Source: Mobula hypostoma
Taxonomy: Eukaryota
Direction: 5' to 3'
Assembly (NCBI RefSeq): GCF_963921235.1
Contig: NC_086108.1
Span: 50,098,001 to 50,162,000, forward strand
Length of the DNA: 64,000 bases
Part shown: positions 1 through 64,000 of the stretch, piece after piece
Layout: each line of letters starts with the position of its first letter
Position numbering within the stretch: the first letter of the stretch is position 1
Program-made: the position numbers and the translations under genes
The notes under the pieces: generated by a model
Database searches by the model: none
What the model saw: only the letters and a program-made list of their open reading frames with translations
Told to the model about the DNA's origin: nothing

Positions 1-812
1 AGATGGAGTTTAATACAGACAAGTGTGACTTATTGCACTTTGGAAGGACAAACCAAGGTAGAAAATACAAGGTAAATGGTAGGGCACTGAGGAGTGCAGT
101 AGAACAGGATCTGGGAATACAGATACAAAATTCCCTAAAAGTGGCGTCACAGGTAGATAGGGTCGTAAAGAGAGCTTTTGGTACATTGGCTTTTATAAAT
201 CAAAGTATTGAGTATAAGAGTTGGAATGTTATGGTGAGGTTGTATAAGGCATTGGTGAGGCTGAATTTGGAGTATTGTGTGCAGTTTTGGTCACCAAATT
301 ACGGGAAAGATATTAATAAGATTGGAAGAGTGCAGAGAAGGTTTACAAGGATGTTGCCGGGACTTGAGAAAGTGAGTTACAGAGAAAGGTTGAATAGGTT
401 AGGACTTTATTCCCTGGAGCATAGAAGAATGAGGGGAGATTTGATAGAGATAAATAAAATTATGATGGGTATAGATAGAGTGAAAGCAAGCAGGCTTTTC
501 CCACTGAGGCTAGGGGAGAAATAAACCAGAGGACATGGGTTTAGGGTGAAGGGGGGAAAGTTTAAAGGGAACATTAGGGGGGGGCTTCTTCACACAGAGA
601 GTGGTGGGAGTGTGGAATGAGCTGCCAGATGAAGTGGTAAATGCGGGCTCACTTTTAACATTTAAGAAAAACTTGGACAGGTACATGGATAAGAGGTGTA
701 TGGAAGGATATGGTCCAAGTGCAAGTCAGTGGGACTAGACAGAAAAATGGTTTGGTACAGCCAAGATGGACCAAAAGGCCTGTTTCTGTGCTGTAAAGTT
801 ATATGGTTCTAT
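1..812 (+). mobile_element. CR1 LINE 3' fragment (ORF2 C-terminus and tail)
   Basis: ORF 3-524 has the CR1 motifs MEFNxxKC, LEYCVQFWSP, RVQRRFTRMLPGL and RGDLIE. Ends in a ttatatggttctatg tail. Confidence 0.92.
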
Positions 813-1050
813 GTGTGGCAGCTTGTCAAAGGTCTTCTGAAAATCTAAGTACACCACATCTCCTTTATGTACCTTGCTTGCAATTTCCTCAAAAAATTGC
901 AGTAGGTTAGTCAGGCAGGATTTTCCTTTCAGGAAACCATGCTGGCATTAGCCTATCTTGTCATGTGCATCCAGGTACTCTGTAATCTCATCTCTAACAA
1001 TCAGTTCCAACAACTTCCCAATCACTGATGTCAGGCTAACAGGTCTGCAA
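813..1050 (-). mobile_element. Older CR1 RT fragment, antisense, abutting the younger CR1 tail
   Basis: The reverse strand encodes RPVSLTSV..GK, HGFLKGKSCLTNLLQFF and YLDFQK.FDK-like segments. Confidence 0.8.
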
Positions 1051-1199
1051 GTTAGCTTACTTTTTTTCTGATACTCGGCAAGATCTCTCTACAACTTGAA
1101 TGTCCTGGCATTTCTTAAAAGTTGGTCTCATCTTTAAGGAACACACATCAAAGTTACTGGTGAACGCAGCAGGCCAGGCAGCATCTGTAGGAAGAGGTG

Positions 1200-1238
1200 C
1201 AGTCGACGTTTCAGGCCGAGACCCTTCGTCAGGACTAA
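1200..1238 (-). ncRNA. Minimal type I hammerhead ribozyme motif (PLE pseudo-LTR)
   Basis: Reverse strand reads UAGUC-CUGACGA-A-GGGU-CUCG-GCCU-GAAAC-GUC-GACUG. Confidence 0.75.
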
Positions 1239-3060
1239 CTGAAGGAAGAGTGAGTAAGGGATTTGAAAGTTGGAGGGGGAGGGGGAGATCCAAAATGATA
1301 GGAGAAGACAGGAGGGGGAGGGATAGAGCCAAGAGCTGGACAGGTGATAGGCAGAAGGGGATACGAGAGGATCATGGGACAGGAGGTCCGGGAAGAAAGA
1401 CGGGGGGGGGGGACCCAGAGGATGGGCAAGAGGTATATTCAGAGGGACAGAGGAAGAAAAAGGAGAGTGAGAGAAAGAATGTGTGCATAAAAATAAGTAA
1501 CAGATGGGGTACGAGGGGGGGGTGGGGCCTTAGCGGAAGTTAGAGAAGTCGATGTTCATGCCATCAGGTTGGAGGCTACCGAGATGGAATATAAGGTGTT
1601 GTTCCTCCAACCTGAGTGTGGCTTCATCTTTACAGTAGAGGAGGCCGTGGATAGACATGTCAGAATGGGAATGGGATGTGGAATTAAAATGTGTGGCCAC
1701 TGGGAGATCCTGCTTTCTCTGGCGGACAGAGCGTAGATGTTCAGCAAAGCGGTCTCCCAGTCTGCGTCGGGTCTCGCCAATATATAAAAGGCTACATCGG
1801 GAGCACCAGATGCAGTATATCACCCCAGTCGACTCACAGGTGAAGTGTTGCTGTTTTTGCAAGAGACAGGGTGAGAAGAGGAATAGTCCAGATAGCTGTG
1901 AGAGTCGGTAGGCTTATAGTAGACATGTCTACTATAATGTCATCCCCTTCTCGCAATTCCTCCGTCTCCGCCGCATCTGCTCTCAGGATGAGGCTTTTCA
2001 TTCTAGGACGAGGGAGATGTCTTCCTTTTTTAAAGAAAGGGGCTTCCCTTCCTCCACTATCAACTCTGCTCTTAAACGCATCTCCCCCATTTCATGTACA
2101 TGTGCTCTCACTCCATCCTCCCGCCACCCCACTAGGAATAGGGTTCCCCTAGTCCTCACCTACCACCCCACCAGCCTCCGGGTCCAACGTATTATTCTCC
2201 GTAACTTCCACCACCTCCAACGGGATCCCACCACTAAGCACATCTTTCCCTCCCCCCCTCTCTCTGCATTCCGGAGGGATCGCTCCCTACACAACTCCCT
2301 TGTCCATTCGTCCCCCCCATCCCTCCCCACTGATCTCCCTCCTGGCACTTATCCATGTAAGCGGAACAAGTGCTACACATGCCCTTACACTTCCTCCCTT
2401 ACCACCATTCAGGGCCCCAAACAGTCCTTCCAGCTGAGGCAACACTTCACCTGTGAGTCGACTGGGGTGATATACTGCGTCCAGTGCTCCAGATGTGGCC
2501 TTTTATATATTGGCGAGACCCGACGCAGACTGGGAGACCGCTTTGCTGAACATCTACGCTCTGTCCGCCAGAGAAAGCAGGATCTCCCAGTGGCCACACA
2601 TTTTAATTCCACATCCCATTCCCATTCTGACATGTCTATCCACGGCCTCCTCTACTGTTAAGATGAAGCCACACTCAGGTTGGAGGAACAACACCTTATA
2701 TTCCATCTGGGTAGCCTCCAACCTGATGGCATGAACATCGACTTCTCTAACTTCCACTAAGGCCCCACCTCCCCCTCATACCCCATCTGTTACTTATTTT
2801 TATGCACACATTCTTTCTCTCACTCTCCTTTTTCTCCCTCTGTCCCTCTGAATATACCTCTTGCCCATCCTCTGGGTCCCCCCCCCCCTTGTCTTTCTTC
2901 CCGGACCTCCTGTCCCATGATCCTCTCGTATCCCCTTTTGCCTATCACCTGTCCAGCTCTCGGCTCTATCCCTCCCCCTCCTGTCTTCTCCTATCATTTT
3001 GGATCTCCCCCTCCCCCTCCCCCTCCAACTTTCAAATCCCTTACTCACTCTTCTTTCAGT

Positions 3061-3098
3061 TAGTCCTGACGAAGGGTCTCGGCCTGAAACGTCAACTG
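3061..3098 (+). ncRNA. Minimal hammerhead ribozyme motif, stem I mismatch
   Basis: tagtc CTGACGA a gggt ctcg gcct GAAAC GTC aactg. G>A at the first stem I pair relative to the other copies. Confidence 0.65.
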
Positions 3099-5229
3099 CA
3101 CCTCTTCCTACAGATGCTGCCTGGCCTGCTGCGTTCACCAGCAACTTTGATGTGTGTTGCTTGAATTTCCAGCATCTGCAGAATTCCTGTTGTTCTCATC
3201 TTTAAGGTGTCTCTTGAACTTCCTCTGTTCTAATAACACCAAAAAGTCATGCACCATTTAAAAGACTAATGCACTATTTCTTCTGAATGTTTCTTGTAGT
3301 TCTGTGATGTTCACTGTAGCTTCTCACTCCGTGCCTTTCTTTCATTGCCCAACTTGGTGGGACTGCCTTTATTTACCCAGATTATCTCCAACAATCTGAA
3401 TCATTACATTCATGACCACCATTGTTTCATCTTTAGTCATTGCTCTGTGTATCTATCTACTGTTGACATGGTGTGGACATTTAAATGGACACTGGTACCT
3501 CTCTGACTCATCCTCTGTCCTGTATCTTTATTGTCTCATTGTTTGTTGAGCATAAGCCAGAATTTCTATCGATTATGTTATGTCCCGGGTTAACCAGATT
3601 ATTTCGGTTTTGGTATTCTGTTCATGCTGAACTGAAGTCTGAGGCAAGTTACTTAAACACTAGGAATATACTCGTTTACTGGTAAAGGAGTATAGTCTTT
3701 GAAATTTTTTTAAAAAACCTCAACCACGGAGTTAGAAATCTACCTATTGTCTGGGTTATCTTAACTACCGCTGCCCATGTCCTTTTATGTTAATTGGGCA
3801 TTTAAATTCTGAATCATCTATATTGACTCCTGATTCTACAATGTCTAAACTTTAAAATTCTTCTATTAATAAGCCCCTGTTGTACCAATTCTCTTATCTC
3901 TTCATGTTTTTGCATGGTTGACTTAATGCTCCCAAATAGTCTTTATCTCAAACTCAGCCTCATTTTTACACCTCTCATCTTTTCCCCTGCCTTTAATGGC
4001 TTTATATTTTCTGCATGTGCATCCGCATAGTGGATTTTTGTAATAAGACGAGGAATGCTACCCCCGCCCCGCAAAAGAATTGTCCACTTTTGACACAACA
4101 TATTCCTTTGAGCAATCAAGGGCCAATAAGCATATGGATAATTGATTAAACGTTTAATTTGTTAAAATTCCATTATACAGTTTGCAGTGTAAATAAGGTT
4201 CAGCTTCACACAGTTGTGAAGGAACCATTTCAACATAAGCTTTAGATAGTGAGAAAGCATGGAAAACTATTAAATCATCTTTCTGTGGAAGGAAATGTGC
4301 TTGCAGTGTAGCTACCTGCTTATCATCATTAACTACCAAATTCAGTGTTTACTTGGAATGCACTAGTAATCTCTAATAGTAATGAAAAGTGTTTTCTTTT
4401 GATATCTGGCCATTGAGCATGTCTCAGCCCTTTGCATAAAATAAAATTCTAGAAATGTCTGTTGTTCAGATCATGAAGTGAACTATTGTTTGATTAACAA
4501 TAAAATCAGTAACTGATTTTAGTAAATCAACATTGGCCTGAACAAGTGGGTGGGTCTTGATTTAAATATTTCACCTTATGTACATGTCATCGCTGCAACA
4601 ACCAATATTGTTCCAATACTGCAGTTTGTCTCCAACAGGCTTCCTGCTGGAAAAGAATGAACCTACTGGATGAGCAGGAAACTGTTCAACCTTCATTGCC
4701 TCCATTCCTGAAACAAGAGCACCCTAATCTGGGTACTGATTCACAGTAATCAGGCAGCATGTGCCAAGCCCATATTAAAAGGCCAAGCTCCAAGTTGGCA
4801 TTGACTCCTGGACTTAATTGTATGAGAGGATGGAGCTTATATTATACATCAAGGGAACAAAGCTCCTCTTGCAATCAATTTCCACTACCTGCTATGCCTC
4901 TGACAATCATGTTCAACAGTAAGACATGGGAAACCATTAGAATTTACCTTGCCTTTGACTGACTGAGGAAAAGAAATTTTTGGAAATCAGGACCTCAAAG
5001 CTGAACAGAAAACATTTAATATACTGAGCAGAAATGATCCCTGCCCTCCAGTAAGCTCTGAAAAGATGGGTACAATATAGCAGGCATCACAAAACACTAG
5101 GGGAGTGTAGCCAATACCATCTCTGCAGTTCTCCAAGCCCATTGATCAAATAGCTGAACCAGCGACCCCATGATTGTGGTTCTAATTAGGTGAGCTGGAT
5201 TGTTCATATGTCTGACATGAGATTTTAAA

Positions 5230-5520
5230 CTTTAGATTAACTTTATTCGTCACATGTACATCAAAACATACACTGACATGGGTCATTTGCATCATCGACT
5301 AACACAATGGGGGAGGGGGGTGTGCTGGAGGCAGTCTGCAAATGTCACCATGCTTTTCGTGCCAATGTAGCATGACCTCGGCTAAGTAAACCAAGCCCAT
5401 ACATCTTTGGAATGTGGGAGGAAACCGAAGCAGAACATGCAGACTCTTTAAAGAAAATGGTGGAATTGAACCCGGAGCACCGGTGCTGTAAAGCATTGCT
5501 AACTGGTACACTATCATGCC
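5230..5520 (-). mobile_element. tRNA-derived V-SINE-like element (decayed)
   Basis: Typical segment tttggaatgtgggaggaaaccgaagca...ggaattgaacccgg (box B on the minus strand). Same family at about 21450 and 40830. Confidence 0.6.
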
Positions 5521-6149
5521 TTCCCAATAAAATTCCCAAAATGAATACTTTCCTCTGTCAGGACATGAGATTTCTAGGAGGATTGAAAATGCTTAAAGAT
5601 GGCTCAGAGTGTCCTTGAAAACATTTAATGGCCTCACTAATTATCAACTCCAGTCCATGGCCATTTAAAATGTAAGAGTGATTGAGCTTTAGACAATCTG
5701 CCCACCTGCATGGTCAAGCACCACCGCCTGCACGTGTGGATACTACACTATAGCCACCTTTGGCTGAAGAAGGTTTTACTGCACTATCTACAAGGGAACT
5801 TGAACTTAAAAGTGCATCTAAAGCTGTCAATTTTAGTGGCCAGAATGCCAGCAAAGTAAGATGTCAGACAGAATAATTGAATCTACTTATTCTTACCGAC
5901 CAACACATTTACACTTCAAATCAGTTCATGATTAGGTTTGTCTGGGACACAATGAACGATAATTTCTGAAACTCGTGGACGTACTTTGTTTTTCAATTAA
6001 AAGGAGCCTTGATGGACATTTGGTTTGGAATTAATTATCCATCAAGAGATCTGAATTTTGGGTATGCTGTTAGCTTAATCTGTCTCAAATTTAACAGGTC
6101 AAGGAAAAAATTGAAGCTTGTAGTATCTGATGTAAAATTTGTTTATCAG

Positions 6150-6294
6150 GTGAAAGCTCAGTCTGAATTACGAAAGACACCTGTATCAGAGGCAAGGAAG
6201 ACCCCAGTGACGCAGTCACCAAACCAAACCAGCAGTTCACAGTTCATCCCCATTCACCATCCAGGAGCATTTCCTCCTCTTCCTAGCAGGCCAG
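6150..6294 (+). CDS. SMG7: SMG7 internal exon (first visible): VKAQSELRKTPVSEARKTPVTQ...FPPLPSRP
   Basis: Acceptor ttatcag|GTG, donor CCAG|gtaagt. The peptide matches the vertebrate SMG7 linker (ELRKTPVSEARKTPVTQ, FIPIHHPGAFPPLPSRPG). 145 nt, phase 0-1. Confidence 0.95.
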
Positions 6295-7404
6295 GTAAGT
6301 GAGCAGTTGATGTATTATAAACTGAACCGCCACTCAGAATGTTGATCTGTGAATTTACCCTATTGATTATGTTTTAAAATAATACAAAAGGAGCTTTGAT
6401 GTTTGTATGCAGATTTAATGGTGGATTTCAATTAGGTGTTAATCAGAGATGTCCATATGTCTCAACTTACTAAGTTCTGTGCAGTACTCTGCCTGAAACT
6501 GATTTTGCTGTGTTGAGTTTATTTATATGTGTAGTTAAGTTCACATATCAAATTCATTCTGGCTGTTAGAGTTTGTCCAGGGTTAAGTGAAGCCAAATTA
6601 TGTTACAAGCAGCTCCTCACCCCATACTTAAATTGTATATTCTTTAAATTTATGTGGCTTCCTTTGGGAATAATAAATTCATTTGCTTTCAGTATTTTAT
6701 GAATATTTTATATTTTGCTTTAAAGTAAATATATCAAGGTTGTTGAACAGATTGCGCATATAGAAACTAATGGGTGTAATCTTATAGCCATTACATAGAT
6801 AAGGTTGCAAAATTACAAAGTTGGGGATTAAATGTTCCAGGATACTTCTAAGAAATTGGCAGATTGGAAGAAGAGGTGGAATCAGCTTGACTTTCAGAGA
6901 ATGCTATAAAGGAGGAAGGATTTTAACTAAGAAAACCATCCACAATCAATTGAGGATTGGTTCATGAGCAGAAAATAGGTATAAATAGATTATTTTTAGG
7001 ATAGAAGGCTGTGGCCATTTTACTGTTGCAGGCCTCAGCTTTTTTTCAAACTATGCCAGTGATTTGGATGAGGGGATTGCTTACAAGGATTAACCCGCAA
7101 CAATAATTAGCAGTTACGCACAGAGAGGATCTGTATTTACTCCAGATATCATTATTGTCTCAACTAATAGGCATATGAATTTACAAACTAACTAAATGTG
7201 TGCACGTTGACTAGGTTTCTGTGAGTCTCCATGAGCAGTCAAAGAATATAAATGGTAATACCTGGGAAAAGGAGTCTATGCTGGCCAGGCATTCCTCGTG
7301 GTCCTGATTTATTCTGCATGTGGCTGACATAGGGTCCTCCATATCCAAAATGGCTGGTCTCCAGAGTTCTCCCAAAATCCTCCAGTTTTATTCATTTCCA
7401 TATC

Positions 7405-9202
7405 AGATCAAATTTGTTGACTGGAGGTAATGGTAAGGTGAAGACAGAAACGGGTGAATTTATTATGGAGAACAAGGAAATGGCAGACGAGTTGAACAGG
7501 TACTTTGGATCTGTCTTCACTAGGGAAGACACAAACAAACTCCCAGATGTAATAGTGGCCAAAGGACCTAGAGTAATGGATGAACTGAAGGAAATTTATA
7601 TTAGGCAGGAAATGGTGTTGGATAGACTGTTGGGTCTGAAGGCTGATAAGTTCCTCGGACCTGATGGTCTGCATCCCAAGGTACTTAAGGAGGTGGATTT
7701 AGAAATCGTGGACGCATTGGTAATCATTTTCCAATGTTCTATAGATTCAGGATCAGTTCCTGTGGATTGGAGGGTGGCCAATGTTGTCCCTCTTTTCAAG
7801 AAGGGAGGAAGAGAGAAAACAGGGAATTATAGACTAGTTAGCCTGATGTCGGTGGTGGGAAAGATGCTGGAGTCAATTATAAAAGATGAAATTACGACAC
7901 ATCTGGATAGCAGTAACAGGATCGGTCCGAGTCATCATGGATTTACGAAGGGGAAATCGTGCTTGACTAATCTTCTGGAATTTTTTGAGGATGTAACTAT
8001 GAAAATGGACAAGGGAGAGCCAGTGGTTGTAGTGTACCTGAACTTTCAGAAAGCCTTTGATAAAGTCCCACATAGGAGATTAGTGGGCAAAATTAGGGCA
8101 CATGGTATCGGGTGCAGAGTACTGACATGGATTAAAAATTGGCTGGCTGACAGAAAACAAAGAGTAGCGATTAACAGGTCCCTTTCGGAATGGCAGACGG
8201 TGACCAGTGGGGTACTGCAGGGTTTACAATATATATTAATGATTTGGATGAGGGAATTAAAAGTAACATTAGCAAATTTGCTGATGACACAAAGCTGGGT
8301 GGCAGTGTGAAATGTGAGGAGGATGTTATGAGAATGCAGGGTGAGTTGGACAGGCTGGGTGAGTGGGCAGATGCATGGCAGATGCAGTTTAATGTGGATA
8401 AGTGTGAGATTATCCACTTTGGTGGTAAGAACAGGAAGGCAGATTATTATCTAAATGGAGTCAAGTTAGGAAAAGGGGAAGTACAACGAGATCTAGGTGT
8501 TCTTGTACATGAGTTACTGAAAGCAAGCATGCAAGTGCAGCAGGCAGCGAAGAAAGCTAATGGCATGCTGGCCTTCCATAACAAAGGGAGTTGAGTATAA
8601 GAGCAAAGAGGTTCTTCTGCAGCTGTACAGGGCCCTGGTGAGACCACACCTGGGGTACTGTGTGTAGTTTTGGTCTCCAAATTTGAGGAAGGACATTCTT
8701 GCTATTGAGGGAGTGCAGCGTAGGCTCACAAGGTTAATTCCGAGATGGCGGGACTGTCATATGTCGAAAGATTGGAGCGACTGGGCTTGTATACTCTGGA
8801 ATTTAGAAGGCTGAGAGGGGATCTTATTAAAACATATAAGATTATTAAGGGATTGGACACGCTGGAGGCAGGGAGCATGTTCCCGCTGATGGGTGAGTCC
8901 AGAACCAGAGGTCACAGTTTAAAAATAAGGGGTAAGCCATTTAGAACGGAGTTGAGGAAAAACTTTTTCACCCAGAGAGTGATGGATATATGGAATGCTC
9001 TGCCCCAGAAGGCTGTGGAGGCCAAGTCTCTGGATGCTTTCAAGAAAGAGATGGATAGAGCTCTTAAAGATAGCGGAATCAAAGGTTATGGGGATAAGGC
9101 GGGAACTGGATACTGATTGTGGATGATCGGCCATGATCACAGTGAATGGTGGTGCTGGCTCGAAGGGCCGAATGGCCTACTCCTGCACCTATTGTCTATT
9201 GT
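7405..9202 (+). mobile_element. 5'-truncated CR1 LINE (RT, frameshifted)
   Basis: ORFs 7414-8310, 8190-8594 and 8745-9116 carry GPDGLHP, WRVANVVPLFKKG, KAFDKVPH and KFADDTKL. Tail cctattgtctattg. Confidence 0.93.
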
Positions 9203-10620
9203 AATTTAACCGACCTGTGTCAGTTTCTCATTGGATGTGGCATCCTTGCTTTATGCCTCTCCCTTCAGCCTTGTGACCCAAGTAATGTCTTTTGCTCTGT
9301 CCAGCTCTAACCAAGTCAGCCAAACACTGTACCTAGATGACCAGATCACAGGCCGTTCCTTCTGCAAAATTGTCATTTTACGAAATAAACAGCTTCTTAC
9401 TTGATAATGGTTTGGTGTTTAGCAGATCATTAACAGAAACTCCTTGTGTCCATGTTCAACTGCTCTGTTTAAGTTATCCCAGTGCAAACATTAGTTCACA
9501 AGAAGATAGCCTCCATTCCTGCAACCACATGGCAAGAACAAAGACTTTTGTTTTTTCTGTTTCCACTACCCTTGCCTCATTCCTGTTCACTGATTAGTAG
9601 ATTGGAGTTCTTTTTGGCCAACATCTCCCTCCACTTGATCCAAAGGTATTTATTTTAGGATCATTATTCACCTGTCATTCTGTTGACTGTCCATAGGACA
9701 GCCATGGATCCCCAGTAGGTGTGTTACACTCACATTATGTAGTTCAATAGTTCCATGTTATATCGGAGTATGTATACAGTATACAGCCTGAAGCTCTTGT
9801 TCTTTGCAGACATCCATGAAAACAGGATACCCCAAAGAATGAGTGACAGTAGAAACATTAGAACCCCAAACCCCCCCATTCCCCCACATCCCAAGCACAA
9901 GCAGCAGTAATTGACCCTCCCCCACTTACTTGAGCAAAAAAAGGACCAACCCCCTGCACCCCCCAAGCAAGCAATAACAAAGCCTCCTTAGAAAGACCAT
10001 GAGCTACAGTGCAACAAAAACTAATCGTTCACCCGACAATTTGACATGCCACAGGCTCTCTCGCTCTCCCTAATAAAGGGGCAGAGAGGTGTCACACAGA
10101 GGGGAGACTAACAAGACAAGAAAACACTTGCTGATTTGCGGTGTTAAAGTCTGCCACATCACTTTTCTCTCCCCTACCCCCAAGTTCTCCTGACTTGAGA
10201 ATCAGCAACAAACTTTCTTCCACCAATGAGCAAGAGAGCGTGACCATAGTACAGAGCCTTCTGACAGCTGATCCGCTGTTCCTGATTCTTGATATTCCGT
10301 TTTCTCTTGGCGCTTCAGTCAGCATCTCCGGCATAGAATCGGCTTGTCTCCAGGTCTGCAAAGCCTCGGAATCCCAAAGGCACACTCGTCATCTAGACCA
10401 CGACCTTGGGATATCAATAAAACGGCCAGTCAGTGAACCCCGAGAACAGGAACCAACGTCATAACTGAAGTTTGAGTGCTGTAGATCAGGGTCTTAAACA
10501 GAATCCCATCCACCTTGAAATGAAAAATGAGAGACATTAAAGGTAGAAATTAAGCTGTTTGCACAGTTGAGCTCAAAGAAGCTGCTGTCTAGTGCCATCA
10601 TAGCTCCGCCCAGCCCCATT

Positions 10621-10869
10621 AACTTAGAAAGTGTAAGCTGAAATTGTGTGAAAATTAGAGGATGACCCTGATATAAAACAGAAGAGATGATTGTCAGTAT
10701 AGAAAGTGTGTGAATTTAGTAAATAAATGTTAATAGTAAAATTAAAGGTAAAAGTAACTTTTACTTACTGAATTCGCACACTTTCTCTATTGACAATCAT
10801 CTCTTCTGTTTCCTAAGAGGGTCATCCTCTAATTTTCACACAATTTTTTTTCCTTCCTCCTTCTAAGTT
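10621..10869. repeat. Inverted repeat (about 82-bp core arms, about 42-nt spacer)
   Basis: 10641-10669 is the exact reverse complement of 10818-10846. aaacagaagagatgattgtca pairs with tgacaatcatctcttctgttt, and further pairing extends to 10722/10765. Confidence 0.9.
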
Positions 10870-11774
10870 GATAAACATTAAGCATTATAATTATCAACAT
10901 ACATAAAATTAGTATTAGAGCAGCATGCAACACTCTTCTCACCATGGATGTATTTAAACATTTGATCCCTAATTCTAAAACTTGCTCCAAAAATCTAAGC
11001 TGCCCAGTACTTCATTTGCCTTATCAGGTGTTTTAATTAGTTTGTTCAGACCATTGATGGATTATCTCTCTTGCATCCTCTACAACTTGTATCCAGTCTG
11101 CTGTCAAGTTAGGAATCAGTGGTAACTCGGTAACAACATAGTCCCACAAGTATTGATCCATATCAATGCATTGTAATATGAGGTTCTCCTTTGTTACTAC
11201 ATCTACTGCTGGCTGAGGCAAAGTTCACTCTCCAATACCAGGTCTGAAGTCAGGTTTCCAGTGGTGACTTTGTGACTTTCCATAGGGCAGTTTCCAACCC
11301 TGGGTATAACCCGGTCCTGTTGTTACTATATAATATCTGTCCCACCACTGCATATCGCAAAAAAGATTGATTATTCACTGTCAAAATAGACAATAAACTT
11401 TTCATAAGTCCTGAAACCACAATTTGTAAGTTCCTTGTCATTACTTCTGGGTAAGCCCATTGGTCTCTCCCCACCCCCTCCCCATGGCAACTTGATAAAT
11501 CTGTCCCTTTCCCAGTACCAGTCATAACAATATTGTGTGTTGGTGGGTTACTTAAGGATATCCGAGTACCTTATGATAATTGCCCACATTGTGACCTTCT
11601 TTTTAAAGGGTAGGTTAAGTTATTTCCACATTGGAGAAGAATGTAAAGTACTACACCAACATAAATCCTTCCTTTACCAATGTTTTAGGTACTCTATACG
11701 TCTTCTAAGGTGACACAAGGGGACCTTTTCTCCAACCTATTCTTTTAACTGCTCATCTGGTACCCAGTTTATTA

Positions 11775-12095
11775 TTTGATGGTGGGAGAGTCTAAGATTA
11801 GAGGACAGAGCCTCAGAATAGAGGGGTGTCCTGTTAGAATGGTGATGAGGAGGAGTTTCTTTAGCCAGAGAGTGGTGAATCTGTAGAACTTGTTGCCACA
11901 GACAGCTGTGGAGACCAATCTATATATATTTAAGGCAGAGATTGTTAGATTCCTGATTGGTCAGGGCCTGAAGGGATATGGGGCGGAGGGAGGCGGGAGA
12001 TTGGGGCTGAGAGGAAAAATGATGAAATGCTAAAGTTGACTTGATGGGCCAAATGGCCTAATTCTGTTCCTATATCCTATATCTTATGGTCTTAT
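11775..12095 (+). mobile_element. CR1 LINE 3' end fragment
   Basis: Contains gagagtctaagattagaggacagagcctcagaatag and ttctttagccagagagtggtgaatctg, with a tcttatggtcttatg tail. Confidence 0.8.
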
Positions 12096-12954
12096 GTGCA
12101 TCAAGTGGTAATTTTTTTTGCCAATCTTTGCATTTTTTTAATCCTCTTTCCAAAGAGCAATTTTCTAAGAAGAAATAACCATTGCATATGAGGAGGTGTA
12201 CTGTAGGCCAATCTTGTGGTAAATCACTGGGCATCTGAGCAGTGCTGTTTGGTTTTAAATTGACCACCTTCTTTATTTCTTGTACTTTTTTCCCTTTTAT
12301 GACCAAGCCATTCCTTACATAATGCAAATTCCTTTGTTATTCACTTGGCATTTTAGTGTTAGCTTTGAACCTGGATGCATTCTTTTAACTTCTGCTTTCC
12401 TCAATTCCATTTGTTGTTCTTGTATCATTAGCCTTCTATTACCTAATCATTCTATCTTTATTCCCTCTTCTCGTGTATTTTTCTTTGGAGTTCTTTACCT
12501 AACACTTTTTTAAACAGGAATTGTTTATTGTTTGAACTATTTTCCACCTGCATTACTTTTGCAGTCTGTGGTATTGGCTTGCTTTACAACTTAATGAAGA
12601 TTAGAGCTTGCCCTATGAATATTCTGTCGTTCACAAAAGAGAGCCTTGGGGATCTCAATTGTTCCCCCTTGGAATCAATAACCTAATTACCCTATCCTGC
12701 CTTGTCAGTCTTCACCTAACACCTTAATTTTACAATTTTTTTCCTTTTTCATTTGCCCCAAATCCTCCTGCAATTTTGGACTAAATAAACCTGCGATTAC
12801 TACCTATTCTGTATTTTCTTTCACAATATCTGTTCTTGTCCCTACATATGAAGAATGTGTAAACCTTATTTTGTATAACTGTTTTCTCAATTTTACTGAA
12901 GATGTTAGATAGATGATGAATAATTCTTATTAAACAATTCATGTTTTACCAGTA

Positions 12955-14559
12955 CAGGACCACAATCCCCTTTCCAAAATCCTTGGGGCCAGTTGCATTT
13001 TGAATTCAGAATTTTTCGGATTTCAGAATCCCTCTTTATTGGTTCCAGGACCACCCTCCCCCCCCCCCCGCCCCCGGCGGATACCAAAAAACATGTATGC
13101 TCAGGTCCTTTATTTAATTTGTCTCAGTGTGGGTGGACTTTAGGACCCAGCAGAGCTCCGGACCTACGCACATCCTCCCGTATACTTTAAATCATCTCTA
13201 GATTACTTATAATACCTAATACAATGTACATGCTGTGTAAATAGTTGTTATACTGTATTGTTCAGGGAATAATGACAAGAAAAAAACATTCAATAAAACA
13301 TAAAACTATACAGCTTCAAATGAATGGAATCATACGTGGTAAATGACTTAATGGAATAAATGTAGAACGTCACTGTCACTATAAAACTTCAGTAACTTGT
13401 CTTTCTGTTTCTTTAAATCATATACAGTGATAGTTCCGACACCATATTCTTCAGTAAGACACCGCACAGACACACCACAATCAAGCTTCTGCAATAACTC
13501 CCCTTTCTGCGTTATTGATAATGATAAATGCTTCCTTCTCTTTTTCTCATTGTTACCCATAGGGGTATCTGCAGCTTTTTTTGACATCTTCACAGTGAAA
13601 TTAAACACAAAGTCAACAGTGAACTCAAAATATCAGCGAACAGCAAATGCACGTATAACCAGTAGGAGCGCTGATCCACAACTGATGTCTGGCAGCCTCT
13701 GCTAGTGCTGCCACATCACACCTGAGTGATGTCAGCTGTTGGCGAAAAAAAAACTTTGGTTTTCAGAGCTTTTTAACATAGAACATAGAATAGTACAGCA
13801 CAGTACAGGCCTTTCGGCCCACAATGTTGTGCTGACCCTCAAACCCTGCCTCCCATATAACCCCCATCTTAAATTCCTCCATATACCTGTCTAGCAGTCT
13901 CTTAAACTTCACTAGTGTATCTGCCTCCACCACTGACTCAGGCAGTGCATTCCACGCACCAACCACTCTCGGAGTAAAAAACCTTCCTCTAATATCCCCC
14001 TTGAACTTCCCACCCCTTACCTTAAAGCCATGTCCTCTTGTATTGAGCAGTGGTGCCCTGGGGAAGAGGTGCTGGCTGTCCACTCTATCTATTCCTCTTA
14101 ATATCTTGTATACCTCTTATCATGTCTCCTCTCATCCTCCTCCTCTCCAAAGAGTGAAGCCCTAGCTCCCTTAATCTCTGATCATAATTCGTACTCTCTA
14201 AACCAGGCAGCATCCTGGTAAATCTCCTCTGTACCCTTTCCAATGCTTCCACACCCTTCCTATAGTGAGGTGACCAGAACTGGACACAGTACTCCAAGTG
14301 TGGCCTAACCAGAGTTTTATAGAGCTGCATCATTACATCGCGACTCTTAAACTCTATCCCTCGACTTATGAAAGCTAACACCCCATAAGCTTTCTTAACT
14401 ACCCTATCCACCTGTGAGGCAACTTTCAGGGATCTGTGGACATGTACCCCCAGATCCCTCTGCTCCTCCACACTACCAAGTATCCTGCCATTTACTTCGT
14501 AAAATTTGGATTTTTCAAATTTTGGATTTCAGAATTTCAGATAAGGGATTGTGGACCTG
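12955..14559 (-). mobile_element. pogo/Tigger-like DNA transposon, internally deleted, with nested CR1
   Basis: TA-flanked TIRs caggaccacaatccc / gggattgtggacctg. ORF 13348-13608 (-) is a psq/CENP-B-type HTH (KRRKHLSLSITQK.ELL.KL..G.S...L.EEYGVG..TVYDLKKQK). Confidence 0.85.
13775..14497 (-). mobile_element. CR1 LINE 3' fragment nested in the Tigger-like element
   Basis: ORFs 14085-14471 and 13763-14083 (-) have CR1 C-terminal motifs. Tail aacatagaacatagaa. Confidence 0.92.
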
Positions 14560-14658
14560 TATTTTCTTGTAATGGCAACAGCAAGCTGCTTTGAAAGGGT
14601 TTAATCGTTAGCAGGAGATATTTCTGTAAAGCTGAATTTGGAACTGGTTACAATGCCA

Positions 14659-15596
14659 CCTCCAATGGGATCCCACCACTAAGCACATCTTTCCCTCCTC
14701 CCCTCTCTCTGCATTCCGCAGGGATCGCTCCCTACACAACTCCCTTGTCCATTCGTTCCCCCCATCCCTCCCCACTGATCTCCCTCCTGGCACTTATCCG
14801 TGTAAGCGGAACAAGTGCTACACATGCCCTTACACTTCCTCCCTTACCACCATTCAGGGCCCCAAACAGTCCTTCCAGGTGAGGCATCACTTCACCTGTG
14901 AGTCGACTGGGGTGATATACTGCGTCCGGCGCTCCCGATGTGGCCTTTTATATATTGGTGAGACCCGACGCAGACTGGGAGACCGCTTTGCTGAACATCT
15001 ACGCTCTGTCCGCCAGAGAAAGCAGGATCTCCCAGTGGCCACACATTTTAATTCCACATCCCATTCCCATTCTGACATGTCTGTCCACGGCCTCCTCTAC
15101 TGTGGAGATGAAGCCACACTCAGGTTGGAGGAACAACACCTTATATTCCGTCTGGGTAGCCTCCAACCTGATGGCATGAACATCGACTTCTCTAACTTCC
15201 GCTAAGGCCCCACCTCCCCCTCGTACCCCATCTGTTACTCATTTTTATGCACACATTCTTTCTCTCACTCTCCTTTTTCTCCCTCTGTCCCTCTGAATAT
15301 ACCTCTTGCCCATCCTCTGGGTCACCCCCCCCCCCTTGTCTTTCTTCCCGGACCTCCTGTCCCATGATCCTCTCGTATCCCCTTTTGCCTATCACCTGTC
15401 CAGCTCTTGGCTCTATCCCTCCCCCTCCTGTCTTCTCCTATCATTTTGGATCTCCCCCTCCCCCTCCAACTTTCAAATCCCTTACTCACTCTTCCTTCAG
15501 TTAGTCCTGACGAAGGGTCTCGGCCTGAAACGTCGACTGCGCCTCTTTCTATAGATGCTGCTTGGCCTGCTGCGTTCACCAGCAACTTTGATGTAT
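14659..15596 (+). mobile_element. PLE 3' fragment with intact GIY-YIG C-terminus and pseudo-LTR
   Basis: ORF 14879-15205 is GIY-YIG. Flanked by gttacaatgcca (14647-14658) and gttacaatacca (15597-15608), a 12-bp TSD with one mismatch. Confidence 0.9.
15502..15539 (+). ncRNA. Minimal type I hammerhead ribozyme motif (intact core)
   Basis: tagtc CTGACGA a gggt ctcg gcct GAAAC GTC gactg. Predicted cleavage 3' of GUC at 15534. Confidence 0.78.
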
Positions 15597-15655
15597 GTTA
15601 CAATACCAATAGACTGGCATGTCTGGTAAAATCAGTGTCTTTGTTTTAATTGCAG

Positions 15656-16011
15656 GGTTTCCTCCACCTCCCTATCTGGTGTCGCCACCAGTTACTTTCC
15701 AAATGACTCCTGGCTATACATTTCCACCTGGAGTCTCCATACCAGGACCTTTCATCCAAGCCACTGGCCACCCACAGTCAGGAAACCAGGTACCAGGCGG
15801 GAAGCAATCCCATGTCCCCTATAGCCAGCAGCGCCCTTCAGGACAAGGGCCAATAAACCAAGGACCCCAGCAACAGCAGCAGCAATCTCAGCAACATCAG
15901 CAGGTCACTCCATCCCAGTCACAGCTTCAGGTTCAGGTTGTGAACCAACAGTCACCCACCAAGGCAGTGCAGCCATTGGGAAAGAATCAACACCATCTCG
16001 GACCTCAGCAG
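15656..16011 (+). CDS. SMG7: SMG7 exon, Pro/Gln-rich: GFPPPPYLVSPPVTF...GKQSHVPYSQQRPSG...GPQQ
   Basis: Acceptor ttgcag|GG, donor CAG|gtaagg. 356 nt, phase 1-0, in frame with the previous exon. SMG7 motifs GKQSHxPYSQQRPSG and QSPTKAV are present. Confidence 0.95.
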
Positions 16012-16348
16012 GTAAGGCAAGTGTGGTAGATCCAAGTATTAATGAAAAGCACTGCAAGTAGATACAAAAATATAGGTTTGTAAATAATCCAATTTTTTAA
16101 ATTAGTTAATTGTCTTTTATCTTGTGAGCAGAGAATGGTCAGTCTCTGAGGTAATGCCAGCATAAAGCTATTGTATGATAGTGTTGGAAATTATCTGCAG
16201 TAGTATGTGTTTCTTCTATTTCTTAATCTGTTGTCCTACTATATATTTTTAAAAGGCATTATCCATTGACTAGATTTGGTTACACCGATTCAAGGTTTTG
16301 AATATTAATGCTTCTTTGGGAATGTTTGAAATCTATGCATTTGAAATA

Positions 16349-17939
16349 CAAACCCCATATCCAGAAAAGTTGGGATATTTTCCAAAATGCAATAAAAACA
16401 AAAATCTGTGATATGTTAATTCACGTGAACCTTTATTTAACTGACAACAGTACAAAGAAAAGATTTTCAATAGTTTTACTGACCAACTTAATTGTATTTT
16501 GTAAACATACTCAAATTTAGAATTTGACGGCTGCAACACACAACAAAGTTGAGGCAGAGGCATGTTTACCATTGTGTTACATCACTTTTCCTTTTAATAA
16601 CACTTTTTAATTGTTTTGGAACTGAGGATACTAATTGTAGTAGATTTGTAATTGGAAATTTTGTCCATTCTTGCTTGATATAAGACTTCAGCTGCTCAAC
16701 AGTCTGTGGTCTCTGTTGTCTGATTCTCCTCTTCATGATGCGCCATGCATTTTCAATAGGAGATAGATTTGGACTGGCAGCAGGCCAGTCAAGCACATGC
16801 ACTCTGTGTCTACAAAGCCACGCTGTTGTAGTCTGTGCAGAATGTGGTCTGGCATTGTCCTGCTGAAATAAGCATGGACGACCCGGGAAGAGTCGTTTCC
16901 TTGATGGCAACATATGTCTCCCTAAAATCCTAATATACGCCTCAGAATCAATGGTACCTTCACATACATGCAACTCACCCATGTCGTGGGCACTGATGTA
17001 CCCCCATATCATCAGAGATGCTGGCTTTTGCACCTTTCGCTGATAACAATCTGGATGGTCGTTTTCATCTTTGGCACAGAGAACTCGACGCCCGTTTTTT
17101 CTGAAAACTAACTGAAATGTGGACTCATCTGACCACAGCACACGATTGCACAGTCTTTCGGTCCATCTGAGATGAGCTCGGGCCCAGAGAACTTGCCGGC
17201 ATTTCTGCATAGAGTTGATGTATGGTTTCCTCCTTGCGTAATACAGTTTCAAGTTGCATTTCTAGATGCAGCGACGGACTGTGTTGAGTGACAATGGTTT
17301 TCCGAAGTACTCCCGAGCCCAGGTGGCTATAATTGTCACAGTAGCATGACGGTTTCTTAGGCAGTGCCGCCTGAGGGTTCGAAGATCAAGTGCATTCAAC
17401 AGTGGTTTCCAACCTTGCCCTTTACGCACTGAGATGTCTCTGAATTCTCTGAATCTTTTCACAATATTATGTACTGTAAATGTTGAAAGACCTAAATTCT
17501 CTGCAATCTTGCGTTGAGAAATGTTTGTTTTGAACGGACTAACAATTCTCTCACGAATTTTGGCACAAAGGGGTGAGCCATGACCCATCCTTGCTTGCGA
17601 AGACTGAGCCTTTGATGGACGCTACTTTTATACCCAGTCATGATACCTCACCTGCTACCAATTAGCCTGCTTAATGTGGAGTCTTCCAAACCAGTGTTAC
17701 TTGAATATTCTGTGCACTTTTCAATCTTATTTTAACTCTCCCAACTTTTGTTGAGTGTGTTGCAGCCATCAAATTCTAAATTTGTGTATATTTACAAAAT
17801 ACAATTACGTTGCTCAGTAAAACTATTGAAAATCTTTTCTTTGTACTTTTGTCAGTTAAATAAAGGTTCATGTGAATTATCATATCACAGATTTTTTGCA
17901 TTTTGGAAAATATCCCAACTTTTCTGGAAATGGGGTTTG
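16349..17939 (-). mobile_element. Full-length Tc1 (DD34E) transposon with frameshifted transposase
   Basis: TA on both sides and about 210-bp TIRs (caaacccca.ttccagaaaagttgggata). ORFs 17262-17588 (paired-like HTH) and 16566-17252 (WSDES, FQQDNARPH, SPNLSPIE; 34 aa between D and E). Confidence 0.95.
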
Positions 17940-18217
17940 TATATAAATAATGAAATAAACAACTTTTGTACTATTTGCTTTTAAGTTCAATAATTGTTTA
18001 TAAGATCTGCCTTTATATCCAAGTATTAAAAATAAATGTTTGTTTCACTATTCATGTGCACTTTTATTTAACCATACTCCTATTTACAATTGTTTTGTGG
18101 TATAATATGGGCATTGAAATTAGTTGTGGCCTCATTCTGCAAAAGGTGGCCTGAGCCTAATAGTTTTTGTCTTCTGATGTTGGGATTTGGGAGGTTATTT
18201 TTTTGGACTTGAAAAAC

Positions 18218-20502
18218 AGCATACAGACCACTCATCAGACGCCCCGGACCAGTTCTGAAGCAGGTGAAAACCTGGCCAGCAGGAGCCATTTCTGCTCTTC
18301 AAGACTGCTTTGAGCACACTGACTGGCTTATTTTCAGGGAGGCTGCAACTGATGGTGACTCCATCAACTTAGAGGAGTACACGGCATCAGTGACTAGTTA
18401 CATCAGCAAGTGCATCGATGACGTCACTGTGTCCAAGACCATCACTACATGTGCTAACCAGAAGCCATGGATGACAGCGGAGGTGCGTGCGCTGCTGAGG
18501 ACCCGTGACTCTGCATTCAGAGCAGGTGACAAGGCAGCCCTAACAACAGCGCTGGGCCAAACTGTCCTGGGCCATCAGAGAGGCAAAGCGTGCACACACC
18601 CAGTGAATCCACAGCCACTTCCAGGACAGTAGCAACATGGCGCATGTGGAAGGGCATTCAGGACATCACCAACTACAGGACAATATCACCTGCCTGTGCT
18701 GGTGATGCCTCCCTCCCAAATGCGTTGAACAACTTCTATGCTTGTTTTGAGGCGGAAAATGACATGGTGAGGAAGACCACTCCTCCTCCCAATGACCAGG
18801 TGCTGTGTCTTACCGTTGCCCATGTTGACCCTACGCAGGGTCAGCCCACGGCAGGCTGCTGGACCAGACAATATTCCTGGCAGAGTGCTCAAGAGGATGT
18901 GCAGACCAGCTGGCAGATGTTCTCACTGACATCTTCAACATCTCCCTGAGCAGTGCCGTCGTTCCAATGTGCTTCAAGGCCGCCACTGTCGTCCCCGTGC
19001 TGAAGAAGCCTTCAGTGTCCTGCCTCAACAACTACCATCCCGTTGCACTCACATCCATCATCATGAAATGTTTCAAGAGGCTCGTCATGAGGCACATCAA
19101 GACCCTGCTGCTCCCCTCACTGGACCCCCTGCAGTTCGCGTATCCTCCCAACCGTTCAACAGACAACGCCATTGCCATCACCCTCCACCTGGCCCTCACC
19201 CACCTGGACAAAAAAGACACATACGTTCAAATACTGTTCATAGGCTTCAGTTCAGCATTCAGTACAATCATTCCTCAGCACCTGATTGGAAAGCTGAAAC
19301 TGCTGGGCCTGAACACCTCCCTCTGCAACTGGATTCTAGACTTCCTGACTGGGAGACCTCAGTCAGTCTGGATTGGAAGCAGCATCTCCAACACCATCAC
19401 ACTGAGCATGGGGGCTCCCCAGGGCTGTGTGCTCAGTCCACTGCTGTTCACTCTGCTGACCCATGACTGTGCAGCAATACACAGCTCAAATCATATCATC
19501 TAGTTTGCCGATGACACGACCGTGGTGGGTCTCATCAGCAAGAATGATGAGTCAGCATAAAGAGAGGAGGTGCAGCGACTAACGGACTGGTGCAGAGCCG
19601 ACAACTTGTCTCTGAATGTGAACAAAACTAAAGAGATGGTTGTTGACTTTAGGAGAGCACGGAGCGACCACTCTCCGCTGAACATTGACGGCTCCTCCAT
19701 TGAGATCGTTAAGAGCACCAAATTTCTTGGTGTTCACCTGGCGGAGAATCTCATCTGGTCCCTCAACACCAGCTCCGTAGCCAAGAGAGCCCAGCAGCGT
19801 CTCTACTTTCTGCGAAGGCTGAGAATAGTCCATCTCCCAACCCCCATTCTCACCACATTTTACAGAGGATGTATCGAGAGCATCCTGAGCAGCTGCATTA
19901 CTGCCCGGTTCGTGAATTGCACCATCTCAGATCGCAAGGCCCTGCAGCGGATAGTGAGGTCAGCTGAGAAGATCATCGAGGTCTCTCTTCCCGCTATTAC
20001 AGACATTTACACCACACGCTGCACCCGCAAAGCTAACAGTGTTATGAAGGAGCCCATGCACCCCTCACACAAACTCTTCTCCCTCCTGCCATCTGGCAAA
20101 AGGTACCGAAGCATTCAGGCTCTCACGACCAGAATGTGCAACAGTTTCTAACCCTGAGCCATCAGATTCCTCAATACTCAGAGTCTGGACTGACATGTAC
20201 ATCATTTATTATTATATTGTAATTTGTCCTCTACTGTGCCTGTTGTCTTGTTTATTAATTATTGTACTGCCCTGCACTGTTTTGCGCACTTTATGTAGAC
20301 CTGTGCAGGTCTGTAGTCTAGTGCAGTTTTTATGTTGTTTTCGCGTAGTCTGGTGTAGCCTTGTGCTGTCTCACATAGTCTAGTGTAGTTTTGTGTTGTT
20401 TCATGTAGCACCAGGGTCCTGGAGAAACGTTGTTTCGTTTTTACTGTGTACTGTGCCAGCAGTTTATGGTCGAAATGACAATAAAAGCGACTTGACTTGA
20501 AC
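18218..20502 (+). mobile_element. Rex1/Babar-like non-LTR retrotransposon, 5'-truncated, with stops
   Basis: Motifs [56 protein letters not shown] and AQQRLYFLRRL. Tail aataaaagcgacttgacttga. Confidence 0.85.
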
Positions 20503-20719
20503 TGAGAAAATAGCATACTTCTTGTACCTTATTTATATTAAATATATTTAAGACATTGTGTCTCAGCATTATAAGGTGCATAAATGGATTTTTGTTGTGA
20601 TCTTTTATCAGACAGTACTTGTAGAATGCTTGTCTAATAAAAGGATTGAAGGCCTTGTTGTGATAGGTGAACAATTTTTGCTTCCTTGCAATTAAACTCC
20701 TTTATTTTCTCTCAATGAG

Positions 20720-20975
20720 TATCTGCAGGCTGATCAGACCAACCAGCTTTGGAATCAGCATCATCCAGTCTCCTCTCAGCATCAGAAAAATTCCATACAG
20801 ATGTCTCTGAAGCAACAGCCCTATTACATGCATCAGGACCCTCTGAAGCTATTTGAAAAGTCTCTTCAACAATCACAAGTCCAGATGGAAAAGAATCTGA
20901 AGGGTTTTGCTATGGAGCCTTTTACCCAGAATCCTTCAGATGTGCAAAAATTGCAGGACTTTGCATGGGACTATG
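20720..20975 (+). CDS. SMG7: SMG7 exon: YLQADQTNQLWNQ...QDPLKLFE...AMEPF...WDY
   Basis: Acceptor atgag|TAT, or in-frame ctgcag|GCT at 20729; donor G|gtaagt. Resembles mammalian YQQAD..QLWN, QDPIKLFE, MEPY and WD. The 5' boundary is uncertain by 9 nt. Confidence 0.88.
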
Positions 20976-21449
20976 GTAAGTTAAATGTGCATGGGTATCC
21001 TTGTGCAATGAACCTCAAGAGCAATTCTGATTAATATATTGAAGTCTATAGCGTATCATAATTAATGTGTAAACTGGTTGTTAAGGAAGCCAGTTTCTAC
21101 CTGGTTGTTAATTCATAACCACAATCCATCAAGGCCTTTATCCATGATCCCACGTTTCACATCGTATGTTTCAGCTTGCTGTCAACCAGGACCTTACTCT
21201 GGTAGCTACAGATTAAGCCACCATTCCTGACCCTATCTTCAACCGTGCTCCAGCTATTGATATTTTACTATTTAGCACAATCCATCTGACAGCAAACTGG
21301 CGGAGTACCAAAGGAAAACGATCCCAAGCTGTGCCCTATATTTACCAACCTTTATAGTAGTACGTGGTTGACTTAATATATGAATGTGCATATAATAAAT
21401 CAGTAGATAATGAGAGCTTAGTTTATCTCTCTTTAATCAGGTTTGAATA

Positions 21450-21720
21450 AAGATTATTTTATTTGTCACATATACTTTGAAGCATACGAAGAAATGCATC
21501 GTTTAGTGTCAATGACCAACACAGCCCGGTGATTGCTGGGACAGCCCGCAACTGTTGCCATGCTTCCAATGCCAACAAGGCACACCACAACTCACATAGC
21601 TTAACTGTACATCTTTGGAACATGATAAAAAAAAACCAGAGCATCCGGAGGAAACCCACACAGTCGTGAAAGAATGAAGAGTGGAAATAGAACCCTGATT
21701 GGTGTTTGCTGTCTCTGCAG
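21450..21720 (-). mobile_element. V-SINE-like element (decayed)
   Basis: Similar to 5230-5520 (tttatttgtcacat, gtacatctttggaa, gagcatccggaggaaacccacacagtc). Confidence 0.55.
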
Positions 21721-22285
21721 CAGAGCTGAAGTTTGATTACATTTTAAATACTTTTTCTGTTTATTTCTTGATCACTAATATGTCCCAATTGGCTTCCTTA
21801 AATTTCTGTTTTATCCTGCTAGCTGTAACTTTATTAGGATACTGTCTTGTATAGGGCTCATTACAATAGTTGAACTAAAGAATAACACTTGAGCATATTG
21901 TCTACTTATCCTACTGAATTTAAAAAAACAGTGCTACACTGACTTTAGTACAAATATGTTTCATTTTCCCTGTAGCTTTCCTAATTTTATATGTTGAACA
22001 GCTTAAGTCCCTAATACTTAAAATGAGCCCTCTAAAATTTTCAAAGGGAATTGTTGTTGATCCAGTGATTTTCTATTAACCATTAATAAACAATATGAAC
22101 TTTGAAAGGAAGAACTCAAGTAGATGTTCCTCATCTTGATTATTGTATAGTAAATTACTGAAGTTATCAAGAAGGGCATGAGAAGTTGATATTGTTGAAA
22201 GGAAAATTTGAGATGGCGAGTAAATAATCTGTGAAATAGCGCAGCCCATGTGATTTCATGTCATTAAAAATGTTTCTTCTGTCAG

Positions 22286-22395
22286 ACATGCGACATATGA
22301 TGGGACATCAGCTGAATAATGATCATATGGTGAAACGGCATCCAGGGGTTTTCCGAACAGACCAAGATAATATGACTAGAATACAGTCATATGAG
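22286..22395 (+). CDS. SMG7: SMG7 exon: DMRHMMGHQLNNDHMVKRHPGVFRTDQDNMTRIQSYE
   Basis: Acceptor tgtcag|AC, donor GAG|gtaagc. 110 nt, phase 1-0, keeps the frame. KRxPGVFR motif present. Not in the ORF track. Confidence 0.9.
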
Positions 22396-22527
22396 GTAAG
22401 CTGTAAATAATTTTAAATAGCATTTGGTGCCATATGCACAATAAAGTCTGTGTATATATAAAGTTGTATTTCAATCTTGGGTTTGTTTCTTTGTATTTTT
22501 GTCAGAAGAAAAATGTTAATTTTAATA

Positions 22528-23189
22528 CAGGTTGAGTACCCCTTATCTGAAATGCATGGGGTGGGAAGTGTTTTGGATTTCAGATTTTGGAATATATAAT
22601 GAGATAGTTTGGGATTGCCGTCATTTCATACCTTGAATTTATCTGCTACCAGTAAGCATTCTTTGTCTTGCTCTTCTTCATCATACACGTGTGCTGATGT
22701 AGCTGGTTAGTTTGTTAGATTTTCATCAGTGACGATCTTGGCAAAGTCAACAATGAATTCCTCTGTTACTTCGTGATCAGACACTTTATCACCTCAACCT
22801 TTAAAAATTTAATGTCGTGCCTTTTCTCAAATTTCTGCAATGAGCCTGCTGAATATTCACAATTACCTTCAATTTTTAGTTCATCATGATAGATATTTGT
22901 TTGTTTCATGATCACCATGTCATTAAGTGGCAGATGTTCACTCCAGTGACGAATCCACTTTTTCATTACACAATTGAGATCTTCATTTTTTGCTTTACTC
23001 AGTGGTTTTCTATTTTTCATTAACTTCTGTTCATTACATATGTGTAGTTACTTCTCAGAATTGTTTGTGGTGCGCAGAGATCTGCGCATTGCCTGGGATC
23101 CTGCCCAGCTTCTTGTGGAATTCTCCATTTGTGATGGCGCGTTATCACTTAAAAAAAATTTGGATTTCGAATAAGGGGTACTCAACCTG
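22528..23189 (-). mobile_element. pogo/Tigger-like (MER46/Tigger4-type TIRs) deleted transposon
   Basis: TA-flanked TIRs caggttgagtaccccttat / ataaggggtactcaacctg. ORF 22766-23020 (-) is a CENP-B-type HTH remnant. Confidence 0.85.
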
Positions 23190-23449
23190 TATTTAGTTTG
23201 AGATTCTAAATCCATCTTCTTTAACATCTTTTTGTGAATAACCTGTGCAATGTAGGAAAGCTTTGTGCATGAAAGTAAAGTAATAGAAGATGTGAGCAGA
23301 AAATGCAAATTGAATTAATTTAAAGAGACAAATTAATAAATGCAATGTGTAATTGATTTTCTATTTTAGTATATTTTGCTTTGGGTCATCTTATTAACAT
23401 GTGGCTTTTGGAAAAGGACATTTTGTTGAAATTGACATCAGTAGTAACT

Positions 23450-25100
23450 AAGGGAAAGCACTTCATTTGCTGGAGTCATGCCATGTGCAGTGAAAATTAG
23501 TTGTGGTTGGAGATCAGTCACCTGAAATTTGGAACATCACTGCAGGAAACCCAGCCTTCTACTCTTTTATTAATGACATACCCTCCGTGAAAGTATCAGA
23601 AGTGGAATGCTTAACAATGATAATGTGATGCTCAGTTTCAGTCATCATTTGCAGTTCTTTATTTAATTAAGCAATCTGTATGTGAATGCAACAAGGATCA
23701 TGTAGGCAATGGCTAGCAAGCTAGGTCTCATTTGTGTTATAGAAGAGCCATGCAATTAGAGAGACAATAATGAGAAATGAGGGAGTCTGACAATCTACCA
23801 TTGACATTGCCATGCAGGATTTTATCACCATCAGCATCTTGGGTTCATGTTAACTGGAGCAGCCATCTCTAGAGGGCAGAGAATACAGCCAAGGTATTAC
23901 ACTAAAGTTGTAGTTCTAAAGATCAGCATTTTAAACTAGATGAGCAATTCGCCAAACTGTTCCAGTATAGTTACAACACTGACATCCATGTGATAATGTA
24001 GAAAATTCCTCAGCCATGTCTTGTTCACAAAAAGCAGTTCAGATATAATCCATCTTAATTAATGCCCAATCAGTCATCAGTAAAGTGATGCAGTGTCATC
24101 AGCAATGCTGACAAGCAGCATTTAGTTATAATCACCTGCACATTGATATTCTGTTTGCGATTAGGCAGAGCCACTTGCCTGCAGAACTTCTCACAGCTGT
24201 TGAGAAAACCTGGATGTTAGATCAAAAATCTGCAGGTGACTTCCCTTGACATCAACGCTGCAAAGCAACCTGGTAAAACTGAAGTCATAATCATCAGGGA
24301 AAACAGTGCTGTGGTGCAAATCATAGCATGTTTACGAGATGGTTATAATGGTGGATTTGAAGGCTCCAGGGCTGTCTTAGCACCAACCATTTTCTGGTTC
24401 TTCATCGACCTTCCATTATAGTCATTAGTGGGAATATTTGTTGATGGCAGCACATCTTTAGTTCCATTTGAAGCTTCTTGATAAATGGAACAACCAATAC
24501 CTGCATGCAGCAAGACCTCAATAAAATAGTCTAAATGACAATTAATATTAGTGCCATTAAGGTGGCAGGCAATAAATTTCTCCAACAAAAAGAGTTCCTC
24601 CACTTACCTTCGACATTCACTGGCATTACATTGTTGAATTCCTTGCATTAACTTTCTGGAGGTCAGTTTTAACCAGGAATTTAACTGGATCAGCCACATA
24701 ATTACATGAGCAGGTCAGAGACTGGGTATTCTGTAGCAAACGAACTACTACCCTAATGCTCCATAGTCTTTCACTGTGCACGGGCACAAGTTGGGAGTGT
24801 GATGGAATGCTCTCCAATTGTCTGGATGAATGCAGCTCCAGTAATTCTCAAGAAGCTTGGAGCTTCAAAACACCCCATTAACTGCACTAGATGTTCATTC
24901 CTTCAACCTTTACTGAACAGTTGTTTTAGTTTGTAACATGTACTCAATGCACAGCTCTACATTAATCCAACATCATCTTCCATGCAAATGGCCTCTGATA
25001 GTAAGGAAGACAAAAGTAGCAAGTGTATGGGAGCACTCCCACCTGCAGGTTCCTACCACATCCATGGTATGGTACTTTTCTACTGTAAATTACCCTTTGT
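23450..25100 (+). mobile_element. Very old LINE (CR1/L2 group) remnants
   Basis: Degenerate RT C-terminal segments (ttcatcgaccttccatt..., caggtcagagactgggtattctg, gagtgtgatggaatgctctcca). Boundaries are approximate. Confidence 0.4.
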
Positions 25101-26592
25101 TAAACATTAAAAGAATCAAAGGAACTTGATGAATGTGTGTACATAGGGGTGTGGGGAAATAATATAAAGCGAAATGAGGCTGATGGGATTGATCTGTTAG
25201 GAACCAGAATGGAGCTGAAACACCAAGTGATCATCTTTTGTTTTGTTACAGTTGCACTCCACCCTTCATTGTTGAGTCTAAATCCTGGTTTTCCCTACCT
25301 AAAAATGCTATAGAAATAGCCTTACCACTGTAATAGTTCACTTTACCGGTACTTAAGGTAGTGTAATTAATGTTTTCCTTGCTAGCAACGCTTAGAGCAT
25401 TAAAAATGAGGGGTGTGGGTGGAGGAAAGAAAAATAATACTATAAATACTATTGCTTTTGGAACAGCCAGAGGCTAGGTATTCTGTGACTTGAGTCATCA
25501 TGTAATTTCCTGAACCTTTCCACTGCAACATGGCACATCTTCATAGTTGGTGAATAAAGCTCTTAATTATTACCTATACACCACTCTAAATGTTCACTGT
25601 CCCCACTTTTGAAACATCACAGATGTCATGATTATTGTCTAAAAACAGACCTCTTGTGAGGCCAGTTCCAAAAGCATTTCCCAAATCTGCAATCTCTACT
25701 ATCCAGAAAGAAAATGGTAACAGATGCATTAGAGTACTACTCCCTGCAGGTTCCTCTCCAAGATGCACAGGAATTGCACTTGGAAGTAAATCAACATTTA
25801 TTTAATGTCATGATCTTGGATATTCCTGTCTCAGTAACCCTCAAAGAGCTTCAATTTTGGAAGGTGGCTCATCATCAAGGCCAGTTGGATATGGCTAATA
25901 AATGCTTGCCTTACAGTTAATTTGCACATCCTATTAAGAAAAAAGAACTTTGAGTTGGTACCTCATTGCAGATGTCCATGACCATTTTTTTTTAATGCAG
26001 AGTAACCTTCAGGCAGCTTCCTTACATATCCTCAACTCATTCAGTACCTGTTCTGTTTGATCAATTTTGTGCAATTTCATTGAACTTTCATGTTCAGCAA
26101 TCTGTTAATCTTGTTAAATTTTGGATCTGCACATTGTGATTTTTAGTTATTTCAAATCACAAATATAATACACTTACTAATCCTGTTAATTGTTGCATGT
26201 TATTCCAGCCCCAACTCCATTTAAAAGATTTCATTGGCTTTAAATTTACTTCATTACAAAAGCAAAACTATTTCCATGTTTAGTTGGTTAAGGTTAAAAA
26301 CTATAGAACAACAGATGATGTAAAAACTATATTAAAGAGTACATTTAAATTCACCTACTAATTCTGTTCTTTACTTGTTAAATTCAGGCTTCAATACATT
26401 TAAATATTCTATTTTCCTCCAGTAATTCTGTGGGTGAAATCATGCATTATAAGATTCTTATACTTTTCCAGAGATCTTTGAAAATGAACGCATTTCCAGT
26501 ATTTCAAGGTCTAAGGCCAGATCTAAAACTGTTTATTTTTGATTCCCCTCTGAGTATGCTTTCTTCCTCTGTTGTTCTTCTTCTGCCTATAG

Positions 26593-26742
26593 GATGCCAA
26601 GAGCTCACCTCTGTTGCCTCCTGACTTGTTAAAAAGTATTGCTGACTTTGAGGAGGAGGAAGAGCTGGCTTTTTCCAAACCCCATGATTTCTACCAGGCC
26701 TTGGCTGGCCCTCTTGGCAGTTCTTCGGGGCGTGGTTTCTTT
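26593..26742 (+). CDS. SMG7: SMG7 150-nt symmetric exon: DAKSSPLLPPDLLKSIADFEEEEELAFSKP...GRGFF
   Basis: Long pyrimidine tract, ctatag|GAT, donor TTT|gtatgt. Phase 0-0. Matches SMG7 KSSPLLPPDLLKS..EEEEEL. Confidence 0.93.
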
Positions 26743-29295
26743 GTATGTACTTCTTTGATCTTCTGTTTTCTTTCTTGCATTTCTGTTCTGAGTAAGTGCA
26801 TATACTTGTTAGTATTGTAGTTATTCAAGCTACACTGGTCGTAAATTACTGTATTCTGACTCCTCTACTGTTTTTTTTATTAGAGGTAATATTCCATTCA
26901 AGTGAGGTTATGGGCAATAAACTTCAGGACACAATGCACATCATGGCATTGTGATTCAAGTCCCCACCACAACCCTGCACACTTATTTGCAGGAGTGTGT
27001 TCTTAAGATTGATGTCATCAAGAATTTGTTTCAACATTTAAACTGTTAAACTTGCCAATTGAGAGAAAAGGCCTGGTGAATCTCAAGGGAAGGAAGCCCA
27101 ACACCACCACAAAGTCAGAAATGTAAGACTTAAGATGAGAGGTTAACTGGAAAGGATAACAAGTGTACTTAGAACAAAAGGATAAGGAAGGAAATAGATT
27201 AATATTATAAAACAGATGCCAAGTAGTGCAGTTGTAAACAAAAAGTCAAGAAAGTAGAAGTCGATAACTATCACTATTTCGGAAATAATGTTGGGATGTG
27301 AATTGTTGTTAGCTGAATTACAGAACCAGTGTCGAGTCCATAGCTGTCCAACTTTCTTGTGGTATTTCTTTGTTGCACTCCTTTTATCCTGAAGGCCTAC
27401 TCAGTTGAATAAATACCTTTTTTAAAAAAATTTGGATTTTATTTTTAATTGTTGATGGTTAGGGCAACAGGAAATAAATTTATTTGTCAGTAAATGCCTT
27501 TAGTATTGCTATTATCATCTAGCATCACTAATCTTTATGCTTGTAATTTTTCACGTCTACTTCCCCTTTTATCCCTTATCCTAGCCTTTGCATCTCTCCT
27601 TTCTTGACAGCCAGTTCAATATCTTTATTAATTTCATTAGATACATGAGTAGATTGTTTCTCCAGCTTGGAGTTCCATTCATTTTTAGAAAATATCTTAA
27701 GAAAATTTGTACAAAAATGCTCTATTTTTCCTTTGGTTATATATATGTCTCTTCAATGAGAAGGAAATAAAGCATTATTCTGATTGCATATTTACTGTTT
27801 AAAATAAATATTTATCAGTTATACTACACTTTTCATAAATTTTGCTGAAATAAGTAATATATTTCAAATTTCTCTTTAGAATGTATATGAAGTTTTCATT
27901 AATCTTTGCTGAATTGTTAGTTTAATATTATCTCTATATGATATAAATCAGTTTACTGCTGTGAGATAATGCCATTATGCCATTGTGGATTGGTTTGCCA
28001 TTAAAATATTACTGCACATAGTATAAATATTAAATGTCAGTGGTGAGAATTGAGCAAGAGAATTCGTGATCAGCAAAATTGGCTCAATGTGTAAAGGTAG
28101 ATTAGAGAAACTGTATTTGAAGGAATTGTTTTCACTTTGAAAGTACGGAAGGTCATTGTAAAGCCTGCCATTTAAAATCTTATCCATTATGGTGTATCTA
28201 GCCTTCAAAATTGAAAATTTCACTCTTGGTAATAATGCTGCCTTTAGTACAGAATGAATACTGTTTTTGATTTCATCATTTTTCACTCCTGGTGATTACC
28301 CAGGATATGTAGGCTATTTACCCTCCCTAATACTTGCCACCATTTATATTCTACTCAAGCCCTCTCCCATATGGCCTCATTTAAATCTTATCACATAACC
28401 CTCTATTCCCTTCTCTCTCATGCTTATCTAGCTTGTCCTTTAATGTTTTCAACTCCGTGATATTCTCTTCTTTCTGTGATTAAACAAATTTCTCCAAAAT
28501 TTCCTATATTGTATTTCCTGATGATTATTTTGTAATCATGACCTGTAAGTATGTTGTTCCCTACAAATTGAACCATAGTTTTTGCATACACTCTATTAAA
28601 ATCCTTCTAAGACCTCAGTTAAATTAGAAGCAATTAACGATCTTTTGTTTTTCAAGCGAAGCAAAACCCAATCTGTTCATCCTTCCTTGATGTGTATAGT
28701 TTTGCATTTCTCATCTCACCTCTGTAAATCTCTGCACTTTCTCTAGTGCCTCTGCATCCTTTTTGAATATCTGTATGAACTATATGTGGTACTTTAAACA
28801 AAGGTTTTTAACTGATTTTGCATAACTTGTCATCTTCTCAATTCTGTCCCTCTTGAAATAAATCCTCGTGCTTGGTTGGTCTTTTTTTTAATGGCTTGGC
28901 TAATGTGAATTACATTCTATGGTTAATTCCAATATTCCTTTGTTGCTCTTGTATCTAGTCTCACATCTTCCAAGTAATGAGTGACCTCTGTCTTAACAAA
29001 ACATGTACATTGTCATGTGTTTACTGCTGAAATATCAAATTTATGACAGTTCTGTGTTTTACTCCATCTATAATCTTGAATATTCCATCATTTGCTTTCA
29101 TACCTGCCAGTGGAGAAATATACAGATGATGAGAAAGTAAGGGCAATGCATCTCCAGCTGTTCACATGTCTGCTCTAGAATTCAAAGAATGTCCACATGC
29201 AAAGCTCACTTTGTTGCACCTTTATATTACAAGAGACTACAATGGACACTCTTCCCCAACCACGAACCAAGTAATACTACAAACATAAAATGGTT

Positions 29296-29356
29296 ATGTA
29301 ATTAACTTCATTCATTATCAACACATATGTAACTAACTTCATTCATTATCAACACT
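29296..29356. repeat. About 31-bp tandem duplication
   Basis: atgtaa(t/c)taacttcattcattatcaacac occurs twice in tandem. Confidence 0.85.
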
Positions 29357-29511
29357 AACTTACAGATAGTGGTAGTCTTTGGTCTGCTTTTGCCCAAAGC
29401 CCAATCCTTTTGATCATTAGCTCTTGAGATATAGCTTAAGCTGCTAACTGATCAAAGCTTTGAGATGACTGTGTCCTCACCAGTGCTGCAGGCTTCCTAC
29501 TGCAGAACTTA

Positions 29512-29578
29512 TAGTACTGTGCAAAAGTATTGGGCACCTATACATAGTTGGCGTGCCTAAGACTTTTGCGCAGTACTG
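29512..29578. mobile_element. 67-bp Tc1/mariner-type mini-MITE (hairpin)
   Basis: TA-[t]agtactgtgcaaaagtattgggcac, 15-nt spacer, gtgcctaagacttttgcgcagtactg-TA. Confidence 0.7.
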
Positions 29579-29849
29579 TATTTGTCAATGTGGAGCAAAG
29601 AGCGTGTTTATAGATCTAGCGGAGAAAAGGATGTTGGGAATGGCGAGAGTGGAATGCTGTGGGAGGGGTGTGGAGCAGGTGCAGACACACCCAGCCTTGA
29701 GACACCAGGCAAGGTCACTTGATTCCAAACAGTTGGTTCATTGATCTCTTCGGTGTTTCCCAATTCCTCCCCTCTCCCTGCCTCCTTCAAGCTCTTACTC
29801 CACAATAGAGATTCGTATCAGAATCAGGTTTATACATGTCATGAAATTT

Positions 29850-31417
29850 GCAATTACCTAGTTTTTTGCATTAATTACTCATAAAATTTGGTCTGATCTT
29901 CATATAAGTCACAATAATAGACAAACATAATCTACCTAAACTAATAATACACAAACAATTGTACTTTTCATGCCTATATTAAACACATTGCTTAATCATC
30001 CGCAGTCCAGGCTGGAAAACGTTGTGAACCCTTGTATTTAATAATTGGTAGAACCTCCTTTAGCAACAATAACCTCCATCAAGTGTTTTCTGTAGCTGCT
30101 GATCAGACTAGCATAACAGCACGATACAAAATTATTTTTGTATCAATAAAAATATTGATACAATATTTTGTATCAATACAAAATTATTTCAGTTCATCAA
30201 TATTTCTGGGATATCTTGCATGAACAACCCTCTTCAGGTCATGCCACAGGGTATCTTTTTTAAAAATATCCCATTCTGTTGTTGATTTACACTTGTGTTT
30301 CAGATCATTGTCTTGTTGCATCATCCAACTTCTATTTAAGCTTCAGTTGATGGACTGCTACCCTGACATTCTCCTGTAAAATGTCTTGACACAATTTTGA
30401 ATTCATTGTTCCCTCAATGATTGCAAGCAGTCCAGGCCCAGAAGCAGCAAAGCGGCCCCAAACATGATGCCCCTTCCACCATGCTTCACAGTTGGGATGA
30501 GGTTTTGGTGTTGGTGTGTAGTGCCCTTTTCCCTCCAAACATAATGGTGTGCATTTCTGCCAAAAATTCAACTTCTGTCTCATCTGTCTATAGAACATTA
30601 CCCAGAAGTGCTATGGAACATATAGGTGATCTTTCACAAACTTGAGATGTGCAGCAATTTTTTTTGTTTTGGAGAGCAGTGGTTTCCACTTTGGTGTCCT
30701 CTTACTATGGACTAATGAACAATCAGGCCTTTAGAAATTGTTTTGTAGCCTTTTCCAGCTTCCTGCAACTCTACAATTCTTGTAAGGTTCTCTGGAAGTT
30801 GTTTTGATCGAGGCATGGTGCTCTTTTGAGAAGAGCAGGCTCTGGCCGTAATTTGACTTTGTGTGTCCTTTTTATAGCGTAAGGCACCTCTACAACCCAC
30901 ACCTCCAATCTCATCTCGTTGATTGATGAGGTGATGAGGTCATTGGTGATATGGTTAAAATAAGTTGTAGGGGGAATGGGAGCCAGAATGACAGAATAGT
31001 GATATTCCAGGTAGTGGAGAGGGTGAATTGAATTGAGTTGACTATATTACATACATCCTTCACATACATGAGGAGTAGAAATCTTTACATCTCAAAAAAA
31101 AGGGCCGGCTGGTGGCGCAATGATTTCAATGCCGGACTCCGGAACGAAGGTTCCAGGGTTCGAACCCAGTCGGGTCCACTCCCGAGTACGCTTTCCATCC
31201 ATGCCGGGTTGAGTGTCCAGATCGCAACTTGACCTCGTAAGTATGATTGGAACACCTGTCTCCAAATAGCTTTTGTTCAAGGCATTACCCCAGAGGGTCA
31301 CATACTTTTTGAACCTAAACTGTCATTGTTTAAATGATGTATTCAGTATTGATGAGAAGTACAATTGTTCGTGTGTTATTAGTTTAAGCAGATTGTGTTT
31401 ATTATTGTGACTTAGAT
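29850..31417 (-). mobile_element. Decayed, deleted Tc1 transposon (same family as 60265-62085)
   Basis: TIR remnants (aagtcacaataatagac / attattgtgacttag). Transposase pieces MPRSKQL..RIVELQEAGKGYKTISK and VWG.FAASGPG.L.IIEGTMNS. Confidence 0.85.
31101..31240 (+). mobile_element. tRNA-derived SINE head inserted in the Tc1 copy
   Basis: Box A-like tggtggcgcaatg and box B gggttcgaaccc in a CpG-rich 140-nt stretch. Confidence 0.6.
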
Positions 31418-34400
31418 ACAGGCCTTTCAGCACATTTGGTCATTTGCACAAACCATTAATCTGCTTAATCCTATCAACCTGTACTAGATAATACCTGTAC
31501 ATACTCCTCTCATCTATGTATCTAAATTTATCTTAAATGTTGAAATCAACCCCACATGCACCACTTCAGCTGGCAGCTCATTCCACACTTTCACCATCCT
31601 CTGAGTGAAGCAGTTCCCCCTCATGTTCCCCTTAAACATTTCACCTTTCACCCTTAACCTACGACCTGTAGTTGTAGTCTCACCCAACTTCAGTGGGGAA
31701 AAAGCCTGCTTGCATTTACCCTATCTATACCGCTCAAATCTTCCTTCAAATCTTATATGTTCTAGAGACTAAATTCCTAACCTACTGAACCTTTCCCTAT
31801 AATTCAGGTAACATTCTTGTAAATTTTCTCTATACTCTTTAATCTTATTTACATTCTTCCTGTAGGTAGGTGACCAAAACTCACCAACGCCTTACACAAT
31901 TCGGCATAACATCTCAATTCCTGTATTCAGTGTATTGATTTATGGAGGCCATAGTGCCAAAGGCCTTCTTTACGACTCTATCTACCTTGACATCACTTTC
32001 AAGGAATTATGGATCTGTATTCCTAAACCCCTCTATTATACAACATTTTTCAGAGCCCTACCATTCAATGTGCAAGGCCTACCCTGGGTGGTCCTCCCAA
32101 AGTGCAACATCTCACACTTGTCTTTATTAAATTCCATGTGCCATTTTTTTTTTAGCCCATTTTTCCAGTTGGTCCAGATCCCGCTGCAAGCTTTGATTGT
32201 CTTCCTCACTATCCACACAGTCTTGGTTTTAACCACAAATTTGCTGATCCAGTTTATCACATTATCATCCAGATTGTTGATATAGATAACAAACAACAAC
32301 GGACCCAGCACCAATCCCTATGACACACCACTAGTCACAGGCTTCCAGTCTATACTGGAATGGGAGGCAACCATCTATAACCACTCTTTGGCTTCTTCCA
32401 TGAAGCCAATGTCTGATCCAGTTTGCTCCTTCATCTTGAATGCCAAGCAACTGAACCTCCTTGACCACCTCCCATGCAGGATCTTGTCAAAGGCCTTTCT
32501 AAAGTCTATATAGACAACATCTACTGCCTTGCCTTCATCAACTTTCTTGGTAACTGCTAGGAACCCTGCAATTTCTGCACTAACCTCCCACAAGATCCGA
32601 GGAAACACCTTCTCCTCTGTAACCTGTATAGGGTCCATGACCTCACTGCTGCATTTTCTCATATTTATAGACTCTTTGTTCATCTCCTGAGTCAATACAG
32701 ATGCAAAATTCCATTTAAAGTCTCTCCCTCCTTTCTTTCGGTTTCACACACACATTACCACACTGATCTTCCAGGAGATATATTTTGTTTACCATCCTTT
32801 TGCTCATATAACTAAAAATTCAAAAGTTCATTTATTATCAATGCATGTATCCATATGCAACTCTGAAATTCTTTTTCTCTTAACATATCTGCTCTTAATA
32901 TATCTTAAAAGACCTTAGGATCTCTTTTCACCTTGTCTTCTCGAGCAATCTCATGTCTTTCTTTTAGCCCTCCTGATTTCCTCCTTAAATCCCTTTTTGC
33001 ATTTCTTATATTCTTCAAGTACTTCATTTGTTCCTGCCTGCCTGTACCTGCTATGCACACTTCCTTTTTCTTAACCAGGGCCTCAATATCTCTTGAAAAC
33101 CAAGGCTCCATTAACCTGTTATCCTTGTCTTTTTAATTGTGACAGGAATATACAAACTCTTGAAGGCCTCCCATTTACCAAGTATACCTTTGCTAGAAAA
33201 CAACCTATTCCAGATTAAGGAACCTTTCCTGAACATATTTGAACCCTTTTCCATCCAGCCCTATTACAGTTTGGGAGTCCCAGTCCAGTCAATCTGTGGA
33301 AAGTCAAAATAATTTACTCTCTAACACCCTTATTTATTGCAACAGTCTGTGATCTCTCTACAAATTTGTGCCCCTAAATCCTGTGGACTGTTGGGTGTAT
33401 ATAATATAATCCCATTAACATGGTCTTTCTTATTCCTCAGTTCTACCCATAAAGCCTCACTAGACGATCTTTCCAGTCTGTTCTGACTGAGCACTGCCGT
33501 GACATTTTCTCTGACTAGTAACACCATCCCTCCTCCTTTAATCCCTCCCGTTCTATCACAACTAAAACAATAGGACCCCAGACATTGAGCTGGCGGTCTT
33601 GCCTCACCTGCAACCAAGTCTCACTAATGACTACATTCTCATAATTCCACATGCTGATCCATGCCCTAAGGTCATCCACCTTTCCTGCAAAATTCCTTCA
33701 TTGAAATATACGCAGATCAAAACACTAGACCCACAATGCACAGCCTTTTGATCTCTGACCTTGTACGTAGGCTTAGCAACATCTTTCGCCGTAACCACTC
33801 CACTATCTGTTCTAGCACACTGGTTCCCATTCCCTGCAACTTCAGTTAAACCCCACCCCGTGCAGTACTAGCAAAACTTTCTTTTTTTTAATTAATTTTT
33901 TTATGTTTCTACAATGCAACAACAAAAATAAAAAAAGAGGTTTATACAGTGCAAAACAAAAGTATCAAATGTACAGTTCATAACAGTTAAGGAAAAGCAC
34001 CCATTGTAGAATCATATAAAGTTAGTTACCACTCCACCCTCCCACTAGCCAACTCCAAACCAACCTTACAATATATAGAAAAGTTGATCAGAAGAACTTC
34101 TTTATAAAAAGGAAGTATATTGCCTACTACTTGAGCTATAATGTGTTTACACATCAAAAAAAACCGTAAGTCTTAACCGAAAGAAGCTGGAAGTAAGGGA
34201 TTTAAATGCAAAAGGAAAAAAGGAGGGATAAACCCTTAATCTAAATGGGAATTATGAAATTATTCAAGAAAAGGTCCCCACACCTTTTGGAACTTTATGT
34301 CCGAATTAAGAAGTGAATAATGAATCTTTTCAAGGTCTAAGCAACACATAATGTCTCTGAGCCATTGAGCATGAGTGGGTGGGGCAACATCTCTCCACTT

Positions 34401-35705
34401 AAGAAAGACTGCACGTCTGGCCAAAAGAGAAGCAAAAGACAATGTACTACGTTTGGTCGGACTCAACTTCTCCCGAGCTGCCAAAAAGAACAGTCAGAGG
34501 GTTAGGATCCAAATAGTAGTTAAGTATATGGGATAAAGTTTAAAAAAAAATCCCTCCAGAATTTCTCCAAGCTAGGACAAGTCCAGTACAAATGAATAAG
34601 TGAAGCCTCGCCCCATTTACACTTGTCGCAACAGGGATTAATATTAGGATAGAACCGCGATAATTTAGTTTTAGAGACAATGAGCTCTGTGTACAATCTT
34701 GAACTGTGAAAGGCAGTGGCGAGCACATAAAGAAGTTGAATTAACTGACTTGAGAATTGAATCCCATGCCTCGTCGGACAGAGGAAAAATTTAAATCATG
34801 CTCCCATGATGAGTGTTGGGTAGATTGAACTTTACAGACAGCTGTTCAAAAGTTGCAAAGCGATTGTCTATGAAAAGATTTTCAAAGCACCTAATACCCT
34901 TTCTGTGCCAGTCTTGAAATGTGAAATCCTGCGTAGAAGGCTGAAAAAGACGATTATGTAGACTAGGACTAGCGAGAGAGAAACCGTGAAGACCATTATA
35001 TCTCCTGAACTGAGCCCATGTTCTCAGAGTGTGTCTGATAACAGGATTAACAATTGATTTAGACAGATGGCAAGAAAGTGGGGATCCAAGAAGTGTGGGA
35101 ATGGAGCGATTTTTATAAGCGTTCAACTCCATTGCCAGCCATATTGGGCAGTTAGACTGAGTATAAAAGTAAGGCCAAAAGATAAGACAACGTGTGTTGG
35201 CTGCCCAGTAATATAAATGAAAATTGGGCAAGGCCATACCTCCTACCCTTTTAGGTTTTTGAAGGTGAGCTTTATTTAGTCTGGGACGTCTGCCCTTCCA
35301 TAGATAATAATAGAAATAATAGAATCTAACGAAATTTTTTAAAGAAAAGCTTTAGAAATAAAAATTCGTAAAGATTGAAATAAGTATAAAAACTTAGGAA
35401 GGGTATACATTTTAACAACATTAGTTTAACCTATTGGAGACATAGACAGGATGACCACTGTACTAGATTCTGTTTTGTATGGTTTAAAAGATTAGTGAAA
35501 TTTTCTCCAAAAAGACGCTTATAATTCCTTGTTACTGTAATGCCAAGGTAAGTAAATTGATTATTTACTACTTTAAAAGGGAGGTTATGAAATTCTAATA
35601 TTTGTGCTTCTCTGTTTATTGGAGAGAGTTTGCTCTTATGTAGATTAAGTTTGTATCCGGAAAGCTGGCTAAATTTGTTAAGGTGTGAAAACATTGGGGA
35701 TAAGG

Positions 35706-36150
35706 TAGCCTCCAACCTGATGGCATGAACATCGACTTCTCTAACTTCCGCTAAGGCCCCACCTCCCCCTCGTACCCCATCTGTTACTCATTTTTATGCA
35801 CACATTCTTTCTCTCACTCTCCTTTTTCTCCCTCTGTCCCTCTGAATATACCTCTTGCCCATCCTCTGGGTCACCCCCCCCCCCCCGTCTTTCTTCCCGG
35901 ACCTCCTGTCCCATGATCCTCTCGTATCCCCTTTTGCTTATCACCTGTCCAGCTCTTGGCTCTATCCCTCCCCATCCTGTCTTCTGCTATCATTTTGGAT
36001 CTCCCCCTCCCCCTCCAGCTTTCAAATCCCTTACTCACTCTTCCTTCAGTTAGTCCTGACGAAGGGTCTCGGCCTGAAACGTCGACTGCACCTCTTCCTA
36101 CAGATGCTGCTTGGCCTGCTGCGTTCACCAGCAACTTTGATGTATGTTGC
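35706..36150 (+). mobile_element. PLE pseudo-LTR fragment inserted in L1 ORF2
   Basis: Near-identical to 15155-15599. 10-bp TSD ggggataagg at 35696-35705 and 36151-36160. Confidence 0.92.
36051..36088 (+). ncRNA. Minimal type I hammerhead ribozyme motif (intact core)
   Basis: tagtc CTGACGA a gggt ctcg gcct GAAAC GTC gactg. Confidence 0.78.
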
Positions 36151-39100
36151 GGGGATAAGGAGGTAGTCGGATTTGATATTAAAAAGTAAAAGATCATTAG
36201 CATAAAAAGAGACTTTGTGCTCAACAACCCCCACCCACCCCCGTCAATTCAGCACAGCTACGAAACGCAATCGCCAGTGGCTCTATGGCCAGATCAAAAA
36301 GTAAGGGACTTAAAGGGCACCCTTGCCGGGTGCCGCATTTAAGGTTGAAAGGCTGGAATTGCTGAGAGTTGGTCAAGACAGAAGCAGTAGGGTGTGAATA
36401 TAACAATTTAATTCATGTAATAAAACTTCGTCCAAAATCAAATTTTTCTAAAAGCACAAAAAGGTAATACCACTGCACACGATCAAACGCTTTCTCTGCG
36501 TCTAAAGAAATGACACATTTGGGAATCCCAGCTGAAAGTGAGTATAAGGTATTAAATAGACGCCGTATATTTAAAAAAAAAGGGAGACAATTTTTAATAA
36601 AACCAGTTTGGTCTTCAGAAATAATTAAGGATAGAATGTTCTCCAATCAGCGGGCCAAAACTTTAGCCAAAATTTTAACATCAACATTTAGCAAAGAGAT
36701 TGGTCTATAGGAAGAACACTCTGATGGATCTTTGCCTTTTTTTGCTAAAAGAGTGATACATGCCTCATTAAATGATGCTGGCAACTTACTTTGTTTAAAC
36801 GAATCAGATAAAACTAAAATTAGTTAAGGCGAAAGCAGTGAGGAAAATGATTTATAGATTTCTACAGAGAACCCATCAGGTCCAGGAGATTTACCAGACT
36901 GCGATACTGAAATAGCTGGGGATATTTCCTCTAATGATAATGGCTCATTCAATTTTGCTTTGAGATCAGGAGAAAGCGTAGGAATATTTAAACTATTTTA
37001 AAAAATGCTCGACAGAGATAATATCATTTAAAGATTCAGAAGTATAGAGTCGAGAATAGTAATTCTTGAATGTGTCATTAATTTCAGAATGATTCAAAGT
37101 AATGTTCCCATTTCCCATTCGATTTTTTGTAATATGTTGTTTAGCTTTAGAGCGTCTTAGTTGGTTAACTAAAAATTTACCGGATTTATCACCATGGATA
37201 TAAAACCAGCTCTTACTTTCCAAAAGTTGGCGTTCAATTGGGTGAGTGGAAATAAGGTTAAACTCAGGTTGAAGTTCCACTCGTTTCTTATACAACTCAG
37301 GATTTTTGGTCTGGGCATATAGTTGGTCTGTTGCTTTAATTTGATTGACCAGATCTAATCGCTCTTTATGGGTCTTCCTTTTCAAATTCACAGTATTGAA
37401 ATTATTTGACCCCTTAGGTATGCTTTCATAGTGTCCCAAACAACCTGATTTGAGGTTTCAGATGACGTGTTAATTTTTTTTAAAAACGTTATCTGGTCCT
37501 CCATAAATTTTACAAAATTATTATCTGACGACAGGGTCAGATTAAAACGCCAATGCTTATTCTTTTGGGGGAACCAGGAAGAATTATAGACGGTGACTGG
37601 GGTGTGATCTGAAATCAATATACCCTGATAGTCACAAGAGCAAACAGATGGAATCAGCTGATTATCAATTAGAAAATAATCAATTCTAGTAAAAGTGTGA
37701 TGGTCATGTGAAAAAAAAGTAATCGCTCTCATTTGGATGGAGAAAACGCTGTACATTGGAGATACTGTAATTGGAAAGGAAAGACTGAACTGGTAGTCTA
37801 GGAATAGAGGACGATCGATCCGAAACTGGATCTAACCAACAATTAAAATCACTGCCCAATATGAGAGAATACGAACTCATCTCAGGCAATAAAGAGAAAA
37901 AAACTAGCAAAAAACTCCACATCATCCAAATTGGGAGCGTCTAAGTTAGCCAGTGTGTTATATAATTTCCCCGAGACAATAATAAATTGACTGTTTGTAT
38001 CAGATACCTTGTTATGAAGCTCAAAGGGAACATTTTGATTTATAAGATTTGGGACTCCCCTAGCTTTAGCCTGAAAAGTAGAATGGAAGTGCTGCTCCAC
38101 CCATCTCGACATGAGACGAGAGTTATCAGAACTGCGAATGTGTGTTTTTTGCTAAAAAGCAATTGCTACATTAAGCTGTTTAAGATGTGAAAACACCTTC
38201 CTTCTTTTAACAGGATGGTTCAATCCCTTAACATTCTGACTTACAAAACTCAACAGACTAATCATTGTCCTTTTTTAAAAAAAGAATGAGGATAGTAGGC
38301 AAAAGCATTGTCAGAAATTCGAGTAACAGCTCTGGGGCAAAAGTATAAAACAAGAAAAACAGGACAGAAATACGTCCTGAATAATACAAATATCTAAAGG
38401 TTCTATGAATAATATTGACATTAGAGTTCCCTCCACCCCACACACACCCCACGGCAAGGGAGCTACCGAAAAGCAACAGCAAGCTCTTCAAAAAAAAAGT
38501 CACCCCATAACCCAACTTCCTGTCTCTTAACATCGTCATCAGCTCCATCTTGTCTCAATTACAAACCAGAAAACTTTTAGCACTACAAACTAAAGTTATA
38601 CATAGTGAAAAGAAAAACAATTCCACCAAAATTTAAGCGTAACTCAAGGTAATAATCCAAAAAAAAGATGTGAACTAGTATTTTAGAAAAAAATAAACAA
38701 GTAAATGGACTTTACCCAGTGACCTACCTGCAAGAAAGTATGAAAAAAAATTTACTGACTTAAGAAAGAAAGATCGGGGGAAAAATAAGCGGGGAGAAAA
38801 AGTACTTCACCACCAGTATGAGTAATCGAACTGAATGTGAGGGACTCGAAGTAACAGGGAGGCTTTCGATAAATTTCTGGGCTTCTGTAGCCGAGTTAAA
38901 CCACTTTTTGCCTCCACTAGTAAGAGATAATCTGAGGCGAGCTGGAAATCAAAGGGAAGGCCTGAATCTGCAATTATATAGTTCTTTCATGACTCCTTTA
39001 TACTCTGCTCACAGACTCAGAACTTGGGGAGCATAGTCCTTGACAACACAAATTAATTTCCCCTTGTATTCCAACATCCCTCTCCAACGGGCTTCTTTAG

Positions 39101-40829
39101 CCAAGAGATCTTTAATCTGGTAGCGATAAAAACAAATAATTACAGGGCGTGGCCTGTGCCCCGGCTCTGGTTTAGGCGCTAAGGTACGATGAGCTTTATC
39201 TCAGGCGGAGTCGAAAGTATATCATTCCCAAAAATCTCACATAGCAAAGTGAAGAAAAATTCAGCAGGGGGTCCACTTTCGATAGACTGGCAAGCCGAGA
39301 ATACGTAGATTTTGAGTCTGCCCTGACTTTCCAGGTCGGTAACTTTGGATACTAGCTTGCTGTTATGATCTCTCAAGCTGGAACAAACATTTTCCAACTC
39401 TTTAAAACGGCAGTCTAAATCATCTGTGCAAACTCGAGATGTGAAATAAGCATTGGGCATGATCCTCCACTTTGGATTTAATTTGATCCAATTTCGATTC
39501 CAACGAACTGAAAGAAGACTTAAATTCAGTAATTATCTCCTGTCGATGCTGTTCTAATAATGAGATAATGTTTTCGCTCGAGAAACTGGCTGCTGGAACT
39601 TCTTTTTTCCCCGATTTGGTGGTCTTTGGAGCCATTATAAAACAGGTGCATTCGTAGGCAGGAGGGAGAATAAAAAATTTAACAGTTTGGAGTAAAAAAA
39701 AGAGAGAAGGAGTGCGGAGATAAGAAATAGAACAGAGTGATAGCTTTTAGCGACTAAACCATCGCCATCTTGACCAGAAGTCCACAAAACCTTCTGATGG
39801 AATTCTGGTTCCTTTCCAGTTCAGATGCAAACCGTCCCTTTTGTGCAGGTCCCATCTTATTTGGAAGAGATCCCAATGGTCAAAAATCGGAAGCCCTCCC
39901 TCCTGCACCTACTCCTTAACCACATGTTAAACTGTATGATCTTCTATGTCTGGCCTCACTAACATGTAGCATGGGTATCAGTCCTGAAATCACAACCCTG
40001 GCAGTCTTGTTCTTTGGCTAAGTACCTAACTCCCTGAACTCACTTTGCAGGGCCTTGTGACCCATCCTACCCATGTCATTGGAATACAACCTCTGGCTGC
40101 TCACTCTCCCACCTAAGAATGCTGTGGACTCGATCCATGATTTCCTTGACCCTGGCACCCAGGAGGCAACAAACCACCCTGGAATCTCTTTCTCATCCAC
40201 GGAACCTCCTTTTTGCCCCTCTAACCAAAGAAGTCCCTATTACTGCAGCTCGCCTTTTCTCCCCCCTTCCCTTCAGAGCCACAGAGCCAGACTCAGTGTC
40301 AGAGACTTGTTCACTGCCAGTTCTCAGGTAGATCATTCGCCGCCTCTCCCCCCAAAGCAGCATCCAAAGTCATATACTTGTTATTGAGAGGAACAGCCAG
40401 AGGAATACACGTCACTGGCTGCATATTCCCTTTCCCTCTCCAGGTCATCTGGTTCTTTCTCCTTGATATATCTATACTTACTTTATACTTTATTGTCGCC
40501 AAACAATTGATACTAGAACGTATAATCATCATAGTGATATTTGATTCTGCACTTCCCGCTCCCTGGATTACAAATCGATAGTAAATATTAAAAATTTAAA
40601 TTAGAAATCATAAATAGAAAATAGAAAAATGGGAAGTAAGGTAGTGCAAAAAAACTGAGATGCAGGTCCGGATATTTGGAGGGTACGGCCCAGATCCGGG
40701 TCAGGATCCGTTCAGCATACCTGTTTATCCTTCATGAAATGACTTACAAATGAATATGATGGCAAATGTTTATCTGAGGACAGCATTTGTTGGGGGGGGT
40801 GGGGAGAGTATTGTCCAATTTATTGACAT

Positions 40830-41095
40830 ACAGTGCAGAGTAGACCCTTCCGGCCCCTCAAGCCATGCCGCCCAGCAATCCCCCAATTTTATCCTAGCCT
40901 AATCATGGGACAATTTACAATGACTAATTAGCTTACCAATTGGTACTTCTTTGGACTGTGGGAGGAAACTGGAGCACCCAGAAGAAACCCATACAGTCAT
41001 GGGAAGAACATACAAGCTCCTTACAGGCATTGGCAGGAGTTGGACCGGGGTTGCTGGTACTGTAAAGCAATGTGCTAACCGATATGCTACCATGC
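40830..41095 (-). mobile_element. V-SINE (HE1-like) element
   Basis: Contains ggacaatttacaatgactaatt, ttggactgtgggaggaaactggagcacccagaagaaacccat and gctaaccgatatgctacc (tRNA head on the minus strand). Confidence 0.65.
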
Positions 41096-41319
41096 TGTTT
41101 CTGTTGAAGCTCAATGTGAATGGTGATGTTGGTAAGTGCACAGGGAATGGTGTATCTGGAGAAGTGGTTACGTGATGTCCAAGAGCATGTCAGAAGAAAT
41201 GAAGGTACAATTTGATGTACTAAGTTGTATACTAATTCAGTAAAATAATTCTTGTACTAAGTATTTAGGCTCTTGCTCTCTAAAATAGACTTATTCCTCC
41301 ATTGATAGGAAAGAATATT

Positions 41320-42352
41320 CCAGTGACCAGTAGTGTTCCACAAGGGTCCATGTTGGGACTGATTCTTTTTAACGTTATATGTCAGTGATTTGGATGATGG
41401 AGTTGGTGACTTTGTTGCAAAGTTCGCAGACAATATGAAGACAGGTGGAGGGGCAAGTATTTTTGAGGATGTAAAGAGGCTGCAGAAGGACTTGGATTAG
41501 GAGAATGGGCAAAGAAATGGCAGATGGAATACAGTCAGGAAGTGTATGGTCCTGCACTTTTGGTAGAAGAAATGAGAGGGTTAACACTCTCTAAATGGAG
41601 AGAAAATACAAAAACGTGAGCACAAAGGGACTTGGGAATCCTTATGCAGGATTCCCTAAAGGTGAGTTTGCAGGTTGAGGCTGCAGTGAGGAAGGCAAAT
41701 CTGATGTTGGCATTTATTTCAAGAAGACTAGAATATGAATGCAAGGCTGTAATGTTGAGACTTTATAAAGCACTGGTGAGGCCTCACTTTGAGTAGTGTG
41801 AGCAGTTTTGAGCCCTTTATCTTAGAAAGGATGGCTGAAACTGGAAGGGGTTCAAAGGAGATTCACGAAAATGATTCCAAGTTTGAACGGCTTGTCAAAT
41901 GAAGAGGAAGGTCGTGGGTCCGCTTGTGGCTCTGGACCTATATTCACTAGAATTCAGAAGAATGAGGGGTGACCTCATTTAAACCTATCAAAAGGTGAAA
42001 GACCTTGATAGAGTGGATGTGGAGAGGATGCTTCCTATGGTGGGAGAGTCTAAAACCAGAAGACACAGCCTCAGGATAGAGGCTTTTAGAACAGAGATGA
42101 AGAAGAATTTCTTTAGCCAGAGAGTAGTAAACCTGTGGAATTTTTTTTGCCACAGGCAGCTGTGGAGGCCAAGTTTTCATGCATATTTAAAGCAAATTGA
42201 TAATTTCTTGATTGGTCATGGCATGAAGGGATACATGGGGAAGGCAGGAGATTGGGGCTGAGAGGAAAATTGGATCAGCCATGATGAAATGGTGGAGCAG
42301 ACTTGATGAGTGAAATGGCCTAAGTCTGCTCCTATAGCTTATGGTCTTATGG
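41320..42352 (+). mobile_element. CR1 LINE 3' fragment
   Basis: Segments resembling VPQGS.LG, KFAD and RGDLI. Tail cttatggtcttatgg. Confidence 0.85.
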
Positions 42353-44534
42353 TCCAATATGTCTCTCCAGTTTCTCAGCAGCATATTGAGGAGGATATCA
42401 CAAAAGTGAGATGCAGTTTTTGCCCACAAAAACGTCATTCTGGAGCTTTTTATCTTTGCTTTCCACCTAAACTACGTGAAGTTGCATGTTTTGAATATTC
42501 CTTTTAAATATTAAGACATGTCATTATTGTTTGGACAGTAAATTTGGATGTAAGCTTACAATGAGTAGTTAAGAAATTATTGTCAAGTATTGACAACTAC
42601 CTACAGGTAGGCAGATGACTGTGAGTAAAATGGAAGGATATGGACCTTGTGTACGCAGAAGAGATTAATTTAGTTAGCTATATAGTTACTAATTTAATTG
42701 GTCGGCACAACATTGTGACCTGAAGGTCCTGTTCCTGTGCTGTACTGTTCTGTTTTCTGTTTTAAGACATACATTTCTCATACTCAGGTTTGAAAGCTAT
42801 CTTAAAATAAGATGCTTTACTCTTGGGAAACTTGATCATGGCAAATTAAATCTATTATTTCTTTATTGGATAAAGATATTAATGACTGTAATCAGAATTT
42901 TGCTTGTAGTCGTTATAAAATATCAGTTAAGCCACATAATATCTGCTCTAAGCTGTTGAATGAAGTGACATTCTGATTGCATAATTTGAAAAATACCTGA
43001 ATCATCCAGCATGCATGCAATGAACACATATAATGTCTTCAAAGGAACAGTATACATCCAGATGAAATTGTATTGTGCTCTTGATTATACTATATTGATT
43101 GTACTATTTGCATATAGAGTTGGAAAGAATAATGTTTAAACGAAAACCTAACAATGGAATATGCTCTTTTCATTGGGATATTCTTCCTGTTTTTATCTTT
43201 ACCTACTTAGTTGTTGTACATTACTTTCATACATTGTCCATTTGAAATATGTGGAAAGAAAATAAGTCAAAGTAACAAATTCTCTGAATGCATGAATTTG
43301 AACTCAGTTCACCTTTTTTTGATGGTGTTAAAACCCTGCACTTCTATTATGATTATGATCATTGATAACAGTTGTATGTTGTGCAAGTTCTGCACAAGAT
43401 ATGTCCAAATGAGGACATAGCAGCAATCCGGTTTGTGGTTTGCTGCAAGTAGAATCTGAATGTGCAGTAAAATTAAGAATCATAATAGTTGCTATTTACA
43501 TTAATGTTATATGTGTAGTACCATCCTGATACTGAACAAAATACTTGTCAGTCATTCCTAATGGCTGGTGACCATAAATTGAGGAAGAAGCCTCTTAGTT
43601 CTTGGCTTTGCCCACAAAAAATGAATATTTTAGGTACTGTTTCTTAGGATCTTTGTAAGCCTTCATGTCGATCATTAATTATGTCATTCTGTCCTTACTT
43701 TGGTTGTATAGGTAACTTACATTTTACAACACAACTCAGCTCTGGCCCTGGACTTTCTTTTCTTTTCCTTCATCTCCTATAGACTCATGCTGTAACTGTC
43801 ACAAACAGTTTAGTAAGTTGACCATGATGCCTTTTACCCAAGGCCTTCATTAGATTTTGGAGACACACACGATCTGTTTTTCACAAATGGCAAAGTCAGT
43901 TGATGTCTTCTGTCAATTTTGTACATTTCCAACCATCCCATTTCTTGTATTTCCTTTTTACTTATGCACGCTGTACCACTTATAAAACAACCAACTTTAA
44001 GTACAAGTATGCATTAGACTAAATGGGATATGGATATTTATAACTCCTCTGATAGACTCTGATATGATCATCTGTTTTGATTGTACTGGTTAAACAAAAT
44101 CAATGCAAAAAAGATAAGCGTAGATGAATATTAAAACAGATAGGTAAAACACTTGTGCAGAGAGCATAAGGATACTGCAAAAGCATATTGATAGAAAAAG
44201 AGAGTAGATAAATGTTGATCAAAGATGTAATGTGGAAAAATGTATAATTCTCCATTTTGGCTGCAAAAAAAAAGAGAATTTTAGCTACATGGTAAGAGAT
44301 TGGTCTGACATGCAAGAGTATCCAGTTCAGCTACTCGTGATCCACAAAAGTAATTAATTAGGCAAGCCAGGAGAATGCTTTTGGTTACTGCTAGGGGAAT
44401 TGAAAATTAGGAGTGGAAATTAGACTACTGTATACATGGCATCAGTGAGGCCACATCCGAAGTTCTGTTTACATTCTCAATATAAAAAGTTACAAATATA
44501 TTGGCAGCAATGAAGATTTAATCAAGATGTAAGT

Positions 44535-45615
44535 GCGAGAGATTCTGCAGATGCTGAAAATCCAGAGCAGCACACAAAAAATGCTGGAGGAACTCAGTAG
44601 GTCAGATCACATCTATGGAAGTGAATAAACATTCGATGTTTTGGACTGACCCCCTTCATCGGGACTGAAGAGGAAAGGGGGAAGAAGCCAGAATAAAAAG
44701 GTGAGAGAAGCGAAGCTAGAAGGTGGTAGGTGAAGCAAGGTGGGTAGGTGAAGGGGATGAAGTAAGAAGCTGAGAGGTGATACGTTGGAAAGGCAAGGAC
44801 TGGAGAAGAAAGGAATCTGATAGGAGAGGAGAGTGGACCGGAAGTTTGGGGAACTTGATATTCATGTGCTCAGGTTGGAGGCTACCTAGGTGGAATATGA
44901 GGTGTTGCTCCTCCAACCTGAGAATGGCCTCAGCTTGACAGAAGGAGGCCATGGATCATCATGTAAGAATGGGGGTTAGAATTGGAATGGCTGGCCACTG
45001 AGAAATCCTACTTTTTGCGGATGGAACGAAGGTGCTTGACAAAATGGTCCCCCAATTTACGGCGAATTTCACCAATGTAGAAGAGGCCTCATCAGGAGCA
45101 CTAGATACAGTAGCCGCCCCAAACAGATCTGCGGGTAACGTGTTGCCTCACCTGGCAGGACTTTTTGAGGGCTGAATGGAAGTGTGGAGGAAGTGACTGG
45201 GTAGGTATAGCACTTCTGCTTGCAGGGATAAGTGCCAGGAAGGAGATTAGTGGGGAAGGACAAATGGAAAAGGGAATCACGGAGGGAGTGATCTCTGCAG
45301 ATGGTGAAAGTTGGGGGGGGGGGTGTGGAGAGGTAAAGGTGTGTTTGGTGGTAGGATAATATTGAAGATAGCAGAAGTTACGGAGAATGATGCATTGGAT
45401 GCGGGGTGGTAGGTGAGGACAAGAGGAACTCTATCCCTGTTAAGGTGGTGGGAAGATGGTATGAGCAGAGATGTTCAGGAAATGGAGGAGATGCAGGTGA
45501 GGGCAGCATCAATGGTGGAGGAAACCCCATTCTTTCAACAAGGGACACATCTGAGGGCCTGGAAAGGTGAACCTCATCCTGGAAACAGATGCGGCACAGA
45601 CAAAGGAACTGAGAA
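44535..45615 (-). mobile_element. Older, diverged PLE copy
   Basis: ORF 44716-44952 reads LRLEEQHLIFHLGSLQP. Also present: a degenerate hammerhead near 44630-44668, the tail ctgcagatgctg, and an SQFL..RIC remnant near 45600. Confidence 0.8.
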
Positions 45616-48346
45616 AATAATAATAAAGATGTAAATGGAATGGGTGAGTTGTCTTATGAAGAAAGCCTAGATAAGCTTTGTAGTTTAAATGGGAGTTTAG
45701 AAGAATGAGCAGTGGTTTCATTGAAGCATACAAGGTTCCTAAGACTGTTTGACCATACGACATAGGAACAGAATTAGACCATTTGGCCCATCAAGTCTGC
45801 TCTGCCATTCAATCGTGGTTGATCCTTTCTTCCCTGGCCTCCTCCTTGTAACCTTTGATGCCGTGGCCAATCAGGTACGTATCAATCTCCACTTTAAATA
45901 CACCCAGCGACCTTTCCTCTACTGCTGCTTGTGGTAACAAGTTCCACAAACTCACCACCCTCTGGCTGAAGAAATTTCTCCATATCTCTGTTTTAAATGG
46001 TCATCCCTCTATCCTAGGCTGTGCCCTCTTGTCATAGACTTCCACACCATGGGAAACATTCTTTCCACATCTACTCTGTCCTAGGCCTTTCAACATTTGA
46101 AAGGTTTCATTGAGATCCACCCCCCCATCCGAAATTCCAGCGAGTATAGGCCCAGACCCGTCAAACATTCCTCATATGATAACCCTTTCATTCCTGGAAT
46201 CATCCTTGTGAACCTCCTGTGAACTCTCTCCAATGCCAGAACATCTTTTCTTAGATAAGGAGCCCAAAACTGTTTACAATACTCAAGATAAGGCCTCACC
46301 AGTGCCTTAGAAAGCCTCAGCATCACATCCCTGCTCTTAAATTCTAGACCTCTTGAAATGAATGCTAACATTGCACTTGCCTTCCTCACCACTGATTCAA
46401 CCTGCAAGTTAACCTTTAGGATGTTCTGCACAAGGACTCCCAAGTCCCTTTGGTTCTCAGAATTTTGGATTTTCTCTCCATTTAGAAAATAGTCTGCACA
46501 TGTATTTCTTCTACCAAAGTGCATGACTATGCATTTTCCAACGTTGTATTTCATCTGCCACTTTCTTGCCCTTTCTCCTAATTTGTCTCAGTCCTTGCTG
46601 GAGCCTTCCTGTTTCCTCAACACCATCTACCCCTCCACCAATCTTCGTATCATCTGCAAACTTGGCAACAAAGCCATCTATTCCATCGTCTAAGTCATTT
46701 ATGTACAGCATAAAAGGAAGCGATTCCAACACTGACCACTGCATAACACCACTAGTTACTGGCAGCCAGCCAGAAAAGGATCCTTTTATTCCCACTTGCT
46801 GCCTTCTGCCAGTCAGCCAATACTTAGTCATGCTAGTAACTTTACTGTAACACCATGGGCTCTTAACTTGGTAAGCAGCCTGATGTGTAGCACCTTGTCA
46901 AAGGCCTTCTGAAAGTCTAAATATACTACATTCCCTGCATCCCCTTTATCAATTCTACTTGTAATCTCCTTAAAGAATTCCAACAGGTTCATCAGGCAAG
47001 GTTTCTAAGGAGATCATGTTGACAGTGTCCTATTTTGTCCTGCGTAACCAGGTACTCCATAACTTTATCCTTAATAATTGACTCCAGCATCTTTCCAACC
47101 ACCAAGGTCAGGCTAACCAGTCTATAATTTCCTTTCTGCTGCCTCCCTCCTTTCTTAAAGAGTGGAGGGACATTTGTAATTTTTTAATCCTCTGGAACTA
47201 TGCCAGGGTCCAATGATTTTTGAAAGTTTATTACTAATGCCTCCACAATCTCTACTGCTACCTCTTTCAGAACCCTAGGGTGCAGTTCATCTGGTTCAGT
47301 TGACTTATGTACCTTTAGGTGTTTCAGCTTTTTGAGCACCATCTCCCTTGTCATAGTAACTGCACTCACTTCTCTTCCCTCATACCCTTCAACACCTGGT
47401 ACACTGCTAGTTGCTTCCACAGTGAAAACTGACGCAAAATACGCATTTAGTTCATCTGCCATCTCCTTGTCTCCTGTTATTATTTCTCCAGCCTCCCTTT
47501 CTTGCTGTCCTATATCCACTCTGATCTTTTTTTTAATATACTTCAGAAAGTGCTTTCTATCCACCTTGATATTGTTTGCTAACTTACTTTCATATTTCTT
47601 CTTTTCCCTCCTAATGATCTTTTTAGATGCTTTCTGTAGGTTTTTAAAAGCTTACTAATCCTCTGTCTTCCTGCTAATTTTTGCTTTGTTGTTTGCCCTC
47701 TCTTGTGCTATTACATTAGCTTTGACCTCCCTTGTCAGCCACAGTTGTACTATTTTGCTATTTGAGTATTTCTTTGTTTTTGGAATACATCCATCCTGCA
47801 CCTTCCTCAATTTTTCCAGAAACTCAAGCCATTGCTGCTCTACTGTCATCCCTGCCAGCATCTCCTTCCAATGTACTTTGACCAACTTCTTTCATACCAC
47901 TGTAATTTCCTTTACTTTAATGAAATACTACATCAGACTTTACTTTCTCCCTATTAAATTTCAAATTGAACTCAATCTGTTGTGATCACTGTCCCCTAAG
48001 TGTTCCTTTACCTTAAGCTCCCTGATCACCTCTGGTTCATTACATAACATCCAATCCAGTATAGCGGATCCCCTAGTACTCAACAACAAGCTGCTCTAAA
48101 AAGCCATCTCGTAAGCATTCAACAAATTCACTCTCTTGAGATCCATTACTAACCTGATTTTTCCAAATCTACCTGAATGTTAAAATCTCCCATGACTATG
48201 ATAACATTGCCCTTTGGCACACCTGTTCTATTTCCTATTGCATTTTGTAGTCCACATCCCAGTTTGGAGGCCTGTATATTACTGCCATCAGGGTCCTTTT
48301 ACTCTTGCACTTTCTTACCTCAACCCACAAGGATTCAACATCTTCT

Positions 48347-49171
48347 CAAACACGAGGAAATCTGCAGATGCTGGAAAGAGTGGAACAAGTGCTACACATG
48401 CCCTTACACTTCCTCCCTTACCACCATTCAGGGGCCCAGACTGTCCTTCCAGGTGAGGCGACACTTCACCTGTGAGTCGACTGGGGTGATATACTGTGTC
48501 CGGTGCTCCCAATGTGGCCTTCTATATATTGGCGAGACCTGATGCAGACTGGGAGATCATTTCGCTGAACACCTACGCTCTGTCCGCCAGAGAAAGCAGG
48601 ATCTCCCAGTGGCCACACATTTTAATTCCACGTCCCATTCCCATTCTAATATGTCTATCCACGGCCTCTACTGTAAAGATGAAGCCACACTCAGGTTGGA
48701 GGAACAACACCTTATATTCCATCTGGGTAGCCTCCAACCTGATGGCATGAACATTGACTTCTCAAACTTCCACTAATGCCCCACCTCCCCCTCGTACCCC
48801 ATCTGTTATTTATGTATATACACACATTCTTTTGCTCTCTCTCCTTTTTCTCCCTCTGTCCCTCTCACTATACCCTTTGCCCATCCTCTGGGTTTCCCCC
48901 CTCCCCCTTTTTTTTCTCCCTAGGCCTCCTGTCCCATGATCCTCTCATACCCCTTTTGCCAATCAACTGTCCAGCTCTTGGCTCCATCCCTCCCCCTCCT
49001 GTCTTCTCCTATCATTTTGGATCTCCCCCTCCCCTTCCCACTTTCAAATCTCTTACTAGCTCTTCTTTCAGTTAGTCCTGACGAAGGGTCTCGACCTGAA
49101 ACGTCGACTGCATGCTTCCTAGAGATGCTGCCTGGCCTGCTGCATTTACCAGCAACTTTGATGTGTGTGGC
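48347..49171 (+). mobile_element. PLE fold-back remnant: about 30-nt inverted tail plus GIY-YIG/pseudo-LTR arm
   Basis: 13-bp TSD ttcaacatcttct at 48334-48346 and 49172-49184. 48347-48377 is the reverse complement of the PLE tail. Confidence 0.9.
49073..49110 (+). ncRNA. Minimal type I hammerhead ribozyme motif (intact core)
   Basis: tagtc CTGACGA a gggt ctcg acct GAAAC GTC gactg. The stem II U-G pair is U-A here. Confidence 0.78.
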
Positions 49172-50499
49172 TTCAACATCTTCTGATCCTATGTCACATT
49201 TTTCTAATGATTTGATGCCATTCTTTACCAGCAGAGCCATGCCACCCCTTCTGCCTACCTTCCTATCCCTGTGATACAACTTGCAATCTTGGGCATTCAA
49301 CATACCCAACAATCTGTAAAAGTGCAACATGATTATCCACCTTATTTCTTGTACTCCGTGCATTGAGGTATAACATTGAGTATTGTATTTGCTACCCTTT
49401 TTGATTCTGCATCCGTAATGCACTGATACTCATGCTGCTGGCTACAGTTTTGTCCTATCGTCTGCCTGCTCTTCCTAACAATCTAACTGTATGTTATCTC
49501 TGCTTTTTAACCATCCATCCTACCCTGAGTCCCTTCATTCCGGTTCCCAACCCGTTTTGCAGGATGAATATAGAGAGAATTTTTCTTGTGTGAGAATCTA
49601 GTACTCCATTTGGCTGTTTAAAAATAAGAGATAGATGAAATACACTTTTTCTATTTTGGAAGGCTATGAATTTTTGGAACCCTTTTTCGCAAAGGGCGGT
49701 GTCACCAGAGTTGTTGAATATTTTTAAGACAGTGAGGTAAATGGATGCATGCGTAGCAAGGAAATGAAAATTTATCAAGGGTTGATGGGAACATGGATTA
49801 AGTTTGCATTAGATCTGTCTTGATCTTATTAAATGGCAAAGGAGACAAGTGGTCTACTTTTGCTCCTGATCTGTAGGTTTGTTTTCATGTATATTCAGTG
49901 GGCATGATTTTGATCAACTGTACTGTTTTCTTTGAAGTTCCCCTGATTCTCACAGCAGTGTACAATGGTTCAATTGCTCGTGCACAAATCTATTTTTAAG
50001 TTTGTAGTTGGAATACTCAGGCTACCATGCTGGCATTTTGTAAACTTTCACTGCTATCTTGCAACTCTTTCCTGAAACTTCAGTTAAAAATTTTACATAC
50101 ATTTTGCTATGCTTCCCTCAAGAAAGGGAAAATTGCATCTTTCTCTCCCTGATAATGCCTTTCCTGGAGCATTTCCAACCAGTTGAAATAAGTGTAGTCA
50201 TGTGTACTCTTTGTGTGTGACCATTGTTAAGTTTTTAATCAGAATGGCTACTAAATTTATTTACAATTTAGCCAATATAAAATGGATCTTTTTGGATTGC
50301 AGGTGCAGAATTGGGGGACAAGTTACATAAATGTGATGGTATTTTGAGTTCTTTTATATATAGCTAGTAAACATTGTTCAGATTTGTTACATAACCATCC
50401 TTGTATTTCATGGCTTCCATAACAGTGGACTGACATTGTCAGGTTAAGCAGGGTAGGCTAATCCCCACATTTGAGGGGTAGGATGGTAGGGAAGGGGTT

Positions 50500-51220
50500 G
50501 TATTCTTAGAAAATGGACATAAAGCAGTTGAATGCCTTTTCAATTCTACATGTCCATCCATTTTCATGCCTACCTGTCTATACCTGCCTTTCTCCACTGA
50601 CAGGATGAATCCCAACATAAACTTGAAGGAGAGCATTTTATATTCTGCCTAGTAATATCCAATCCAATGGTATGAATGCTAAGTTTTCCAATTTCAGGTA
50701 ACCTTTATCTTCCCCCTCCAACTTACCTCCTGTTCTCCCATCTTTGTCCCACTCCCCCTCCTGGTTTCAATCATCTACTACTGCCTATACATTATACCTA
50801 TTGGATCTTCTTCTTTCCTAGCTGGTTCCATCTATCCTTTACTTAATGTTCCCCCTTATCACCTTTCATACTTATCAGCACTGGTAATCTTTACATACCT
50901 GCTGGTCGCCCTCCTAGCGGACTCTACCTTTGCCTTCCCTGCACCCACCTGGCTTCATCTGCCTCTGTTTTGTCTGACTCCACGTATCAACAACCTGCCT
51001 CTGTATTCCAACTCCATCTCTCTCCCTCACTAGCTTTATCTGTTCATCATCCTTCACCCCTTCTCAGTCCACCATCATCTACTGGCCCCTGCCTCACTAC
51101 CCCAACTCCTCTTTACATTAGCCACCTTCCCTCTCCACTCTAATTCCTCAACCCGAGCCACCAAAGCTACTGTCCCCACTGTCACTCTGTCACATTGAGT
51201 TGCTCCATCTGCAGTCTTTT
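50500..51220 (+). mobile_element. Highly decayed PLE 3' region
   Basis: Segment aaacttgaaggagagcattttatattctgcctag...ccaatggtatgaatg resembles LEEQHLIF.LG..QP.GMN and is followed by a pyrimidine-rich UTR. Confidence 0.5.
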
Positions 51221-51644
51221 GTACCTTGTTCCAATGCAAGAGGTACAGCAACGAATTTGTTAATGGTAAAATTCATACACTGTAGATGTGTGTGATATAA
51301 CTATAATGTGTGATAGTTACCGGATAATTTGTTTTACTGATATTGGCTGAGGAATGAAGATTGCCCATGGCACCAAGACTAATTCTCCTATTCTTAGATT
51401 GATTGAATCTCAGCACAGAAACAACCACAGTGCCCTTGCTCACCATCAAGTATCCCACCTGGTAATTCAAGTGCTTGTTCACATGCTAAGTGTTGTGAGA
51501 GTTCATGCCTCTACCACCTTCTCACGTTGTTCATTTCAAATTGCAACTACCCTCTGAGTTAAAAATAACTATTCCTCAAATCCTCATTAAACCACTCAGT
51601 CTTTGTCTTAAACCTGTGCTGTCTAGTCTGAGATACCTTTGAAG

Positions 51645-51850
51645 TGATGCTGTGGGATCTTTCAAAACCATCCAAGAGAGCAGATGGTGCCTCAGATTAA
51701 AAACTGAATTGAAGATAGGATCTTAAGTGGTATATTACTCCCTCAATCCTGGATTTCAGCTTTAATTTTGATCATGACTTCAGAGTAGAATTTGAACTCA
51801 CAACCATGAGATTCCTATCAAATGTGCCACAGCTAGCACCCACTAACTGA
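51645..51850 (-). mobile_element. Ancient Deu-domain-like SINE remnant
   Basis: Contains tgggatctttc...gagagcagatggtgcctc, actccctca and tttgaactcacaacc. Recognised from recall of the DeuSINE consensus. Confidence 0.45.
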
Positions 51851-51968
51851 ATAATTCTATTTGATAAGAAATAAGAAATAGGAGCAGGAGTAAGATATGC
51901 AGTAACATCTCTTTTTATAAAAAAATGTTTTATAGCATTTCAATGACATTTTCCTTCTATCAATGTAG

Positions 51969-52055
51969 ATGCCAAATCGATCTCGACTGGAGAGGCCGTC
52001 TGAGCTGATTACCTCTTCATCTCTATTGTCCTTGCCACCTTTTCCACTTAATCAG
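51969..52055 (+). CDS. SMG7: SMG7 exon: MPNRSRLERPSELITSSSLLSLPPFPLNQ
   Basis: Acceptor atgtag|ATG, donor CAG|gtatgt. 87 nt, phase 0-0. Similar to mammalian LEKPSEL...LSL...LNQ. Confidence 0.88.
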
Positions 52056-53174
52056 GTATGTGTATTAAAATTATTTCTGGAAATTAAATGCTTTTTGGTA
52101 GTTGCACTTTTATTGGAACATACAAGACAGCAACTATATTAAGATCAGTATCTTAGGTAATGCAAAAATATACGTGGGCACATTGAATTCTACTTCATAT
52201 ATTTTGCATTGTTTAAGATGTTGATGGAGTAATTCCAGATATTACAGTATTGTTTAGATAATACTAATCAGCTTCTGCTAGAGTAAAAAACTGACTGCAT
52301 GGGCAAATTCCATTCCATTTTTTCTTTTGTGTTAGTAGTTTTGTTTCATTGGTTGATTCTGTGGAAAGACAGTACTTTAACGGCTTGTCTGTGCTGTACC
52401 CAGCAGACTTCACTGAACTTCCATTGTTCAGTGCCCAACTGTCATTGGATCTCAGTGTTGACAAAAAAAGAGACAGAAGCATAAACAACAAATATTACAT
52501 AAGTCTTGTCCCAAGATAGCCTTCTGGGAAATATTTTTAATACTACTTTTTTCCTCAAATTGTTGTGGAGGTGTTTGCATTCAGTTACTTGTAACTGAGC
52601 TATTTGATTCAAACCTACTTTCTAGGTTTAAGTCTGTGATTGAGATTTGTTCTTCAGTGAAGTATCAGGAATTATATTTCAAGAATGCAGTTAGCTTTCA
52701 GATGATGTATCAAGCCAATTAATTTGAATTTAAAACATTTTTTTCCATATACTTTCAAGGAAACTTTATGTGAGTTGGTAGATCACTGTAAATTGACTGT
52801 AGCATGGAGGTGAGAAGGTAGAATCTGGGAAGATGAGTGTCTGGAGAATTTTTTTAAAAATGGGATCAACATCAGATTAGTATAAATTAATGGTCAGATA
52901 TAATGGGCCAAAGGGCATGTTTCTGTGTTTCTACGTTCATCTCTTATCAACACTTTTTTTTTAAAAAATCTCAACATTACTATCATTCAGTATTTTTGAG
53001 ACCTTGCTGTCTGCAAATTTAAAAGGATTATCCATTTAAAAATCAACTCATGATGGGAATACTGAACAGGTTAGGCAAAATCGATGATGAGAGAAATTGC
53101 ACCAAAGAAGTACTTCAGAAATTTGAAATGCTTTACAGCCCTAAGTATATGACAAACAACTAAAGCACATATTT

Positions 53175-53310
53175 CAAACAAGAGAAAATCTGCAGAGGCT
53201 GGAAATCCAAGCAACACACACAAAATGCTGAAGGAACTTAGCAGGCTAGTAAGCATCAATGGAAAAGGGGTAAACAATCGATGTTTTGGGCTGAGACCCT
53301 TCATCAGAAC
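53175..53310 (-). mobile_element. Short PLE terminus (tail plus decayed hammerhead)
   Basis: Tail aaatctgcagaggctggaaatccaagcaacacac. The minus strand reads ctgatgaagggtctcagcccaaaacatcga. Confidence 0.75.
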
Positions 53311-53552
53311 CTGATATTTGTTGCTTTAAGCCCTTCAGTATTTGTGCTTCACTGAATTAATTTGTATGTTCACTGGTACATTATACTGACTTCATAAAAA
53401 GGTAATTGTTAACCCTGTGGTGTGTTAACTGATTCACACAATCCATTTGACTTGTTTTACTCTTTTTGACTGTAGTTGAAGTTGCTATTTTGCTTGAAAC
53501 ACAAACTGAATGTGTTAGGGGAAAAATTCAAATTGTGATTACATGCAGTGTG

Positions 53553-54034
53553 CAGTGGACTCTGGTTAATTAGGCCAACGGTTCAGCGCAGCAGCCACTT
53601 ATTTCAGACAACTCTTTAAAAAAGCAAAAACAAATTGAGAAAGTAGCTGAGATGCCCATCATTTATTTGGGACACTATGCCATTTAATTAGGACAGGAGA
53701 CTGTTGCTGAACAGCTTCTAACTACATCAGTGATGGTTACATCATGTGGCAGTTAGACACTACATCATGCTTACAGCAAACTGTTTTTAAATAGTGTCAC
53801 TTGCATGTGCTTGTATTCAAAATACAGTTTTATAGTGTTGTAGTAGTTTTGGTAGTGTTCTAATTTATTTTTGATTTCGTTTAAATACATCGTTCGTTAC
53901 TTAGTTGAGCGGTAGTTTGTCTTTTTTTTATACTTTTTTATATGTTGCCATGAAACTTTGGCTAATTAGGTCAGTCATTTATTTGGGCCAAAATATACTG
54001 GTCCCGATGTGTCCCAGTTAGCTGGAATCCACTG
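53553..54034. mobile_element. About 480-bp MITE of pogo/Tc1 type
   Basis: Imperfect TIRs cagtggactctggttaatt / agttagctggaatccactg-TA. No coding capacity seen. Confidence 0.65.
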
Positions 54035-54619
54035 TACTTAAGAATTAATTCAATGGTTCAGAGATTATAGAGTGAATGGTTAAAGTTTTTAATGCACTGC
54101 TAGTGAAACAGAGGACAGATTCAGTTGTAAAGTTCACAAGGGAGCTGCACATGCATCTCAAAGAAAATTCGCTGGGCTGTGGAGAGACAGTAAGGAAGCA
54201 GGACAAGCTGAATTACTCTCGCATAGAGCAGTTACTGACTTGACAGACTGTATGGGTTCTTTGCATACTGTAGCTATTGTGTTATTCTATATTTATTTTA
54301 GAAGTCTGATTTCCTGACCCCATTGAATGAAATGGCTCAAGGCTGACAGCTCTTTAACTTATTTTCAACTAAATTCTTTGTAGTTTCTGTCAAAAAAAGA
54401 CTTCGGCTAAAAGAAAAAAGTGTTTTGCGGCTGTTTAGCTCATGTCACAGTCCTAATTTGGAATGGTAAAGGTATATTTGCAAGTGCTTTTTATTGTTAT
54501 GATTGATGCTCTGCTTCAACAAAATTTAGATAGATCTTGCAAAAGTTACCAAACGTATCGTTAGAGAAACACTTTAGTTTAAATGTAGATCTGTCAGTAT
54601 GATATCCTTTTCTTTCCAG

Positions 54620-54779
54620 GAAAACTCTCAGAATAACAGCATTTTCAGTGAGGTTTATGGCAAGAATCTAGCACCAAGTGGCAAATCGGAGAATGCACTA
54701 CCACAAGCATTCCATGAGACCTCCTGTTATTCATTATTTGATGGAAACCCTTGGTCCCCATCTCTTCCTGCCAGCTCAG
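54620..54779 (+). CDS. SMG7: SMG7 exon: ENSQNNSIFSEVYGKNL...YSLFDGNPWSPSLPASS
   Basis: Acceptor ttccag|GAA, donor G|gttagt. 160 nt, phase 0-1. EVYGKNL and PWSPSLPASS motifs present. Confidence 0.95.
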
Positions 54780-55303
54780 GTTAGTATTTTTGAATTTGAA
54801 CTTTACTAATAAAAGCTGTTTAACCAGGGCATTCCATCAGTGGATGCATTTTTTTTGTGGTTCTGGGTAGCTGAACATCAAGTAGAGTTTCCAGTATAAA
54901 TTTTACTTTTCAGCACACAAATGTGCTTTGGATTATTTCAGCTGTTCTGGAAACACTTTTTCAAACATTTTTATCAACTTTTGTTTTAAATTACTCAATT
55001 CAACATGTAAGTCATAGGAATTTGGACAGCAGGGATGAATTTTGTTTCTTCTGTGGCATTAATGGCAAGACTTGGATAATCACCTATCATAATGTAATTA
55101 AAGCCACTGATTTGCACTTTATTGCATAACATCACATTTGAAGCCGCCAATATAGATTTCACAGTGGCTTTTTAGCTGTGGGATGTGGTTCAAATCATTA
55201 CCTTGATAGGCTAAACTGAAGGGATGACATCTATTCCTTTATTGAACTGATACTGAAATAAAGAACCTCACTTGAAATGTTATTCCTCCTTCACATGGGT
55301 TAG

Positions 55304-55477
55304 ACCACTCAACACCAGCAAGCCAGTCTCCTCACTCCTCTAATCCCAGCAGTTTGCCAAGTTCTCCACCAACTCACAACCAAAACTCATTTGCTGGCTT
55401 TGGACCTATTGGAACTCCTGACAACAGTGAGAGGAGGCTGACTGATCGGTGGAACATGAAACGTACAGATAAGCCAG
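55304..55477 (+). CDS. SMG7: SMG7 exon: DHSTPASQSPHSSNPSSLPSSPPTHN...FGPIGTPDN...TDKP
   Basis: Acceptor gttag|AC, donor G|gtagag. 174 nt, phase 1-1. Highly conserved SMG7 peptide. Confidence 0.95.
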
Positions 55478-55732
55478 GTAGAGTACCTAATATCCTCATG
55501 TATTGGTTTCTATTTCTGTTTCAAAGATTGTTTAGCTTTAAAGGGAAGTACATGTCCAGCATGAATGATTTATTTTTTGTAACAGTTCTTTCTGTCTGAA
55601 CCATAAGTTGAAAAATGTGAAATCATTCAGGTGATGTGTTCCGTGTGTTCCTTATTTTGACAGACCCAGTATTTTCACAAACTTTCACAAATTAGAATGT
55701 CCTACAGATGAAAACAAAACTTAGCAACATTT

Positions 55733-55981
55733 ATCAAAGTTGCTGGTGAACGCAGTAGGCCAGGCAGCATCTCTAGGAAGAGGTACAGTCGACATTTAGG
55801 GCCAAGACCCTCTGTCAGGACTAACTGAAAGAAGAGCTCTTCTTTCAGTTAGCCCTGCCGAAGGGTCTCGGCCCGAAACGTCGACTATACCTCTTCCTAG
55901 AGGTGCTGCCTGGCCTGCTGTGTTCACCAGCAACTTTGATGTGTGTTGCTTGAATTTCCAGCATCTGCAGACTTCCTCGTG
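55733..55981. mobile_element. Non-coding PLE-derived fold-back element (208-bp palindrome plus tail)
   Basis: Arms 55733-55836 and 55837-55940, no loop (gaagag|ctcttc). 15-bp TSD ttagcaacatttatc at 55721-55735 and 55982-55996. Confidence 0.92.
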
Positions 55982-56004
55982 TTAGCAACATTTATCTGTT
56001 TTTG

Positions 56005-59002
56005 ACTGCAGCAAGGGGGGAGGGGAACCAGAGTGCAGGAACAGATGTAGGGGAGAAGGAAGAAAAAGAGAATAGTTTGCGCCGTTAGTGATAAACAGAG
56101 AGTAAGAGGTGGAAAATTTCTTAAGTGCATTTTTTTTTAATGCTAGGAGCATTATAAGAAAGGTGGATGAGTGTAAAGCATGGATTGATACCTGGAAGTC
56201 TGATGTGGTAGCTATTAGTGAAACATGGTTGCAGGAGGAGTGTGATTGGCGACTAAATATTCCTGGATTTCATTGCTTCAGGTGTCATAGAATCGGAGGG
56301 ACAAGAGGGGGAGGTGTTGCATTGCTTGTCAGAGAAAATATTACAGCGCTGCTCTGGCAGGATAGATTAGAGGGCTCGTCTAGAGAGGCTATTAAGGTGG
56401 AATTGAGGAATGAGAAAGGTGTAGTAACACTTATAGGGGTGTATTATAGACCACCTGATGGGGAGCGAGAATTTGAGGAACAAATTTGTAAGGAGATAGC
56501 AGATATTTGTAGTAAGCACAAGGTTGTGGTTGTGGGAGATTTTAATTTTCCATACATAGACTAGGAAGCCCATACTGTAAAAGGGCTGGATGGTTTGGAG
56601 TTTGTAAAATGTGTGCAGGATAGTTTTTTGCAGCAATACATAGAGGTACCAACTAGAGAAGAGGCAGTGTTGGATCTCCTGTTAGGGAATAAGATAGGTC
56701 AGGTGACGGAAGTATGTACTGGGGAGCACTTCGGGTCCAGTGATCACAATGCCATTAGTTTCAATGTAATTATGGAGAAAGATAGGTCTGGACCCAGGTT
56801 TGAGATTCTTGATTGGAGAAAGGCTAACTTTGAGGAGATGTGAAAGGATTTAGAAGGAGTGGATTGAGACAATTTGTTTTATGGGAAGGATGTAATAGAG
56901 AAATGGAGGTCATTTAAAGGTGAAATCTTGAGGGTACAGAATCTTTATGTTCCTGTTAAGTTGAAAGGAACGGTTAAAAGTTTGAGCGAGCCATGGTTTT
57001 CAAAGGATATTGGAAACTTGGTTTGGAAAAAGAGAGATATCTACAATAAATATAGGCAGCATGGAATAACTGAGGTGCTTGAGGAATATAAAGAATGTAA
57101 AAAGAATCTTAAGAAAGAAATTAGAAAAGCTAAAAGAAGATGCAGGGTTTCTTTGGCAAGTAAGGTGAAAATAAATCCAAAGGGTTTCTACAGTTATATT
57201 AATAGAAAAAGGATAGTGAGGGATAAAATTGGTCCCTTAGAGAATCAGAGTGGACAGCGATGTGCGGAACCAAAAGAGATGGGGGAGATTTTGAACAATT
57301 TCTTTTCTTTGGTATTCACTAAGGAGAAGGACATTGAATTGTGTAAGGTAAAGGAAACAGGTAGGGAAGTTATGGAAACTATGATGATTAAAGAAGAGGA
57401 AGTACTGGCACTTTTAAGGAATATAAAAGTGGATAAGTCTCCGGGTCCTGACAGGATATTCCCTAGGATCTTGAGGGAAGTTAGTGTGGAAATAGCAGGG
57501 GCTCTGACAGAAATATTTCAAATATCATTAGAAACGGGAATGGTGCAGGAGGATTGGCGTATTGCTCATGTTGTTCCATTGTTTAAAAAGGATTCTACGA
57601 GTAAACCTAGCAATTATCGGCCTGTGAGTTTGACGTCAGTGGTGGGTAAATTGATGGAAAGTATTCTTAGAGATGGTATGTATAATTACCTGGATAGACA
57701 GGGTCTGATTAGGAACAGTCAACATGGATTTGTGCATGGAAGGTCATGTTTGACAAATCTTATTGAATTTTTTGATGAGGTTACTAGGAAAGTTGACGAG
57801 GCTAAAGCGGTGGATGTTGTCGATATGGACTTCAGTAAGGCCTTTGACAAGGTTCCACACGGAAGGTTAGTTAGGAAGGTTCAGTCGTTAGGTATTAATA
57901 TTGAAGTAGTAAAATGGATTCAGCAGTGGCTGAATGGGAGAAGCCAGAGAGTGGTGGTGGATAACTGTTTATTAGATTGGAGGCCGGTGACTAGTGATGT
58001 CCCTCAGGGATCTGTACTGGGTCCAGTGTTGTTTGTCATATACATTAATGATCTGGATGACGGGGGGATAAATTGGATAAGTAAGTATGCAGATGATACT
58101 AAGATAGGTGGAGTTGTGGATAATGAAGTAGGTTTTCAAAGCTTGCAGAGAGATTTAGGCAAGTTAGAAGAGTGGTCTGAAAGATGGCAGATGGAGTTTA
58201 ATGCTGATAAATGTGAGGTGCTACATTTTGGTAGGACTAATCAAAATAGGACATACATGGTAAATGGTAGGGCATTGAAGAATGCAGTTTAAACAGAGGG
58301 ATCTAGGAATAATGGTGCATAGTTCCCTGAAGGTGGAATCTCATGTGGATAGGGTGGTGAAGAAAGCTTTTGGTATGCTGGCCTTTATAAATCAGAGCAT
58401 TGAGTATAGGAGTTGGGATGTAATGTTAAAATTGTACAAGGCATTGGTAAGGCCAAATTTGGAGTATTATGTACAGTTCTGGTTACCGAATTATAGGAAA
58501 GATGTCGACAAAATAGAGAGAGTGCAGAGAAGATTTACTAGAATGTTACCTGGGTTTCATCATCTAAGTTGCAGAGAAAGATTGAACAAGTTGTGTCTTT
58601 ATTCTTTGGAGCGTAGAAGGTTGAGGGGGGACTTGATAGAGGTATTTAAAATTAGAGGGGGGATAGATAGAGTTGACGTGGATAGGCTTTTTCCATTGAG
58701 AGTAGGGGAGATTCAAACAAGAGGACATGAGTTGAGAGTTAGGGGGCAACGTTTTAGCGGTAACATGAGGAGGATCTTCTTTACTCAGAGAGTGGTAGTT
58801 GTGTGGAACGAGCTTCCAGCAGAAGTGGTAGAGGCAGCTTCGATATTGTCATTTAAAGTAAAATTGGATAGCTATATGGACAGGAAAGGAATAGAGGGTT
58901 ATGGGCTGAGTGCAGGTCGGTGGCACTCCGTGAGAGTAAGCATTCAGTACGGACTAGAAGGGCTGAGATAGCCTGGTTCTGTGCTGTAATTGTTATATGG
59001 TT
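56005..59002 (+). mobile_element. CR1 LINE, complete ORF2 region (APE endonuclease + RT) with stops
   Basis: ORFs 56109-56564 (NARSI, ISETW, VGDFN), 56595-56843 (SDH), 56874-58292 (YADDTK) and 58282-58971. Tail gttatatggtta. Confidence 0.95.
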
Positions 59003-59113
59003 AATTATGAAAAATGTAATTATATCTTTTGCCACATATAGAGCAAAAAGATGTACATCTTTTATAAATATGCATTAAAATCAATCTGTTTTTCTTTTGG
59101 AAAATGAACACAG

Positions 59114-59262
59114 TAATGAGTGGATTTGGCTTGGACTATCTACCTGCTGCATCTTCCTCTTCAGACATTACTTGGCATCAGGTCAGTACTCCCAGCAACA
59201 CCTGGGCTGCCCCAAACACCACACTGGATGAGTCATCCACACTGCTCATGGACAGTTTCAAG
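59114..59262 (+). CDS. SMG7: SMG7 exon: VMSGFGLDYLPAASSSSDITWHQVSTPSNTW...LLMDSFK
   Basis: Acceptor acacag|TA, donor AAG|gtatga. 149 nt, phase 1-0. GFGxDYL and WHQxSTPS motifs present. The ORF track lists a different frame here. Confidence 0.92.
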
Positions 59263-60264
59263 GTATGATATTTCATTGGATTTCTCTATTCCCACTAATG
59301 TCCAGTTTCTAATTTCTTCCCTTTATTTGTTCTCCAGATGATGATTAATGCTGGCATGTGGTTCCAAAAAAGGAAATAACTCAGTACTGAGGCATATATT
59401 CCTGAAACTTGATCAGGAATTTCTGACCTCAATAATTTGGTGGGAGCCCTTTATGTTCAGATACTCATTTCCAGAATGGGTCATTGAACAGCAAGTAGGG
59501 AAATTACTTACAGTTGTTCAAATCTTTTTTGATATAAGGATGCCAATGGGATGGACAAGCAGCCAATGTGCAAAAGAGAACAAATTCCAAAATAGAAAGA
59601 AAGAAAAAAAGGAAGTAATAAAATAAATATCGAGAACATGAGATGAAGGGTCCTTGTACATGAGTCTGTAGGTTGTGGGAACAGTTCAGTGAAGGGGCAA
59701 GTGAAATTACCCCGTCTGGTTCAAAGTAAAGCTGAGGATATGAAATTAAAACGCAACTGCAGTCTGAGATTGTGGGTAGACTCCTTGCTGATAGTATTTG
59801 AGGTTCCTTGGTGGAAATGATATGGTGGGCTGATAAACAAGTTACCATTTTCCTTGTATTTTATGTCATACAGTAAGAAGACCAGTGTTTTTAGGAGTTC
59901 TTACCTTTTTCCAGGATAGTACTAAAGTATTGACAGATTTTACCAGTACTAATACAGTTGCTTCACGCCACGGAAACCGGCATAAGCACCGGCCTGATGG
60001 GAGACTGTTAAAAATAAATAAATAACACTTTATCTAATATAGCCAGATCTAGTGAACAGCAGCTGCATTAAATGCTTGGGACTTGGCACTTAAACGTGGA
60101 ACAAAGTTATTCTGGCCAGTGCTTATGGCATGGATAGAAAGAAGATTTTGCTATGGTCAATATGCTCAAATGTGAAGGAGTTAGCAGCAATGAATGTGAT
60201 TGTGAATGGCAGGCCTAATGCTAGATTGTTACTTGTAAGTCCTGTAAAAGTCTTGGGAAACTTA

Positions 60265-62085
60265 TAGTCGCAAGGAGAAGTTTGTGAACACTTTGCCATT
60301 ATCTGGTTTTCTGCATTAATTACTCATAAAATGTGGTCTGATCTTCATCTAAGTCACAATAATAGACAAACACAGTCTGCTTAAACTAATAATACACAAA
60401 CAATTGTACATAATTGTTGTCAATACTGAGTACAATATTTGAACAAACACAATCTAAGTTCAAAAAAGTATGTGAAGCTCTGGGGTAATGCCTTCTACAA
60501 AAGCTATTTGGAGTCAGCTGTTCCAGTCAATGAGATGAGATTGGAGGTGTGGGTTGTAGAGGTGCCCTGCCCTATTTTTAAAAAAAGACACACAAAGTCA
60601 GGTTACTGACAGAACCTGTATTTCTCAAGAAAGATCTGTTTATGTGCACTATGCATCAATCAAAACAACTTTCAGAGGACCTTGGAAGAAATGTAGAGAT
60701 ACAGAAAGATGGGAAAGATGACAAGCATTTCTGAAGACCTGAGTATTCGTCAGTCCGCAGTGAGAGAAATTGTCTACAAATGAAGGAAATTCAGTACTGT
60801 TGCTACTCTGCCTATGGGTGGGTGTCCTGCAAAGATCACACCAAGCACAATGGGTAATGCTAAAGAAGGTGGAAGAAGAACCCAAGCATAACAGTAAAAG
60901 ACCTGCAGAAATCTCTAGAACTTGCTAAAGTCTCCGTTCATAAGAAAAGCATTGAACAAGAACGGTGTTCATGGAAGGACACCACGGAGGAAACCACTGC
61001 TCTCCCAAAAAAAAACACTTTGCTGCACATCTCAAGTTTGCAAAAGACCACCTGGATGTTCCACAATACCTCTGGGACAATGTTCTGAGAACACATGAGA
61101 CAAAAGTTTAACTTTTTGATAGAAATGCACACCACTATGTTTGGAGGAAAAAGGGCACTGTACACCAACAGCAAAGCCTCATCCCAAGCATGGTGGAAGG
61201 AACATCATTGTTTCAGGCTACTTTGCTGCCTCAGGCCCTAGACAGCTTGCAGTCAATGAGGAACAATGTATTCAAAATTGTAACAAGTCATTTTACACGA
61301 GACTGTCAGGGTAGCAGTCCGAAACCTAAAGCTTAATAGAAGTTGGATGATGCAACAAGACAATGATCCAAAACACAAGAATAAATCAACAACAGAATGG
61401 AATGGTTTAAAAAGAAAATTCATACTTTGGAGTGGCCAAGTCAGAGTCCGGACCTTAATCCAATTGAAATGCTGTGGCATGACCTGAAGAGGGTTGTTCA
61501 TGCAAGGTATACCGGAAATATTGATGAACTGAAACAGTTTTTTATGTAGGAATGATCTAAAATTCCTCCTCACCATTGATAAGCAGCTGCAGGAAACTTT
61601 TGGTGGAGGTGATTGCTGCTATAGGAGGTTCTACCAGTTACTAAATACAAGAGTTCACAGTTTTTCCAGCCTGGATTGTGAATGATTAAACAATGTGCTC
61701 AATAAAGTCAAGTTTATTGTCAATTAACTACATACGTGTATATAATGTATATGGAAATCAGGTGACGGTTCTTCGAACTAGGGTGTAAAGCACATAACAG
61801 ACTGTAACTTATGAAGGTAAGGATAAAATCTACAGATGAATGACACAGAAGTGACAAACTAAAGTGCATTAATATTAAATATTGTAAGCACAGAACAGAT
61901 TAACCAGTGACACTTCGAGTACAATGTAAAGACATGAAAAGTACTATTGTTTCTGTGTTATTAGTTTAGGCAGATTATGTTCATCTATTATTGTGACTTA
62001 GATGAAGATTGGATCACATTTTATGAGTAATTAATGCAGAAAACCAGGTAATTGCAAAGGGTTTACAAACAACTTCTTGCAGCTG
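60265..62085 (+). mobile_element. Full-span decayed Tc1 transposon with an about 220-bp insertion in the right TIR
   Basis: Long TIRs (ggttttctgcattaattactcataaaatgtg / cacattttatgagtaattaatgcagaaaacc). Remnants include QQDNDPKH and [12 protein letters not shown]. Insertion at about 61705-61925. Confidence 0.88.
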
Positions 62086-62497
62086 CATAAGGACAAATGC
62101 AAAAGGCAGTGTGGATGTAAGGAAGTTTGTGTGGTCATTAAGCAGTGAGCAGTAATTTTATTTTTATCATATGGATTTGACAAACAATTTGATATGATGT
62201 AATTCCCCACTGATATTCATTCATCATAGCACCAGGCAGGAAATCATGCTACAACTTTCTTTTGGATGTCCGCAGACTGTGAAATTGTTACACTTTCAAG
62301 CCCTTAAGTGTTTCCTTTTCATAAAAGTAATTGGCAAGAATTCTAAATTGTGTCTATAACTATAATAACTAACATTAATTTTATTTTTTATCTGAAGTCC
62401 TACAGTAAATCATAAATTTTAGAGGAAGTGGTCAGAAATATGACTTGATATTTTAATTTTAGTTTGCCGTCTTGCAAACTAATAGCTAACAATCTAT

Positions 62498-62641
62498 GCA
62501 ACACACATCAAAATTGCTGGTGAACGCAGCAGGCCAGGCAGCATCTCTAGGAAGAGGTACAGTTGACGCCTGTTGCGTTCACCAGCAACATTGATGTATG
62601 TTGCTTGAATTTCCAGCATCTGCAGAATTCCTGTTGTTTGC
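62498..62641. mobile_element. 144-bp PLE-derived fold-back element with central deletion
   Basis: Inverted terminus gcaacacacatcaaa...ggtgaacgcagcagg pairs with cctgttgcgttcaccagcaac..ttgatgtatgttgc, followed by the tail. 13-bp TSD gctaacaatctat at 62485-62497 and 62642-62654. Confidence 0.88.
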
Positions 62642-63100
62642 GCTAACAATCTATTATTTAATTGTACTGTATATGCACAATTAAGAACATTCCTCTACAC
62701 AATGGTTATTTTGGAGCAAATTTTATCATTTAAAAGTGCGAAACCATTCTTTGAATGCTTTCAGACGTGTGTTTCCATTCAATCCTTTACTCATTCTGAA
62801 TGTTAAAAGCATGTTTCTTGTTTTGCCATTAATTTTAAGTAACAGTCAGTACTATTGCAGAAATTCATTATGATGCTGCCTTGATGAATCGTACTTGACC
62901 CTCTACCTTTTCAACTTTGAGCTATAACGTTAGTAGAAAAGCATAGACATAGCTGAGTGTTGTCTTGAAGGATAATTGCTGTTTCAGGGGTAGGATTTAG
63001 CTAGAAGTGTCCATGTGTACACTATTTATTCGTTGAAGACTGTTGAATTACCATAACATGGGGATTTTTTTTTTGTTTCTTTCCTTCCCCCACTCTTCAG

Positions 63101-63214
63101 TCAATCTGGTCTAGTTCAATGATGCATCCTGGACCTTCTGCACTGGAGCAGTTGCTAATGCAGCAGAAACAGAAGCAACAGCGAGGACTCGGCACACTGA
63201 ACCCACCACACTGA
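63101..63214 (+). CDS. SMG7: SMG7 terminal coding exon: SIWSSSMMHPGPSALEQLLMQQKQKQQRGLGTLNPPH*
   Basis: Strong pyrimidine tract, cttcag|TCA, stop TGA at 63212-63214. Near-identical to the canonical vertebrate SMG7 C-terminus. Confidence 0.96.
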   Translation, partial: SIWSSSMMHPGPSALEQLLMQQKQKQQRGLGTLNPPH

Positions 63215-64000
63215 GAGGCACAATGGCATGACCGGTGAATCCAGGTTACACAACTCAAGGCATGTTGGGTTTGCATTACAACCCACGGTCCCCTGCAGGT
63301 GGCAGCCCTCTCTTCTCTGTGTTTTCTTGCTGTAGAGAGGGCGTAAGCACTCCACCAGTGCTGCGTGTGCACAAAGCTGCTACTGAGGAAAAAACAAAAA
63401 AAAGAACATTACATGCTTCCGGTCACTTCCAGAGGAAGATCCATCAGCCACCTCACTCAGTTATCTCCTAACCACTTGATCCTACTGAACGATGTCCTAT
63501 GTTCTTCTCTATTTTATACATCTCTAATATGGTTGGGCAATGGAAGGAGATGAAATGGGAAGTAAATCCCAAGTGGGCTGAGGTAGTGTTAAATAAAAGG
63601 AGAATCAGCTAGTGAGGATGTGGTTAAGTTTTGTAAATCCTCTATCATCTTGGTTTTTGAGAGTGATCATTTTCTGCTCTGTTAAGGAACAGGTGTTCTT
63701 GTAATCTCTAAATGTAGTGACACTGGCCCATTTGTCAGCTTTCCTCAAACCTATTACATAAGGATGTGGAGGCATTCTGTTAGTAAATTTATATGAAGGC
63801 AACTTTTCAGACAGGCAAGGGTTTTGTGTGTTTGAAAGCAGCTTCACATCTCTGCACCTTTAGCTAATAGATTTTTTAAAAAGGAAAAACTAGTTGTTAA
63901 TGTCAATAGCTGCAGTAGTAATTACAATATTAAATACTTGTGATACTGTTCTGTAGCAATCCTAGCTAAAATGTTGATAAGACGTGCAGCAGAGAGCTCT
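63215..64000 (+). other. SMG7: SMG7 3' UTR (probably continues beyond the window)
   Basis: Lies downstream of the stop, with no recognisable TE. One AATAAA at 63592-63597 of unknown use. Confidence 0.7.

Follow-up and report, generated by a model that had tools for sequence, protein, structure and literature searches.

How does a Penelope-like retroelement (PLE) come to rest as two opposed copies of its own 3' end inside a single target site duplication (TSD)? This question is raised by a 64,000 nt stretch of the Mobula hypostoma genome (the whole of which we call the window). The PLE literature covered here describes the route to inverted units as undefined to date, and the very abundant family represented in the window is natural test material for it.

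Four two-part insertions occur in the window where the original prediction had placed them: U1 (1140-3193), U2 (48347-49171), U3 (55736-55981) and U4 (62498-62641). One TSD pair encloses each unit in its entirety, measuring 14 bp at U1 (1126/3194), 13 bp at U2 (48334/49172, around both parts), 15 bp at U3 (55721/55982) and 13 bp at U4 (62485/62642), thereby verifying the predicted range of 13-15 bp; repeats of at least 13 appear in 2 of 2987 random window pairs. Each unit has a single TSD pair, which excludes two independent insertions and makes each two-part unit one insertion event. An assembly fold-back artefact is likewise excluded, because the arms differ at 18 of 712 sites in U1 (2.5%) and 11 of 101 in U3 (10.9%), and the content of the U1 arms is unequal. 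U2, U3 and U4 are old, diverging by 4-16% from other copies, and U1 is a young insertion. No full-length or direct tandem (pLTR-ORF-pLTR) copy is present in the 64-kb window.

These units are defunct copies, truncated at the 5' end, of a very abundant EN+ Penelope-like retroelement. The frame at 1530-1913 matches Pfam GIY-YIG with 26.3 bits (cut-off 22.6), two other frames fall under the cut-off (19.2 and 18 bits), and homologs of 890-904 aa with 47-50% identity have RVT_1 followed by GIY-YIG, the window keeping only the part after the RT core. A hammerhead is recognizable by motif and pairing (core boxes, stems I and II, palindromic helix III) and its self-cleavage is predicted only; Rfam returned no hammerhead match at E up to 1 across the window or up to 10 at the end of a related single arm (U5, below). 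The motif resembles the minimal hammerheads described for metazoan PLEs by Cervera and De la Pena (2014, PMC4209133) in its type I form, 5-bp stem I, unpaired base before stem II and core-only palindromic helix III, with no difference found by motif except that the core is absent from U4. The predicted identity as hammerhead-bearing GIY-YIG elements is upheld apart from that unit. In Schistosoma, hammerhead pairs on opposite strands, 100-700 bp apart, had already been noted (PMC4209133). Searches found no matching solved structure, no exact match to a 25-nt family motif in metagenome, viral and prokaryote collections (0 matches), and no relative by protein profile in viral contigs.

U1 is the most complex unit and is laid out as follows:

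1126..1139, + strand: left copy of the 14-bp TSD (right copy at 3194-3207)
1140..1851, - strand: tail-less arm, segment Z, with GIY-YIG part, 3' region and hammerhead motif; mirror of 2439-3158
1852..1913, - strand: segment X, RT thumb region, 62 nt, left arm only; directly precedes Y in homologs
1914..1937, no strand: perfect palindrome of 24 nt with segment P in each arm, centred at 1925|1926 on an AT dinucleotide that the two share
1938..2438, + strand: segment Y, right arm only
2439..3160, + strand: right arm, segment Z, to the inner start site (3160)
3061..3098, + strand: putative minimal type I hammerhead motif, core at 3066, predicted cut after 3093, with one stem I change in this copy
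3161..3193, + strand: tail, 33 nt

Although the arms were predicted to meet without a spacer at 1925|1926, which is indeed a perfect centre, U1 is mirrored about it over 12+12 nt only and its long inverted arms are separated by 587 nt. X runs directly into Y in homologous proteins (P0038 residues 506-529 then 530; P0004 residues 155-178 then 179) and in contigs of all 4 sequencing runs compared (8 of 15 listed joints; 3995 in total). This comparison took all contigs of 4 of 23 listed runs against window positions 1820-4400, is saturated (272,564 contigs in X1), and has a loose end at 1926 in the alignment over the U1 centre. Because each arm holds a piece absent from the other, and these pieces are contiguous in homologs, a hairpin copy of one arm cannot yield U1 without extra deletions. 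The left arm differs by 2.5% both from U6 (below) and from the U1 right arm, the shared sites being in conflict, and such point differences do not settle whether one or two RNA templates were used.

The remaining units, and two single arms of the same family, are simpler:

48347..48377, - strand: U2, inverted tail only, 31 nt, ending 5 nt before the inner start site
48378..49171, + strand: U2, tail-less arm, 794 nt, the 13-bp TSD lying around both parts
55736..55981, no strand: U3, loop-less palindrome with a 101-nt tail-less arm and a 145-nt tailed arm, centre 55836|55837 on AGCT
62498..62641, no strand: U4, asymmetric unit with a 71-nt tail-less arm and a 74-nt tailed arm (37-nt tail) overlapping by 1 nt
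14655..15596, + strand: U5, tail-less single arm, 8-bp TSD (14647/15597)
35706..36150, + strand: U6, tail-less single arm, 10-bp TSD (35696/36151)

The tail is one-sided in all four two-part units, as predicted, at a full length of 33, 32 or 37 nt rather than up to 45 (the U2 piece at 48347 being a 31-nt portion of it). The single fixed end proposed for tail-less arms (...gttgc) is exact in 3 of 6 and is missed by 2, 5 and 12 nt in the others. U1, U3 and U4 contain an inverted 5'-truncated copy within one TSD. U2 has no mirrored body: the tail alone is inverted beside the long tail-less arm, 5 nt are absent between the parts, and the target overhang matches those at 4 of 5 positions. The U4 arms begin at unequal distances from the inner site, 71 and 38 nt, so that on the 5' side the tail-less arm reaches 33 nt beyond the tailed arm. 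A whole-arm loop-less palindrome is found in one unit of four, U3, where the tail-less arm mirrors part of the tailed arm about a common centre; in U1, U2 and U4 it does not. One palindromic architecture shared by all four units does not stand, and the lost centres once ascribed to U2 and U4 are an assumption, there being no sequence trace that either centre ever existed. A turning point at the ribozyme cut was also considered and rejected, the left arm of U4 ending 3-4 nt before the cut and the U3 centre lying 45 nt before it.

U5 and U6 confirm the two further copies that keep a tail-less arm alone. Two tailed single arms of a related older family had been overlooked:

44533..45625, - strand: tailed single arm, TSD 9 bp exact or 14 bp with one mismatch
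~53177..53310, - strand: short tailed single arm beginning just before the hammerhead core, TSD uncertain

The one-sided layout recurs in distant relatives from metagenome contigs: all 6 carry the tail on a single arm, which is the shorter one in 5 of them, five have TSDs (11-16 bp), and the tail-less arm fails to mirror the tailed arm about a common centre in 5 of 6. One relative (L054) has arms that are 99.7% alike and measure 338 versus at least 1532 nt. A junction palindrome above half-length 5 is seen in 0 of 12, in a set biased against symmetric units because its loci were selected by ORF match on the long arm and then by eye (15 of 37 inverted-repeat loci, 3 dropped) and because short-read assemblies break at long perfect palindromes.

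We consider it likely that the two-part units formed through reverse transcription primed from the two 3' overhangs that a staggered cut leaves, as in L1 twin priming. One overhang would prime at the inner start site, giving the tail-less arm, and the other 32-37 nt further on, giving the tailed arm; the two cDNAs would end independently before being joined head to head, and a single arm would arise if just one priming succeeded. The inverted tail plus long tail-less arm of U2, and the tail-less single arms with their intact TSDs, speak for this reading. The inverted segments of U2 and U1 abut on the template (a 5-nt gap in U2, no gap between X and Y in U1), and those of U3 and U4 overlap instead. 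Because the two cDNAs abut without overlap, one RNA was probably common to both in U2 and at the U1 centre, and since Z is on both arms of U1, a single shared RNA would there require strand displacement. The symmetric centres (U3, and 12 bp in U1) might mark cDNAs that both ended at the same RNA 5' end and paired via a self-complementary word of 2-4 nt, or else a short snap-back. Against dual priming, the window has only four two-part units, asymmetry can also come from post-insertion deletion in palindromes, and two of the four have the same arm 5' end, where independent truncation predicts otherwise and an extra assumption is required.

Priming at the inner site would likely be aided where the target overhang pairs in part with the RNA immediately beyond that site. 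Window targets match this RNA at 18 of 30 first-five positions (7.9 expected, P 1.5e-4; 0.047 and 0.014 under stricter nulls), and those of the distant relatives at 15 of 25 (6.6 expected, P 4e-4; 0.002 and 0.051 under stricter nulls), an enrichment of microhomology at the internal site in two small sets with P from 1.5e-4 to 0.05 by null. The primer end is mismatched in 2 of the 6 tail-less ends in the window (U4, U6). A further point against pairing comes from the lizard element Poseidon_Ac (PAc) of Anolis carolinensis, which is reported to prime at a site without homology to the cut DNA (Frangieh et al. 2024, PMC11167929), unlike the partial match past the inner site seen in our units. That element is otherwise a close parallel: two RT start sites bound its tail downstream of the hammerhead, both target strands are nicked and extended, and it is predicted to be dimeric; a model of inverted units is not among the passages covered (PMC11167929). 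We tentatively propose, with slightly less than even confidence, that twin priming is built into such elements, a dimer on one RNA offering two fixed starts to the two overhangs, with pairing tuning the inner start and a trailing RT displacing the leading cDNA. If true, this would account for one-sided tails, inverted pLTRs, arms reduced to a tail and very small hairpin scars by a rule spanning cartilaginous fish to distant relatives, with U1 and U2 as readable records.

In L1 twin priming, according to PMC11702581 (citing Ostertag and Kazazian 2001), the other target end similarly primes second with microhomology at an internal site, leaving abutting inverted segments with gaps or duplications of 1-10 bp, retained TSDs of 12-18 bp and an occasional template switch. 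Its second priming site is variable and upstream and its enzyme class is different, whereas the inner site here is fixed near the 3' end, which is why arms can overlap for hundreds of bases. No application of twin priming to PLEs, and no short PLE palindrome called MITE-like, was found in the literature searched, mostly non-subscription.

The routine passage through a hairpin cDNA that had been predicted, in which the first strand, tail included, turns back on itself and is copied until synthesis stops shortly ahead of the tail, with asymmetric units losing their centres later, now appears unlikely. By this route the tail-less arm should mirror part of the tailed one, and, barring additional deletions, it does not do so in 3 of 4 window units or in 5 of 6 distant relatives. 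Palindromes do tend to suffer deletion, U3 is symmetric and loop-less with the tail-less arm the shorter, and centres such as the 24-nt perfect one of U1 are not chance: the only two in 64 kb with a half-length of at least 12 are 1925|1926 and 55836|55837, and 30 mononucleotide shuffles contain 0. A short local snap-back, over 12 bp in U1, and the symmetric U3 are compatible with some self-priming. As a general route, however, it asks U2 to lose an entire arm body to within 5 nt of the tail boundary, U5 and U6 to lose the whole tailed arm yet retain their TSDs, and U1 to undergo two deletions with one common breakpoint. The shorter arm bears the tail in most distant relatives, the near-identical arms of L054 are already asymmetric (which bears on asymmetry only, not on tail side), and priming by fold-back is sterically disfavoured at a centre with no loop. 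That longer symmetric or tandem insertions, made by any route, took their present shapes mainly through subsequent deletion, inversion or gene conversion seems quite improbable. The age of U2, U3 and U4 would allow it, and the U1 pattern might in principle follow from cleavage through a hairpin stem after which both ends were trimmed, but all TSDs are intact, U1 is young, and the breakpoints coincide with start-site boundaries of the element itself.

The layout, the junction palindromes and the idea of self-priming are already published (Arkhipova et al. 2013, PMC3846280) for EN+ PLEs of Adineta vaga (Pen2a_Av, Pen2_Av, Pen3a; PMC3846280; Craig et al. 2021, PMC8557442). In those elements an inverted 5'-truncated copy lies beside a direct copy within one TSD, with a 30-40 nt tail on one end and junction palindromes of 18 and 38 bp; the TSDs differ, at 8-10 bp against our 13-15 bp, as does the window in having no surviving direct tandem pLTR and units that oppose whole-arm self-priming. 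Self-priming on an antisense transcript, building the head-to-head structure before integration, was proposed there from palindromes at inverted junctions, which U1 and U3 also have (PMC3846280). We think it very unlikely for the units here: it leaves the tail-only arm of U2 and the inner-site target similarity unexplained, and later in vitro work shows target-primed synthesis starting on sense RNA at both tail boundaries (PMC11167929). The side of the longer arm, the abutment of arms and the target match past the inner site are three tallies that discriminate between hairpin self-priming and dual priming.

The expected resemblance to MITEs holds in shape, U3 and U4 being short, non-coding and TSD-flanked and folding as long hairpins. 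That they belong to a propagating MITE-like non-autonomous family is nevertheless highly improbable: size, centre and TSD length are particular to each unit, no unit is found twice in the window, and propagation of the short palindromes was not seen. Their arms are PLE 3' ends of retroelement origin rather than transposase-type TIRs, and their TSDs are long and variable (13-15 bp), not short and fixed. Short TSD-flanked hairpins in such genomes can therefore be retroelement scars, and call for caution before annotation as MITEs or miRNA loci.

Self-comparison and a search for target site duplications (TSDs) confirmed six insertions of one Penelope-like element (PLE) family in the window (U1-U6), accompanied by two copies of a related older family:

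1140-3193, U1, two oppositely oriented parts, 14-bp TSD
48347-49171, U2, two oppositely oriented parts, 13-bp TSD
55736-55981, U3, two oppositely oriented parts, 15-bp TSD
62498-62641, U4, two oppositely oriented parts, 13-bp TSD
14655-15596, U5, tail-less single arm, 8-bp TSD
35706-36150, U6, tail-less single arm, 10-bp TSD
44533-45625, related older family, tailed single arm
about 53177-53310, related older family, second tailed single arm

A single TSD surrounds each two-part unit and the tail is confined to one side (33, 32 and 37 nt in window units), while single arms occur in both kinds, tailed and tail-less. Among 2987 random pairs of window sites, chance repeats of at least 13 appeared in 0.07%, at least 10 in 0.2% and at least 8 in 3.4%, which makes the TSD of U5 the weakest. 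The four two-part units have TSDs of 13-15 bp and the two tail-less single arms TSDs of 8-10 bp, a difference that fits, in small numbers, the dual priming proposed below. The 5' junction of U6 (35696-35712, 36151-36168) matches a 5-nt word lying a few bases on in the target, which suggests an originally longer overhang that was trimmed by microhomology joining.

Frames of U1 match the Pfam GIY-YIG domain, one of three exceeding the cut-off. A 249-aa frame matched 40 longer proteins among 806 candidates; its closest named homologs are from stingray and sharks (58-75% identity), and relatives of 890-904 aa carry RVT_1 followed by GIY-YIG. The 3' region contains a minimal type I hammerhead motif (5-bp stem I, unpaired A before stem II, palindromic four-base helix III) in the form given for PLE hammerheads in PMC4209133, with cleavage only predicted; the hammerhead core is absent from U4. 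The few bases before the core, at the edge of stem I, are where the short related-family copy at about 53177-53310 starts. The family is highly abundant, with 272,564 contigs from a single run aligning to the stretch 1820-4400, a figure that is not a copy number.

The four two-part units do not share the common palindromic architecture of the original prediction; only U3 is a whole-arm loop-less palindrome. Perfect palindrome centres with half-length of at least 12 occur in the window only at 1925|1926 and 55836|55837 (0 in 30 shuffles). Divergence between the two arms, at 18 of 712 sites for U1 and 11 of 101 for U3, excludes an assembly fold-back. The U3 centre sits on AGCT, a word that U2 has at the corresponding place, which would allow a 4-nt self-complementary overlap. 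Counted from the inner start site (3160, which gives the tail-less arm), the arms of U4 start at 71 and 38 nt, and they overlap by 1 nt. U2 consists of a 31-nt inverted tail alone, adjoining a 794-nt tail-less arm; 5 nt are missing between them, and the target overhang matches these at 4 of 5. A similar GT-rich word ending TTGC precedes the inner start site and the outer one at the far end of the tail (3150-3160, 62631-62641), and may be a candidate signal read by the protein at each.

In U1 the long inverted arms are separated by 587 nt. Outward from the centre, the left arm comprises segments P (12 nt), X (62 nt) and Z, and the right arm P, Y (501 nt), Z and the tail. In homologous proteins X is followed immediately by Y (P0038, 506-529 then 530; P0004, 155-178 then 179), and contigs from all four runs link the two across strands (8 of 15 among the joints listed); each arm therefore lacks exactly the other's piece, with a single shared breakpoint. 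Loose ends of 100 contigs at 1926 (agreement 0.78) indicate that the normal element extends upstream there, an AT dinucleotide being common to both arms. Contigs of sequencing runs X1 and X5 begin within the tail and extend to the right flank, and hence carry the right junction of U1. Contigs of X14 and X15 have 162 and 178 letters beyond the TSD with the tail unmatched, the X15 match ending at 3189, the point where resemblance of the left flank to the tail end ceases; judged from match extents, not letters, they fit an empty U1 site.

Searching metagenome contigs with a profile built from 18 proteins yielded 368 related stretches, and the best 80 of the 368 (34-50% identity) were used; 37 of these 80 have an inverted repeat of at least 40 nt. 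Fifteen loci were inspected by eye and three (L021, L046, L059) dropped, their repeats not being element-end arms. Five of the 12 kept (L049, L055, L060, L065, L074) have both ends and an 11-16 bp TSD; in L062 the tail is visible and the contig ends short of the TSD. All six of these relatives carry the common tail (~50-75 nt) on one arm only, and in five of the six that arm is the shorter; choosing loci by ORF does not force which side bears it. None of the 12 loci has a junction perfect palindrome with half-length above 5, in a set biased because loci were picked through ORF matches to their long arms and because short-read assemblies break at long palindromes. Two contigs (L051:420, L070:480) have a head-to-head junction in common, and may be a single insertion sampled twice or a re-mobilised inverted unit. 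The dropped L059, from a distant PLE, holds an inversion within its coding region (2164-2517); the breakpoints overlap, and the arrangement looks like a classic 5' inversion of the twin-priming type.

The two-part insertions are real and of a known kind, and the architecture and hypothesis originally put forward are largely published. PMC3846280 describes inverted pLTRs within one TSD, with a 31-bp tail on one pLTR and junction palindromes of 18 and 38 bp, and reads them as self-priming; PMC8557442 terms the same layout typical, and PMC4209133 reports hammerhead pairs on opposite strands 100-700 bp apart. The portions consulted of PMC8969392, PMC2997562 and bioRxiv 10.64898/2026.07.22.740005 hold nothing further on mechanism, the last comparing the origin of retrozymes from PLE ends with that of MITEs. 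With integration through a whole-arm hairpin cDNA, the tail-less arm would have to repeat part of the tailed arm in mirror image, which fails in 3 of 4 window units and 5 of 6 relatives; neither the routine use of this route nor a MITE reading of the short palindromes is supported as a general rule.

We propose instead that both target overhangs would prime, each at one start site, and that the two cDNAs would then be joined head to head. Purified Poseidon_Ac, a PLE from Anolis carolinensis, nicks and extends both strands, with two start sites bounding the tail and a predicted dimer (PMC11167929). Such dual priming would mirror L1 twin priming, in which the inverted segments lie end to end, second priming relies on microhomology and TSDs of 12-18 bp are retained (PMC11702581); its application to PLEs was not found in the literature searched, key older reviews lying outside that coverage. 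Dual priming accounts less well for the shared 5' ends in U3 and U1, which call for either a short snap-back or an RNA end in common, and point differences in U1 conflict on one versus two RNA templates for the arms.

When the first five positions are scored at each of the six tail-less window ends, target and element continuation agree at 18 of 30, against 7.9 under the null (P 1.5e-4); a stricter null that allows for AT-rich targets and takes the best of four offsets gives P 0.047 over 8 nt and 0.014 over 13 nt. In the five relatives they agree at 15 of 25, against 6.6 (P 4e-4; P 0.002 and 0.051 under the stricter null). Because TSDs were defined by maximal extension, which inflates first-position matches, this similarity to RNA past the inner site is suggestive only. 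Three ends lie exactly at 3160 and the three shifted ends are well paired; U4 and U6 have a mismatch at the primer end. Together with U1 and U2, the target similarity makes the open question of how PLE inverted units form testable.

The window also contains a PLE-unrelated, AT-rich 206-nt hairpin (10641-10846; 92-nt arms 89% complementary, 22-nt loop), with no TSD of at least 7 and only weak, below-threshold miRNA-like matches in Rfam. Elements with long terminal inverted repeats lie at 16341-17947, about 29847-31417 and 60270-62080; frames at 16566-17621 resemble a Tc1-type transposase. Many decayed LINE-type reverse transcriptase fragments are present (7333-9116, 13763-14528, 18213-20151, 45942-47651, 56106-59002).

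Follow-up and report, generated by a model that had tools for sequence, protein, structure and literature searches.

Minimal hammerhead motifs in SMG7 introns of Mobula hypostoma are most probably passengers of truncated Penelope-like elements

With reference to the literature, it can be observed that minimal hammerhead ribozymes (min-HHR) are carried by the pseudo-LTRs of metazoan Penelope-like elements (PLEs), for which the main text of Cervera and De la Pena (2014, PMC4209133) describes single copies in their thousands, dispersed on truncated elements, with monomers inactive and dimers weakly active; the main-text parts of that paper make no mention of cartilaginous fish. In this study, a window of 64,000 nucleotides from Mobula hypostoma (contig NC_086108.1, positions 50,098,001 to 50,162,000) was investigated, and the hammerhead motifs in its SMG7 gene are of this already published type. 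They share the type I form, the 5-bp helix I without helix III, the unpaired nucleotide between 9 and 10.1, the palindromic 15.2-16.2 and the dispersal as single copies on truncated PLEs, but the young subfamily of the ray has a 4-bp helix II that starts with G-U and not with the G10.1-C11.1 given there. In Anolis, the Poseidon element PAc (Frangieh et al. 2024, PMC11167929), also an EN+ PLE of a vertebrate, likewise has a hammerhead in its pLTR and an optional tail of 30-40 bp, and its insertions derive from uncut RNA; cleavage by its hammerhead is protein-dependent, hammerhead mutants still insert, and RNA-seq read ends at the cut site are absent. The ray family differs from PAc in its CX4CxxC linker, of a type that the relevant section of PMC8557442 gives as common to Neptune and Nematis, and in that the window holds truncated copies only. 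CPEB3 and the amniote intronic hammerheads, in the sections of PMC10919898 and PMC6765202 that concern them, also represent a self-cleaving motif class in sense orientation in an intron of a regulatory gene, and the CPEB3 ribozyme has a measured cleavage half-life of 2-3 min (PMC10919898); theirs are single conserved loci, whereas those of the ray are young repeat copies in which helix III is impossible alone. The non-LTR retrozymes (Li et al. 2026, bioRxiv 10.64898/2026.07.22.740005) are, in the pertinent parts of that preprint, PLE-derived type I hammerheads of vertebrates, including one chondrichthyan, but they are head-to-tail tandem and without ORF, whereas the ray copies are dispersed and keep endonuclease-coding remnants. 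We consider, with a probability of roughly 0.8, that the motifs are passengers, namely tail motifs of truncated PLE copies that landed in SMG7 introns, and our results give no indication of cutting or regulation of the SMG7 transcript by them.

The host gene had been proposed to be SMG7 on the + strand, and this was confirmed by the following exons.

6150..6294, +, SMG7 coding exon preceding the intron of the 15502 motif (tblastn plus GT/AG, bounds about +/-3 nt)
15656..16011, +, SMG7 coding exon (98% identity with SMG7 of Mobula birostris)
20720..20975, +, SMG7 exon (bounds about +/-3 nt)
22286..22395, +, SMG7 exon
26593..26742, +, SMG7 exon of some but not all isoforms (bounds about +/-3 nt)
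51969..52055, +, SMG7 exon ending the long intron with the 36051 and 49073 motifs
54620..63214, +, last four SMG7 coding exons, about 54620-54779, 55304-55477, 59114-59262 and 63101-63214 (stop in the last)

The motifs at 36051 and 49073 share an intron, and that at 15502 lies in a different one. The original prediction of minimal type I Penelope hammerheads with a palindromic stem III, placed in sense orientation in SMG7 introns, is supported by the motifs and remnants listed here.

15502..15539, +, hammerhead motif, minimal type I, intact core, G10.1-U11.1, predicted cut after C17 at 15534
36051..36088, +, hammerhead motif, minimal, intact core, G10.1-U11.1, predicted cut after C17 at 36083
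49073..49110, +, hammerhead motif, minimal, intact core, G10.1-U11.1, U-A as loop-side pair, predicted cut after C17 at 49105
3061..3098, +, hammerhead copy with stem I mismatch G1.1>A
1200..1237, -, hammerhead copy, intact, antisense to SMG7
55850..55887, +, hammerhead copy, core broken by A6>C, G10.1-C11.1
55786..55823, -, hammerhead copy, decayed, several core changes, antisense
53177..53310, -, older PLE tail, about 76% identical, with decayed hammerhead

The starts of the 5' strand of stem I in the three sense copies and their three cut sites were verified as predicted, as was the wholly intact antisense copy at 1200; the stem-I mutant at 3061 is indeed G1.1>A, a change at 3094 that disrupts the pair adjoining the cut site. 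The copy at 55850 has a stem I mismatch besides its broken core. Two antisense copies come in addition to those named earlier, one mutated (55823, - strand) and one older (about 53310, - strand). With at most one mismatch allowed, the core pattern gave six matches in the window, of which five were exact and one had a single mismatch; the mean was 0.02 in 100 shuffled windows, none of which reached six. The CUGANGA and GAAA boxes plus UH gave five exact matches. Helix I is 5 bp and helix II 4 bp in the window copies, and their cells are paired in 95% of cases vs 13-48% in slid controls. Both the extra A after the CUGANGA box (position L), unpaired between 9 and 10.1, and the ACGU palindrome, with its CG at 15.2-16.2, were found as described before. 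These motifs are thus confirmed as genuine, far above the chance expectation of 0.02. An Rfam 15 covariance-model scan of the window, a check of the Infernal type that had been proposed, returned no hammerhead family among its eight matches at E up to 10.

Each motif belongs to the tail of a separate Penelope-like insertion, 5'-truncated and with a TSD of 8-15 bp, and lies about 300 nt past the stop of the GIY-YIG ORF and about 60-100 nt short of the element end. We observed six young insertions in the window, as follows.

1133..3194, both strands, PLE insertion 1, inverted copy 1133-1851 (-) and direct copy to 3194 with a tail of about 30 nt, 14-bp TSD
14656..15599, +, PLE insertion 2, 5'-truncated, with hammerhead and without tail, 8-bp TSD
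35704..36150, +, PLE insertion 3, 447 bp, 10-bp TSD
48349..49176, +, PLE insertion 4, inverted tail 48349-48377 and direct copy 48379-49176, 13-bp TSD
55723..55983, no single strand, PLE insertion 5, short inverted pair, 15-bp TSD
62498..62638, no single strand, PLE insertion 6, short inverted pair without hammerhead core, 13-bp TSD

Insertion 1 includes a short inverted RT piece near 1853-1937, and insertion 2 has a Zn-linker and GIY-YIG frame open to a stop at about 15205, followed by a pyrimidine-rich 3' region; its end lies 56 nt upstream of the SMG7 acceptor. The RT core is absent from the window, whose fragments retain GIY-YIG (three matches, one of which exceeds the Pfam cut-off), and the CX4CxxC linker in insertions 1 and 2 fits the CX2-5CxxC linker between RT and EN of the Neptune clade. 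Judging from 76 homologues, many of them full-length with RT plus GIY-YIG, the source is an EN+ Penelope-like element with a single ORF encoding RT and then a C-terminal GIY-YIG. The window shows 5' truncation, inverted copies and an optional tail, and TSDs, inverted arms and an optional tail are described for PLE insertions (PMC11167929 and, in part, PMC8557442). Insertions 1 to 3 are 97-98% identical to one another and insertion 4 is 89-91% identical to those; the TSDs and the 97-98% identity between copies point to recent insertion. Because the copies span the predicted cut site, they are shown, as far as sequence can tell, to have been made from uncut RNA. Insertion 6 was considered as a copy of cut RNA and rejected, its inverted arm extending at least 3 nt upstream of the cut site. 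The main bodies are sense to SMG7 in all six young insertions (p=0.03) and in 6/8 with the older two added (p=0.29); this sense bias of the young insertions is no prediction of the passenger explanation and counts against it. Among motif-bearing arms, five of eight are sense (p=0.73), with no depletion of sense copies. A pattern scan for further copies of the family gave six matches in viral contigs, none with family flanks on inspection, and no match in metagenome contigs; no paper on Neptune elements in sharks or rays was found in our literature search.

As for the stem II changes that had been put forward as keeping the pairing, the U-A at 49094 and the G-C at 55874 are present, but both are one-sided and the G-C copy has a broken core. 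Among seven distinct, closely related rows, none of the nine pairs is changed on both sides, and the covariation score (0.212) is that of the shuffled mean (0.212), with 431 of 500 shuffles as high; with no compensatory pairs and a score equal to the shuffled mean, covariation in stem II was rejected as a sign of selection. The first pair of stem II is G10.1-U11.1 in the five young arms and G10.1-C11.1 in three others; the latter, a consensus trait of min-HHR outside its descriptor, is thus lacking in the young arms. With CpG decay in 9/55 cells, four independent events would have a chance of about 1 in 1500, so that independent CpG decay was rejected as the origin of U11.1, which the arms more probably inherited from the source element. 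The literature search found no paper measuring a G10.1-U11.1 hammerhead. Variable columns among five arms numbered 2/38 in the motif vs 55/401 outside it (Fisher p=0.20), and no extra conservation of the motif over its flanks is shown. Nearly every young copy has an intact core, and these cores vary less than their flanks, not significantly; this too counts against the passenger reading.

Folding in context with ViennaRNA, which omits tertiary stabilisation, gave stem II a probability of at most 0.10 with at least 30 nt of flank, and the motifs in their native context are predicted to fold inactive, with the core masked by an upstream hairpin. This predicted hairpin (15488-15518, -10.0 kcal/mol) would pair with the hammerhead core, and removing the upstream flank raises the modelled stem II probability from 0.02-0.04 to 0.75-0.92, while the flank-free monomer is expected to adopt another inactive rod (0.79-0.97). 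In comparison with two free monomers, the active dimer comes out at +10.5 kcal/mol bare and +13 to +23 kcal/mol with 30-60 nt flanks, and misfolded dimers are predicted to lie 19-34 kcal/mol below the active one in energy; these energies are relative and without an active-dimer control.

That the copies pair in cis and cut SMG7 introns, as the original prediction had it, is unsupported. Two sense copies in one SMG7 pre-mRNA would have to exchange strands by way of stem I and the ACGU palindrome, so that a double hammerhead cuts the intron and SMG7 output falls. In the model, the dimer with exchanged strands forms a valid secondary structure with 14 intermolecular pairs, the 36051 and 49073 motifs share their intron, dimer cleavage is reported for the min-HHR class (parts of PMC4209133 and PMC6765202), and CPEB3 exemplifies a host mRNA tunable by an intronic ribozyme (PMC10919898, in part). 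Against this, the three sense copies are independent insertions spaced 20.5 and 13.0 kb apart, little intron would remain after a cut (121 nt past 15534, and 2.9 kb from 49105 to the next exon), the dimer is predicted to be unfavourable next to its misfolded forms, no pair is compensatory, and G10.1-U11.1 stands in place of a pair that a passage of PMC4209133 terms highly conserved. Young insertions that are not shared with one another also differ from a conserved regulatory element. The part of PMC3365414 that was relevant holds nothing on intron cleavage. We regard such cutting as highly improbable. It is very unlikely, too, that in a PLE-expressing tissue such as the germ line the RT-EN protein or abundant PLE RNA in trans helps intronic copies to fold and cut host pre-mRNAs, in which case SMG7 would be hit among many genes, as collateral damage and not regulation. 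Though the anole PLE hammerhead is protein-assisted and the ray family is young, the anole protein would, by inference from PMC11167929, bind ORF sequence downstream of the pLTR that the tail-only copies of the window do not have, and the sense copies are undepleted, as given above. Xenopus retrozymes are under-represented in introns in the corresponding part of Li et al. (2026), but these are tandem retrozymes and 42-44% of them are still intronic.

Again, the functional feature may be a splice acceptor of the PLE beside helix I and not the cut, a reading that we hold to be very unlikely. The candidate is as follows.

15481..15500, +, candidate PLE acceptor region with branch point, pyrimidine tract and CAG (from sequence features and folding only)

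Its CAG (15498-15500, AG at 15499-15500) ends 1 nt before helix I, behind a 20-mer of 90% pyrimidine and a stretch of 95 nt free of AG, and the region doubles as the 5' arm of the hairpin at 15488-15518. If the reading is true, the pyrimidine tract of a built-in 3' splice site would serve as an anti-ribozyme arm, and splicing into an intronic copy would remove this blocking arm, as the modelled rise of stem II on flank removal would allow, with the element trapping host exons and cutting itself free. In SMG7, the acceptor of the 15502 copy would rival the true one 155 nt downstream and yield a frameshifted, NMD-sensitive mRNA with a premature stop at about 15647. The Mobula birostris gene model P0210 fuses unrelated sequence to PLE peptide exactly at the candidate acceptor, in phase 1, an intron ends at helix I in D. 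virilis Penelope according to a passage of PMC4209133, and NMD-factor depletion raises SMG7 mRNA in the results given in part of PMC3783168. On the other side, none of 128 SMG7 proteins retrieved has an insertion at the candidate junction, though isoforms with a PTC are unlikely to be listed; PLE peptide occurs in only 2 of 536 candidates (P0210 and P0211), both computed models, and P0211 matches two residues upstream of the candidate site and so does not demonstrate use of the acceptor. The blocking hairpin is not rare, with 22, 30 and 40 of 300 shuffled flanks as low in energy, the flank-free monomer would form its inactive rod, two copies gained an AG 10-29 nt upstream of the candidate acceptor, and no matching PLE donor was identified. 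A PDB search with P0211 gave no match, and no paper on hammerhead or Penelope exonization was found in the literature search. We give a low probability to the ray PLE hammerhead being gated by splicing, with the 15502 copy as an NMD feedback switch that a transposon would have placed on an NMD factor.

Under the passenger explanation, which we prefer, the pseudo-LTR of a Penelope-like family with RT, then GIY-YIG endonuclease, and a CX4CxxC linker carries the minimal type I hammerhead, and the family has inserted six times, recently, within this stretch of SMG7 introns. Reverse transcription from near the 3' end of the element, the shortened 5' ends, the occasional inversions and the flanking TSDs are shown by the copies themselves. 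The predicted folds of the motif within SMG7 pre-mRNA are inactive, either with the upstream hairpin over its core or, without that hairpin, as a rod pairing the core with its own cut site, and from the literature its cutting would need a second copy and probably also the protein of the element. Because of these inactive folds and this need for a second copy, and probably for protein, the motif is most likely silent and would be removed together with the intron. Lunse et al. reportedly found dimer cleavage by motifs of such kind, which counts against silence. Slow intronic ribozymes were without effect on splicing (Fong 2009, as cited in a passage of PMC10919898). As it stands, the finding matters little, as it adds one further genome with Penelope tail hammerheads. 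Nevertheless, if intronic copies were to cut host pre-mRNA or trap exons, a large repeat family would tax gene expression genome-wide.

In this study, the three minimal hammerhead motifs of the original prediction were observed where it had placed them in the window, with C17 at 15534, 36083 and 49105. The core pattern occurs in the window five times exactly and once with one mismatch, where 100 shuffles averaged 0.02, and the motif region is present in eight arms in all.

3061, 15502, 36051, 49073 and 55850; + strand; sense motif arms
1237, 55823 and an older arm close to 53310; - strand; antisense motif arms

The copies at 15502, 36051 and 49073, together with the antisense 1237, keep an intact core and intact stems. 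The copy at 3061 is indeed a stem I mutant, its mismatch adjoining the cut site, and the core is altered in 55850, 55823 and 53310. The Rfam covariance-model check returned no match to a hammerhead family at E up to 10. We consider it likely, with a probability of about 0.8, that the motifs are tail hammerheads of Penelope-like elements (PLEs) sitting passively in SMG7 introns.

The SMG7 gene contributes ten exons to the window, all on the + strand and placed between about 6150 and a stop at 63214; exon 15656-16011 shows 98% identity to Mobula birostris SMG7, and its best matches are SMG7 proteins of ray, skate and shark. Exon 26593-26742 is present in Narcine and Hemitrygon isoforms and missing from the SMG7 protein P0001, and is thus alternatively spliced. 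Other repeats are also found, including what we take to be CR1-like LINE remnants (56106-58971, 7333-9200, 46090-47651 and 13763-14528); the frame 56868-58292 is open for 474 aa and contains an RT domain.

6295-15655; + strand; intron containing 15502, whose cut site lies 121 nt upstream of the acceptor
Long intron ending at 51968; + strand; contains both 36051 and 49073
16400-17896; - strand (transposase); Tc1/mariner-type DNA transposon whose inverted ends measure 142 bp and whose DDE_3 transposase is broken
18213-20151; another non-LTR retrotransposon remnant, with RT-like frames
10641-10846; MITE-like inverted repeat (92 bp, 22-nt spacer), giving weak microRNA-precursor matches below gathering scores

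Each motif lies about 300 nt downstream of the stop of a GIY-YIG frame, or within a fragment of that PLE tail. The longest such frame has 76 homologues among 1043 candidates, many of them full-length with RT and GIY-YIG domains. The linker, CX4CxxC, resembles the one that PMC8557442 describes in Neptune and Nematis elements. All six young insertions are 5' truncated, four have inverted arms, some carry a tail of about 30 nt at one end, and their TSDs measure 14, 8, 10, 13, 15 and 13 bp (insertions 1-6); truncation, inverted arms and optional tail match the PLE descriptions excerpted from PMC8557442 and PMC11167929. TSDs were located at 1126-1139/3194-3207, 55721-55735, 62485-62497 and 48334-48346, and several overlap or resemble the element 3' end (e.g., around 55721), a hint that microhomology played a part in priming. 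Insertions 1-3 share 97-98% identity, while insertion 4 shows 89-91%. Insertion 1 (1133-3194) holds a 727-bp inverted repeat (96%) that would form a long double-stranded hairpin in the SMG7 pre-mRNA, a possible source of RNA editing or small RNAs. Isoform models of DIPK1C and STARD3NL (P0134 and P0212 of Hypanus sabinus, P0211 of Mobula hypostoma) are made up, in large part or in some part, of sequence from this PLE family, a probable mis-annotation or exonization. The predicted cut site is read through in 7/7 young motif-bearing arms, so their templates were uncut RNA, consistent with unprocessed RNA being the main in vitro substrate as described in PMC11167929.

Sense motif arms are not depleted (5/8, p=0.73). 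The main body is sense to SMG7 in 6/6 young insertions (p=0.03, a small sample) and in 6/8 with two older insertions added (p=0.29). This sense excess is the reverse of what harmful cutting would lead one to expect, and may reflect strand-biased targeting. Retrozymes reported to avoid introns in Xenopus (Li et al., bioRxiv 2026, as excerpted) are tandem, an arrangement different from that of the copies here.

It had been proposed that several copies in one transcript pair in cis and cut the SMG7 introns. Since helix III lacks a loop, the monomer is unable to form it. In the bare 38-mer, stems I and II fold, with core G5-G8 paired to the palindrome and cut site (probability 0.79-0.97), and with an upstream flank of at least 15 nt the pyrimidine tract is predicted to pair with the core in a hairpin of -10.0 kcal/mol that abolishes stem II (probability 0.01-0.05; 0.10 or less with longer flanks). 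The strand-swapped active dimer lies 10.5 kcal/mol above two monomers when bare, 13-23 kcal/mol above them with 30-60 nt flanks, and 19-34 kcal/mol above the most favourable misfolded dimer. Being nearest-neighbour values with neither tertiary terms nor a positive control, these energies indicate competition, not impossibility. At the mammalian rate of 3.5-4.1 kb/min quoted in PMC10919898, 49073 is made 3-4 min after 36051 and then has <1 min to the next exon. For 15502, the acceptor is transcribed within seconds, and the nearest sense copies are 12.4 kb upstream (inside the 727-bp inverted repeat) and 20.5 kb downstream. In the portions of the literature consulted, monomers show no activity and dimers only a weak one, mostly at Mg2+ levels that are not physiological (PMC4209133), rates are low even for dimers (PMC6765202), cleavage by the anole PLE hammerhead is protein-assisted with RNA-seq ends absent at the site (PMC11167929), and slow intronic ribozymes leave splicing unaffected (Fong 2009, as cited in PMC10919898). 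Given the inactive predicted folds, the costly active dimer, the short time windows and the weak published activity, regulation of SMG7 through cis-dimer cleavage is highly unlikely.

The 15502 copy could alternatively serve SMG7 as a splice acceptor, as a CAG lies one base upstream of helix I, preceded by a 90% pyrimidine tract (the one that makes the core-blocking hairpin), a CTCAC that resembles a branch point, and a stretch of 95 nt free of AG.

15481-15655; PLE-derived acceptor-like region, its site 155 nt ahead of the true acceptor of SMG7

Insertion 2 ends just 56 nt upstream of that true acceptor. In D. virilis Penelope an intron ends at helix I, according to the text seen of PMC4209133; use of the site would, by sequence, add 155 nt with a stop at about 15647, and SMG7 mRNA in human cells is described as responding to NMD-factor depletion (PMC3783168). 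Of 536 candidates searched with the phase-1 peptide, two matched, each a gene model from Mobula: the match in P0210 (Mobula birostris) begins exactly at the site, but that in P0211 (Mobula hypostoma) begins two residues before it and is no evidence for acceptor use. Moreover, an insertion appears at the SMG7 junction in 0/128 SMG7 proteins compared, stem II is equally blocked by 7-13% of shuffled flanks, and flank removal yields another inactive fold. Literature searches gave no paper on such an acceptor or exonization for vertebrate PLEs. A functional acceptor is very doubtful, and passive residence of PLE tails is preferred.

Sequence variation was also considered. The pairing-preserving changes pointed out in stem II came with no compensatory signal on seven distinct rows: both-side changes occur in 0/9 pairs and the covariation score equals the shuffled mean. 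The G-C variant cited sits in a core-broken copy. Variable columns are fewer inside the motif (2/38) than outside (55/401), not significantly so (p=0.20). The young arms share G10.1-U11.1, in contrast to the G10.1-C11.1 that Cervera and De la Pena call highly conserved in min-HHRs (PMC4209133, in part), and a search of the accessible literature found no measured G10.1-U11.1 hammerhead. From the level of CpG decay (9/55 cells), an active source element is the probable origin of U11.1, in which case the G-U wobble would be tolerated, or cleavage would not be needed for copy-making. PLE tail hammerheads are of an already known kind, to which the copies in the SMG7 introns add another instance.
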